Origin: Octopus vulgaris
Lineage: Eukaryota
Reading direction: 5' to 3'
Assembly: GCA_951406725.2 (NCBI GenBank)
Contig: OX597816.1
Location: 160,394,001 to 160,458,000 of the forward strand
Length of the DNA stretch: 64,000 bases
In this document: positions 1 to 64,000 of the stretch, piece by piece
Numbering within the stretch: the first letter of the stretch is position 1
How the letters are laid out: every line of letters starts with the position of its first letter
Notes under the pieces: generated by a model
Seen by the model: only the letters and a program-made list of their open reading frames with translations
Database searches by the model: none
Told to the model about the DNA's origin: nothing
Made by a program: the position numbers and the translations under genes

Positions 1-310
1 CCTTCCTAACGCCAACCACTCTGAGAATGTAGTGGGTGATTTTATGTGCCACCAGCACGGGGCCAGTCAGGTGGTACTGGCAATGACCTCGCTTGAATCT
101 TTTACACATGCCACTGGCACAGGTGCCAGTGAGGCGATGCTGGTAACGATCATGCTCGAATGGTGTCTTTTACGTGCCACCGGTATGGAGGCCAGATCAC
201 ACTCTGGCAACGATCACGCTCGGATGGTGCTTTTAACACCCTACTAGCACGGGGCTCGAGTGCCAGTAAGGCGACGCTGGTAACGATCACACTCGAATGG
301 TGCCTTTTAT
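1..310 (-). mobile_element. RTE LINE 3' UTR fragment with tandem units
   Basis: Reverse complement of the GGTTGGCGTTAGGAAGG tail plus hairpin units seen in 15684-16078. Confidence 0.75.
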
Positions 311-430
311 GTGATATATATATATATTTCGTTTTTGGTAGGATTGGAACCTTAGAGCACACAGTCAGAATCAATACTGTGAGGTTTTCTATCCAGTTCT
401 CTGATGACTCTTTCAACTTGCTGTCATTAA

Positions 431-630
431 ACCTTTTAGCTTTTAAACCAGCCATTTCCAGCCAATATATTTTTCTTGTTTTATGTTCAAACTGGCCAGA
501 TCCAGCCTCTCACATCAATCCTTCAATGTCATTCAACAAATAAACAATCACATCACTGAAATCCCAAAGCTACAAAACAATGTGAAGAAATAAGCATTAT
601 GTTTGACAGAATAATCTGAATGTTAAAGGG
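431..630. mobile_element. piggyBac-type MITE family 2
   Basis: TTAA flanks and AAAGGG end. Copies at 35656-35833 and 62052-62272, partial at 21480-21544. Confidence 0.75.
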
Positions 631-1437
631 TTAAAGCTTGTCCTAAACCCCACTATTTTTCTGGTCCTAGCCAGTTGGTTGTGGCTGTTTTGTGGTATTC
701 CCATCAAAATTCAAGCTCCAGGGAGAATCAAGCTCAATAACTTTCTGTGTCTTTTTCTATGTGAGATTATGAGACTGACTAATAACCTACTTCACTACTT
801 GTGGTAGTAATAAATTTTGTTTTTCTTTGAATCCATGTACACATGGAATGGTTGATTGGACAAGGTTTTAAATTAACAACTCAATAATACTCTCAGTTAA
901 ATCCCCAGTAGATATTTCATTATGAAATTTTCATCTGAACACAGAAAATCTGCCTCAACAAAATTAAGTCTAACTCATGCAAGCATAGAAAAGTGAATGT
1001 TAGGCAAAAACGATGATGAGGGTGGTAGTGGTAGCGGCAGTGGTGGTGGTGGTGGTGTTGTTGTTGTTGTTGTTGATGGTGATGGTGGTGGTGCAGTTAT
1101 CTCTCTATGCACCAACTTGCCTCAGTATTGGGAATTAATATCGGATTTTCTTGGAATATTGCCTGAACAAAACTGGCACTATACCCAGAGGGAGTCTCAT
1201 TTCTCTCCCGCTCTCTACTGTGAATCCAAAGCTAAGAACCACTCCCCTAAATATCTCATGAGATACAGGAAATGTTTATATTCTAGTTCTAGTCCTTGAC
1301 ATTCTGAGTTCAAATCTTGATATCTCATTCTTCCAAAGTTGATAAAAAAAAAAGATATCAGTGAAATATTTAGGTTTCATTGCCTAGACCCTTCCTGCAA
1401 ATTTATGGCCCAGTAACACTGTTAGAAATCTGTATAA

Positions 1438-1850
1438 GGCACAGCATGACTTTGTGGTAAGAAGTTTGCTTTCAATCACATGGTTCCAGGTTCAGTCCCA
1501 CAGCATAGTACCTTGTGCAAATGTCATTTTCTATAGCCCCTGGCCAACCAAAGCCTTGTGGTTGGATTTGGTAGACTGAAGCAGAAAGTAGCCCATTGTA
1601 TATTTATATATATGTTTATATATGTATATAAATGTGTGTATGTCTTTGTCCCCTACCACTTCTTGACAAGTAGTGTTGGTGTGTTTGCATCCCTGTAACC
1701 TAGCAGTTAAGCAAAAGAAACCGATATAATTAGTACCAGGCTTTAAAAAATAAGTACAAGGGTTGATTTGTTCAACTACTATTCCAGATGGTGAGTGCCC
1801 CAGCATGACCACAATTTAATGACGAAAAAAGTAAAAAGAATAAAAGAAAA
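1438..1850 (+). mobile_element. tRNA-derived SINE family A (central microsatellite, CR1-like tail)
   Basis: A box TGTGGTAAG, B box GGTTCAGTCCC, (TA)n middle, CCAGCATG..GACNGAAA tail. Confidence 0.75.
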
Positions 1851-2099
1851 AAGAATATGCTTAAGTAACTGACAAAATGGAATCCAGGGAATTGCTTGAG
1901 TAAGAACCCTTCAAGCATCAGACAAAATGCCTAGTGGTATTACTTTTGCCTCTTTATGTCCTGAGTTCAAATTCTGCCAAGGTCAACTTTACTTTTCACC
2001 GTTTCAGAGTCAATGAAATTTTTGTCAAGGACTGGGGTTGTATTATTCAGCCATACTTTGCATTGATTGATCAAATCATATCGGCAAAATATTCATTAA

Positions 2100-2815
2100 C
2101 CCTTTCGTTACCAGATTTCTATTGAGATATTCTGTGTTTCTTTCAATTTATTTTAAATATAGCAAAGAATTTAGTAAAATAACTTAGTTATCATTAAGCT
2201 TGTGTTAAGAACATAAATCGTGACTGAGGTTTGGTGAAGATTTTAATTCAAAACTTGTGTAAACAAGACAGTTGCACTACAGATCCAGAAGTGGTTTTAG
2301 CTGGGTTGGTATCAAAAGGGTTAAATTAATAATTTGTTAACCCTTTTGTTACTATATTTCTGTTGAGATGCTCTCTGTTGCTTTCAATCTATTTTAAATG
2401 TAACAAAGAATTTAGTAAAATATCTTAGTTATCATTAAGCTAGTGTTAGGAACATAAATTGTGACTAAGGTTTGGTAGAAGATTTTTTATTCAGAACTTT
2501 TGGAAAGAAGACATTTGTACTACAGAGCCAGAAGCAGTTTCAGCTGGGCTGGTATCAAAAGGGTTAAGAATTCTTTCTCTGTTATATATTTTAACCCTTT
2601 TGTAACCATATTTCTGCTGAGATGTTCTGTGTTTCTTTCAATTAATTCTAAATATAACAAAGAATTTTGTAAAATAACTCAGTTATCATTAAGCTAGTAT
2701 TAGGAACATAAATTGTGACTAAGGTTTGGTGGAAAATTTAATTCAAAACTTGTGAAAACAAGACATTTGTACTACAGAGTCGGATGCGGTTTCAGCCGGG
2801 TTGGCATCGAAAGGG
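2100..2815 (+). mobile_element. Three adjacent ~220-bp piggyBac-type MITEs (family 1)
   Basis: 2100-2320, 2341-2563 and 2595-2815, each TTAA-CCCTTT...AAAGGG-TTAA. Confidence 0.88.
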
Positions 2816-3700
2816 TTAAGCCATATTGGTTTCATATTTTGGCACAAGGCCAGCAATTTCAGGCATGTGTATAGGTTGATTACATCAACCCCAGTGGTCA
2901 ACTGGTAGTTATTTCATCAACCCCAAAAGGTGGAATTTGAACACAGAACATGAAATTGGAAGAAAGGCTGACGTTGCGAGAGTGATATTGATAAAATGTT
3001 TCTATGTGGAGGAACATTTATGCATTTGTGGTGGTGCATTAAAATATCTTACATCAGTGGAGATGTGATACATTTAGACAGGTGTAATTATAGGTGCATT
3101 ACTTAATTTATAGCTTATAGGTGCAGGTGTGACTGTATTGTTAAGAAGTTTGCTTCTCAACCATGTTGCCTTGGGTTCAAGTCCCACTGTGTGACACCTT
3201 GGGCAAGTATCTTCTACTATATCCTTTGGGTGACCAAAGCCTTGCAAAAGGATTTAGTTGATGGAAACTGAAAGAAGCATGCTGGATATGTCAGCAGTGC
3301 ATCATCATCACCACCATCATTTAACATCTGTTTTCCATGCTGGCATAGATTAGAAGGTTTAGCTGGAGCTGACAAGCCGAGGAGCTGCACCAAGTTCCTT
3401 TGGCAATGTTTCTATAGCCTAATGCCCTTCCTAATGCCAACCACTTTACAGAATGTACTGGGTGCTTTTTACATGGTACCTGCACCGACAGGATCAGCTG
3501 ATATCTCGCAAGACAAGAACCCCTCAGCTGAGAGTTGTGTGTGTGTGTGTGTGGGGGGGGTAATATTGAAGGGATGTGGCTCTGTGTCATTTGAGATGTA
3601 TATATATATATATATTATATAATTTAAAAATAGGATAAAATCATCATGAGAATTTATCAAGTAGTTATAAATATCTTGATACATATATCTTGAATTATGC

Positions 3701-3764
3701 TTGCACTGAAGAGTAAAAAGTGCATAATACTGCACCAATTACGAAATCACAGTGTGATATGCGG
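3701..3764 (+). ncRNA. Type I hammerhead ribozyme motif (intact core)
   Basis: ttgca-CTGAAGA-gtaa..gtgca/tgcac..ttac-GAAA-tcaca.g.tgtga-TA-tgcgg. All three stems pair; cleavage triplet AUA. Confidence 0.75.
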
Positions 3765-3894
3765 CTAAATTCTGTTTTTAAATGACCTGCTTCGAGAATT
3801 GTTTCGGTACAATGTGTTTATTTATTTTAGTAGTTTTGACTTTAAAAGTCCCTCCTAGCATGAGGCATCTATGTGTAATAGTGCCCTCTATATA

Positions 3895-3925
<31 letters not shown>

Positions 3926-4605
3926 GATAGATAGATAGATATATAAATGTGTGTGTGTGTACCTTTGTCTTAACATCATGTGAGGATTGTTAATAAGCAT
4001 CATAGTCTGACAAGCAATGTTGCCTCAACAAATTCCAGCGGACTCATGCAAGTGTTGGAAAACGATGAAGATGATGATGGTGGTAATGAAGAAGAACCCG
4101 TTTCTCTAATATTTCATTTATTTCAAATATATCTTCACACTGCAAACACCTGAATGCATTTATCTACATTTGAAGTATATATTTACATAATTCACACACA
4201 CACACACAAGTATATATAATTGCACATGTGTACACAAAGTGTGAGTCATACACTAATGTGTGTACTCTTGACATGTGTGTATGTAATCTATTTATTCACC
4301 CATCTGTAGCTACCCAGGTACATAATTAGTCTACATGAACATAAAGACCCGGTTCCTCCTCCTCCTCTTCTTCTCTAATACTTTTGCTTTATAATTGTTT
4401 ATGTAACTCATTATTTCTCTCTCACTTTCACACACACACACCACAAGGAAGTAAAGTTGTATCTGTGTATAAATGTACATATATAGTATATTTCTATGTG
4501 AATATATGTAATTGTGTATGTTTGTATATATTTGTGTGTGTGTATGTGTATATATATGTATATATGCATGTATATATATATATATGTATGCATGTATATA
4601 TATAT

Positions 4606-5560
4606 ACTAAAGGCCTCTCGCTCAGAGTAAAAGGCAGACTGTATGACGTATGTGTACGAACAGCCATGCTACATGGCAGTGAAACATGGGCCATGACTGC
4701 TGAGGACATGCGTAAGCTCGTGAGGAATGAAGCCAGTATGCTCCGATGGATGTGTAATGTCAGTGTACATACTCGACAGAGCGTTAGTACCTTGAGAGAA
4801 ATGTTGTACCTAAGAAGCATCAGTTGTGGTGTACAAGAGAGACGATTGCGCTGGTATGGTCATGTGGCGAGAATGGATGAAGATAGGTGTGTGAGAAAGT
4901 GCCAATCCCTAGCAGTTGAGGGAACCCATGGAAGAGGTAGACCCAGGAAAACCTGGGACGAGGTGGTGAAGCACGACCTTCGAACTTTAGGCCTCACTGA
5001 GGAAATGACCTGCGACCGAGACCTTTGGAAATATGCTGTACGTGAGAAGACCAGGCAGGACAAGTGAGCCCAGCCCACTTATGAATGCCTTTCCTCCCTT
5101 GGACACAAAGACCTGTTGAGGCAAGCGAAGTCGATATAGAACCTCATCCGACGACAGGCACCCATGCCAACCCCCTTTGCTTGCGAAGACATGTTGGGGC
5201 AAGCGAAATCGAAATCGAATTGAACCAGCCAGGATCCCTGGTCTGGTGGTACATAAAAAGCACTATCTGATTCGTGGCCGATGCCAGCGCCGCCTCGACT
5301 GGCTTCTGTGCCAGTGGCACGTAAAATACACCAATCCGACCATGGCCGTTGCCAGCCTCGCCTGGCACCTGTGTAGGTGGCATGTAAAAAGCACCCACTA
5401 CACTCATGGAGTGGTTGGCGTTAGGAAGGGCATCCAGCTGTAGAAACATTGCCAGATAAGACTGGATCCTGGTGCAGCCTTCTGGCTTCCCAGATCCCCG
5501 GTCGAACCGTCCAACCCATGCTAGCATGGAGAACGGACGTTAAATGATGATGATGATGAT
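4606..5560 (+). mobile_element. 5'-truncated RTE-clade LINE (ORF C-terminus, 3' UTR, (GAT)n tail)
   Basis: Open frame KGRLYDVCVRTAMLHGSETW...RRLRWYGHVARM...RGRPRKTWDEVV..DL, typical of the RTE C-terminus. Stop at 5067; tail GGACGTTAAA(TGA)n. Confidence 0.92.
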
Positions 5561-5699
5561 AATAATGGGAAGGTTTATGAAAATAAACAAAAGACGAAGG
5601 CAGGTGGAGTACAAACAAACAAATGTATTAGTATGGCGCTCAGGAATAGAAATAGAAATATATGTATGCATGTATATATATGTATATATATGTATGTAT

Positions 5700-5885
5700 G
5701 CTTAGCAGTACTTCGGCTGCCATTACATTCTGAGTTCAAATTCCGCCGAGGTCGACTTTACCTTTCATCCTTTTGGGGTCGAATAACTACCAGTTATGCA
5801 CTGGGTTGATGTAATCGACTTAATTCCTTTGTCTGTCCTTGTTTGTCCCCCCTATGTTTAGCCCTCTGTGGGCAATAAAGAAATA
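5700..5885 (+). mobile_element. tRNA-derived SINE family B (5'-truncated)
   Basis: GAGTTCAAATTCCGCCGAGGTCGACTTT.CCTTTCATCC core. Other copies near 1900, 2830, 14790, 25175, 29855, 37275 and 49350. Confidence 0.75.
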
Positions 5886-5938
<53 letters not shown>

Positions 5939-6455
5939 GTGATGATGTGAGTTTGATTCCTAGACTGGGCTGTGTGTTGTGTCCTTAAACAAGGCACTTT
6001 ATTTCATGTTTACTCCAGTTCGCTCAGCTGTAGAAATGAGTTGCAATATCACTGCTACAAAGCTATATTAGCCTTTGCCTTTTTCTCGGTCAACATCGGT
6101 GGCATAGAGAGGGGTGTTAGGTATGCATGGGTGACTTCTGATCTTCTACAAACAGCCTTGCTTTGTGCATAAGAGGGTAGCTTTGTAGTTATAATCCCAT
6201 GGTCATTTCTGTCCAAAAGGGGACTTTACCTTTTTTATAGGTTTGGTGATGCAAACAGGAAAAGTAAAACTCAAAACATGAGATTGTATAAATATTTTTT
6301 ATTAATATTTAGCAGAAGCAACTGAGTGACTCAAGGGCCAAGTGCTTCATGCATTAGCTCTTAGCTAGTACACACACACACATATATATATAACAGAAGA
6401 AAATGGAGATTGGGAAGTTAATAATTGTTTATTATTAATAGCAAATTAATCATCA

Positions 6456-6541
6456 TCCCTTACAGCTGTTTCAATTAATACTCAGTAAATATTTAGTAAA
6501 TATCAAATTGACATGACCTGAGCCTAATATCTTCAGAGGGA
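6456..6541 (-). ncRNA. Type I hammerhead ribozyme motif with long stem II
   Basis: Minus strand: tccct-CTGAAGA-tattaggctcag...ctgagtattaatt-GAAAC-agct-GTA-aggga. Palindromic stem III, triplet GUA. Confidence 0.75.
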
Positions 6542-7264
6542 AAAAAATATACCTTTGGATATTTTATGTGTTTATGGATTCATTATAGCAGACTGAAAAA
6601 TATGGTTTATGATTTATGATTTGTATTAGAGTAGGGAAATAGAATTAGAACAAGAAATGAATAAATTAAATGGAGATGATAGAGGAAATTTAAATATGAA
6701 TGAGGTAAGTTTATAGTTAATAAAAATGGCATATTCGTTTATAAGGTTATGAAAATAAAGTTATGAAAATTTGTATATATGCATATATATATATAGTCAA
6801 AACTATTGAAAAGGTGGCAAGACGCAACAAAAATTTTAGGAAAATAAAAATAAGAAAAATGTGGAAATTTTACCAGTGAGTGTGTTATATTATAAGGCAC
6901 AAAAAGAAAATGACTCTCCCCAGACATAACAGAATATAAATAAAGTTATGAAAATTTGTATTTATGCAAGTACGCATGTATACATTTACGCACATACATA
7001 TATGTATCCATATGTCCATCTATATACACAGACACATGTATATTCTCACACATATATACATCCACATGTACACATATATCTGTGCATATACATATATAAG
7101 TACATATACATGTACGAACACATTAATACATATGCACACTCACACATACATGTATGTGTGTGTATATATATATATGTATATAAAGTTAATCCAAACATGA
7201 AAACACAACAACGCGAGGACGTGGAACAAGTATAATGTTATTGGATGCTCAGGAAAGAAGGTGG

Positions 7265-7299
7265 GTTTAATGTTTCAAGCGGAGCTCTTCGTCAGAAAC
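7265..7299 (-). ncRNA. Minimal type I hammerhead motif (one mutation)
   Basis: Minus strand: gttt-CTGACGA-a-gagc.tcc.gctt-GAAAC-aTT-aaac. G16.2 appears mutated to A. Confidence 0.55.
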
Positions 7300-7959
7300 A
7301 TAGGAAAAGGAAAGATCCAAAGAAGGGAAGACGGAGGAAAAAATCGCCAACGGTACACACGCGGTCATATATATATATATGAATATATATATATATATAT
7401 ATGCGTCTACACTTTTTACCCATCACTCCTATATACACACACATACACACGCACATATAAAAAGACACATGCATAACTCACAAAAATATCTGTATTCTTA
7501 TGTATGTATGTATGTATATGCATTTGTGTGTGCAATTGTATGTGTGCAGGTATATGCATATGTGTACATAATTACGCTTAAATACATGCACATATACATA
7601 CATATATAAACCCATGTATATATTAGTTGTGTGAGCATATGTTTGCATGCACATTGTAGAGAGGGGAAAAGAGCCAGAGTTTATGGAAATAAACAACTCC
7701 AGCTACGGCCTCCATACACCTGCAGACATTACTAAGCTACCTCGTCTATTCACTTAGACAATATTATTCTTATACTTGCACCTATGTTTTACCATGTAAC
7801 ACCTTTATTTAGCATTAGCAACCATTAGCTACCTCTTCTGCATGCTTCCTTGCTCTTACACGGGTGTACTCAGGCGTGAAAGCCTTCACATGTACATCAC
7901 ACCAAACAGATCATCTGTCCATACATATTAATTACATTCTATCATTGGAAGTGGCCTGG

Positions 7960-8530
7960 CAGTCTGTCAGTCTGTCTGCATGTCTGCCTGTCGGTCTGTC
8001 TGTTGCACCTCCCTCTTTCTGTCTCTATCTTTCTCTCTTTTTGTGTCTCTTTCTTTCCCTCTAACTTTCTATCACTGTCTGCCTTTCTTTCCCTCCCGTC
8101 TCTCTCTCTCTGTTTGTCTCTTTCCCTTTATATGTGTGTCTCTCTCCTTCTGTGTGTGTGTGTGTGTCTCTCTCTCCCTCTGTGTGTGTGTATCTCTCCT
8201 TCTGTGTTTGTATCTCTCTCCTTCTGTGTGTGTATGTCTCTCCTTCTGTGTGTGTGTGTATCTCTCTCCCCCTTTGTGTGTGTATCTCTCTCCCCTCTCT
8301 GTGTGTGTCTTTCTTTCTCCCTGTGTGTCTCTCTCTCGCTCTCTTTCTCACCTCTGTCTTTCTGTACTACAGGACGTTTCTATCCTTGTGTGTGTGTGCG
8401 CGTGCGCCATTGTGTGTGTGTGTGTGTGTGTGTGTGTCTGTCTGTCTGTCTGTCTGTCCCTCTCTTCTCTGCCTGTTTGTCTGTCTGTCTCATTCTCTCT
8501 TCTCTCTCTCTCACTCACTCACTCACTCAT
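7960..8530. repeat. CT/GT low-complexity tract
   Basis: (CT)n/(GT)n mosaic; a similar tract lies at 9010-9385. Confidence 0.9.
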
Positions 8531-9732
8531 ATGTACCACAGGACAGATGTTACTAATAACCTAACCTTCATCCTAAGCAACAACAACAATAATAATAACA
8601 ACAACAACAACAACAACAACAAAGCCTGTCGGGGGTGGGGTTGGGGATGGATTAGAATAAAAGAGAAGACAAGAAAAGAAAACACGGGTGATAATGAGGT
8701 TTAGTGGCAATGAGGAACAGGTTTACTTCCTGTAATGAAATATTACGATCTTGTCGATGTTGTCGTCTGAGAGGCAAAAAAAAAGATCTGAACAAATTTC
8801 CACTGAGTTTTGTTTGTTTTCAATGTTAGTTAAAACACAAAGTAACCATATGTTTACAGCATCATTATCAAAGGTGCTGAAAAATAAACCACACATTTCA
8901 AGCAATTTGATCTTCTTTATATCTTCTGGAACTTTCTTTGGTCACTTTGTTACTTGTATGTTATTTTACTTATTTTTTTCTTAATGTTGTTATTTTTCAT
9001 CTCGGCTCCCTCCCTATCTGCCTCTCTCTCTCTCTCTCTCGGCTCCCTCTCTCTCTTTATGCACACTTAAACACCATCTGTCTGTCTATCTATCTATTTA
9101 TCTATCTATCTATCTACCTCTCTTTCTCACTCTCTCTATGTCTATATGCCTGTGTCTCTCTCTGTCTATCTATCTGCCTGTCTCTCTCTGTCTGTCTATC
9201 TGCCTGTCTCTCTCTGTCTGTCTGTCTATCTGCCTGTCTCTCTCTGTCTATCTATCTGCCTCTCTCTCTCTCTCTCTCTCTATACCTGCCTACATACCTG
9301 TCTGTCTATCTACCTCTCTCTCTCTCTCCCTCTCTCCCTATATCTATCTGTCTATCTGTCTATCTATTTACCTCTGTTTCTCTCAACCAGTACTGAAACT
9401 GACGCTCCATCAGTTATGATGACAAGGGTTCCAGTTGATCAGATGAATGGAAACAGCCTACTTGTGAAAACGTGCTAGTGGCTGAGTACTCCACAGACAC
9501 ACATACCCTTAACCTTTGTTCTCAATGAGATTCAGCTTGACACAAAATATAACAAGGCTGTCTCTTCGAATTACAAGTATGACTCCGTATGTAGACAGCT
9601 GAGCAGACTGGAGCAACATGAAATAAAGTGTCTTGCTCAAGGACACAGTGTACCAATGAGAATTGAACTCATGACCTTGTAATTGTGAGCCAAATAACCC
9701 TAACCACTAAGCCAACAACAACAATATTTTAT

Positions 9733-10103
9733 GGCTTTGTGGTAAGTAGCTTGTTTACCAACCACATGGTTCTGGGTTCAGTCCCACTGCGTGGCACTTT
9801 GAGCAAGTGTCTTCTACTATAGCCTCGGGCTGACCAAAGCCTTGTGAGTGGATATGGTTGACGGAAACTGAAAAAAAGCCCGTCGTATATATATATATAT
9901 ATATATATATATGCGTGTGTGTGTCTGTGTTTGCCCCCCTAGATGCTGGTATGTTTATGTCCCCGTTACTTAGCGGTTTGGCAAAAGAGACTGATGGAAT
10001 AAGTACTGGGAATACAAAAAGAATAAGTCCTGGGGTCGATTTCTTTGACTAAAAGGTGGTGCTCCAGCATGGCCACAGTAACACGATTGAAACAAGTAAA
10101 AGA
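9733..10103 (+). mobile_element. SINE family A
   Basis: Full head-microsatellite-tail structure. Confidence 0.85.
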
Positions 10104-10104
10104 A

Positions 10105-10138
<34 letters not shown>

Positions 10139-10625
10139 CATGCGTGCGCATGCGTGTCTTTGTGTCTATGCTTGCCACCCCACATGCTCCAGCATGGCCA
10201 CTGTCAAATGACTGTAACAAGTAAAAGAGTAAAGAGTAATATTTTATAAACTCATTGGATTTGAGTATTTGTTTCTTCATTTCAAGAGAGCATTGAAGAG
10301 TGAGTTGGTTAGGGAGGTTATCAATGAACTAACTAACCAAGTGTCTGGTGGTTCATATCTCACTTTTGTCACTACATTATAGACAAATTCTTAAGCCATG
10401 GGTGAATGTGATAGGTGCTTGCTACATCAGTAAATTTTCACAAAGAATACAGAATAATACATCTTGTTACTATTATGCAAACGTGTTGGAAGTCCAAAAC
10501 ATTGCTTTTTCAGAAAACGGGAAAATAGTTTCACCATTCCATTACTTTTTACATCAGCAACAGTTTCAGATTAACAATAAGATGCTCACACACAGACACA
10601 CACACATGTACAAAGACTCAAACAC

Positions 10626-10660
<35 letters not shown>

Positions 10661-11506
10661 AAGACATGCAGACACAAAAAGACACACAGACCTACACAAT
10701 GGGCTTCTTTCAGTTTCCTTCTACCAAATCCACTCACAAGGCTATAGTAGTAGACACTTGCTCGAGGTGCCCTGCAGTGAGCCTGAACCTGGAACCATGT
10801 GGTTGGGAAGCAAACTTCTTATCACATGGCCATTCCTGTTGCCTACAATAAACTAGCATCTTATCCAGGTGGAGATTTATCACTTCTCTGTTTCATACTA
10901 TGAAACCAGAGCTAAGCACTGATTCTCATGATGCCAGCCAGAGACATGTGTGTCCTTTACATTTCACGGGTCTACTCTTCAGATAGCTTGAAACATATAA
11001 AGTCTCTTTGCTAAGTTCAGCCATAGAAGTCAAGTATTTAATTTATTGAAAGATTTGTATGAGACCTTCCTTAACACTAGAGAAATTAAAGATAAGCATT
11101 GCTATTTGTTGTTATTTTTCTTGTGGGGTGGGCAGTGTTGGCTTGTGAAACAAACTATTTCATTAGTTGGTTTTTGATAGGAACCAGTGAACTAGACACC
11201 ATTTTAACTGACTTTTCTCAACTTTGATAAAGGAATATGCATACATACACACATATGTGTATGTATGTATGTGTGTGTGTATGTGTGTGTGTGTGTAGGG
11301 TGGTGACACCACTGTATTCAAATAAAGCAAAAATGCATTACAAGGTTGTAGAGTATAAAGTTGTGAAAAAAGCATCTGTGTGCGTGTGTGTGTGTGTGCA
11401 CGTGTGTATAGGTATTTGTATATATTTATACATATACACACACACACACACATGCATGTATATACACAAACGTGTGTGTATGTATGTATATATATATATA
11501 TATATA

Positions 11507-11872
11507 GGCGCAGGAGTGGCTGTGTGGTAAGTAGCTTGCTTAACAACCACATGGTTCTGGATTCAGTTCCACTGCATGGCACTTTGGGCTGACCAAAACC
11601 TTGTGAGTGGATTTGTTAAACAGAAACTGAAAGAAGCCCATCGTATATATATATATATATATATATGTATATGTGTGTTTGTGTGTATGTCTCCCCACCA
11701 TCACTTGACAACAGATGCTGGTGTGTTTACCTCCCCCTAATTTAGCAGTTTGGCAAAAGAGACCGACGGAATAAGTACTAGGCTTACAATGAATAAGTCC
11801 TGGGGTCGATTTCTTCTACAAAAAGTTGTGCTCCAGCATGGCCGCAATCACATGACTGAAACAAATAAAAGA
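11507..11872 (+). mobile_element. SINE family A
   Basis: Starts GGCGCAGGAGTGGCTGTGTGGTAAG and ends GACTGAAACAAATAAAAGA. Confidence 0.85.
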
Positions 11873-12344
11873 ATACACACACGCACACACACACATGCAT
11901 ATACATACATATATACACACCCGTATATTGTTCCTCTTCTAAAATATCTAATGTTTAACATTTGTTTTATTCATTCATTTATTTATTCCTTATTTTAAAC
12001 TCAGCTTCAAAAAAAAAAATAAACCCTGCCTTTCCCACCATCCTTGCCTCTGTTGTGTTTTGCACTGAACTATAACGGAACAAGGAGATTTACTCGCTAC
12101 CAAATTTATAACACAGATAGACGGCCTGTTATCTTAATTCAGTTTTCATTGTGTGCAGAGGAACATTGCTAAATCATTCCAAAAACTGTGCATCTTATCG
12201 GTACCATGCTACGACTACGTACAAGAGTGAGAGCTGTAATATAGTGTTAGAATTTCTGTCAAACTAAACTTTAAACATTGTGAAATGTCTCCCGAGACGG
12301 AGATAAGCTGGAACAACACATGTTTGCTCTTCAATTCTCTTTGT

Positions 12345-12384
<40 letters not shown>

Positions 12385-12609
12385 CATTATTATTATTATT
12401 ATTATCATCATCATTCTTCTTCTTATTATTATTATTTTGTGTTTTGTTTTATTTCTTTATTGGTTACTGGTTTTAATTTATGTTTTTGTTTCATAGTGGC
12501 TTACAAAATCTTTCTTTGCTTGAGTTGTCATATATATATAATGATGATGATATCATCATCATCATCATCATCAGTAGCAGCAGCATCACCATCATTATCC
12601 TCAATAGCA

Positions 12610-13118
12610 TCATTTGTCGTATGAGGACAGTTGCATTGGGTGGTGCCGATCTCTAATTGTAGAGGAAACAATGTGAAAGGGGTAGACCCAGGAAGATATG
12701 GGATGAAGTGGTGAGAAAGGATCTACGAATATTGGGACTGACAGAGGGGATGACAGAGCACCAAGACCCCTGGTGGTTAGCTGTGCTTGAAAAGACATGT
12801 GAAGCTAAGTAAAAGCGGGGTTGCCCTTGCATACATGCTCATCCCTTGCAATTCTCTTCAGGTGGGGATCCCTAATCTTGCAGGGTCGTAAGTGCTGGTG
12901 CACTTACATGAAAAGCACCTGTACCAGTGCTGTGTAAAAACACCCGGTATACTCTGTAAAGGGGTTGGCTTTGGAAGGGCATGCAGCCATAGAAACCATG
13001 CCAAAACAGACATGAAGCCTGATCAGCCCTTCAGCTTGTCAGCTCCTGTCAAACCATCCAACCCATGCCAGTATGGAAAACGGATATTAGATGATGATGG
13101 TGGTGGTGATGATGATGA
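12610..13118 (+). mobile_element. Degenerate RTE LINE 3' end
   Basis: RGRPRKIWDEVVRKDLRILGLTEGM...AVLEKT followed by a (GAT)n tail. Confidence 0.8.
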
Positions 13119-13634
13119 TTTTCCATGCTGGTTGTTTATAACTGGTTGCTCTCCATGTTGCCAATAGTCCACTGTTTCCATGCAAAGTAATATTTCCCTG
13201 TCTTTTCTTTTATTGTTTATCTTCACATGTTTCAGTCATTTAGACTGTGGCCATGCTGGGGCACTTCCTTGAAGAACTTAATTGTTTCTAAGCCTGGTAC
13301 TTATTCTATCAGTGTCTTTTGCCGAACCACTAAGTCATGGGGACATAAACACACCAACACCAGTTTTCAAGCTGTAGATAGTGGGGTGGCAAGCATAGAC
13401 ACGAAGACGCGCATGCGCACACACACACTCACAGATATTCTTTTACTTGTTTCAATCGTGTTACTGTAGTCATGCTGGAGCACCACCTTTTAGTCGAAGA
13501 AATCGACCCCAGGACTTATACTTTGAAAGCCTAGAACTTACTCTATTGGTCACTTTTGCTGAACTGCTAGATTATGGGGTCTTAAACACACCAGCACCAG
13601 TTGTCTAGTTGTAGAGGGTGGGGTGACAAGTGTA

Positions 13635-13675
<41 letters not shown>

Positions 13676-14192
13676 CTCCTGTCAGGATAACTTGGTCTGC
13701 CATCCGTCCGGGACTAAGTCCTTGCTGTCTTTAGTTCCATATGTATATCTTTTGTCATTTACTTGTTTTAAACTATGGCCATGCTGGGGCATTGTGTTGA
13801 AAGAGTTTAGTTGAATGGATCAACCCCACTACCGACCTTTTGTGAAGCCTGGTATTTATTCTATCAGTCTCTTTTGCGAAACCACTGAGTTACGGGGACA
13901 TAAACAAACCAACACTAGGTTTTCAAGTGGTAAGAAGGACACACGCAGAGACACAATGACACACACACAGACACACTGACACACATATACATGCATAAAC
14001 ATACACATATGCATGTAAGATACATTTAAATACTGAAACAAGCAAATGTGTTTAAATTAGTGGAAATAATATTCCCACCTGTCATAACTGGAGTTAAGTT
14101 ACCAAACAGGAAGCAATTTATGTCACATATGACACCCACTCACATATACATTCGTAGATACATTCATACTTATGTGCATGTATGCATGTGTG

Positions 14193-14241
<49 letters not shown>

Positions 14242-14371
14242 CCCACAAGTGTAAACAAGAGAGACAGAGAAAGGCAGAAACAAGGAAAATGCCACTTATA
14301 TTTGAACACTATACAAATATTCTTTTAAAAAAACTTTTCTTTTAATTTTTCTAAATTTAATTATTTAATCG

Positions 14372-14414
14372 TTACAGTTGATAAGGTTTCAAATGACTGA
14401 AACCGGTACTGAAA
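14372..14414 (+). ncRNA. Minimal type I hammerhead motif, U3:A8 core variant
   Basis: ttacag-TTGATAA-ggtttcaaatgact-GAAAC-cg-GTA-ctgaaa. A related copy lies at 56559-56600 on minus. Confidence 0.6.
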
Positions 14415-14530
14415 TGTTCTTTATAAAATTATTTTAGCATTTTCTATCTTGACTTGTTTTTTCATACATATCAACTTGTGTGTTCCTTTTCATCCTTATA
14501 CATACATATATATATATATATATATGTGTG

Positions 14531-14703
14531 GTGCCCATAGAATGGGATACTGTTGATGTTACTCCAGTGAAGGGTCCAGATGGAAAATTCCGTCTTCCAC
14601 AGAAAGTATGTGAATCAATGGCTGAAACTAAATGTGGCCTGAAGGGACCTCTTGCTACCCCAGTCGGTAAAGGACATCAATCCCTCAACTTAGCATTGAG
14701 AAA
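14531..14703 (+). CDS. IDH3A: Isolated exon of NAD-dependent isocitrate dehydrogenase alpha subunit (possibly orphan or pseudo-exon)
   Basis: VPIEWDTVDVTPVKGPDGKFRLPQKVCESMAETKCGLKGPLATPVGKGHQSLNLALRK is a clear IDH3 alpha segment (GLKGPL-TP-GKGH-SLNLALRK). Donor AA|gtaggt at 14704. Bases 14529-14530 are TG, not AG. No other IDH3A exons were seen. Confidence 0.75.
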
Positions 14704-15600
14704 GTAGGTTTATTTAATTAATTTAATTAATTGATAACCTTATTTTATACTGATTAACTTGTTAGGTTATTAATAATGAGGATTTCTAACATAGGTAAGG
14801 GGTTGGGCACACATTTTGTAGGAGAGGGTGCAGTTAATTAAATTAACTTGAGAACTTGACTGAAGGATGAAGGCAAAGTGAACCCTGGTAGGATTTGGAT
14901 TCAGAATGTAAAGAATAAAATCTTTAATACTTTCAAGGCATTTTGTTGGATGCTCTACTGATTCTATCATTTACTGCCTTTTAGTTTATTGATAATCATA
15001 AAATTATTTGTACTCATTTATGACCACATGTTAGTAATTTATTAAAAGAAAATGAATAAATTCATTAAACATTAGGAGATATATCACATGTGCACACACA
15101 CACATACATAGATATATATTTGATTTACATCTGTTTTTTTCTATGCTGGCAATGGATTAGATAAATATATTATTGAGGCATTGTTTTACAAGCCAGATGC
15201 CCTTCTTGTGGCTATTTCTCACCTGTTTTTCAAGTAAGGGATCTCTTATTCTGCATGTCTTTGAAGGCACAAAGTCAGCAAACAATTTGTTGAAGGGAAA
15301 TGACATCATCACAGCTTGTAGCTCAGTGGTTTTTTAAAGAACCACTAATGTAGATAAGTGCACACAGACGGATACACACACATATGAGGAGCTTCTTTCA
15401 GTTCCTGTCTACCAATTCAAATCACAAGGCTTTGATTGGCTTGAGGCTCTAGTTGAAGACACTTGCTGAAGCTGCTGTGCATTGGGACTGAACCTAAAAT
15501 CACATGATTTAAAAGCAAACTTCTTAACCACACAGCTGTATATAATGTTGGGTAAAGAAAGATTGGACAAAATTTTTAGAAAGTGGTCTGTGTGTTAAGG

Positions 15601-15652
<52 letters not shown>

Positions 15653-15683
15653 TTAAACTATGATGATGATGATGATGAGGATG

Positions 15684-16078
15684 AGGCACTCGAGCCCCGT
15701 GCTAGTAGGGTGTTAAGAGCACCATCCGAGCATGATCGTTGCCAGAGCAGCTATATGGCCTCTGTGCCGGTGGCACGTAAAAGGGCACCATTCGAATGTG
15801 ATCGTTACCAGCATCACCTTACTGGCACCTGTGCCGCTGACATGTGTAAAAGATTCGAGCGAGGCTGTTGCCAGTATCGCCTGACTGGCCCCGTGCTGGT
15901 AGCATGTAAAAGCACCCACTACACTCTCAGAGTGATTGGCATTAGGAAGGGCATCCAGCTGTAGAAACTCTGCCAGATCGAGATTGGAGCCTGGTGCAGC
16001 CATCTGGTTTGCCCGCCCTCAGTCAAATCGTCCAACCCATGCTAGCATGGAAAGCGGATGTTAAACGATGATGATGAT
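15684..16078 (+). mobile_element. RTE 3' UTR fragment
   Basis: Tandem hairpin units plus AGGAAGGGCATCCAGCTGTAGAAAC...GTTAAACGATGATGAT. Confidence 0.8.
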
Positions 16079-16162
16079 ATATCTACGTATATGTATATAT
16101 ATTTGTATGTATATTTATCTATCTATATTTATACATACACACACACACGTACACACACACGC

Positions 16163-16209
<47 letters not shown>

Positions 16210-16422
16210 CATATATATATAAGTAATACTAAGTAATTAAGGGTTTAGGTAACGAATTGCCTCACCAACACACCAAATTTAGAAATAGCAGTCAAAGAGA
16301 TATAGCTATTCCTTCTACTAAAAAGGGGGATCTCAGTAAAAACACAGCACTTAAAAGGCAAACACAGACAGGTAAGAAAGAAAGAATGAAATGACGGCAA
16401 TCCATCATGCAATTTTAAGTTA

Positions 16423-16514
16423 CCTACGGACGTACGTTTCGAGATCAAGTTTTAGGATATCATAAGAATTAGAAAATTCTACTTTACCCAGACTTCTTCT
16501 CTCATCGGCGCAGG
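16423..16514 (-). ncRNA. Type I hammerhead motif, C4 core variant, long stem II
   Basis: Minus strand: cctgcg-CCGATGA-gaga...tctc-GAAAC-gtac-GTC-cgtagg. Confidence 0.7.
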
Positions 16515-17129
16515 ATACTACAATTGTGAATAATTGTGAATTTCGTGGTACTGGTCATGCTTTGGCTCGCTCTGACACTGAGTTGAGATGATGCATTCTA
16601 GTATCTCAAAATTTAATATACAATTATTCACAATTGACTTGGTGTAATTGATAATTATCCCTAATTAATTAATTTCACCCTTTTTTTATTATTATTATAT
16701 ATATATATATATATGTATATATAATTATAAGCAAAACCCCTCCCCCGTCCAATGGACGGTGCTGGGTTATCAAACATTTAAAGCAAATTTTCTCAAAACA
16801 ACTTGTCTGACCGTCCCATAGGCTCCCCTTTGAGAAACACTGATTTAACCTAAATTTGAGACACCAGCAAAAGAAGAAATAAAGATAGACTTTTTTTCTA
16901 TTCCAAAAAAAAAACCCCGTTTTTATTCACACAAATATGCAACCGAAGAGTTTAAAGTACCAGTAATGATTGGGATATGATAATGATAATGATTGGGAGA
17001 ACACAAACATGGTTTAAATAGTAAGCTTGGCAGGAAACAAACGTGTCTTTAAGCAGTACAAAAACAACAAAAAAATGGAAGGTGCAGTTATGTACAGGTT
17101 GATGGAAGAAAAGCAGGACAAAAACGGCT

Positions 17130-17310
17130 TTATCGATCGCATTGTCACCTGGAATCGATTTTTGTAATTTTTTCAAGACTTATACCTGCTCTGATACCGT
17201 CGATATCTACATATCAAATTTGAGCACAATCGGATGGAGGATGCCCGAGATCTTAGAAGACACACACACACAGACAGACAGACAGACAGAACGGATTTTA
17301 TATAAGAGAT
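17130..17310 (-). mobile_element. Probable 5' end of a non-autonomous Helitron
   Basis: Minus strand begins A|TCTCTTATATAAAATCCG-(TCTG)n...CCGATTGTGCTCAAATTTG, a pattern typical of microsatellite-bearing Helitrons. No CTAG end was found. Confidence 0.45.
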
Positions 17311-17587
17311 AAATAAGAGCAAAAAGGAAAATTTTCTCTGCCAATGTGCCAATACTACGAAGGAAAATATTTTATGTGGTAGATGGTTTAGCATCTGTTT
17401 TTTAGCATATTGGCAAAAAAAATTTTGTCTTTTTGCCCTTATTTATAATTGTATTTAAAATTTCACCTTAAAAGGTGTTTTTCATATGCTGGCCACTGAT
17501 TTTTTAAATAAAATTTTATCCTGATATTAGAAATGTATGTATGTGTGTGTGTGTTCATTGCCAAATATGAGCCAATTTGTTACATTC

Positions 17588-18187
17588 ATTATTTGTACTC
17601 ATTTATGACCACATGTTAGTAATTTATTAAAAGAAAATGAATAAATTCATTAAACATTAGGAGATATATCACATGTGCACACACACATATATAGATATAT
17701 ATTTGATTTACATCTGTTTTTTTCTATGCTGGCAATGGATTAGATAAATATATTATTGAGGCATTGTTTTACAGCCAGATGCCCTTCTTGTGGCTATTTC
17801 TCACCTGTTTTTCAAGTAAGGGATCTCTTATTCTGCATGTCTTTGAAGGCACAAAGTCAGCAAACAATTTGTTGAAGGGAAATGACATCATCACAGCTTG
17901 TAGCTCAGTGATTTTTTTAAAGAACCACCAATGTAGATAAGTGCACACAGATGGATACACACACACATATGAGGAGCTTCTTTTAGTTTCTGCCTACCAA
18001 TTCAAATCACAAGGCTTTGATTGGCTTGAGGCTCTAGTTGAAGACACTTGCTGAAGCTGCTGTGCATTGGGACTGAACCTCTAAATCACATGATTTAAAA
18101 GCAAACTTATTAACCACACAGCTGTATATAATGTTGGGTAAAGAAAGATTGGACAAAATTTTTAGGAAGTGGTCTGTGTGTTAAGGG

Positions 18188-18230
<43 letters not shown>

Positions 18231-18326
18231 AAACTATGATGATGATGATGAGGCACTCAAGCCCCGTACTAGTAGGGTGTTAAGAGCACCATCCGAGCAT
18301 GATCATTGCCAGAGCGGCTATATGGC
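17588..18326 (+). repeat. Near-identical duplicate of 15003-15759
   Basis: Unique sequence, SINE head, microsatellites and the RTE start are all copied with few differences. Confidence 0.92.
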
Positions 18327-20049
18327 TAATATTGCAGGTTCCTACTCTCTCTCTCTCTCTCAGACTACATATATGCGTGTGTGTGTGTGTGTGTGTAGCA
18401 TGCATATGTGTATGTTATGCTTAGTATAGGGAAGTAATCTTACACATCTCCCCTCTTTTCTCTCACACACATACACACACACACATATATATATATATAC
18501 ATATACATACATATGCACATAAACATATATAGTGTGTGATATATAAGTGTCTGTGTGTATGTGCGTATATGTGTACATATATATGCATGTGTTTAAGAAT
18601 GCTAAATTTATTCAACCACTTCAGTGCTGTTTCAAAAACAGACCCTGAAGATAAATAAGCACTTGTAAAGGAATTGGGTTCCTATCTTGTTGTAATTATT
18701 GTTGGGGCCAGTCTGGTCATTACTTTTGTTGTTATTGTTGATGTTGTTGTTGCAAGTGTTGCTGTTTATGTCACTGTTGCTTTTTAAAATTTTATTCCCG
18801 AATACTTAAATATTTAAATGTTTATTTTTCTCATGTGACTTTTATGGGTGACATAAGTATGTCTGGCAGTAACTAGTGCCAGAATATGATAATATCTACT
18901 GTAAGTTCTGGCAAAAATCATAGAAACAAATGCTAGGTGTCGTATATGAGATCAAGTGCTTGGCAGTGGTTAATTTCATTTTCATATGTTTTAGGTTCAA
19001 TTTTTACCAGGGCTAATTATCAGGGTACATCTTTTATGTCTGCAGAAACAGGAGTTTTTTTTTATGGTTACTCAATCTGTTAGAAATAGCAACGCAAACT
19101 CTTTTGAATCAAACCCCTATTTTTTTTTATTCAGGACCAATTCCCTCTCAGGCCAATAGAATCAACTTCTGTCTTTTCATGATTGAATGATCAGTGGTGA
19201 AACTAACTCCTTGCCTGTTGAACAGGGTACATGAAGGGATCCAGTAGGATTAAAAAAGAGCAACAAAACCTGTGAAAGGCATGGCTAGTGAACTATGAAT
19301 CAATGGCGGTCATATCCTAAGGAAGATGTGGGCAAAATGAGAAGATTTGGGGCAGCTGTTTGGACTCAGATGATTTGACACAGCTGACAGGACATTCCGG
19401 CTTGTTTTAGTGATGGTACTTTTTGGTGCGAGAAGCACCCCCCTCACACACACAAAAATATACTCATAAACATAGAAAGAGTGAAAAAGGAAAGATAGAT
19501 GTTACAATTTATTAATTGAACACAATTGACATAACCACTGTCCCTCTTCTCATACACATGAAGAGAAATGGGCCCACACACATAAACACAGAGAGAGAGG
19601 GAGATGTGGGAAGGAGGATGGAAAGAACAAAAGAAACATTAAAACGTCTGATGTCAGATGATTCAACATTGAATCAGTGATGCCAAATAAATGATACCAA
19701 AACAGCTGTGCCAAAATGTCCCTTTCCTGGATATCAAGCCTAATGAAATACCAAAATCTAATTTTATACTGAAAGGAGTGAAAACTGAAGACTGGTAGAA
19801 GTGAAAGAGATTAGTAAAAGAAAATTTAAGAGCCCTAACAGCAGAAATACTAAAGGAACCTCTTGACATTATTTAGTAAATGTATTTGTTGTTATATTTC
19901 TGTTGAAATATGTTGTCTTTGTTCTCGTTAATTTTGAAAATATTGAAGAATTTAGAAAATAATATTTTCATTACTAAGCTGGTGTTGATAACAAAAATTA
20001 ACATGCCAGATTGGACAATGGATGTTAAATAATGATGATGATGATGATG

Positions 20050-20385
20050 ACTCCTGCTCTGCTAGAGCAGCATCTTGAAGAATTTATTTGTTACTTATTC
20101 TTAAATCTGATACTTATTCTGTTCATTTCTTTTGCTAAATTGCTAAGCTGTGGGGACATAAACACACCAACACTGGTTGTCAAGTGACAGTGAAGGACAA
20201 ATGCTCTTTCTCTCTCTCACACACACACAAAGGGTTTCTTTCAGTTTCCATCTATCAAATTCACTTACAAGGTTTTGGTCAGCCCAAGGCTATAACAGAA
20301 GGTACTTTCCCAACGTGCCATGCAGTGGGACTGAACCGGGAACCATGTGGTTGGGAAGCAAACTTCTTACCACACAGCTAAGCCT
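20050..20385 (-). mobile_element. SINE family A (older copy)
   Basis: Reverse complement of the family A head and body. Confidence 0.7.
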
Positions 20386-20388
20386 GCA

Positions 20389-20438
<50 letters not shown>

Positions 20439-20573
20439 ACACACACACACACAGGTGTTCTCTATATAAAATACACTTTGTAGTGCTCAAGAAATTTGAA
20501 CTTAATTATTCTGTGTAAATTGACATGCCTAACTTGCTTGTCCTTACATTTACTCCTATATATATATATATAT

Positions 20574-20606
<33 letters not shown>

Positions 20607-21196
20607 TAGGGAAATGCAATTAATTTCTCATATAAAGTATTATAATACACCAACAAATTTGTTTGTTATGCTAACGTCAGAGATTTTGTACGTCCCTCTC
20701 ACCACAGAGATTGTGTTCTAATCCCACTAGACCAGGTGCAAAATCCTTCCAGCTCAGTAAACCCAATTGGAATTGAATGCTAAAGAACAAATTGCTCCCT
20801 GTTCTAGTCTTATGATCCTGTTATTTGACCCCTGCAAACCTTTTAGTTTTCAGTATGAAGTTCAAATCCTGTTATGTTTAATGTAAATAGCTAATGTGAT
20901 TTTACTGTGTTCTATCAGATGTCTTGTTTGGATACTGGAGCTGTACCAGGTGGAATCTTCTTCTTAGATGTTTTATTAATGTAACTGTATAAGGACCATG
21001 TGGTGACTATCTGTGGTCATTCATTCACACATTGAATCTAATCATACATTGATGTATTAAGTTTCATTGATAATTGCAATTGACTTTGGGAGAGGATAAC
21101 CAATAACTTCTGGAATTCCTATGAATTTTGTTTCATATTTCTTTAAGATTGTGTTAGAGCAACGTGTGATTTTGCTTATTTTGTTTTCCACCTTGA

Positions 21197-21466
21197 CTAG
21201 CCTCTGTGCCGGTGGGACGTAAAAAGCACCAGCCGATTGTGGCCGCTGCCAGCCTGCCCTGGCACCTGTGCCGGTGTACCCACTACACTCATGGAGTGGT
21301 TGGCGTTAGGAAGGGCATCCAGCTGTAGAAACACTGCCATGTCAGACTGGACCCTGGTGCAGCCTCCTGGCTTCCCAGACCCCAGTTGAACTGTCCAACC
21401 TGTGCTAGCACGGAAAACGGATATCCAACCTGTGCTAGCACGGAAAACAATGATGATGATGATGAT
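21197..21466 (+). mobile_element. RTE 3' UTR fragment
   Basis: Same tail, with a local duplication of TCCAACCTGTGCTAGCACGGAAAAC. Confidence 0.75.
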
Positions 21467-21958
21467 TGTAGGGTAGGTTTGAAAGACCAGATCCAGCCAG
21501 TTGAAATATTTGAACTGGTTATAGCCAGTTTAAATGCTAAAGGGTTAAACATAGACTCACAGATTAAAGATTATCCCCCCCACACACACACACACATCAT
21601 GTAGCAGTAAACATGAACAGGGATAGCTGTGACAGTAAATAGAGGAAATGTTTGTCTCTGATACAACTGTATTATATTTTGTAAATAAAAACTAAACAAC
21701 TACATTGTAACATATGATACATGTATAAACAAACATGTCATTTTTTTTTACACTATTTTCTTGTTTTTCTTTCTTCTCCTCTGCTCTCTTTCGTCCCCTC
21801 TCTCTCTCTCTCCTTTTCTCTGTCTTTGTCTCTCTGTCTGTCTCTCTCGTCTATCATTTCATTGATTAGCCACTCTTATGTATGTATGTATGTATGTATG
21901 TATGTGTGTGTGTGTGTGTATCACCATGTGTATGTGTTTACATATCTCAGTGTATATG

Positions 21959-21994
<36 letters not shown>

Positions 21995-23119
21995 GGACAT
22001 ATATGGATTTAAGTGGATATGTATGCTTGTATCTCAAAACATCCGTGTGTATGTGAATGTGTTTGTTCATCTATGTATGTAATATGTATGTGCTCCAGCA
22101 TGGCTGCAGTCAAATGACTGAAACAAGTAAAAGAATACACATGCATGCAATGTGTGTGTGTGTGCATATATATATATGTATATATATATACACTTATATA
22201 TATATATGCATATATAGATACATACGCACATACATGTATGTATATATGTAGATATATAACTCTGTGTGCATATGTATATGCATATAAACACATAGACACA
22301 CATACACATTGAGCAACATACACACACACACATAAGTGAGAAGAGGAAGGCTGTTTTGATTGGTGCCAGTAGCCAAAGTATGGCAGATATCAAGGCAAAT
22401 GGCAACGGTTGACTTTTTGTCAGTCGTTAGAGTCGTTAAAGGTAGTCAAAGTGGTCAGTGTCTAATTAGTGTTTAATATCAAGGTCCTCATTTGGGTGTC
22501 ACACCTCTGTAGTTTAGCCACCATAAAGGTTTCTAGAAAGTTCTCTCTTGTCACATGTTAGCTGTTGTTTCGCTATATGTAATTATGTGTGTGTGTGTGT
22601 GTATCTATATGTATTTGTATGTATGTATGTATGTATGTATGTGTGTTTTGTATTTGCATGTGTGTGTGTTTGTGTATGTGTGTGTATATCATCATTTAAC
22701 GTCTGCTGTCCATACTGGCATGGGTGTGTGGATATATGTATATGTGTATTTATATGTACGTATGTTTGTATGTGTGTGTGTGTGTACATGTATATGTATT
22801 GTTGTATCTATGTGTATCTGTATGCATATGCATATGTGCCAACACATATATGAATGTATACATGTCTCTGTAGGTATGTATATAATGTAGGTGTGTAATG
22901 TATGTTGCATGTTATGTGTATGTATATATATATATGTGTGTATATGGATGTATTTTTTATAATTATGTATATATAATGTATGTATATATTTGTACTAATG
23001 TGTATACTTATGTCTATAAGTTTAAGAGCATCATATTAATGTGTGTTTGGGTGCATCCTTATTCTTATATGACTGTATTTGTTTGTGTGTGTGTTTGTGT
23101 TGTGTAATTATTGCAGTTT

Positions 23120-23495
23120 GTGGAGGCACAAATGGCCCAGTGATTAGGGCAATTGACTTGAAGTTGTAGGGTCACAGTTTCAATTCCTTGACTGGGCGTT
23201 GTGAGTGCTTATTGAGCGTAAACACCTAAACCTCCACGAAGCTCCGGTAGGGGGTGGTGGCGAACCCTGCTGTACTCTTTCACCACAACTTTCTCTCTTT
23301 CTTCCTGTTTCTGTTGTACCTTTATTTCAAAGGGGCCAACCCTGTCACACTCTGTGTCTTGCTGAATCTCTCTGAGAACTACGTTGAGGGTACACATGTC
23401 TGTGGAGTACTCAGTCACTTGCATGTTAAGTTCACAAGCAAGCTATTCCATTGATCGGATCAACTGGAACCCTCGTCGTAACTGATGGAGTACCA
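23120..23495 (+). mobile_element. tRNA-derived SINE: family C head with family D tail
   Basis: Head GTGGAGGCACAAATGGCCCAGTG; tail GTCACACTCTGTGTC...GATCGGATCAACTGGAACCCTCGTCG. Confidence 0.8.
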
Positions 23496-24319
23496 CATTT
23501 TTTTTATTGCAGTTTAAAGTGTGTGTGTGAGATGTTTCATTTTACTTTTATGTTTGTGTAAAAGTGTGTTTTTTACTATAAATGTGGTTATGTATATCAA
23601 TGTATATATGTGTGTATGTGTGAGTATGTATATGTGTTTGTATATATATGTAGGTGTGTGTGTGTATTTGAGTATAGTTTTAGCTTAACATAGTAATGTG
23701 TGTATGAAAGAGTGATTATATATTTATATATAATTTAGTTTCTGTCTGAATGTGTGTAGACGTGAATGTGCACACACAAATATGTCCATGTGTGTGTATG
23801 TACATGTGTATGTGTGTGTGTGGTTTTTGTTTAATATAGTAATGTCTATAGGATAGAGACACTATGCTTATGTGTATAATTTAGTTCAGTCTGCATGTGT
23901 GTGAATGTGTGCATTTAATGTGTGTGTGTGTGTGTGTGTTTTGGGGATTCTGGAAGTGTATCATTAATGGTGTCAGATGTCTCCACTAATTGTTGATATG
24001 AAAATTACCAAAGTTCTGTGAGGATAATTTACCCAGCAATAACGAGTCTCCTTTATTCCTGCCCCATGCTTCACACCAGCCACTAAAGATGTCCAAACTT
24101 ACTCGATTATTCTGCCAGTGTGGCAACTAATCACCTCATGAACTACCCTTTATACAGACAGAACAACATCCCATACACTATGCCATAACCCTAAACAGGT
24201 GCAGAATAGAGTGGTAGAGTGTTATATCATATGTCTAAAGGTTTTGGGTTCATATCTACTTCATGTGTTTTATGGTGTGTTTGGTTTGTATGCTGAATAA
24301 TAATAATATGTGCTGTGGT

Positions 24320-24820
24320 CTTCTTCTTCTTCCAATCAGGACTCAGGCCATTAGTCACAAAGAATAATCTCTAATTCGAGCCTACTCTAAGCTATTAAGA
24401 ATGTGTATGGCAACTTCAAGATCGACCCATCACTCACGATAGACTTGGCAGTTGCACGGGCACGAAAGCTACGTTGTTATCTTCATTCCGTAAATGGTGG
24501 CTTTTAACGGGTGAAGAGCTGAACCATCCTGGGGTACAGATGATTCGCAATCTAGATTAGGGTCTGAAAGTTTACCACACCATAGTGGGTTACAGCATGG
24601 TTCCTCTGCTTTGTGGCAGAAGTAGGAAGAAGGTGTGAGAGAAAGTTGTGGTGAAAGAGTACAGCGGGGGTTCAGCCCCTCCTCCCCACCCCCGCTGGAG
24701 CCTCGTGGAACTTAGATGTTTTTGTTCAATAAACATTCATAATGCCCGGTCTGGGAATCGAAACCGTGTTCTTACGACCGCGAGTCCGCTGCCTTAACCA
24801 CTGGGCCATTGCGCCTCCAC
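24320..24820 (-). mobile_element. tRNA-derived SINE: family C head with a distinct body and (GAA)n tail
   Basis: Exact 11-bp TSD TGTGCTGTGGT at 24309-24319 and 24821-24831. Confidence 0.9.
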
Positions 24821-25896
24821 TGTGCTGTGGTTCATCAACTGACAAGAATCATCATCATTGTTGTCATCATTGTTGTCATCACATAAAAAGCACTATTTGA
24901 GTGTGGTCATTGCCAGTACCTCCTGACTGGCTCCCATGCTGTTGGCATGTAAAAAGCATGATTCAAGCATGATCAATGCCAGTACTGCCTGACTGGCCCT
25001 TGTGCCAGTGACGACGGGTAAAAAGCACCCACTACACTCTCAGACTGGTTGGCTTTAGGAAGGGCATCCAGATTAGATTGGAGCCTGGTGCAGCCTCCTG
25101 GCTTGCCTGCCCTCAGTCAAACTGTCCAACCCATGCCAGCATGGAAAGCGATGACAGTGACAATGATTATTATTAAGGTGAGCTGGCAAAAACTTTGTCA
25201 CACCAGGCAAAATGCTGAGTGGCATTTCAGCTGACTTTAGATTCTGGGTTCAAATAACACTGAGGTCAACACTGCCTTTCATTCTTTCGGGGTCTATAAA
25301 GTAAGCGTTAGTGGTACACGGGTTGATGTAATCAACTTTCCCCTCAGAATTACTGGCCTAGTATCAAAATTAGAATGAATTATAATTTGCTGAACCCCAA
25401 GATCACCCCTGACTAAGCAGACCTATGATCAATGTTGCTCTACCCCACATTTTTCCAGAGAATACAGTGCATCTAAGACTACTTTAGCCAGTGTGTCCTT
25501 CCCTTTTTAAGACTTGAGAGATATTTGACTACTAATTTCAGCAAGCCAGTTGACTTCATTCAAGCTGTCTCTCCATAGTTAAGAATTTATATTTAATATC
25601 ACATGGTTGGTGTTTATCTATCCGTGTCAGTGTTTGATTAATAACATAGTAGCGAGGTGTCTGTATGAATGGTTGACTGACACAGTCAAAGGTTACCTAT
25701 AAACTTAATACCATGGATAATCGACCGTATGATTATTGACCCAGTGTCTATGCCAGCCTAGTATTTTCACACCGGCTAAACTTCTCATCAATTATTCAGG
25801 ATATTCTGATGATTTATCACTCAGCTATCAATCATTATTGCTACAAATTGTATAGGGAGACTCAAACCAGTAAGGTCTTGAATGTGGCCTCCAGAC

Positions 25897-26315
25897 TTTA
25901 CTCTTTTACTCGTTTCAGTCATTTGACTGTGGCCATGCTGGAGCACTGCCTTTAGTCGAGCAAACTGACCCCAGGACTTACTCTTTGTAAGCCTAGTGCT
26001 TATTCTATCAGTCTCTTTTGCTGAACCACTAAGTTACGGGGGTGTAAACACACCAGCATCGGTTGTCAAGCGATGTTGGAGGGACAAACACAGACACACA
26101 AACATATACACACACATACATGTGTGTGTGTGTGTATATATATATATATGTATATATATATATGATGGGCTTCTTTCAGTTTCTGTCTACCAAATCCACT
26201 CACAAGACTGTGGTTGACCGAAGGCCATAGTAGAAGACACTTGCCCAAGGTGCCATGCAGTGGGACTGAACCCGGAACCATGTGGTTGGTAAGCAAGCTA
26301 CTTACCACACAGCCA
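25897..26315 (-). mobile_element. SINE family A, full length
   Basis: Complete reverse-complement copy. Confidence 0.88.
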
Positions 26316-26444
26316 CTTTCTTTCTAATAACTAGGAATATATATTCATTCTGCTATTTCCCTATATACTCCTTATTTGGTTCCTTTTCCAAAATAACTCC
26401 TTATATTGAACTCTGATATTCCCTTCTATTTAACCATCTCACAT

Positions 26445-26485
26445 CATCACTGATGAAGGGATATCCCAGAAACAGCTGTAAGACT
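26445..26485 (+). ncRNA. Type I hammerhead motif (stem I degenerate)
   Basis: CTGATGA-a-ggg.atat.ccc-a-GAAAC-agct-GTA. Stem I is poorly paired. Confidence 0.55.
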
Positions 26486-26809
26486 AACTTTCTCTTTATA
26501 AATGTCAGAAAAAATTCCACACAGCCTCTCTGTTGTCTTATTTTATTTAATGTATACATATATATGTGTGTGTGTGTGTATATATATGTATGTGTGTTTG
26601 TGTATGCATGTGTGCTTTGTAGTTCAGAAATTTGCTTCTTAGTCCCAGTGTTTCAGGTTCAAACCCCTGGAATGGCATCTTGAGCAAATCTCCTCGGGCT
26701 AACTTCAGCTTTGTGAGTGGATATAGTTGGTGGAAATTGAAATAACCCTAGAATGTGTGTATGTGTGTATAGTGTGTGTGTCTGGAGACACATGTTTATG
26801 TATATATTC

Positions 26810-27885
26810 TTTTATTCTTTTACTTGTTTTAGTCATGTGACTGTGGCTATGCTGGAACAGGACCTTTAGTTGAGCAAATCGACCCTAGGACTTATACTTT
26901 GTAAGCCTAGTACTTATTCTATTGGTATCTTTTGCTGAACCGATAAGTTATGGGGATGTAAATGCTCCAGCATCGGTTGTCAAGCAATGCTAGGGGGACA
27001 AACACAGACACACAAACATATACATACATACATAATCATCATCATCATCATCATCGTTTAACGTCCGTTCTCCATGCTAGCATGGGTTGGACGGTTCGAC
27101 CGGGGATCTGGAAAGCCAGAAGGCTGCACCAGGCTCCAGTCTTATCTGGCAGTGTTTCTACAGCTGGATGCCCTTCCTAACGCCAACCACTCCGTGAGTG
27201 TAGTGGGTGCTTTTCACGTGCCACCTGCACAGGTGCCAGGCGAGGCTGGCAACGGCCACGGTCGGATTGGTGTATTTTATGTGCCACCTGCACGGAAGCC
27301 AAACGAGGGGGTGCTGGCATCGGCCACGAGTCGGATAGTGCTTTTTACGTACCACCAGACCAGGGATCCTGGCTGGTTCAATTCGATTTCGATTTCGCTT
27401 GCCCCAACATGTCTTCGCAAGCAATGGGGTTGGCATGGGTGCCTGTCGTACGGTCAGATTGGTGTATTTTACGTGCCACCGGCACGGAATCCAGTGGAGG
27501 CGGCGCTGGCATCGGCCACGAGTCGGATAGTGCTTTTTACGTACCACCAGACCAGGGATCCTGGCTGGTTCAATTCGAAGACAACAAAAGAATGAAAGAG
27601 ACCTTGATATTATGTAAATAGAGGAATTTATTTGTAATATAATATGTGGCAACCGAATAATTGTCACATATTATATTACAAATATATATATATACGATAT
27701 ATATATATATATATTTCCATTACATATGATAATCAAATATATAGTCATATATATATATATATGACGGGTTGTTTCCATGACCAAATCCATCACAAGACAC
27801 TTGTCCAAGGTGCCACACAGTGGGACTGAACCCGGAACCATGTGGTTTGTAAGCAAGCTACTTACCACACAGTCACACCTGCGCC
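26810..27885 (-). mobile_element. SINE family A split by RTE and AT-rich insertions in its microsatellite
   Basis: Tail half at 26810-27030, head half at 27760-27885. Confidence 0.7.
27035..27577 (-). mobile_element. Young RTE 3' UTR fragment with internal duplication
   Basis: Near-identical to 5150-5560 in reverse. The segment 27262-27386 is repeated at 27453-27577. Confidence 0.85.
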
Positions 27886-28109
27886 TTATGAATATACGTT
27901 TATATGTTTATAGGTGTGTTTTTGTGTCTCCTTGTGTGCATGTTACATGACAGCACCAGTGTTCTGCATAAAAGCACCATTGTTCTGTATAACTATGTCT
28001 AGCCATGTGACACACCTTGCTTGCAAACAAGTGAAGGCTGGTTGTGCAAAGACATCTGACAGTAGAAAATCTGTGTCAATGAATTTCATTTGGCCCATGA
28101 AACTTGGAA

Positions 28110-28461
28110 TTTTTTTTTCTTTCTAGTTTCAGCTCAGAGCTGCGGCCATGCTGATGCACCGCCGTTTTGTGCTACACTGTTATTACGACGAACCTCGTCT
28201 AATATGTGGCACTTGGTGAAGAATGGAGTTTGATATAGCTACTCTCATTTGCACCTCTTGCCGTGAGGTAGGTTCATCTGGGACTCTTGACAGGAAGATG
28301 TCCAGCTTTGATTTAAAAACTGCTACATCTACTTTGTGCAAGTTCCTCAGACTCTTTGGGAGAATATTAAAAAGCTGTGGGCCCTTGAAACCCAGGCTGA
28401 TGCAGAAGCTGGTCCTGAAGCGTGATGGCATTGCTAGGATCTTTGGCACTATGCAGTGTCG
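28110..28461 (-). mobile_element. CR1/L2-group LINE 3' end
   Basis: RTSFCISLGFKGPQLFNILPKSLRN...FKSKLDIFLSRVPDEP, stop, then tail GGCGGTGCATCAGCATGGCCGCAGCTCTGAGCTGAAAC and an A-rich end. Confidence 0.85.
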
Positions 28462-28857
28462 TATTTGGAAGATCTTGGAGGGTTTAGCTCCCAATTTTGG
28501 AATTGACAGCTTTATCAATTCTTGAACTGGACAGCACTGCATCATACAAAAGATCCCGTCTTCCCCATCTAAAATAAGGACACAGTACTGCAATAGTCTG
28601 GGTTTCAAGGGCCTGCTATTGTTCAATACCCTTCTCAGGCAACCTTAGAGATCTACATGGTGTTGATGTGGAAGTTTTCAAGGAATGTCTGGACAGGTTT
28701 CTGTCTTAGATACCAGATGAACCCACATCTGCAGGAAATGCAAAGAGGAGCAGCTCTGTCCAGCTCGATACTTCATCAAAAACAATACTGGAGACAACAC
28801 CAAGTAACTACTGGTGGTGCACCAGCATAACCTCAGCCCTGGGCTGAAACCAGTAAA
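28462..28857 (+). mobile_element. Second, more decayed CR1/L2-group LINE 3' end in opposite orientation
   Basis: IWKILEGLAPNFGI...YCNSLGFKG..LFN...FKECLDRFLS*IPDEP with stops and frameshifts, and a homologous tail. Confidence 0.8.
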
Positions 28858-28890
28858 TGATATATATAATAGCCATTTACCAAATAAACT

Positions 28891-28925
<35 letters not shown>

Positions 28926-29410
28926 AAGAGAGAGATCCCTAGGAAGGTAAATACTATATCTCAAAAAGCAATTAATAACAGAACAGAATGTTTTGTTAAG
29001 TGATATTCAATAGATGTCACAAAGGGTCATAATTTTTATTGCCCTTTCTCTTGTTGCTGGGTTTATTTCAAAATCCAGGAGTGTTTTGTAGTTTCAATGA
29101 CTTTTGTTGCTATGTGGAGTAGAAAAAAAAAAGGAAAAAAAATCTGACTGTTCTTTCACTAAAGGTGGTCGAATATGTTTTTATAGTTATATTGGTGGTG
29201 GTTATGGTGGTTATATTATTCTATGATATTTATTCTGTAATGTTTAACCCTGGAATAAAAGCAATTAACTTTTATATACACATTGCTGCCGTTTATGTTT
29301 GTTCATGAAACTGTTGGCTGTTTAACTATAGAATAAAACTGAAGACTTAATTCATCATATATACAACATTTATATTTGAGGTTAACACATAGCAGATATT
29401 GTTGTATCGT

Positions 29411-29751
29411 GGGAGGATCATTTTGTCAATAATAATAACCAGTGTGCTGGTTCAATATCACTTCATTATTGTTTGTCAAATGGTTAAATATCTAACCGAC
29501 TAGGTGTTTGTTAGTCAAAGTCCTTTTGTTGCTATTCATGATCTTGAAGAGAGAGAGAGCAAGTCATTGAAGAGGCCGTGGATAGCAACAGAATGACTTT
29601 GACACAAATGACCGATTGATTGTTTATGCAGCAAATTAAACAAATGACCAGTCAGTCAGTTGGTTAGATATTTAACCAGTTGACTCATAATAAAGAAGTG
29701 ATATTAAACCAGTGTGTGTGTGTTTATTGTTATTGGTGTAATGACCCTCCC
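29411..29751. mobile_element. Fold-back MITE with long imperfect inverted arms
   Basis: GGGAGGATCATT/AATGACCCTCCC ends. Internal arms TGGTTAAATATCTAACC/GGTTAGATATTTAACCA and GTCAAAGTC..TGTTGCTAT/ATAGCAACA..GACTTTGAC. Confidence 0.7.
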
Positions 29752-30051
29752 AAGAAACAAACAAAGAAAAAATTTGTCTCAGCATACAAATTCACACCAA
29801 GTATCTTGCAAACCAAATACAAAAACAAAATATAAAAACAACAAAATTCAAAAGGTGAACAAGTTTAGCAGAATTGTTAGCACATTGGACAAGATTTCTT
29901 CTGACTTTTTATGTTCTGAGTTCAAATCCCAAAGCCTGAACTTTTGAGTTGATAAAATAAAGTACCAATTAAGTGCCACAGTTAACATGATTGATTTGTT
30001 CCCTTGTCTTAAAATTGCTGGTCCTGGACCCTGCACTGGACTAGTGTCCAG

Positions 30052-30480
30052 TCATCATCATCATCACCAACATTGTTTAACGTCCTCTTTCCGTGCTGGC
30101 ACGGGTTGGATGGTTTAACTGAGGATTGGCAAGCCAGGAGGCTGCACCAGGCTCCAATCTGATCTGGCAAGATTTCTACAGCTGGATGCCCTTCCTAACG
30201 CCAACCACTCCAAGAGTGTTGTGGGTGATTTTTATGTGCCACCAGCATGGGGGCCAATCAGGTGGCACTGGCATCAACTATGCTCAAATAATGCTTTTTA
30301 CATACCGCTGGCACTGGCCACATTTGAATGGTGCCAGTCTGGCAGTACTGGCTTCCAACACGACAACGATTTCACTTGACTCAACAGGTCTTCACAAGCA
30401 CATCACATTGCCCAATGATTGAAGCAGACTTTTAAAGAGGCCGGTTTTGTGATACTGGCATTGGCCATGATCTCATTTGG
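30052..30480 (-). mobile_element. RTE 3' end fragment
   Basis: (CAT)n plus TTTAACGTCC...GGATGCCCTTCCTAACGCCAACC. Confidence 0.75.
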
Positions 30481-31919
30481 CTGAGGGAATATTGTGATTG
30501 CCATCACTTATGTCATGGAACTCTGGTAACTGACCATGTGAGTCCTATGACCAGAGAAACAACAACAGCAATAACAGCAAAACTATTTAAGGCTAAGTTT
30601 GTACAAATGTGAATACAATCCAAATTGATATAAAGGAGTGCAAACTAGTTATAAAGACAAGTTACACTTGACTTTATATTTCAGTGTTAATGAAGATGGC
30701 CTCGTTATGAAACTGAAGGCAATGAAGAGATTTTGGACAAAGAATTAGATCCAGTGGTTGGTTGTTTGTGACTGAGGGTTTTGGCGATTGCATAAGAAGA
30801 TGGAATTTTTTATTTTTATTTAATTTATTTACCATTCCACAGTTCTTCATTTTTAACCTTGCCCACAATGTTCTGCATAGTGGTTGTGGTGGTGGGGTAA
30901 GGATGATAACAGTGGTGGCCGTAGGGGTTGTTTGAGGATGGTGATGGTGGTGGTGGTGGACTAAGCTGCTACTGTCACTGTACCACCGCCGCCGTTGCCG
31001 CCATCATCAACACCATCACCACCACCACCACCACCATCATCATCGTCACCACCATCGCCATCAACACCTGAAAACATGATATTGTTTTTGCTGTCTTCAA
31101 TGAGATTGTTTAAGCAAACAAACAAAATAAACAAATACATAAATATACAGAAAGTGTGTGTGTTTGTTTGTGTGTGTGTGTGGAATGGGGTAGATGAACT
31201 AAATGAGAAGGGGAGAGAGCCTTGGTATTTGTGGTTGTCCTGTTTATGTAACTATCTGACTGATCAACCTTATTTCTGATTTTGTTTACTCAGCTTTCCA
31301 CAGGGATCTTTCCATGGTTTAATGATGGTGGTGCGATGGTGGTGGTGTTGTTGTTGGTGGTGGTGGTGGTGATGATGTTGGAAATGTTAATGATGATGAT
31401 GATGATGATGTTGGTGATAGTGGTGGTGGTTGCCTTTTTTTTTCTGTGCTTTTTCTAAAACATTTGTTGTATTGGCTCTTGTAAATACATTTGTAAGATC
31501 TTGTTATTTCTGGGCGGGTGTTTGATTTCTCCATGTGTGTGTGTGTATGTGGTTAGGGTCAGTAGTCAAGCAGTCAAGGGGTGGTGGCATCATCTAGATC
31601 AAATTACCAGCCACAGTTGTTGCAAAGGGTTCAAATTAAAACAGCTCACTACAACACCTGTCTGTCACTTTATCAGGACAAAATCTCCATAAGCTTGTTT
31701 GGCAAATCAGAAAGAAAAGATTTTTAAAAAGTAAAGTAAAATAAAACTGAGAACTTATTCAAATTAATTTTGCTGTTCAACAGTCATGGCTATGTGATAA
31801 GAAGTTAGCTTCCCAGCCACAGTGAAACCTTAGGCAATGGTCTTCTACTATAATCCCAGGCCAATCAAAGCCTTGTGAGTGGATTTGGGTGATGGAAACT
31901 GAAAGAAGCCCATTGTATG

Positions 31920-31970
<51 letters not shown>

Positions 31971-32207
31971 CCCATCCACACATGCACGCGCACACACACA
32001 CACACACCCATCACACACTTTCTGTATATTTTGTCATTGTATTCACTGCGGTGTTTATTTTGACCATATCGCACGGGCAGCTGTTAAGCGTGCATTTTAA
32101 GCTGGTCGTGTGCATACATGCATATATATGTATGTATGGGCATTCGTGTATGTAAGTATAACATATGTTCCATATATATATATATATATCTGTATTTATG
32201 TGCTTAT

Positions 32208-32277
32208 CTGGTATATTCAACTGATGAAGGCAGAGCTTCTATGCAAAGTCAGAAATCCAGGATCTTGAATTATCCAG
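32208..32277 (+). ncRNA. Type I hammerhead motif with extended stem I
   Basis: ctggtatattcaa-CTGATGA-aggc...gtca-GAAA-tcc.a.gg-ATC-ttgaattatccag. Triplet AUC. Confidence 0.7.
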
Positions 32278-32907
32278 AAAAATCTTTTTTGTAGTTTATT
32301 TTGTCTATCTCTAGTGCTATATGAACATTTGATGTGGCCTTAGGGTCAGGGTTTTGACTGCTATTTCAGCATGGTGGTATTTCCCAGATACCCTAATTTA
32401 TAGTTTATATATATATATATATATATACATACATATGTTAATTGATGATGATGATAATAAAAATAAATGAGTAACAGATGTTACACATTTATATTTTACT
32501 CACCTACACTGGAATCTGCACTTCGGATGTATTTGGAAAGTATCTTTATATAAAGTACGTCTGAACAAACGAGAGCAGACTTATTCACTAAGTTGGATCA
32601 TGCCATCTGCATACACTGGAAGAATAATTGGTGCAGAAAATTCTATGTAGTGTTTGATATTCACCTAATATTATCTGAGTGTGTAAATTAGTTCGTCCTA
32701 ACAAGATGTCTCAATTAAAGTACCTAATTCAACTGAATCTAAATTACATGGGGTGTAGACAGACAGCCGACAACTGATGAAGGGTCATTCTTTGTATTAC
32801 TTATCCTTTTTATTCTCTCGTTATTTGCATATTTGTTTTCGTATTTCATGTTGTTTACTGTTGGTGATGTCCTGTACCCATATATATATATATATATATA
32901 TAAATAG

Positions 32908-32957
<50 letters not shown>

Positions 32958-32959
32958 TT

Positions 32960-33355
32960 TTTGTTTCAGTCATTTGACTGTGGCAATGCTGGAGCACCGC
33001 CTTTAGTTGAACAAATTGACCCCAGGACTTATTCTTTGTAAGCCTAGTACTTATTCTGTTGGTCTCTTTTGCCGAACTGCTAAGTGATGAGGACGTAAAC
33101 ACACCAATGTTGGTAATCAAGCGATAGTGGGGGTACAAACACAGACCCACAAATACACACACATACATACACACACACACATATATATATACAATGGGCT
33201 TCTTTCAGTTTCTGTCTACCAAATCCCCTCACAAGTCTTTGGTCAGCCTGAAGCTATAGCAGAAGGCATTTGCCCAAGGTGCCTCGCAGTGGGACTGAAT
33301 CTGGAACCATGTGGTTGGTAAGCAAGCTACATACCACACAGCCACTCTTGTGCCT
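32960..33355 (-). mobile_element. SINE family A, full length
   Basis: Complete reverse-complement copy. Confidence 0.85.
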
Positions 33356-33361
33356 ATATAT

Positions 33362-33408
<47 letters not shown>

Positions 33409-33530
33409 TTATACATTATACATATATATTTGTGTGTTTGAGAATTGCATTAATTCTTACAAAATGAAACAGAATTAAATACTTACAATAATGGATGAAC
33501 AGTAATCCTATTCTTTTGTCTCTTTTACAG

Positions 33531-33743
33531 ATACACCACACGCTTATTGGATACAAACTGAAAACTTTGTTCTTTGAAACTAAATCTGTTGCAGTCTACC
33601 CTTTACTGTCTTTCCTACCATATGTCTCCAGGGAAACATCTTTTATTGCCATTCTCCAAGAGGAAATCCATGCATTTTTATGATCCTGTTGCAGTCTACT
33701 ATGACTTGGCTGCCAAAGCATGTAGATGTTACAGTTTTGTATG
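33531..33743 (+). other. Candidate upstream (5' UTR) exon, possibly of UGCG
   Basis: Unique sequence bounded by a strong acceptor (ttcttttgtctcttttacag|) and donor (ATG|gtatgt). The terminal ATG would be in frame with 49746-49757 (ATG TGG TCA GTA ATG). Confidence 0.3.
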
Positions 33744-33815
33744 GTATGTATACTGACATTCTAATTCATCTTTATTATATAGAAAATAGAGGGAGTCAAG
33801 GGTCATTTAGCTTAA

Positions 33816-34268
33816 CCCTTTTGTTACCAACCTGACTGAAACTGGCTCTGGCTCTGTAGTACAAATGTCTTGTTTTCATAAGTTTTGAATTAAAATCATC
33901 CACCAAAACTTAGTCACAATTAATGTTCCTAACACTAGCTTAATGATAGCTAAGTTATTTTACTAAATTCTTTGTTATATTTAAAATTGATTAAAAGAAA
34001 TACAAAGTATCTCAACTGAAATCTGGTAATGAAAGGGTTAACAAATGATTAATTTAACCCTTTTGATACCAACCTGGTTGAAACTGCCTGTGGTTTGTAG
34101 TACAAATGTCTTGTTTTCATAAGTTTGGAATTATAATCTTCCACCAAACCTTACTCACAATTTATGTTCCTAACACTAGCTTAATGATAACTGAATAATT
34201 TTACTAAATTTTTTGTTATATTTAAAATTATTTGAAAGAGCATCTCAAAATAAATGCAATAATGAAAA
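33816..34268 (-). mobile_element. Two adjacent piggyBac-type MITEs (family 1)
   Basis: 33816-34037 is complete with TTAA TSDs; the second starts at 34058. Confidence 0.85.
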
Positions 34269-35279
34269 CCTTGTTTTTCAAGTAAAGGAATTTCTTATTC
34301 TATTTCGTGCTGAGCTAAAAGACAATTTGGTGACAGGCAATGATAAAAAAAAGCACCACTGTTTTGCATTCATTTCTATTTTTCATTTACTAAATGCAAC
34401 ATGTGCATGCACACATATGTGCACCATAGGTTTCAATTTAGTTTCTGTCTACCAATTTCACTCACATCACATTGATTAATTTGAAGCTATTGCAAAAGAC
34501 ATTTGCCCAAGGTGCCAAGCATCTGATAATAAAGATGTAGTAAATTCATTCTTTGCTATCTTCGTTGGATTTGGCACACTGTTGGTTCCAGCTGATCCTA
34601 TCAACAGAACAGCCTGCTCATGAAACTAGTGTGTTAGTAGCTGAGCATTCCACAGACACATGTGTAGCCTTAACAGAGTTGTCAGGAAGATTTAATGTGA
34701 CAAGGCTGGCCCTTTGAAATACAGGTATTATCTGTTTTTGCCAGCTGAGTGGACTGGAGCAACATGAAATTAAGTGTCTTGCTCAAGGACACAATGTGCT
34801 ATCAAGAATTGAACTCATGACTTTATGATTGTGAGCTCAGTACTCTAGTTACTAAGCCATGTACCTTCTCTCTCTCCCTCTCTCACACATGCACACACAC
34901 ATATATTTTCACCCATCACTTCCTCCTCCGTAACCCTGTCCATGCCGCCTTCCAGGTTCACCATTGAATGTTTCAGTTTTGTCTTCATCTCAGCTGTTTG
35001 TCTTTTTTCTTTCAGCACTTTCATGAATCTATCCATCCACACCTAAGGGTATGCCCTAATACCTCATCTCCACCAACCCTGCTCTCTCTCTCTCTCCCTC
35101 TCTCTCCCTCTCTCTCTCTCTCTCCCTCTCTCTCTCTCCCTCTCTCTCTCTCTTTCCTGCTAGGGTAACCATGTATCTCCTCTACAGCAAAACACCTGTA
35201 CCCATCTGATTCATATTTTGGCTCCTCTACACTTGATACACAGCTACCTCCCTCAACACTGCACCTCCACTCTGCTGTG

Positions 35280-35650
35280 AAGGGCATCACCCACATTCGC
35301 ATGGTGCTTTTTATATGCGACCAGCACGGGGAGCCAGTTACGTGGCACTGGCAATGGCCCACGCATGCATGGTGCTTATTGCATGCTATCAGCAAAGGAG
35401 CCAGTCAGACACTGGCATTGGCCACAACTACAATTTCCATTTGATTGTGATTGATTTTGATTCTTGATTTTTGATTTTACTTGACTCGGCACAGTGTATC
35501 ACCCGACAATTCAAAAGTACTTCTTAAAATGGGCTGGTTATGCGGCACTGGTATAGGTTACAGCTGGGATCCCACTTTACTTGCTGAGTCTTCTCAATCA
35601 CAGCATATCTCCGGAGGTTTCGGTCTTTCATCATTACCTCTGTGAGCCCC
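35280..35650 (-). mobile_element. RTE ORF end and 3' UTR fragment
   Basis: Minus frame GLTEVMMKDRNLRRYAVIEKTQQ matches the 4606 copy C-terminus. Confidence 0.7.
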
Positions 35651-35840
35651 ATTAACCCTTTAGCATTTAAACTGGCTGTATCCGGCCCAAATATTCTGTT
35701 TGTGTTCAAACTGACTGGATCTGGCTTCTCACTCCTACTCCACAATGTCATTCTAAAAATAAACAATGATTGATTTAAAACAAGATGAATGAATAAACAT
35801 TACATTTGACAGGGTAATCTGGATGTTACAGGGTTAAAAT

Positions 35841-36172
35841 CAGATTCTCAGCTGGGGTCCGTATGACACCTGGGGTCCATATAAGATTTTTGGGGTTCAT
35901 GCAAGCAAAAGAGTAAATTGGATCCATAGTAATATTTTAAGGGTTCATGGAAAAATTTTGCTTTCAATGTATCAATTGCAAGATACAGTTGGGATTCTTT
36001 TCCCTAATGTTTTATTTACTTCAACTTATATAAGCTATGAAAAACAAAATAGAGATTTTGAAAGAAGTATCTGTGAAATTAGTTTTTTAATATCAAATGG
36101 CTTGGTGTGGGGCTGCTTTAATAAAATAGGAATCAAAGGGGTCCATAGATAAAAAATGGTTGAGAACCACTG
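35841..36172. mobile_element. Degenerate hAT MITE
   Basis: Right end GGTTGAGAACCACTG, decayed left end, GGGGTCCAT subterminal repeats. Confidence 0.55.
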
Positions 36173-36974
36173 GGTCAAATAATGATGATAATGTTGATGA
36201 TGATGTGTGTTGTTGACATGAAAAAGTGTCTGAAGATGGTTGTAACATAGTTGTGGTGAGGAGACCAGCATGTTTCTTGATGTCATCCTTACTGCTCAGT
36301 TGGTGCCCCATGGTAGTTCCGCCTTCATTACAGCAACTAATTTAGGTATTTGTTTGTTTATTCATTTATCTAATAAGACAGACAACAAGGAGTGACAGTG
36401 CCTTGAATGTCTGCATATCTTTTTGATATACTCATCCCTGCTTCTCCCTCACCCTTGTCTCCTGATAACCTACAGAAATAGGATAGGCCTTGCTCTGATG
36501 CTGCACCCAAAGCCTGGATTCTAGCATCTAAAGTGACCTTAAAACATGGGCTAAACCAGCTAACTGACCTCAACATTTCATTAAATTAAAGAGACATTTG
36601 TAACATTTTTCTTTTCTTAAATGTTGTTTAGTGCTTTAGATCATATTTAGTCGTGGCCATGCTGGATCACTGCCTCTAATAGTTTTTGTATATTTTTATT
36701 TTATTTTATTTTATTTCTTCCTTGTTGTTTTCTCTTTATGACAAACAGTCTGGTTTTAAACTTTCTACAAATGAGTGTAATTTGAACCATAACTAAAAAT
36801 GGTTCCTATCTCCTGTTTGGTTCATTTTTTTAAAATTTCTGTTTCTATTCATTCTTTGAAAATGTGAAGGTTTCTCTTTTAAAATATTCAGTATTTCTTG
36901 ATCTAAAAGGAGTCTTACTCGACACTTGTACTTTCACTTGTAGTCACAGACTGCTACAGCAATGTCCTTAAGTC

Positions 36975-37270
36975 GTTAATATTGTTGTCATCACCACCAC
37001 CACCATATTCATCACCATCACCAACATCATAACTGTCATCATTGCCACCCCCACCATCATCATTTTCATCATCATTACCTCCACTAACATTGTCATCATC
37101 ATTACCACCACCATATTCACCACCACTACTACTACCATCATCATCATTGTCATCACCACCATCATTGTCATCATCATTACCACCACCATATTCATCACCA
37201 TAACCATATTCACCACTACCATCATCATCATCATCATCACAGCCATCACCATCACTATGATTATCATTAT
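36975..37270. repeat. (CAT/CAC)n trinucleotide mosaic
   Basis: Explains the Asp/Gly and Met/Val ORFs on minus. Confidence 0.9.
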
Positions 37271-38177
37271 TAATAGTTTCAAATTTTGGCACAAGTCCAG
37301 TATTTTTGGAGGAGAGTGTAAGTGACCGATTAAATATACTACCCAGGTGAGCTGCAACTGGATTAGAACTCAGGACACAGAAAACCAACATAAATACTGT
37401 AAGACATTTCCTCCGATACTGATATAGCTGTCCACTGCTGTAAATTGGAAATTGGTTCTGAATATACAAGCCCCTAAGAGAATGGAAAACAGATTGGACT
37501 GTGTCATGGTTTGAACTCTTGACATGGGATATCAGAGTAAATCCCATGAGGCACTTTGTCTGGTACCCCCATAACTGAGAATTCCGCCATTTAGGAGACA
37601 GAGTTATTTGTATTTTTAAGAGGGTGGAGAGAGATATGAGGGAGATTTGACTGTTATTTCCAACAGGATGTGTGATCATATAAAGACCCCCTTGTTGGCC
37701 CAGGTGACCCTTGCCTTGGTGCATAACTTAGAATTCCAGTGACAGGCACTTCATTTATCTAATGTCAGAAATCTAGCTCCCTGAAACCACTTGACTGCCA
37801 GTATGTCTCACTCCCTCTCAGACATCACACTACATTCAGCTACCCACTACATATTTCTCTCTGTATCTCTCTCCCACTTCGTCTGTTTTCCTCTCTCTCT
37901 CTCTCTCTCTTCCTCTCAGCCACTATTCCATGCTTCTCTCAGATAATCATGACAGCCCTCAATCACCATATTGTTCGCCCTCTATTTCTCCATCCTTCTT
38001 TCAACCACCTACCATATATTTGCCTGTCTGCCCAGATCTCTCTCTCTCAGTCTGTCCCTCTCTCTGTCTGTACCTTTCTCTGTCTCTCAGCCACCATCCT
38101 GCACAAAATATACTGTCTCACCTATTTCAATCACCAACAGCATGTTCTTCTCTTATCCATGATACCATACACATACA

Positions 38178-38323
38178 AGCGGCTGTGTGGTAAGTAGCTT
38201 GCTTACCAGCCACATAGTTCTGGGTTCAGTCCCACTGTGTGGCACCTTCGGTGTCTTCTACCATAGCCTCCGGCCGACCAGAGCCTTGTGAGTAGATTTG
38301 GTAGACAGAAACTGAAAGAAGCC

Positions 38324-38379
<56 letters not shown>

Positions 38380-38850
38380 TGTAAAATAAAACTTTACATA
38401 TATAAATATAAATAACGTGAAATACACGAAGGGACGAACATAAAAAACAGACGGGTCATTCAAAGCCTTCATTCTTCAGTCAGAAACCGATTCATCATTG
38501 CAAATTTCGGCTGTGGCCTGCTCGCTTAGCCACCGGGATGGCGTCATTCGAAGGCTAAAACAATGCGAACGCATTGTGACCAGCGATGTGTAACTACATC
38601 TGATGGACTGGTCAGTCACGTGATGGTGACGTGATATATATATATGTGTGTGTGTGTGTATTGGTTCCCACCACCATCACTTGATAACCGATGTTGGCTT
38701 GTTTACATCTCTGTAATCTAGCGGTTTGGCAAAAGAGACTGATAGAATTAGTACTAGGCTTACAAAGAATAAGTCCTGGTGGGGTTAATTTGTTCGACTG
38801 AAGCCAGTGCTCCAGCCTGACCACAGTCAAATGACTGAAGAAAATAAGAG
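38178..38850 (+). mobile_element. SINE family A split by insertions in its (TA)n tract
   Basis: Head 38178-38330 and tail 38650-38850, with two foreign fragments between. Confidence 0.7.
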
Positions 38851-38859
38851 AATAAAAAG

Positions 38860-39067
38860 ATACATACACACATGCATACACCCACATGTACACACATGCA
38901 TACATGTGCACACACTCGCATACCACCTCTGCCATGCTCCACTGCCACTACATACACATACCTCCACTGCGCACAGAGGCCCACATACCTTCAAGCTATC
39001 ACACATGCACGTATACAAAAACAAGCTCATTTTTCTCAATTACAACACATAGATAAGCACACACACA

Positions 39068-39109
<42 letters not shown>

Positions 39110-39329
39110 CACACACACACGCATTTATCTCAGCTGTTTACTGCATCATACTGAGAGTATCCTCCAGTACTTTGTACTGTACACACCCACATACACAGCT
39201 ATCTCCAGACCACCATCCTCACACACTACCAAGTCAAACACACACGCCCTGCCCCCACGGCCAACCTTTATACATCTTTTAAATACCACACAAATGCATC
39301 CCTCTCTCAATAACTGTACTACGCATGCA

Positions 39330-39366
<37 letters not shown>

Positions 39367-39830
39367 TCTCACTCACTCTCACAATCATTCATATATGTAG
39401 ACAGATTCAGATATACACACATGAACACAAATACACATGCACACACATGCAAACCATACAAACACACACACTTGGACACACACACACATCTGCACACACA
39501 CATCAGCACACACATACACACACATGCGCACAAGCACACACATACATGAACACAAACACACACATGCACACAAACACACACACATACTAACACACATGTG
39601 CACATGCACACACACATGCACACAACACACGCATGCATATGCAAACACACTCACGCATCCCTCCCTCATTTGCTATATACCATACACATGCACACACACA
39701 TCCATACACACATCCTTCTCTCTCCCTTGCTGTACTTTATAGGCCCTCCCCACACACACACACATTCTCACAAGCATTCACATGCACATATACAAAAGCA
39801 GAGATAGATACACACACCCCACTTCGCCCA
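38860..39830. repeat. (CA)n-rich low-complexity tract
   Basis: Direct observation. Confidence 0.9.
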
Positions 39831-39954
39831 TACCTATATCATCCCCACCTCACAGCCCTTACCTGATAAATTACCTCACACCACTCTTCTCACATCTATA
39901 AATTAACTCATGTCTAACTGAAAGGCAAGCAATAGCTGACCCTCATCTCTCTCT

Positions 39955-40163
39955 CTTTTATTCTTTTACTTGTTTCAGTCATTTGACTGCGGCCATGCTG
40001 GAGCACCACCTTTAATTGAGCAAATCAACCTCAGGACTTATTCTTTGTAAGCTTAGTACTTATTCTGTCGGTTTCTTTTTTTCCGAACCACTAAGTTACG
40101 GGGATGTAAACACACCAGCATTAATTGTCAATTGAGGAACAAACACAGACATACAAACATATA

Positions 40164-40194
<31 letters not shown>

Positions 40195-40305
40195 TATACT
40201 GCCAGATCAGACTGGAGCCTGGTGCAGCCTCCTGGCTTCCCAGACCCCGGTCGAACTGTCCAACCCATGCTAGCATGGAAAACGGACGTTAAACGATGAT
40301 GATGA

Positions 40306-40341
<36 letters not shown>

Positions 40342-40490
40342 GACGGGCTTCTTTCAGTTTCTGTCTACTCACAAGGCTTCAGTCGGCCCGAGGCTATAGT
40401 AGAAGACACTTGTCCAAGGTGACACACAGTGGGACTGAACCCAGAACCATGTGGGTGGTCAGCAAGCTACTTACCACACAACCACTCCTT
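39955..40490 (-). mobile_element. SINE family A with RTE tail (40199-40308, +) in its (TA)n
   Basis: Both halves are recognisable. Confidence 0.8.
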
Positions 40491-40551
40491 CATCTATCTC
40501 TTTTGTGGCATATCTTACCACCTATACATTTCCCCAAGGTGGGGCAGTATA

Positions 40552-40619
40552 TATCTATAGCTGTTTCTTCTAACCACTCTGACAACAAAGTATATATTTT
40601 AGAAACCTTATCAGTGACC
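40552..40619 (-). ncRNA. Decayed hammerhead motif (GAAAC-AGCT family)
   Basis: Minus strand: CTGATAA-ggtttctaa...ttagaa-GAAAC-agct-ATA, with two apparent G-to-A changes. Confidence 0.4.
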
Positions 40620-41156
40620 ATCACTCCTTTAAAATACAAATATAGCAGCCAGAGTCTTGATATAATTTCACCTTTGGTTTCTATTTTAATAAATGTACCT
40701 ACCCACCCTTTGTACACCACTTACGTTTGCGCACATTTTTCTATCTACAATGTATGTATTCATATCTATCATTACTCGACATTACAAAATTATATTCACA
40801 TGCCTGAACATTTACTTATCTGTGGTGTGTGTGCTCAGATGTGTGAGTGTGTACATGTGAATGTGTTTTAGGTGTGTTTGAGTTTATACGAAGTTGAGAA
40901 ATGATTTCATAATGAACCAAGGTGCATATGTACCTTCGCAAGAAGCTCTAGGCTTTTGAGTTACTCCTGTAGTAATTTCTGGTATTGAAAGGTTATTTGT
41001 GTGATTCCATTCTGTAGAAGAGCAAAAGCTTAAGACTTCAAAGACTCTGCCACTTTTACTAAGCATCAAACTAAAATACCTTGTTTGTTGTTCCGGCATC
41101 TCTCTCTGTCTTTTGTTTTGTATATTTCTTTTGGCTTTGGATTTTGTACAGTTTTG

Positions 41157-41198
<42 letters not shown>

Positions 41199-41333
41199 AT
41201 GCACACGTTTGTATGTGTGTGTGTGCATATATATATTAATATATGTATGTATGTATGTATGTATGTCTATATATGTGTACATATCTCTCTCTCACTCTCT
41301 TCATCTATCTATCTGCCTGGGTGTGTGTGTGTG

Positions 41334-41373
<40 letters not shown>

Positions 41374-41383
41374 TTTATTTAAA

Positions 41384-41467
41384 GAGTTTCACGTTCCCGT
41401 TCGTCGGACAGTTTTTGTTAACAATAACTGTCCCATGAACGGGAACGTGAAACTCCGAGTAACAGGT
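41384..41467. ncRNA. Inverted pair of hammerhead motifs forming a palindrome
   Basis: Plus: aactgt-CCCATGA-acg.ggaa.cgt-GAAAC-tccga-GTA-acaggtt. Minus: aactgt-CCGACGA-acgggaacgt-GAAACtc (truncated). Confidence 0.6.
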
Positions 41468-41563
41468 TTTGTTGAATTTCTGCTGCTTTTAAATAAAGCA
41501 TATTACTCTACCCCTGGTATTTGAGTTCTTTTCCACTTTGTTTCACATTTATGTGTTTACTCC

Positions 41564-41598
<35 letters not shown>

Positions 41599-43555
41599 CA
41601 TCATTGTTTAGCATCAGTTTCTCATGCTGGCTCAAGGTGAATGGTTTCACAGGAACTAGTAAAGCCAGGGGCCCACACCAAGCTCTAATTGTCTGTCCTG
41701 GCATGGTTTCTATGATTGGATGCCCTTCGTAACACCAACCACCTTTACAGAGCATCCTGGGTGCTTTTTATGTGGCACCAGCACCAGTGTTTTATTTTAT
41801 GAGGAAGCAGCACCCACACCAGCATGTTTATATATGGCAGCGCTTCTGGCTTGCCAGCTCCTATCAAACTGTCCAACCCATACCAGCATGGAAAATGGAC
41901 ATTAAATGATGATAATGATGATGATGATAACACTCACATACACACACACACACACACACACACATATGCACCTATACATACTGTTCATATATTTTTACAA
42001 ACACACAAAAGCACAGACATACATATATTTATACATATACAACACACACACACATATATATACATACGTGCATACATACTTGTATATATATATATATATC
42101 TATATATAGATGCATATGTTTACATTACAAATATATACGCGTGGATATTTGTGTGTTATCAGTGAAAGAATGTGTGTTTATTTAATTATATAACAAGCTC
42201 ATTCATGAAAGTACATGCACTCATAGATGTACACACTTAAATACATACAGATAAGAATATGTGTGAGGGACCCTACCCACTCTCACACACACACACACAC
42301 ACCCATTCTTGCACACTCTTGCACACATTCACACACACAGATACTCTCATGCATGCACACACACACACTCACAGACACTCACATGCACACACACACACTC
42401 TCATGCACACACACACACATCATCTGCCATAAAACATCAAGAACACCAAAATATTTAAGGCAGCCTGCTGCTCCTTGCAAAAAGCAAGATACAATAGTGC
42501 CTATGGGGTGGTGGGGATGAGGGCCTGCGCAAGGCCCACCCAGCTGGATACATCAAAGGTATCAATAGCACGGATGGTATGAATGCATTCATACCTTTTT
42601 TTTTTTAAAAGTGCATGACTGTTGCTGCTGAGGTATTTACTTTCAAATCTTCCATCAGATGCAAACAGGACCCAAATACATGCTGTAAAACCACAGGGTG
42701 TGAGGGACCCCTAGCTGTTGTCACAGCATCCTTCTAGGAGTGGGGCACTCTGATGTAAAAGCTACAGTTTCACATGATTGTTGGTCATCTTGCTTTGACC
42801 TGTCACTAGGTACTAATTATAGAGATTGAGAGTAGTTCTCGTGTTGTACAAGTGTCCATCACCATAATCCAATGATGTACTGGTTTCTTTTTATGGTGGC
42901 CTCATTTGTGATTCCATTTACTGAAACTCCTATGGTGCTGGAAGAATTGGAACATGTACAGACTTAACCAGTTGGAAGCACACCATAAATTACGATTTTT
43001 GTTTGTCACCTATGCTTCAAACCATGCAGATTTGCAATGGGACTGAATAGTCAGCTGAGAGGTCATGGACAGAAAGTCAGAAATGTACAAGGAAGCACAC
43101 AGAGATGGCAATCACCTGTGAATATGGAACAATCATTGTGTATGTGTGTGTGTGTGCATATGTGTGTGTTGTATTACAATGGCCTCTGCTCCTCTGAACT
43201 GGTTAACTCTTAATATCTCCACCAAAGCTCACTTGATACTACTTCTCCTCTCCTTCTTACTCTGTCACACCTCCCAGATTCTAGTCCTTTTCCCTTGGAG
43301 ATACAACCCACTAATATTTCCCCCTCCCCTTCATCTATGTTCTTTATCTGCAGACATTAACAGCCTTTAACATTATTCGCCAATACTATTATCAAAGATA
43401 TTCTGCAACACCTTGAATCTTTCCCTTTTCTCGGTTGCCATTAATATGGCTGTCACAGAATCAGATCCACTGGAAACCAACTGTCTTACGGTATTCACTC
43501 GTAGGTCCTTGCTTTTGAGAAGTCCAGTGGAAGAAATGTTGTTGCCTTAGATATC

Positions 43556-43788
43556 TGTTTCTTTACTACCCACAAGGGGCAAAACACAGAGGGGACAAAC
43601 AAGGACAGACAAACGGATTAAGTCGATTATATTGACCCCAGTGTGTAACTGGTACTTAATTTATCGACCCCGAAAGGATGAAAGGCAAAGTCGACCTCGG
43701 CAGAATTTGAACTCAGAACGTAACAGCAGCCGAAATACCGCTAGGCATTCCGGCCGGCGTGCTAACGATTCTGCCAGCTTGCCGCCTT
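43556..43788 (-). mobile_element. SINE family B, full length with TSD
   Basis: Flanked by a direct repeat (GCC)TTAGATATC. tRNA-like head GGCGGCAAGCTGGCAGAATCGTTAGC...GAGTTCAAATTC. Confidence 0.88.
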
Positions 43789-44182
43789 AGATATCAGTAA
43801 AGCTTTCGACTATGTCTGACATGTAAATCTGCTATCAAGACTTCCCACGAATGGACTGCACCCATCTCTTATTTCTTTGATTGTAGCTTCCTCTAAGACC
43901 ACACCATTGCTGCATCAATGGAGCTCTTTCTCTCCTCTACAATAAATGCCAGTATGACTAGCCCTCTTTTTCCTTCTCTATGTCAATGACCCATCTAACA
44001 TCACCCACTCTTTTATGCTGATGACTCAACCTTCGTTTCTTCCTAACCTTCCCTAACCATGTGCAACTTGGCACAGGGTAAACTTGTATTGATCCCATAA
44101 ATGTAATCTTTGAGTGCATCCTACTGTGAGGCCGTGCCAGTCTTTTACCAGTAAAAGCTTTTATTTATATGGAGCAGAATGA

Positions 44183-44661
44183 TGTTATAATGGAAGGAAG
44201 GTTTACGATATCAGGAGAATTCCGCCTTCTCCCATTATATCTTGTTCTTCATGTAGTTCGGGCCCCAGCAGGCGAAGAAAGAAGTCTTTAAGCACAAATG
44301 CAATTTACAATCAGTTTATTTACAAGTTTCACAGAACAGGTGAAGTGTGTTGCTCTCAGCAACCGTCTCAAGCTGTGTGCATGGTGTTGTATCTCCATTA
44401 GTGTGGGCACATTGCCTCTGGAGGTACAACATGCAGACAGGCCCAGCCAGTGAAGTGTGCTCAGCAAGCGCTGCTGCAAAGAAGTGGAAAGAGAGGAATT
44501 ACCCTAGGCGTACGCTACAGTGTAAAGAATTTATTGTTGATTCTTCTGTGGGTCATACAGGAACAATATTAGCAGGATTGATGAGTGGGCGATGGGGTAT
44601 TGTAGGGTGAGAAAAGAAATAGGGGTTGAGCAAAAAACCTGAAGTCCTATTCATATCAACA
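44183..44661 (-). mobile_element. Candidate solo LTR inserted in the old LINE
   Basis: TGTT...AACA termini with imperfect short TIR and AATAAA on minus near 44315. LINE sequence resumes on both sides; the TSD is degenerate. Confidence 0.4.
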
Positions 44662-46682
44662 AAATGCCATTGTGTTCCTCTGCCAAACATAAGCTGCATT
44701 CAACTGGAGCCCTCTCAGTCATTTCAAGTACTGAACCTTACTATTTCTGAGGATTTTTCTGGTAAACACACATCTTTAACACAACCAGAGTAATATCTTA
44801 AAAATTGTAACTTTTCTTTTGGACCGGAAAATATTTCAGCCCTTAACTGTTTCTAGCACTCTACAAAACTCAAGTGAGACCCACAAGGGAATATTGATCT
44901 TATATTGAGGACAGTGCTGCTGCTGCTACACAGACATTTTTTACTGTATTCATAAAAGGGCCACTTGGCTGACTTGAATTCAGTTATTCTCAGACACACT
45001 CTTACCTCTACTCTACACTCACACTACTTTCTCTTCATCTTTTCTGTTGCTACTGTAATGGTCTCTGTTCCTTGAAACTGGCTGGTCTTGTACCTCCTTA
45101 CCACCCACTCTTATCTCCACCTTTTGTCATGCCAGTCCTTCCTCCTCAGAACATGATCATCTGGATGCCGACGACTGCTCGGTTCAAAGCCTCCCTTGAC
45201 CACAAGTGGCCTGAACCCTTTACATGAACACCACCCTGTACATAACTCCATGTCCCCCTACATGGCCTTGCTTTTTGCTTTTTGAGCCAAAAAATTAACT
45301 AACTAACTAACTAAATACCTCCCACCACTTTGTCTTTACTGCAAATGTTGACTTACAGCAGTTCAAACAGAACATTAACAGTTATGAGTTCACTGGTCTT
45401 GATGGGCCTACAAAGGACAAAGGCAATGCCTGTTTCTTCAGTTTTAGCAGGTGTAAAAAAACGAAAGAAATAAAAACAAAAACCTATGGGTGTTTAAACA
45501 AAATAAACCTCTTCCATATCCAAGTCTGGGAGGACCTCTAAAGGTTAACAGTACTCTCCCTTATTTCTCTATTGTATAAAAATTTTTTATTACAAACATC
45601 CTAGATTATGCTGAGTTAGAAAACATCTGCTTGGTTTATAAATTTTTCTTTATTGAAAATTTTCGGTCCCTTAGCACACGCTCATGTTCTGTCGGCCCTT
45701 TTTTGCTATTGTTTATTGCTGTTATAGCAGACTTCTTTCAGAACATTCTAGATATTGCACCCCCTTTCTATTTGGATAAAAATTAAACATGTGCAGTGCT
45801 TGCTAGACTGATGTGTCAACCTGTACCCCGTTTTCTTCCATTAACTCAAGTTGCAAGTGTAAAACATGTGAGAGAATGTTTGCATAGTTAAATGGCTTGC
45901 AAGAAAGAGTAGAGAAAATCTCCATGAAGCCACACCCTGATATTCAACTCTTTTGTTATTTACACTGCTTTTGTTGACTTACACTGCTTTTCCTTATTGT
46001 CATCATCATTTAATATTTATTTTCCATTCTAGCATAGGTTGGATGGTTTGCAAGAGCTGACAAGCCAGAGAGCTGCACCTAGCTCCAATTGTCTGTTCTG
46101 GCATGGTTTCTATAGCTGGATGCCCTTCCTAATGTCAGCCACTTTACAAAGTGTACTGGGGGCTTTGTACATGGTACCAACATGAGTGCTTTATATGTGG
46201 CTCTGGCACAGGTGCGTTTTATGTATCACCAGCACAGGCACTTTATACATGGCACCAGCACAGGTGCTTTTTATGTGGCACCATATCTATGGCAACATGT
46301 CTATGGAGAAACCTTCTTTCAAACAAAAACTGCAGCATCATGCTTTGCAGTAGTGTTTATAAACTGGCACTCCATCGGTTATGACAACAGGGGTTCCAGA
46401 TAATCCAATCAATGGAACAGCCTGCTCATGAAATTAACATGCAAGTGGCTGAGCACTCCACAGGCATTCATTCCCTTAATGTCGTTCTTAGGGAGATTCA
46501 GTGTGACTCAGAATGTGACAAAGCTGGCTTCTTTCATATTACAAGTACAACTAATTTTTGCCAGCTGAGTAGACTGCAGGAATGTGAAATAAAGTATCTT
46601 GCTTAAGGAGACAACATACTGCCAGGAATCAAACTCAATACCTTACAATCATGAGCCAAGTATCCTAACCACTAAACCAGTA

Positions 46683-46857
46683 CATTGTAGTAAAGATTGT
46701 TTGTCAACATAACATGGCAGTCCCTTGTTTAAAAATATAAGGACACAGATGTATTGTATAGCCAGCTGGAAACAATGTCTCCTGGGGCTAAATGACAGCA
46801 ACATCTGTCCTAAACCAGGACTGCCATGTTATGTTGGCAAACAATCTTTACTACATG
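46683..46857. mobile_element. Tc1/mariner-like MITE (~40-bp TIR)
   Basis: TGTAGTAAAGATTGTTTGTCAACATAACATGGCAGTCC inverted at 46818-46855; TA-CA...TG-TA ends. Confidence 0.7.
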
Positions 46858-47661
46858 TAATTGATTTACCCACTCACCCGAAATTGCATTGTGCTACGAT
46901 TTGAAACCATTGTGCTATTAATAATATTTAGTAAATAAATAAGAGATTCAAAATATGCAATAAAAGTAGTTCTATAACTTAGATATTATCAAAACCTCAT
47001 GCTTAACATATGTGTATTGTTTAAATGCCAGAAGCTGCAGTTTTTTGACTGGGAATCATCCCTTTAAAGATGTATTGTAAGGTGAAATAAATTTGTCTGA
47101 AAAGTAACAACTAGAATTACATACACAGAATTTCTCCATAATTGCAGCTTATTGCTGTCACACATTTATTCATATACTATTTAAAATTAGCAGGGTTTGA
47201 ATTTGTCTTTCTTTTGTTAAAATAAATACCAGTGGTGTATTGAGGTAAATTGGTTGCTATCTGTTGTCTTCTTCAACAATTTGGTCTTGTGCCTGAGTAA
47301 AAATATCAATAGAGTCCATATTAAGAAAACACCAATTCATATTCCATTTCCTTGACTAAGATATTTAATTCCAAGCTGTTCATTCATCAAACTGCTGATA
47401 GGAACCATAATGGTTGGCACACAAGTGGGAGTACCACACCACTTCCTTTTATTGACACTTAACATAATATTAACAATATAGTTTCCAACTAGCAATAACC
47501 ATGCCTCGGATAACCCTCATTGGCTATGGTACCGCCTCTGTGCTGAGTCCAAATTTTCCTTTTGATATTGCACAAAATAATAGGAAATCATTTCAACTTT
47601 TTTTTTTATAAGTTAGTATAAAATAAGGAAGTATGATACCCAAGATCTCTGTAGATCTTTT

Positions 47662-47961
47662 GGTTAATATAGGGCGTGACAAATATCAGAAAATCAAAAA
47701 AAAAATGTGTGTAATAGGTGTAAAACAACTTCCTATGAACGAATATGAAAAAAAAAATTCGCGCACTTGAACGGGGGGTGGGGGAGAGGCCTCGGAAAAT
47801 TCACATCGGGAAGTTCCGAAAGCGTCTGAGGGGCTGACCCGGGCACCAATACAAAAAAAAAAATAGTGTAATATGTGTAAAACAACTTGCTCTAAACGAA
47901 TATACCTATTACACACATTTTTTTTTTGATTTTCTGATATTTGTCACGCCCTATATTAACC
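47662..47961. mobile_element. MITE with ~58-bp near-perfect TIRs and 8-bp TSD (Merlin-like)
   Basis: GGTTAATATAGGGCGTGACAAATATCAGAAAATC... inverted at both ends; TSD GATCTTTT. Confidence 0.85.
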
Positions 47962-48659
47962 GATCTTTTTTGTTAAGTTATCCTGAAATATGTAGGACCA
48001 CCAAGGGTTTATAATATTTCTGTGACACATTCAGTAGAAAGGCATCTTCTGTATGTGCTGGTATTTAAGACATGCTCTGGCATAAGAAACACTCCTATTT
48101 TACATGTAGATTAAAAGAAAAAAAGAAGTAATGCGTTCCCTCATATACTTATTGAAAGATGTTTTAAAGTGGTTTTGTAGGGGAGAATGTATGATTCAGT
48201 GTATTTAAATACAACTCTATGACAGCATACTGGAATAAAGTATGAAATCATAAACTTATCATAAATAAATTATGGTGTATAAATATGATATTACAGTTTT
48301 ATCTTCTTTTAGATGAACTGTGTAGTTGTTCATATTTTGGGCAAAAGAATTGCCATATGAGATGTAAAACTCCTGTTTCAGGCTGTGATGTTTTGTGTTA
48401 CCACAATCAACCACCTGGGTCACACACCATTGCTATGGTTTTGTTATCATCCACTTGATGCAAATAGCTGAGAAGCAGATGAAAGTTTAACATTCCTGTC
48501 GCTCTTCTGAGAGAATTTACATTCAGATAATTAAAAGTAGTTCTTAAAGGTAATGCAGTCATTAATTAATATAAGACATATCTGGAGAAGGAGGGTATAA
48601 TGAGATGATGTGACCTCTTGACGTAACTGCTGATATTTGTGATAATTTAACTTATTTTC

Positions 48660-49148
48660 AATATTTTACCCAGCAACTAAAGTGAGAAAACAGCCATGGC
48701 CAATGCCAGTGTTGCATGTCCAGCTCATTTAAGAGTACCCTTGATGCATCTGGTGATATGATATGCTTGAGAAGACTTGTTGAGTCAAGTAAAACCAAAA
48801 TCATAGCTGTGGCCAGTGTCTTCTGACTGGCTCCCGTGCTGGTGGCATGTAAAAAGCACCATCCAAACATGGCCTATGCCAGTACCTCCTGACTGACTTC
48901 CATCTCGTAAAAAATACTATCTGAATGTGATTGATGACAGGGTCACCTGACTGGCTCCTGTGCTAGTGGCACATAAAAAGCACCCACTACACTCTCATAG
49001 TGGTTGGCGTTAGGAAGGGCATCCAGCTGTAGAAACATTGCCAGATCAGATTGGAGCTTGGTGCAGCTGCTGGCTCTCCAGACCTCAGTCAAACCACCCA
49101 ACCAATGCCAGCATGGAAAATGAACGTTAAACGACGATGATGATGATG
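48660..49148 (+). mobile_element. RTE 3' end fragment
   Basis: Tandem units plus the canonical tail and (GAT)n. Confidence 0.75.
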
Positions 49149-49754
49149 AATTATTGTACTTTGAGGCTCCATAGCCTTCGACATTTTGGTCTCCCATCCA
49201 TAATATGGCCATATTAGATACAGGGCAATTTTTGGATATATTTGAAAATAGAGAATACATGTCTTATACACTGGCAAGTACAGTAAATATTTCATTGTAT
49301 AATTGCTGCTTTGCTGTATGTGTTGTGGTATGTTTGAGCAAATGTTGTGTGTTTGAACAAACAGTAAAGTGCAGTGCCAGGTATTTCATGTTACTAGATC
49401 TAGTTCATTGTATTTTGTATATGAGTTCAAATCTCTTCAAATTTGACTTTTATTTTTTTAATCCTCCTGGGGCCAATGAACTTACCACCTACCAGTTCTA
49501 AACCTGAAATCGAACTGACCAACTCTCAAAACAAATAACAATTAGCCTTCTACCTAATCACTAGAAATCAATATTTTTGTTATGTTTTATATATGTTTGT
49601 TATTATTATTTATCTTTTGTATTGTTTCTATCATGATACTAATTAGCTATATTTGTTTCCTTTGTTACACTAATTAGATGTATGTCCTTACTTGAGGACT
49701 GACTCATCCCCTTGTGTCCTAATCCGAAATTTCTCTCTTTTTCAGTGGTCAGTA

Positions 49755-49858
49755 ATGGAAGAGCAGGTGTATGCTTATGTTTTGTTCTTCTTTGGATTAA
49801 TTGGTTTAATAATCTATTTCTTCACTGCCTTTGCCCTGATGGTGTCCTTGTTCAGTGG
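49755..49858 (+). CDS. UGCG: Ceramide glucosyltransferase, first coding exon (N-terminal TM helix)
   Basis: ATG at 49755 gives MEEQVYAYVLFFFGLIGLIIYFFTAFALMVSLFS-G, a hydrophobic TM segment. It ends GG|gtaagt (phase 2), which joins in frame to the 52261 exon. A polypyrimidine acceptor (ttctctctttttcag) ends at 49745, implying an upstream exon. Missed by the ORF track. Confidence 0.85.
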
Positions 49859-50106
49859 GTAAGTTGGTGTCTTTTCTGAAACATTTCTTTACTGTTTTCT
49901 AATCAATTCCAAAGCAAACCTAAACTGTCCAATCATTGAATGGATGGCCTGACAGAACTAAATAATTGGCTGTCATTTGATATACATGGTGTCTGTAAAT
50001 TATCCTTACTATTTGAAAAATTCAGAGAGATAAAATAAAGATAACTTCGCAGAATTTATTGGAAAATGTAGGCAAACAAATAAAGTTTCATTAGAAACAT
50101 CAGGTG

Positions 50107-50690
50107 CTCCCTGACTGGCTTCTATGCCAGTGGTACATAAAAAGCATTATCTGAATGTGGCTGATACCAGTACCTCCTGACTGGCTCTTGTGCCGGTGGC
50201 ATGTAAAAAGTACCATCTAAATGTGACCGATGCCAGTACCCCCTGGCTGGCTCCTGTGCCAGTGGCACATAAAAAGCACCATCCGAATGTGGCCGATGCT
50301 AGTATCCCCTGACTGGCTCTTGTGCCAGTGGCACATAAAAAGCACCATCTGAATGTGGCCAATGCCAATATCTCCTGACTGGCTCTCATTCCAGTGGCAC
50401 GTAAAAAGCACCATCCGAATGTGGTCAATGCTAGTACCCAATGACTGACTCTCATACTAGTGGGTGTAAAAAGCAGCATCCAAACATGGCTGATGCCAGG
50501 CCTGCCTGACTGGCTCCTGTGCTGGTGGCACATAAAATGCACCCACTACAATCTTGGATTGGTTGGCTTTAGGAAGGGTATCCAGCTGTAGAAACCTTGT
50601 GAGATCATATTGGAGCCTGGTGCAGCCGCTGGCTCTCCAGACTTCAGTCAAACTGTCCAACCCATGCCAGCATGGAAAATGGATGTAAAA
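50107..50690 (+). mobile_element. RTE 3' UTR fragment with 7 tandem 66-bp units (UGCG intron)
   Basis: Units start at 50111, 50177, 50243, 50309, 50375, 50441 and 50506, then the canonical tail. Confidence 0.85.
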
Positions 50691-50814
50691 GGAGGGAGAG
50701 GAGAACACATTCATCTGGGCTCCATTGATTGCATGTGACCTGCTGAGTTATCCTTTTTTTTTCTTAATTTTTCAAATTGTAATTGTAATTTATAGATGAC
50801 CTGTGTGTGTGTGG

Positions 50815-51200
50815 GTTCTTTATTTGTTTTGGTCAATGGACTGTGGCCATGTTGGGGCACTGCCATGAAGGGTTTAATTGAACAAATCAACTCCAGTACT
50901 TATTTTTTTAAAGTCTTGTATATATTTTATCAGTCTCTTATGCTGAACCAGTTGGTTGCAGGAATATAAACAAACCAACACCAGCTGTCAAGTAGTGGGT
51001 GTGTGGTAACAATCACACACGCACACACACATACATTTTTCAGGTTTCCACTCAGGTTTTGTCTACAAAGTTTACTCACAAGGTATTGGTTGACCCAGGG
51101 TTAAAGCAGAAGACACTAGCACAAGGTACCATGCAGTGGGACTGAACCTGAAACCTTGTGGTTTCAAAGGAAGCTTCTAAACCATACAGCTATGCCTGCA
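50815..51200 (-). mobile_element. SINE family A (older copy)
   Basis: Head and tail are recognisable. Confidence 0.7.
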
Positions 51201-51238
51201 GCAGCTTAAACTTTAGTTTCAATTTGCCCCTACGTTAA

Positions 51239-51912
51239 CCCTTTAGGTACCAACCTACCTGGAACTGACCCTGATTCTATGATAAAAACTTCTCGTTTTA
51301 AAGTGATCTAAATCAGTGGTTCCCAAAGTGGGTGGTACCCCACTGGGGGCAGTGGAAAGATCCAGTGGGGTGTTGAAGAGAAATGGGGTGATAATGGGGT
51401 AACCAAAACGGGGCAATGGATGTAAAAAAAAAGACAAAACAAAATAAAAGGTTCGTTAAGTTTTATTTGTGAAATTCTGTTGTTTTGAATTTGCTGCAGA
51501 AAATGGTCTATCACTGTGATGGTGAGTGTGGGCGTAGGGCACATAGGAATGTGGCCTTAGAACCAAAGGGGCGGCACCCTGAAAAAGTCTGGGAACCACT
51601 GATCTAAATTAAAATTTTTTCTCAAAATTTTATGTTAATTTATGTTACAAACACCAGCATAATAATGACTCTTATTTTATTAAATTCATCGTTATTTTAA
51701 AAATTAACTGAAACAAAGGCAGTGCATTTCCACAGAAATATGGTAACAAAAGGGTTAAAGTGATCTAAATTAAAACTTTCCATCAAAAATTTATGTTAAT
51801 TTATGTCATAAGTACTGGCATAATAAAGACTGTTAGATACCTCTTTATTTTAAAAATTAATTACAAAAAAAAAATGGCTGTGTATTTCAATAAAAATATC
51901 CTAACAAAAGGG
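51239..51912 (-). mobile_element. piggyBac-type MITE (interrupted by hAT MITE) plus partial second copy
   Basis: TTAA-CCCTTT at 51235; AAAGGG-TTAA ends at 51754 and 51912. Confidence 0.75.
51314..51601. mobile_element. hAT (Charlie/Buster-type) MITE
   Basis: TIR CAGTGGTTCCCA / TGGGAACCACTG; perfect 8-bp TSD ATCTAAAT with central TA. Confidence 0.9.
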
Positions 51913-52260
51913 TTAAGAAATGGTGGTGTTGAGTGGAGAAGCTCATTTTAAGCTCATTGCCTATAAATCTGTACTGGCTCAAGGTAATGGCAACTTTGAT
52001 AAACATCAAAGGTTACTGCAATGCTGGAGTATACACTGTTGTTTGTTTGGAATTAAAATATGATAGAAATTTCCTGGGAAGGTGATTATAATCAATATCA
52101 AGCAACAACCTGGTTCAGGCATTTAAGAAAAATTTTAAATCTTCTGTAGATGGTTTTAGGTTTTTCAGTTTATTTTATGTATTGGTTTAAATACCATTGA
52201 TGAGGTATTGATTTTGGATCGTTATAATGTCTCGTTTACATCCCTTTCTTTCTATGTCAG

Positions 52261-52402
52261 CCGCCTTTGTTTATACCAACAAACAAACCCACTGTTAGAG
52301 CATGACGAACTGCCTGGAGTATCTGTGATTAAACCATTGATGGGAGTTGATCCGCTTCTGGAGGAGAACATAGAGAGTCACTTCAAAATATGTTACCCAC
52401 AG
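52261..52402 (+). CDS. UGCG: Ceramide glucosyltransferase, second coding exon
   Basis: Acceptor tttctttctatgtcag|, donor CAG|gtaggt. The 142 nt encode RLCLYQQTNPLLEHDELPGVSVIKPLMGVDPLLEENIESHFKICYPQ, matching the UGCG motif LPGVS-I/L-KPL-GVDP-L--N-E--F---YP. Later exons were not found in the window. Confidence 0.92.
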
Positions 52403-52949
52403 GTAGGTAGAATTACTTTCATTTGCTTTTGGGACATTTCCAATCTCAAACATTGCCAACATAAGGATGTACACATATGCATGTGTGTGTATGTGTGTGT
52501 GTGTGTGTGTGTGAGTGTGTATGTGATCATCATCATCATCATCATTTAATGTCTTGTTTTCCATGCTCCCATGGGTCAGACAATTTGTTGAGGCAGATTT
52601 ACTATGGCTGGATGCTTTTTCTGTCACCAACCCTTACCTGTTTCCAAGATAAGGATGGACACATATGCATACATGCACACACACATATACATGTGTGTGT
52701 GTATGGTGTGTATCATCATCATCATCATCATATGTCTTCTTTTCCATGCTCCCATGGGTTGGACAGAATTTGTTGAGGCAGATTTTCTATGGCTGGATGT
52801 CCTTCCTATTGCCAGTCTTCACTTGTTTCCAGGTAATGTAATATGTCCCATGGCCAAGACATGTTTTCCACAGAAGACTGGAAACAAACAACATTGCTTG
52901 TATGATGGTGATGTCAAGACATGAATACACATTTACACACACAGGCATA

Positions 52950-53165
52950 TGTTTAGCTGTCCTCTCACCTGTTTAGTTATCCTCTCACTAGTTTAGTTGT
53001 CTTTTCACCTGTTTGTTTGTCTTCTAACCTGTTTGTCCTCTCACTTGTTGGATTTTCCTTTCACCTATTTCGTTATCCTCACCTGCCTAGTTGTTTTCTT
53101 GTCTGTTTGTCTTCTCACCTATTAGTTTGTCCTCTCACCTGTCTAACAGTCCTCTTACCTGTTAG
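52950..53165 (+). repeat. ~20-bp minisatellite TTGTCCTCTCACCTGTTTAG
   Basis: About 10 degenerate units. Confidence 0.75.
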
Positions 53166-53399
53166 TTCATGCTCTTGCTGTCCAACTTGGTCACCCATTC
53201 TCTCTTAAAATATTTTATGCAAGTAAGGTAAACCATACAAAGTGTGAGGACAGAGCTGTTTGCAGAGTTCTTGGTAAGCTTAATCTGTGATACATTTTCT
53301 GCATCACTGATTAAGATACCTGATTAAAGATGATTATGGTTAAAGATTATGTAAATATTTTCATATGAAACAATGCAAGACCACAACCCTGTAAAAAAG

Positions 53400-53722
53400 G
53401 AGCACTTCGTTGGTTACAACGACGAGGGTCCCAGCTGATCCGATCAACGGAACAGCTTGCTCATGAAATTATTGTGCAAGTGGCTGAGCACTCCACAGAC
53501 ACGTGTATCTTTAATGTAGTTCTTGGGGAGATTCAGCATGACACAGAGTGTGACAAGGCAGCCCTTTGAAATACAGGTACTACTCATTTTTGCCAGCTGA
53601 GTGGACTGGAGCAATGTGAAATAAAGTGTCTTGCTCAAGGACACAATGTGTCACCAGAAATTGAACTCATGACCTTACGATCATGAGCTGAATGCCCTAA
53701 CCACTAAGCCACGTGCCTTCAC
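53400..53722 (-). mobile_element. SINE family D (CORE-like central domain)
   Basis: tRNA head plus TGTGTCCTTGAGCAAGACACTTTATTTCAC..CTCCAGTCCACTCAGCTG. Copies also at 9400-9715, 34570-34865, 46365-46680 and 57520-58352. Confidence 0.85.
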
Positions 53723-54114
53723 AGAATATTTGTATAAAACCCTATCTTGTACCATTCATGACATGCCTTAACTTCTTAATAAATAGTTATCAGCTGTTTG
53801 TTTCATTCAAAAACATTATTCATTCTCATTAAAAATATTGTCTACACCAGTGCACTTACTCTAAGCGTGACTCTCAAATTCATATTACTGTGAAACATGA
53901 ATCACACAGGGATTGTTCATTCATCTACAGGTGCACACTTGTCAGTGTGTGTGTGTGTGTGTGAATGTTCATCAGATCTACATCATTTGTTTCTTTTAAA
54001 GACCTTTTATATATAATTTGATGATTTTTAAGTTTAGAAAATTTTTTCCTCAAAAACACACACGTACACACACACACACACTCCTTCTTGTAGAAGAGCA
54101 TAGGCATGGAATTT

Positions 54115-54325
54115 CTTTTTTATTCTTTTACTTGTTTTAGTCATTTGACTGGCTATTCTGGAGCACCGCCTTTAGTCAAACAAATCAGCCCCAGGACTTA
54201 TTCTTTGTAAGCCTAGTACTTATTCTATTGGTCTCTTTTTGCCGAACTGCTAAGTTATGGTGATGTAAACACACCAACATCGGTTGTCAAGTGAGGGGGG
54301 GGGAACAAACACAGACACACACATT

Positions 54326-54366
<41 letters not shown>

Positions 54367-54485
54367 GGGCTTCTTTCAGTTTCCACCTACCAAATCCACT
54401 CAAAAGACTTTGGTCAGCCTGAGACTCTATGAGAAGACAGTTGGCCAAGGTGCTATGCAGAGGGACTGAACTTAGAACCATGTGG
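54115..54485 (-). mobile_element. SINE family A
   Basis: Tail, microsatellite and most of the head. Confidence 0.8.
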
Positions 54486-56237
54486 AAATATAGTGCTCAA
54501 GAACTTCAGTTTGAACAATCTTCATCATGTTTCATTCTTAGATACTTTTATTAAATTCATTCAGTTGTTAAAAATAAATAAATCTTGGAATTAAATGGTT
54601 TTGATTTACTGTCAGGTGACTTTTGGCCAGCTCTGTATGTATGTGTGTATGTGTGTGTTTGTGTATAGTTTTGATCTTTTAAAATCTAAAATCCCTTTTT
54701 CTTAAGATTCCACCACATACTTTATGTACTCGTCAGTGTCTCTGCACTCTCATAGACACTACTTTCCAGACTAATGAAATCCCAAAGCTTCTCTCTCTTC
54801 GTACCTCTAGGAACCACAACAGCTGTTCATGGTCTTCAGCTGTCTTCTGTTGTTCTACTGCATGCCTGTCACCATTAGAATATTGGTTCTAAAGTGTTGA
54901 GTAAGAGTAATAATAATTTTTTATGATTGAAATAAAACTGGAATCTTTCAAGTAGACAATAAACTGAATGGTTAGTTACTCATGGCAACAGCACTAATAA
55001 AACCATTGACACCACCACCACCATCACCACATATATATGTGTATATGTATCTGTGTATGGATATATCTGTGTGTGTGTCTTTGTGTTTATCTCTCACCAC
55101 TGCTTTACATTCCCATAAGCTGGTATGGGTAGACACTTTGATGGGATCTGATGGGTCCAAGGACTGCATTGTACCCCTGCTGTCTGCTTTAGTTTCTACA
55201 GCTGGATGCCCTTCCTGACACCAACCACTTTACTGTGTGTAATGAATGCATTTTTGTTTTTTGCATGCTACTGGTCCTAGTAAGGTTGCTATGGAGATCA
55301 CAAAACTACAAATCCAGGGTAGGGTGAGGAGATGTGTGATTTAAATATGAAAGAAGAGAGGGAATGGCTAGCAGGTTCTTGTGGTTGAGGAGTTACATGG
55401 TTACACACCATTTGGCAAGTGGTACTAGATATCTTTGTACGCAGACTTTAAAAACATGTTCCTCATTTTAAAGACAAGTGGGAATTTGTGGAGAAAGATC
55501 CAAGCAGTTACTTTGTGCAAGTGAAGTGATTATATTCCGGTTCCAATTATCAGCTTCTTGTTAAAGAGAATATTCGCTATAGTGTTGAATGATGGTTCAA
55601 TGGATGTAGACATGATGGTGGTGATGCTGGGGATGGTGACAGTGGTGGTGGTGATGATGGTTGGTGATGGTGGTGGATTTAGTGTTAATGATTGTGGTGA
55701 TGATGATAATTATCACAGTTCTTCTTGTTGTTCCATTTTCATTCCAGTTATGTTCCAAGATGAATAGCCATTATTAATTCTTTTAAATGATATTGTTTTC
55801 CCCTGTGTAAAAACCTTCAACAGTATCACCTTTTGAGCAAGTGTCGAAAGCAAGGACACTTTCAAATTTCTTGATTTCATTTTACCATGTTTTTGATACA
55901 CACACACACACACATATGCACACACACATAATAGACAGGCCTAAGGCAGAGAAATATGCTACAAGGGAAGCCAATCTTCTCTAACGAACTCTTTGATGTA
56001 ACAGAGTCGATGCTGGGATGTGTTTTTATTTTGTTATCGTTCAGTAAACAAAGCTGACCTGGGAGCGAAGGCGTCATGGCTTTTAGGGAAAGCAATGCAA
56101 AGACGGAATTAAATGAGTGTAAACAAGTGACAAGTGTCTGAACAGATGAATTAGAGGGTTTGGTTAGAAGAAGGAAAGAAGAGAAGGGGAACTTGCTCAT
56201 TCCAGTTAAAGAGCTCTCTCTGCTATATAGAATGTGT

Positions 56238-56281
<44 letters not shown>

Positions 56282-56558
56282 ACACACACACACACACACA
56301 CACATATATGTATTGATAATAAGGAGAGTGAAGAATTTGAACATTCAAACTATATAAACAGGAAGTTTGAATGTTCACATTCCTCATTCTCCATATTATC
56401 AATGTTGTACTTTACATGCTAAGTAGCCAGGAAAAAAGTGTGAAATTGGATCGGAATTAAAGGAAATATATATATATTTATAAAAATTCGTGCTGCATCT
56501 CATTTATATGGAAAAAAAAGTCAGGGTAGAAAATGCTAAAATAATTTTATAAAAAACA

Positions 56559-56600
56559 TTTCAGTGCCGGTTTCAGTCATTGAGACATTTTCAACTGTAA
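56559..56600 (-). ncRNA. Hammerhead motif, U3:A8 family (decayed)
   Basis: Minus strand: ttacag-TTGAAAA-t.gtc.tcaat.gac.t-GAAAC-cg-GCA-ctgaaa. Same element as 14330-14470. Confidence 0.45.
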
Positions 56601-56713
56601 GTATGGAAAACAATTAAATTTTGGAAAAATTAAAAGTAAAGTTTTTTTAAAGAATATTTGCATCGTATTCAAATACAAGGGGCATTTTCCTTGTTTCAGC
56701 CTGTCTCTGTCTC

Positions 56714-56808
<95 letters not shown>

Positions 56809-57007
56809 AATAGATGTGTGTAGTTTTCCCTTGTTAACAATTAACACAGAAAAAATAGATAAATAATTACCAGAGTAGCAAAAAATCACACAAGAGGTTG
56901 TAACTCCTTGTTTTTAAAGGTAGAAACTCCAGGTTTACGTGAAATATTTTGTATAATATATATAAATAAATAAATTGTGTTAAACGCAGGTGTTGTTCAA
57001 ATTCTTT

Positions 57008-57098
57008 TACTTCTGAAGATATGTTTCGAAGATATCACTGGTATTATTCCAAAGGAATAAAATGGTGTAAAACAATGTAATCTTCTCTTCAGGGAAAT
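57008..57098 (-). ncRNA. Decayed hammerhead motif
   Basis: Minus strand: CTGAAGA-gaagat...atcttc-GAAAC-atat. Stem II is perfect; cleavage site and stem I are degenerate. Confidence 0.4.
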
Positions 57099-57443
57099 GA
57101 AGAAATGAAACTCATCAATAAGACATTTTAACAGAATATGATTGATATGTATAGTGATTAACTGAACGCTATTAAGTTTGTTTTTAAAAAAATACGTTAG
57201 AGGATATAACGTCAAAGGTAGCCTATATAAGTGATATCTATCATTATATATAATTTAATCATTAATTGTCTTCTTACATTTCACATTCACTAGATATATC
57301 TTTTCCCAAGACTATAGGGTTTTATTTAATTTACATATCGTTATATATTTCTCATTCATTTGTTTTTTTTCTTTCCTTTACCCCTCCTCTTTCTATTAAA
57401 TGATGAGATCAAAATTGATGATATATGTATGTATGTGTATGTA

Positions 57444-57478
<35 letters not shown>

Positions 57479-57597
57479 GTGTGTGTGTAGCTAAAAGTCC
57501 TTAATCATCAATTTTGCAGTTGCTGGTACTCTGTCAGTTACGATGACAAAGGTTTCTACTGATCCAATCAATGGAACAGACTGCTTGTAAAATTAAC

Positions 57598-57759
57598 GAG
57601 CAGGAGTGGCTGTGTGGTAAGTAGCTTGCTTACCAACCACACGGTTCTGGGTTCAGTACCACTGTGTGGTACCTTGGGTAAGTGTCTTCTACTATAGCCT
57701 CGGGCCGACCAAAGCCTTGTGAGTGGATTTGGTAGACGGAAACTGAAAGAAACCTGTCG

Positions 57760-57804
<45 letters not shown>

Positions 57805-58000
57805 CTGTGTTTGTCCCCTCAACATCGCTTGGCAACTGATCCTGGTATGTTTACATCCCTGTTACTTAGCAGTTCGGCAAAAGACACCGATAGAATAAGT
57901 ACTATGGCTTACAAAGAATAAGTCCTGGGGTCGATTTGCTTGACTAAAAGGCGGTGCTCCAGCATGGCCACAGTCAAATGACTGAAACAAGTAAAAGAGT
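57598..58000 (+). mobile_element. SINE family A nested in a family D SINE
   Basis: Full-length young copy interrupting AAATTAACG|AAGTGGTTGAG of family D. Confidence 0.88.
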
Positions 58001-58037
58001 AAGTGGTTGAGTACTCCACTGTCTCATGTTCTCTTAA

Positions 58038-58152
58038 CCCTTTGAGCCTGTAACACTGGTTTACTGAATGGCTTATTTTTCTCTATACTGTAGCACTGGT
58101 GGAGTGCCAGGCATATGGTAAAATAAAATTCAGGAGGTCAGGGCTAAAAGGG
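58038..58152. mobile_element. Short piggyBac-type MITE nested in a SINE
   Basis: TTAA-CCCTTTGAGCC...GGCTAAAAGGG-TTAA. Confidence 0.8.
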
Positions 58153-58690
58153 TTAATGTAGTTTGGGAGATTCAGTGTGACACAGAATGTAACAAGGCTG
58201 ACCCCTTTGAAAACTCAATTTGGCAGCTAATTGCACTGGAGCAATGTGAAATAAAGTGTCTTGCTCAAGGACACAACGCACCACTAAGAATTGAACTCAC
58301 GACCTTAGGATCACAAGCTGAATACCCTAACCACTAAGTCTTGTACCTTCACAATTTTGCTGTTAGATATATATATATATGTAGATTAAAACATTCTGTA
58401 AGATTAACAATCCTCCCACAAGATTTTCTATCAATTACATTTAAGGTGTGCTGCTTTCTCTCATGGGGGCCAGTCTCCTTGCCTCCATTATTCTTATTTG
58501 TTAGTTAGAGAAGACAAGAAACTAATGATGTGGGTTGTTTTAAATCCTTTTCCCTTCCTTTGTGCTCTTAAGGGATGGTCATTGATGGAAATAAGATTGA
58601 TGTAGGTGTATTGTTTGTAGCCACTTCCATTTTAAAAATAAATTTCATATTCTACATTATTTTGTTAGTCTTAAATTAACATCTCTCTTG

Positions 58691-58732
<42 letters not shown>

Positions 58733-59033
58733 CTACATTCAGGCGTGGTTATGTGGGAGTTTGTTTCCCAGCCCCATGGTTCCAGGCTCATTTTACTTCC
58801 TGATAGTCTGGTTGATACTACGACACTGTGCTATTATTTAGTTAGTCTTAATTAAATATCTGCCTATACATAGCCACAGATAGTTGTGGCTGTGTGGTAA
58901 AAAGCTTGCTTCCCAATCACATGGTTCTGGTTTCAGTGCCACTGCATGGCATCTTGGGCAAGTGTCTTCTAGTATAGCCATGGGCTGACCAAACCTTGTG
59001 AATGGATTTAGTAGATAGAAATTGAAAGAAACT

Positions 59034-59270
59034 CATCCATTCATCCCTCCATCCATTCATCATCCATCCATCAATGAATCAGTCAATGAATCCATCCATC
59101 AATTAATGAATCCCTCCATCCATCCATCAATCAATGAATCTATAAATCCATCCATCATTGAATCCATCAATGAATCCATCCATCCTTCAATCAATGAATC
59201 AATTAATGAATTCATCCATCCATCAATGAATCAATCAGTGAATCTATCTATCCATCCATCCATTCATCAT
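59034..59270. repeat. (ATCC)n/(ATGA/ATCA)n tetranucleotide mosaic replacing the middle of a SINE A
   Basis: SINE head at 58885-59033 and tail at 59360-59585. Confidence 0.8.
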
Positions 59271-59604
59271 TGTATGTCTATATCTTTGTATCTTTATTAG
59301 AAATCAACTCCTTCCTCAGAGGAAGAATTTAAATAATTGAAAACAGAAGAGAACATGCATGTGTGTGTGTGTGTGTGTTTGTATCTATGTGTATGTCTTT
59401 GTGTTTGTCCCCGCCACCGTTTGACAATAACTGGTGTCAGTGTTTACATCCCCATGACTTAGCAGTTTGGTTTGAAACTGACAATAAATCTCGGGCTTAA
59501 AAAATAAAAGGTGATCAGTTTGGTTAAAATCCTTGTAGGCAGTGCCCCAGCATGGCCATGGTCCATTGACTGAAACAAGTGAAAGATACATGTTGTGTAG
59601 ATTC

Positions 59605-60001
59605 AAGGCATGGCTGTGTAGTAAGAAGCTTGCTACCCAACCATATGGTTCTGGGTTCAGTCCCACTGCATGGCACCTTGGGCATGTGTCTTCTGCTATA
59701 GCCTTAGGCTAACAAAAACCTTGTGAGTGGATTTGATAGATGGAAACTGAAAGAAGCCCATCCTGTATATATGTGTATATATATATAGAGAAATTAAATT
59801 AGAGATAAAACCACTATTAGGCAACTCAAACAGTGATAGACATAAACCAAAACATAAAAAACAAAAAATAAATATAATTAATATAATATATATATATATA
59901 GAATATAAAATTTAAAAATTTATATTTTTAAATTTTTATACTTTTAAATTTTTATACTTTTAAATTTTTAAACTTTAAAATTTTTTTATACTCCCTAATA
60001 T

Positions 60002-60049
<48 letters not shown>

Positions 60050-60265
60050 TTGTGTGTGTGTATGTGTGTGTTTTCGTGTCTGTGTTTGTCCCGCCACCTT
60101 TGCTTGACAACTGATGTTGGTGTATTTATGTCCCCGAAACCTAACAGTTTGGCAAAAGAGACCAATAGATTAAGTACTAAGGCTTACAAAGAATAAGTCC
60201 TCGTTTTGATTTGTTCAACTAAAGGTGGTGCTCCAAATGACTGAAACGTGTAAAAGAGTAAAAGA
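59605..60265 (+). mobile_element. SINE family A with AT-rich insertion in its microsatellite
   Basis: Head 59605-59765 and tail 60050-60265. Confidence 0.75.
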
Positions 60266-60278
60266 TATATATATATAA

Positions 60279-60552
60279 AGCCTCGACTGGCTTCCGTGCC
60301 GGTGGCACATAAAATACACCAATCCGACCGTGGCCGTTGCCAGCCTCGCCTGGCACCTGTGCAGGTGGCACGTAAAAAGCACCCACTACACTCACGGAGT
60401 GGTTGGCGTTAGGAAGGGCATCCAGCTGTAGAAACATTGCCAGATTAGACTGGAGCCTGGTGCAGCCTTCTGGCTTCCCAGAACCCCGGTCGAACCGTCC
60501 AATCCATGCTAGCATGGAGAACGGACGTTAAACGATGATGATGATGATGATG
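60279..60552 (+). mobile_element. Young RTE 3' tail
   Basis: Near-identical to 5290-5560. Confidence 0.85.
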
Positions 60553-60574
60553 AATGAGTGGATATTAATGTACA

Positions 60575-60630
<56 letters not shown>

Positions 60631-60955
60631 CATGACGGGCTTCTTTAAGTTTTCGTCTACCAAATCCATTCATAAGGCTTTGGTCTGCTCGAAGCTATAG
60701 TAGAAGACACTTGCCCAAGGTACCACACAGTGAGACTGAACCCGGAACCATGTGGTTGGGAAGCAAGCTTCTTACCACACAGCCACACCCATACCATGCC
60801 AGCATGGAGAATGATGTTAAATGATGGTGAATTATATATACATACACACACACACACATACATATTTGAAAGTCAATGAGAATTACTTAATACAGTTTTG
60901 AAGTGTAAAAGTAATTCTTAAAAAGAAATTATTTTTCAAAAAATGTTATAAAATC

Positions 60956-60992
<37 letters not shown>

Positions 60993-61286
60993 TATACACA
61001 CATGTACACACACATATATATACCAGGCTCTTGTAGGCTAGAAACATAGAATGTTTCCAATGCAGCACTCATCCAACACTGTTGGATTCGAAACCAGTTA
61101 CCAAATTCTTCAAGTGTAGAAAATTCTGGTTTCATAGCAGTAAAACCGTTGTGTGGGTTTAGCAAAGATTAAAATATAACCCAATATAAGAAGACAAAGA
61201 AAGACTGTGTTAAGGATTTTGTTTGTCTTCTTGTTCAGATTTTATTGATATATATACATATATATGTATCTCAAAGATGGGTGAGG

Positions 61287-61400
61287 TTATTTTACTAATC
61301 TTTTATAGTTCCTCCGCTGTGTAGCATTTTCCTTTTTCCACTTCTGGAATAAATGCTGGATATGGTATCTTTGTTTTGAAGAATGAAGTGTATTTAGTGA
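61287..61400 (-). mobile_element. Possible decayed Penelope-like GIY-YIG endonuclease fragment
   Basis: SKQRYHIQHLFQKWKKENAT resembles the FK-RY--H---F-----NAT-L motif of PLE endonucleases. Short and recognised from memory. Confidence 0.3.
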
Positions 61401-61514
61401 TAGTGGTACTTGTAGGCGGTTGTGATAGCTGTGGGTGGTGTTAATAGTTGTGGGTTGTGGTGATAACGCAGGTAGCTGGGATAGTGGTTGTAGCAGTTTT
61501 AGTAACAATAATAT

Positions 61515-61850
61515 GGGTCAGTGGTTAGAGTGTCCAGCTTACGATTGTGAGGTTGTGAGTTTGATTCCTGGACTGGGCTGTGTGTTGTGCTCTTGAGCAA
61601 GACACTTTATTTCATGTTACTCCAGTTCACTCAGCTGTAGAAATGAGTTGCAATATCAATGGCATTAAGCTGTATCGGCCTTTGCCTTTCCCTTGGATAA
61701 CATCGGTGACATGGAGAAAGGAGATTGGTATGCATGGGCGACTGCTGATCTTCCATAAAAACAACCCTAGGTTGTGTTCGCCTGTGGGGTGACTTTCAGC
61801 CCAGACTTGTACCCCGGAGGGAAACCTCTTAGGTGCACCCATGATTATTT
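61515..61850 (+). mobile_element. SINE with family D CORE-like domain but a different tail
   Basis: Related copies at 5935-6230 and 62950-63075. Confidence 0.75.
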
Positions 61851-62324
61851 GTATTCAACAGAGTCGTTCAATATGATAATAATGAAATTACTGTGTATAG
61901 TGCTCAGGTGCATGTCTAGTACATAGAATTATTTACAAAAGTCAAGAAAGTGAACAGTATATGAGTCATGATATACATGTGTGTGTGCGTATGGAGGTGG
62001 GGAGATATCAGTTGTAGTGTTGGCCAATTTCAGGAAGCATGGAGGTTTTAACACTTTAGTGTTTAAACTGGCCAAATCCGGCCCAATATATTCTACATGT
62101 TTTATATTTGAACTAGCCATATCTAGCCTCTCACACCTAACCTACAGTGACATTCTAAAAATAAATATTCACATCATTGAAACCTCAAAGCTATAAGGTA
62201 ATGCATGATTATTTCAAAACAATTTAAATAAATAAGCATTACATTTAACAGAGTAATCTGAACACTAAAGGGTTAAAGGATGCACTGTCTCGGCAGCTAA
62301 CAACTGTGCAGGTAGTTTGTAATA

Positions 62325-62542
62325 ATAATTCTTTCTGCTGTAGACACAACGCCTGGAATTTTGGGGGATGGGTTAAGTCGATTACATCGACCTCAGTACT
62401 CAACTGGTACTTATTTCATTGACCCTGAAAGATGAAAGGCAAAATCAACCTCAGTAGAATTTGAACTCAGAACGGTCAGACATGAAATTCTGCTAAGCAT
62501 TTTGCCAGGCATGCTAACACTTCTGCCAGCTCACCATCTTAG
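62325..62542 (-). mobile_element. SINE family B
   Basis: Same head and central domain as the 43556 copy. Confidence 0.75.
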
Positions 62543-64000
62543 CAACAATAATAATAAGTAATTTTGGTGGTGATAGCAAAGTTTTCCTTTGTTTCTTGGC
62601 AACTTTTTATCACATTAAATATAATAACACTAACTTAACTATTATTTATCTATGAAGATAGGAACTCTGAGCTATTTAAATTTTAAACTTTTGCAGTTTA
62701 GTTGTTATTTTGTTCCAAACAGGCCTATGATCAAAAGCTTTCCAGCTCTGACCAGCCTGTCTTATTTCAACTTACTGTAGGTAGGATTGCAAGTTTTAAT
62801 CTTCGGTAGAATTTCTTCTAAGACAAAATTTCAGTATTCCAGGAGAAATTAAGGGATTCTTTATGAGATTTATTCTCCTTAAGGGTGATTAAAGTTGATT
62901 ATAAGAAAACTGTTTAATTAATATAAGGCTATTAATTTCATGTTATGTGGATGCACATGGCTCAGTGGTTTCAATTCCTGAACTGTGTGATGTGTTCTGT
63001 TCTTGAGCAAAACACTTCCTTTCATACTGCTCCAGTTCACTCTGCTAGCAAATATGAGTTATCCTGTGAGGGTCTGCCAGCCCATCCAGGATGGAATATA
63101 TATATCAGATTGGAGCCTGGTGCAGCCATCTGGTTTGCCAATCCTCAGTCAAATTGTCCAACCCATGCTAGCATGGAAAGCGGACATTAAATGATGATGA
63201 TATATATGCCAGAGAAACTGGGAAACTAGCCCTATGCTCCTTACAGTGTAATGTGGATTAACCAATTTCATGTAATTCAAGAATCCCCTGTATTACAGAA
63301 GAGTTGCACTCATAAAAATCTTGCTGTAACATAGAGTTCCCTAACATGAACCCAGTTTTCGCATTGCTTCCACATAATATGAAAGTTAATGTCAAAAAAG
63401 GGACAGTGTTACAGAACTCTACATCACAACAACATTTTCAAGAATACAATATTTTCATATCAAGGGGGGATTCTTGTAAACTGTGTTTTATACTTGCAGG
63501 GCTGATGCCTGGATGTTCAGCATCCCAGGCTAGTCTTACGTGTACCATCTTCTCACTGTTGTATATTGTTCACCCCTTCTCTCTGCCTTACAATGAGTAA
63601 CTCCTTCTTTCTGTGTTACAATATGTACCCTTTCTCTTTATCTTACAATGTGAAACCCTTCCTTGCAACCCTACCATAAGCACCCCATACTCTTAGTCTC
63701 ATAATGTGTGTCATGGGCCTGTTAAAAGGAGGGTTCAAGTAGTACATTAAACTGGGCCTTGGAGAGCCAAAGAAGGGCCCAGTCAATATATATGGCACCC
63801 TCATTTTAATATTCACTGGAATCTCTCATCTCCAGAACCCTGAAAAACAGTTGTTCCACCTTGTAAAATTTCTCTCAGAAGCCCTACATTATGTCTCCCC
63901 TTCTCTCTGCAAGACAGTTTGCCCCTGCTCTTCCAGGTTCTACATTGTGCATCTCCTTTAACAATTTTTTCTACAAATTCCTCTAGCCATCACCTTCTTT

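Follow-up and report, generated by a model that had tools for sequence, protein, structure and literature searches.

The window, a 64-kb stretch of the Octopus vulgaris genome, contains an exon 100% identical to the ceramide glucosyltransferase of O. bimaculoides and eleven sites flagged as hammerhead ribozymes, which are named here by the start positions of their cores. Five of the flagged sites pass the full hammerhead descriptor, four are damaged or partial, and two are unconfirmed. The sequence-only reading had counted about ten hammerheads with CUGANGA cores. Nine of the eleven sites are indeed hammerhead-shaped, and those reported at 40552 and 57008 fail; the core is exact at six sites (3706, 6536, 7295, 26450, 32221, and 57092) and deviates at the remaining five. 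The sites and associated features are the following:

3701–3764, plus strand: type I hammerhead motif 3706, intact by descriptor, canonical core CUGAAGA
6456–6541, minus strand: type I hammerhead motif 6536, intact by descriptor, canonical core CUGAAGA
7265–7299, minus strand: classic minimal hammerhead of Penelope-like elements (PLEs), 7295, damaged, in stretch 7175–7366
14372–14414, plus strand: U3-A8 hammerhead motif 14378, first copy of its family, intact by descriptor, in stretch 14241–14505
16221–16695, minus strand: element bounded by (TA)n that contains the 16508 hammerhead
16423–16514, minus strand: U4C hammerhead motif 16508, intact by descriptor, core CCGAUGA
26445–26485, plus strand: hammerhead motif 26450, partial, in stretch 26345–26557
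32215–32270, plus strand: type I hammerhead motif 32221, intact by descriptor, core CUGAUGA, in stretch 32190–32405
40550–40619, minus strand: doubtful site 40614, not accepted; C3.A8 mismatch, stem I missing, stem III imperfect
41384–41411, minus strand: inverted partial copy of the 41432 hammerhead, core CCGACGA, ending within stem III
41428–41465, plus strand: Hydra-type hammerhead 41432, damaged, core CCCAUGA, in stretch 41373–41564
56559–56600, minus strand: second copy of the U3-A8 family, 56594, damaged, in stretch 56478–56716
57008–57097, minus strand: doubtful site 57092, not accepted; limited to a core, GAAA, and a 6-bp stem II

A three-helix layout whose ends lie in stem I is present in motifs 3706, 6536, 16508, 32221, and 41432, and also in 14378, the stem I of which has just three contiguous base pairs. 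Motif 3706 combines a 5-bp stem I, a 4-bp stem II with an inner hairpin, and a 13-nt palindromic stem III; its cut is predicted after position 3759, and its host stretch (3615–3900) lies between (TA)n tracts. Motif 6536, in the stretch 6392–6782, has a 5-bp stem I, a U.U pair at 10.1/11.1, a long stem II, and an 8-nt stem III palindrome. Stem I of 32221 is 6 bp long and is accompanied by A.A at 10.1/11.1 and a 9-nt stem III palindrome. In 16508, which carries C4 at position 16507, a 6-bp stem I and an 8-nt palindrome flank a 4-bp stem II with a long extension (61-nt hairpin), and the cut is predicted after 16429. The 14378 motif has the core UUGAUAA and a 6-nt palindrome. Motif 41432 carries C4 plus a G5-to-C change, with stems I and II of 4 and 3 bp and a 9-nt palindrome as stem III. 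Only stems I and II are present at 7295 and 56594. The former has an exact core and a bulged A after A9, lacks loop III, and carries a single change in the stem III palindrome, which reads ACAU. The latter is 87% identical to 14378 over 209 nt and has C in place of U16.1. Stem I is missing from 26450, 40614, and 57092; the first of these has an exact core, a stem II with A.A at its base, and a good 8-nt palindrome, and the last also lacks a palindromic stem III. The type I core is broken at 41432 on the plus strand (G5) and at 56594 (U16.1). The motifs had been described as minimal hammerheads; most sites exceed the minimal form, with a stem III of 6–13 nt.

The motif count exceeds the dinucleotide-shuffled level, as the sequence-only reading had expected. 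The strict descriptor gave three matches against a shuffle mean of 0.00, and the variant-core descriptor five against 0.03; none of 150 local dinucleotide shuffles equalled either count. Without stem I, the counts were four against 0.05 (strict) and six against 0.23 (variant-core). Because the descriptor was shaped post hoc, after the sites were known, these shuffle figures are generous, and the fairer control is the search of the real sequence with 539 decoy cores, which gave a mean of 0.002 matches and a maximum of one, against three for the true core. The motifs could in principle be chance matches in hairpin-rich repeats such as MITEs, SINE tails, or LINE 3′ stem-loops, with no ribozyme ancestry. 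This is consistent with the post hoc descriptor, the failure of two flagged sites, and the properties of 14378, which has an exact 15-mer in common with the tail of an abundant SINE-like repeat and for which another fold is more stable. It also agrees with the Rfam results: no hammerhead reached the gathering threshold over the window, the best 150 of 230 E-value matches included none, and none appeared when 3706, 16508, and 32221 were scanned locally. Rfam gave nothing meaningful at a TA-bounded half-core at 38479. The missing Rfam matches weaken the case for membership of an Rfam family and leave the hammerhead layout untouched. The decoy result speaks against chance, as does the finding that five of 35 structure-only matches are at most two changes from CTGANGA, where about 4% is expected. 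Furthermore, the sole core difference between the two U3-A8 copies falls at N7, the free position, and the layouts are nearly identical to those of published PLE hammerheads. A chance origin is very unlikely overall, and is largely refuted for 3706, 6536, 16508, 32221, and 41432.

Shuffle z-scores of computed folding (−2.5 to +0.9) did not separate the sites. The hammerhead fold was the minimum-energy fold at none of the eight sites folded, lying 3–15 kcal/mol higher, and stem III was closable in the monomer at 3706, 32221, and 41432. The computed dimer energies omit inner hairpins, never corresponded to the cofold minimum, and are hence uninformative. No compensatory base pairs were seen within a family. 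Aligned contigs of the 16508 family contain no variant of at least 10% in stems I or III, and in the stem II extension, four of the five positions that vary are unpaired (p 0.035, sites not independent).

All nine accepted motifs lie in stretches of 190–475 bp with (TA)n on both sides. (TA)≥4 tracts were found within 300 nt on both sides of nine of nine motifs, compared to two of 25 control sites with CTGANGA (Fisher p 1e-6) and a background of 15%. The 3′ TA tract is located 70–209 nt from the cut, and the 5′ TA tract 32–247 nt from the core. Two of the nine elements contain 5′ inversions: one spans 72 nt at 41384–41455, and the other is an inverted piece at 16521–16636, where a 17-nt inverted repeat (16521–16537 and 16620–16636) is read as the junction of the inverted piece.

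The sequence-only reading had linked the motifs to Penelope-like elements, and the layouts, (TA)n bounds, and 5′ inversions agree with that link. Hydra-clade PLEs (Craig et al. 2021, PMC8557442) share with the window motifs a sense-strand type I hammerhead near the 3′ end, a long palindromic stem III, (TA)n targets, and a 5′ inverted copy; the inverted copy of Penelope-13_HM contains its hammerhead. Of the 27 Hydra families, 26 prefer (TA)n, among them Hydra-1_Obim of O. bimaculoides. Naiad and other PLEs share this preference, so (TA)n insertion is not clade-specific. Several layouts are of the Hydra-clade type. The stem III of 41432 (ACTC-c-GAGT) is identical to that of Hydra-1/2_aJap, and its stem I (CTGT/ACAG) is as in Hydra-2_aMil. 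Stems I and III of 6536 resemble those of Penelope-1_NV, and its U.U pair at the base of stem II (10.1/11.1) is present in 14 of 26 Hydra rows. The 9–10-nt palindromic stem III of the Hydra type occurs at 41432 and 32221 (9 nt each), 6536 is close, and 3706, 16508, 26450, 14378, and 7295 fall outside this length. In contrast to the window motifs, the 26 Hydra rows lack C4 cores, A.A at 10.1/11.1, stem III of 8 or 13 nt, and stem II of 57–61 nt. The Hydra-1_Obim hammerhead is unlike all nine, and eight short window motifs gave no hammerhead match in the supplement of Craig et al. (one chance match in coding DNA).

Other motifs resemble the minimal metazoan PLE hammerheads (Cervera and de la Pena 2014, PMC4209133). 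Motif 7295 fits their consensus, with its bulge after A9, and the U3-A8 cores of 14378 and 56594 also appear in the entries of S. mansoni families 3 and 4. As in the window, the motifs of that study have a palindromic stem III, are dispersed singly in many families per genome, which was read as truncated PLEs, and neighbours occur on opposite strands. Their stem III is shorter than that of most window motifs, and the 56 rows of its Fig. S3 include neither a cephalopod nor a C4 core. The nine accepted motifs per 64 kb look denser than the published 2,000–9,000 per genome, but this is a local figure from a window chosen for its hammerhead finding. Because dispersed PLE-type hammerheads are already published (PMC4209133; PMC7229834), the proposal of a hidden layer of elements overstated the novelty. 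The pairing of hammerhead and PLE tail is likewise published, and the octopus detail is modest.

Links to PLE RT/GIY-YIG ORFs had been proposed as a check, and no RT or GIY-YIG remnant was found beside any motif in the window. A Hydra-clade ORF was defined as an RT with RWK and DKT motifs followed by a C-terminal GIY-YIG lacking CCHH. Pfam searches of 27 frames around the sites returned no relevant match and one weak, irrelevant one, and window-wide scanning for PLE protein motifs gave chance-level matches, none convincing. A KPYSLGKR-like frame upstream of 57092 resembles the ends of Hydra endonucleases by eye and was rejected, since it matched no protein. As no RT or endonuclease remnant was found, we infer the clade membership, and the link to PLE ORFs is by architecture only. 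In the published Hydra consensus sequences, by our own reading, the hammerhead is near the 3′ end, about 130 nt or more after the stop codon; therefore, most window fragments, which lack ORFs, are too short to contain one. Outside the octopus, a scan with the ACAGCTGT-type pattern found two viral and 39 metagenome loci, and none of the 41 passes with stem I of at least 4 and stem II of at least 3. Two loci (L022 and L025) look hammerhead-like, with mismatched bases where stem I begins, and a search of L025 in six frames gave no Pfam domain. None of 76 viral loci found with the ACTCnGAGT-type pattern passes.

The 16508 family is present in high copy. A 679-bp stretch with the element aligned to 4958, 3256, and 973 contigs in organisms A, B, and D, counts that also take in a second repeat. 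Depth over the hammerhead is about 2e4–7e5 (runs X1 and X4), compared to tens for single-locus contigs, a rough measure that is not a copy number. From the 3′ half to the hammerhead core, the depth drops about 9- to 35-fold. Both families examined, of about eight, are multi-copy. C is found at core position 4 in two unrelated families, 16508 and 41432, and canonical U4 accounts for only 17–34% of the depth of the 16508 family in runs from three organisms. CpG decay was rejected as the source of the U4 minority: among six CpG sites of the hammerhead, only the core C shows a change that reaches 10%. The 16508 element was also found in run X12, the type of which was guessed as RNA and which has no bearing on expression.

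Alternatively, each stretch might be an independent, short non-autonomous element, either a SINE-like PLE derivative or a solo retrozyme monomer. Its transcript would be cut by the hammerhead and possibly circularised, and PLE proteins would mobilise the element in trans. Non-LTR retrozymes (Cervera and de la Pena 2020, PMC7229834; Li et al. 2026 preprint) likewise carry a type I hammerhead in a low-GC, non-coding unit of a few hundred bases. The sizes of the window stretches overlap those of retrozyme monomers (150–450 bp; PMC7229834), retrozymes, which often occur as solo monomers, descend from PLE pLTRs (10.64898/2026.07.22.740005), both U3-A8 copies begin at nearly one point after the 5′ TA tract, and the 16508 family is abundant. 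However, retrozyme units are arranged in tandem, and the window contains neither a tandem copy of any motif nor a tandem pLTR-ORF-pLTR, which also counts against the retrozyme link of the sequence-only reading. The layouts are of PLE type, unlike the canonical 6-bp/4-bp type I, the 5′ inversions mark PLE insertion, and the depth drop in the 16508 family fits 5′ truncation or subfamily divergence. We consider independent elements of this kind unlikely. Instead, the nine motifs probably represent pseudo-LTR tails, the 3′ ends of elements from several PLE families, left by 5′-truncated insertions, with the Hydra clade the probable source of some.

Based on this assignment to PLE tails, a likely route of insertion can be proposed. 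The transcript of the parent PLE would carry the hammerhead 50–250 nt from its 3′ end. The GIY-YIG endonuclease of the element would nick a (TA)n tract, and the RT would copy the RNA from near the 3′ end. Copying may usually stop early, at times leaving an inverted 5′ piece, so that only the non-coding hammerhead tail would be inserted, and subsequent decay of the copies would produce the damaged sites. The parent element would have a slow hammerhead, which would cut after NUH either in dimeric form or aided by the protein of the element; most dispersed copies would be inert. On their own, PLE hammerheads are inefficient cleavers (PMC4209133), and hammerhead mutants of a Poseidon PLE, the hammerhead of which needs protein, insert unimpaired in vitro (PMC11167929). 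Cleavage is probably not needed for PLE spread, which would explain the high copy number of the C4 subfamily. The PLE families of the window are best read as mostly dead.

Some copies could have been kept by the host as active ribozymes cutting octopus transcripts, since five motifs are intact by descriptor and the stem III of 3706 can fold in the monomer. We regard this as highly improbable, because the accepted motifs show no strand bias (five plus, four minus), four of nine are damaged, and PLE hammerheads are poor cleavers on their own. Of the accepted sites, 56594 alone falls in a recognised gene region; it is broken and probably lies in an intron of the ceramide glucosyltransferase gene, in antisense orientation.

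Under the assignment to PLE tails, a (TA)n-bounded hammerhead tail may serve as a tag for sorting part of the unclassified octopus repeats into PLE families. We speculate, tentatively, that octopus genomes contain roughly 10^5 hammerheads of PLE type that Rfam misses, and that C4 recurs as a natural variant with which independent subfamilies of PLE origin were amplified across several octopus species. If so, PLEs would spread either without needing hammerhead cleavage or with the cleavage tuned down, or else the hammerhead would be a C4-tolerant, protein-assisted or dimeric one. The same core change as in 16508 occurs in a natural U4C hammerhead of a viroid, which, in the part of Perreault et al. 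2011 (PMC3088659) that cites it, is described as less active in vitro with infectivity kept. There U4C is a viroid variant, whereas in the octopus most aligned copies of an abundant genomic repeat subfamily carry C4, which recurs in a second family. The segregation of U4 and C4 within one high-copy family in several octopus species provides a natural comparison of how well the weaker core spread relative to the canonical one.

Five of the eleven sites flagged as hammerhead ribozymes, named here by core start and strand (3706+, 6536−, 32221+, 16508− and 14378+), pass a descriptor that demands the core, stems I and II, GAAA, a stem III that is a perfect palindrome, and UH. The sequence-only reading had claimed about ten hammerheads; all eleven sites were parsed, and the claim holds for these five and, in damaged or partial form, for four more, while 40614− and 57092− fail.

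Features of the window (core start or span, strand, description)
3706, +, hammerhead, intact by descriptor, exact core
6536, −, hammerhead, intact by descriptor, exact core
32221, +, hammerhead, intact by descriptor, exact core
16508, −, hammerhead, intact by descriptor, C at core position 4
14378, +, hammerhead, intact by descriptor, U3-A8 core, stem I of 3 bp
7295, −, hammerhead, damaged or partial
26450, +, hammerhead, damaged or partial
41432, +, hammerhead, damaged or partial, with an inverted partial copy
56594, −, hammerhead, damaged or partial
40614, −, failed, not accepted
57092, −, failed, not accepted
49746–49860, +, ceramide glucosyltransferase exon, tblastn match
52262–52402, +, ceramide glucosyltransferase exon, protein identity

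The motif count exceeds that of dinucleotide-shuffled sequence, as judged with a post hoc descriptor. Local shuffles gave 0.00–0.03 matches at descriptor settings, and the observed count was reached in 0 of 150; with the stem I requirement dropped, the counts were 4 versus 0.05 and 6 versus 0.23 in shuffles. Because the descriptor was shaped after the sites were known, decoy cores were also run on the real sequence. The 539 decoys gave a mean of 0.002 matches and a maximum of 1, and the true core gave 3. Structure-only matches with any core numbered 35, three of which have the exact core and five of which have at most two changes from it. Two results count against the observation. The Rfam hammerhead model, proposed earlier as a check, was not matched in the window at the gathering threshold, among the best 150 of 230 E-value matches, or in local scans of 3706, 16508 and 32221, and the hammerhead fold lies 3–15 kcal/mol above the energy minimum at each of the eight correctly parsed sites. 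An origin of the motifs by chance is very improbable.

All nine accepted motifs have (TA)≥4 on both sides within 300 nt, compared with 2 of 25 control sites that also read CTGANGA (p = 1e-6); the background of (TA)n flanks is 15%, and 10 of the 11 flagged sites have them. The TA-enclosed stretches span 190–475 bp, and the distance from the predicted cut to the 3′ TA tract is 70–209 nt; for 3706, 6536, 32221 and 16508, the cut is predicted after 3759, 6461, 32264 and 16429, respectively. One family is represented twice, by 14378 and 56594 (87% over 209 nt), the cores of which differ solely at N7. The element 41373–41564 opens with a 72-nt inverted repeat carrying a partial hammerhead, which stops within stem III. 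A 17-nt inverted repeat is present in the element 16221–16695, where public contigs have loose ends consistent with inversion of an upstream piece. We consider it probable that the motifs are pseudo-LTR tails, the hammerhead-carrying repeats of Penelope-like elements (PLEs), from several families, some of the Hydra type. Target-primed reverse transcription would put the tails into (TA)n, copying would end early, resulting in 5′ truncation and now and then in inversion, and the inserted tails would then decay. The inverted copy at 41384 stops halfway through the palindrome of stem III, roughly 6 nt short of the predicted cut; speculatively, this single endpoint might reflect copying from cleaved RNA.

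The sought link to PLE reverse transcriptase and GIY-YIG reading frames did not emerge, since no reverse transcriptase or endonuclease remnant was found by Pfam on 27 frames near the sites, by a motif scan of the whole window, or in the frame upstream of 57092. The main rival explanation is that the motifs belong to short non-autonomous or solo-retrozyme elements mobilised by PLE proteins. Retrozymes are units in tandem (PMC7229834; preprint 10.64898/2026.07.22.740005), and no tandem copy of any motif was found within the window. We judge this rival to be rather unlikely and favour the PLE tails, the parent reading frames and insertion route of which are presumed. Directly observed were the motifs, their flanks, the inversions, the repetitive nature of two families and the proportion of C4.

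Pairing of this type of element with hammerheads is already known. Metazoan genomes contain many families of dispersed minimal hammerheads, which Cervera and de la Peña 2014 (PMC4209133) interpret as truncated PLEs. These have a bulge after A9 and a palindromic stem III, include a U3-A8 variant, and show low activity even in dimeric form. The motifs 7295 and 14378/56594 fit this description; the 56 aligned rows of the supplement include no cephalopods and no C4 cores, in which C replaces the canonical U at core position 4. The Hydra clade was defined by Craig et al. 2021 (PMC8557442): a preference for (TA)n is seen in 26 of 27 families, O. bimaculoides contributes one family, and in one family a 5′ inverted copy includes the hammerhead. 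The 26 Hydra hammerhead rows all have the CTGA core, 14 have U.U at 10.1/11.1, the base of stem II, and their stem III measures 9 or 10 nt. Two of these rows share their exact stem III with 41432 and a third has the same stem I as 41432, and 6536 resembles Penelope-1_NV. The Hydra type is suggested here by motif architecture, and formal clade membership would require a reading frame. U3-A8 and U.U at 10.1/11.1 are also noted by Perreault et al. 2011 (PMC3088659), as is a U4C variant of a viroid that shows low activity in vitro. One PLE hammerhead cleaves solely with the element's protein, and insertion in vitro proceeded unimpaired with core mutants (Frangieh et al. 2024, PMC11167929); the dimer model is summarised in a review (PMC6765202). 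Penelope is one of the abundant cephalopod families (PMC8967140), and 235 Rfam hammerhead matches are listed for the giant squid genome (PMC6962438). The octopus motifs look like PLE hammerheads and probably function like them, with cleavage presumed. In the literature searched, we came across no report of these motifs from octopus, nor of PLE hammerheads with a C4 core; Lunse et al. 2017, reportedly the largest survey of PLE hammerhead variants, could already list them. If the octopus genome is 2–3 Gb, as we assume, nine motifs per 64 kb scale to about 3e5; this is an upper bound, since the window was chosen for the finding itself. Overall, the observation holds up and is largely of a known kind; the C4 cores are the one twist, and it can be tested.

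Contigs from 4 of the 24 listed public runs were aligned to 16222–16900, with counts that also include a second repeat at 16737–16900: 4958 from X1 (organism A, possibly that of the window), 3256 from X4 (B), 973 from X8 (D) and 441 from X12 (A, guessed to be RNA). Summed depth over the hammerhead was about 2e4–7e5 in X1 and X4, compared with tens for single-locus contigs, which indicates hundreds to thousands of copies, although depth is not copy number. The canonical U at 16507, core position 4, accounted for 17%, 32%, 34% and 21% of depth in X1, X4, X8 and X12; therefore, C4 is the majority among copies aligning there, a share that may be inflated by alignment to the window's own letter. 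Relative to the depth across the hammerhead's 3′ half, these copies amount to only 3–11%, and C4 thus marks a subfamily. One loose end in X12 belongs to a sibling with the canonical CTGAAGA core. General CpG decay was ruled out as the source of the U4 share, because none of the five other CpG sites of the hammerhead varies at ≥10%. Variants at ≥10% are absent from stems I and III, and of the five variant sites that fall in the extension of stem II, four are predicted to be unpaired (p = 0.035, weak). That the motifs are ribozymes kept by the host is highly unlikely. C4 also occurs in both copies at 41384/41432, unrelated in sequence to 16508, the family sampled in the contigs. Before 16637, contig loose ends resemble the 3′ portion of a different hammerhead core whose stem II is short, so 16637–16698 (+) may belong to yet another hammerhead family, as a tail adjoining the 16508 element. 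Directly behind a TA tract, a separate, very high-copy repeat extends from 16737 to 16900 and beyond, its depth in X1 and X4 peaking at about 1e6.

The window has a GC content of 38% and is animal DNA rich in microsatellites. The 46 residues encoded by 52262–52399 are 100% identical to ceramide glucosyltransferase of Octopus bimaculoides and 91% to that of Argonauta; no exon following the two listed was found within the window. A truncated U4 snRNA copy at 47467–47549 (−), which exceeds the Rfam gathering score (62 bits), is probably a pseudogene. An exact 15-mer at 14389–14403, which in the U3-A8 hammerhead covers stem II and GAAA, recurs at 22110, 25926, 32977, 39986 and 57974, in the 3′ tail hairpin of an abundant SINE-like repeat that lacks the 5′ core. 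The TA-adjacent stretches 38380–38635 (−) and 32704–32878 (+) contain a CTGANGA half-core with no downstream GAAA stem, and Rfam gave nothing meaningful on them. A 254-bp unit starting with TTAACCC, presumably a piggyBac-type MITE, forms 2.9 tandem copies at 2096–2820 and a dispersed inverted copy at 33884–34093, with no hammerhead. SINE, RTE-like and piggyBac-like are the labels we assume for other repeats. The frames 4609–5067 (+) and 28183–28644 (−), on which Pfam found no match, resemble C-terminal LINE reverse transcriptase remnants. Just downstream of the 56594 element, TA tracts flank an imperfect palindrome at 56312–56403 (74 nt, 78%). Two metagenome contigs that resemble animal DNA, L022 and L025, the latter with no Pfam domain in six frames, contain at 4001–4036 a hammerhead-like motif that shares the 8-nt stem III of the scanned type and carries a mismatch, G.A, where its stem I has its base.
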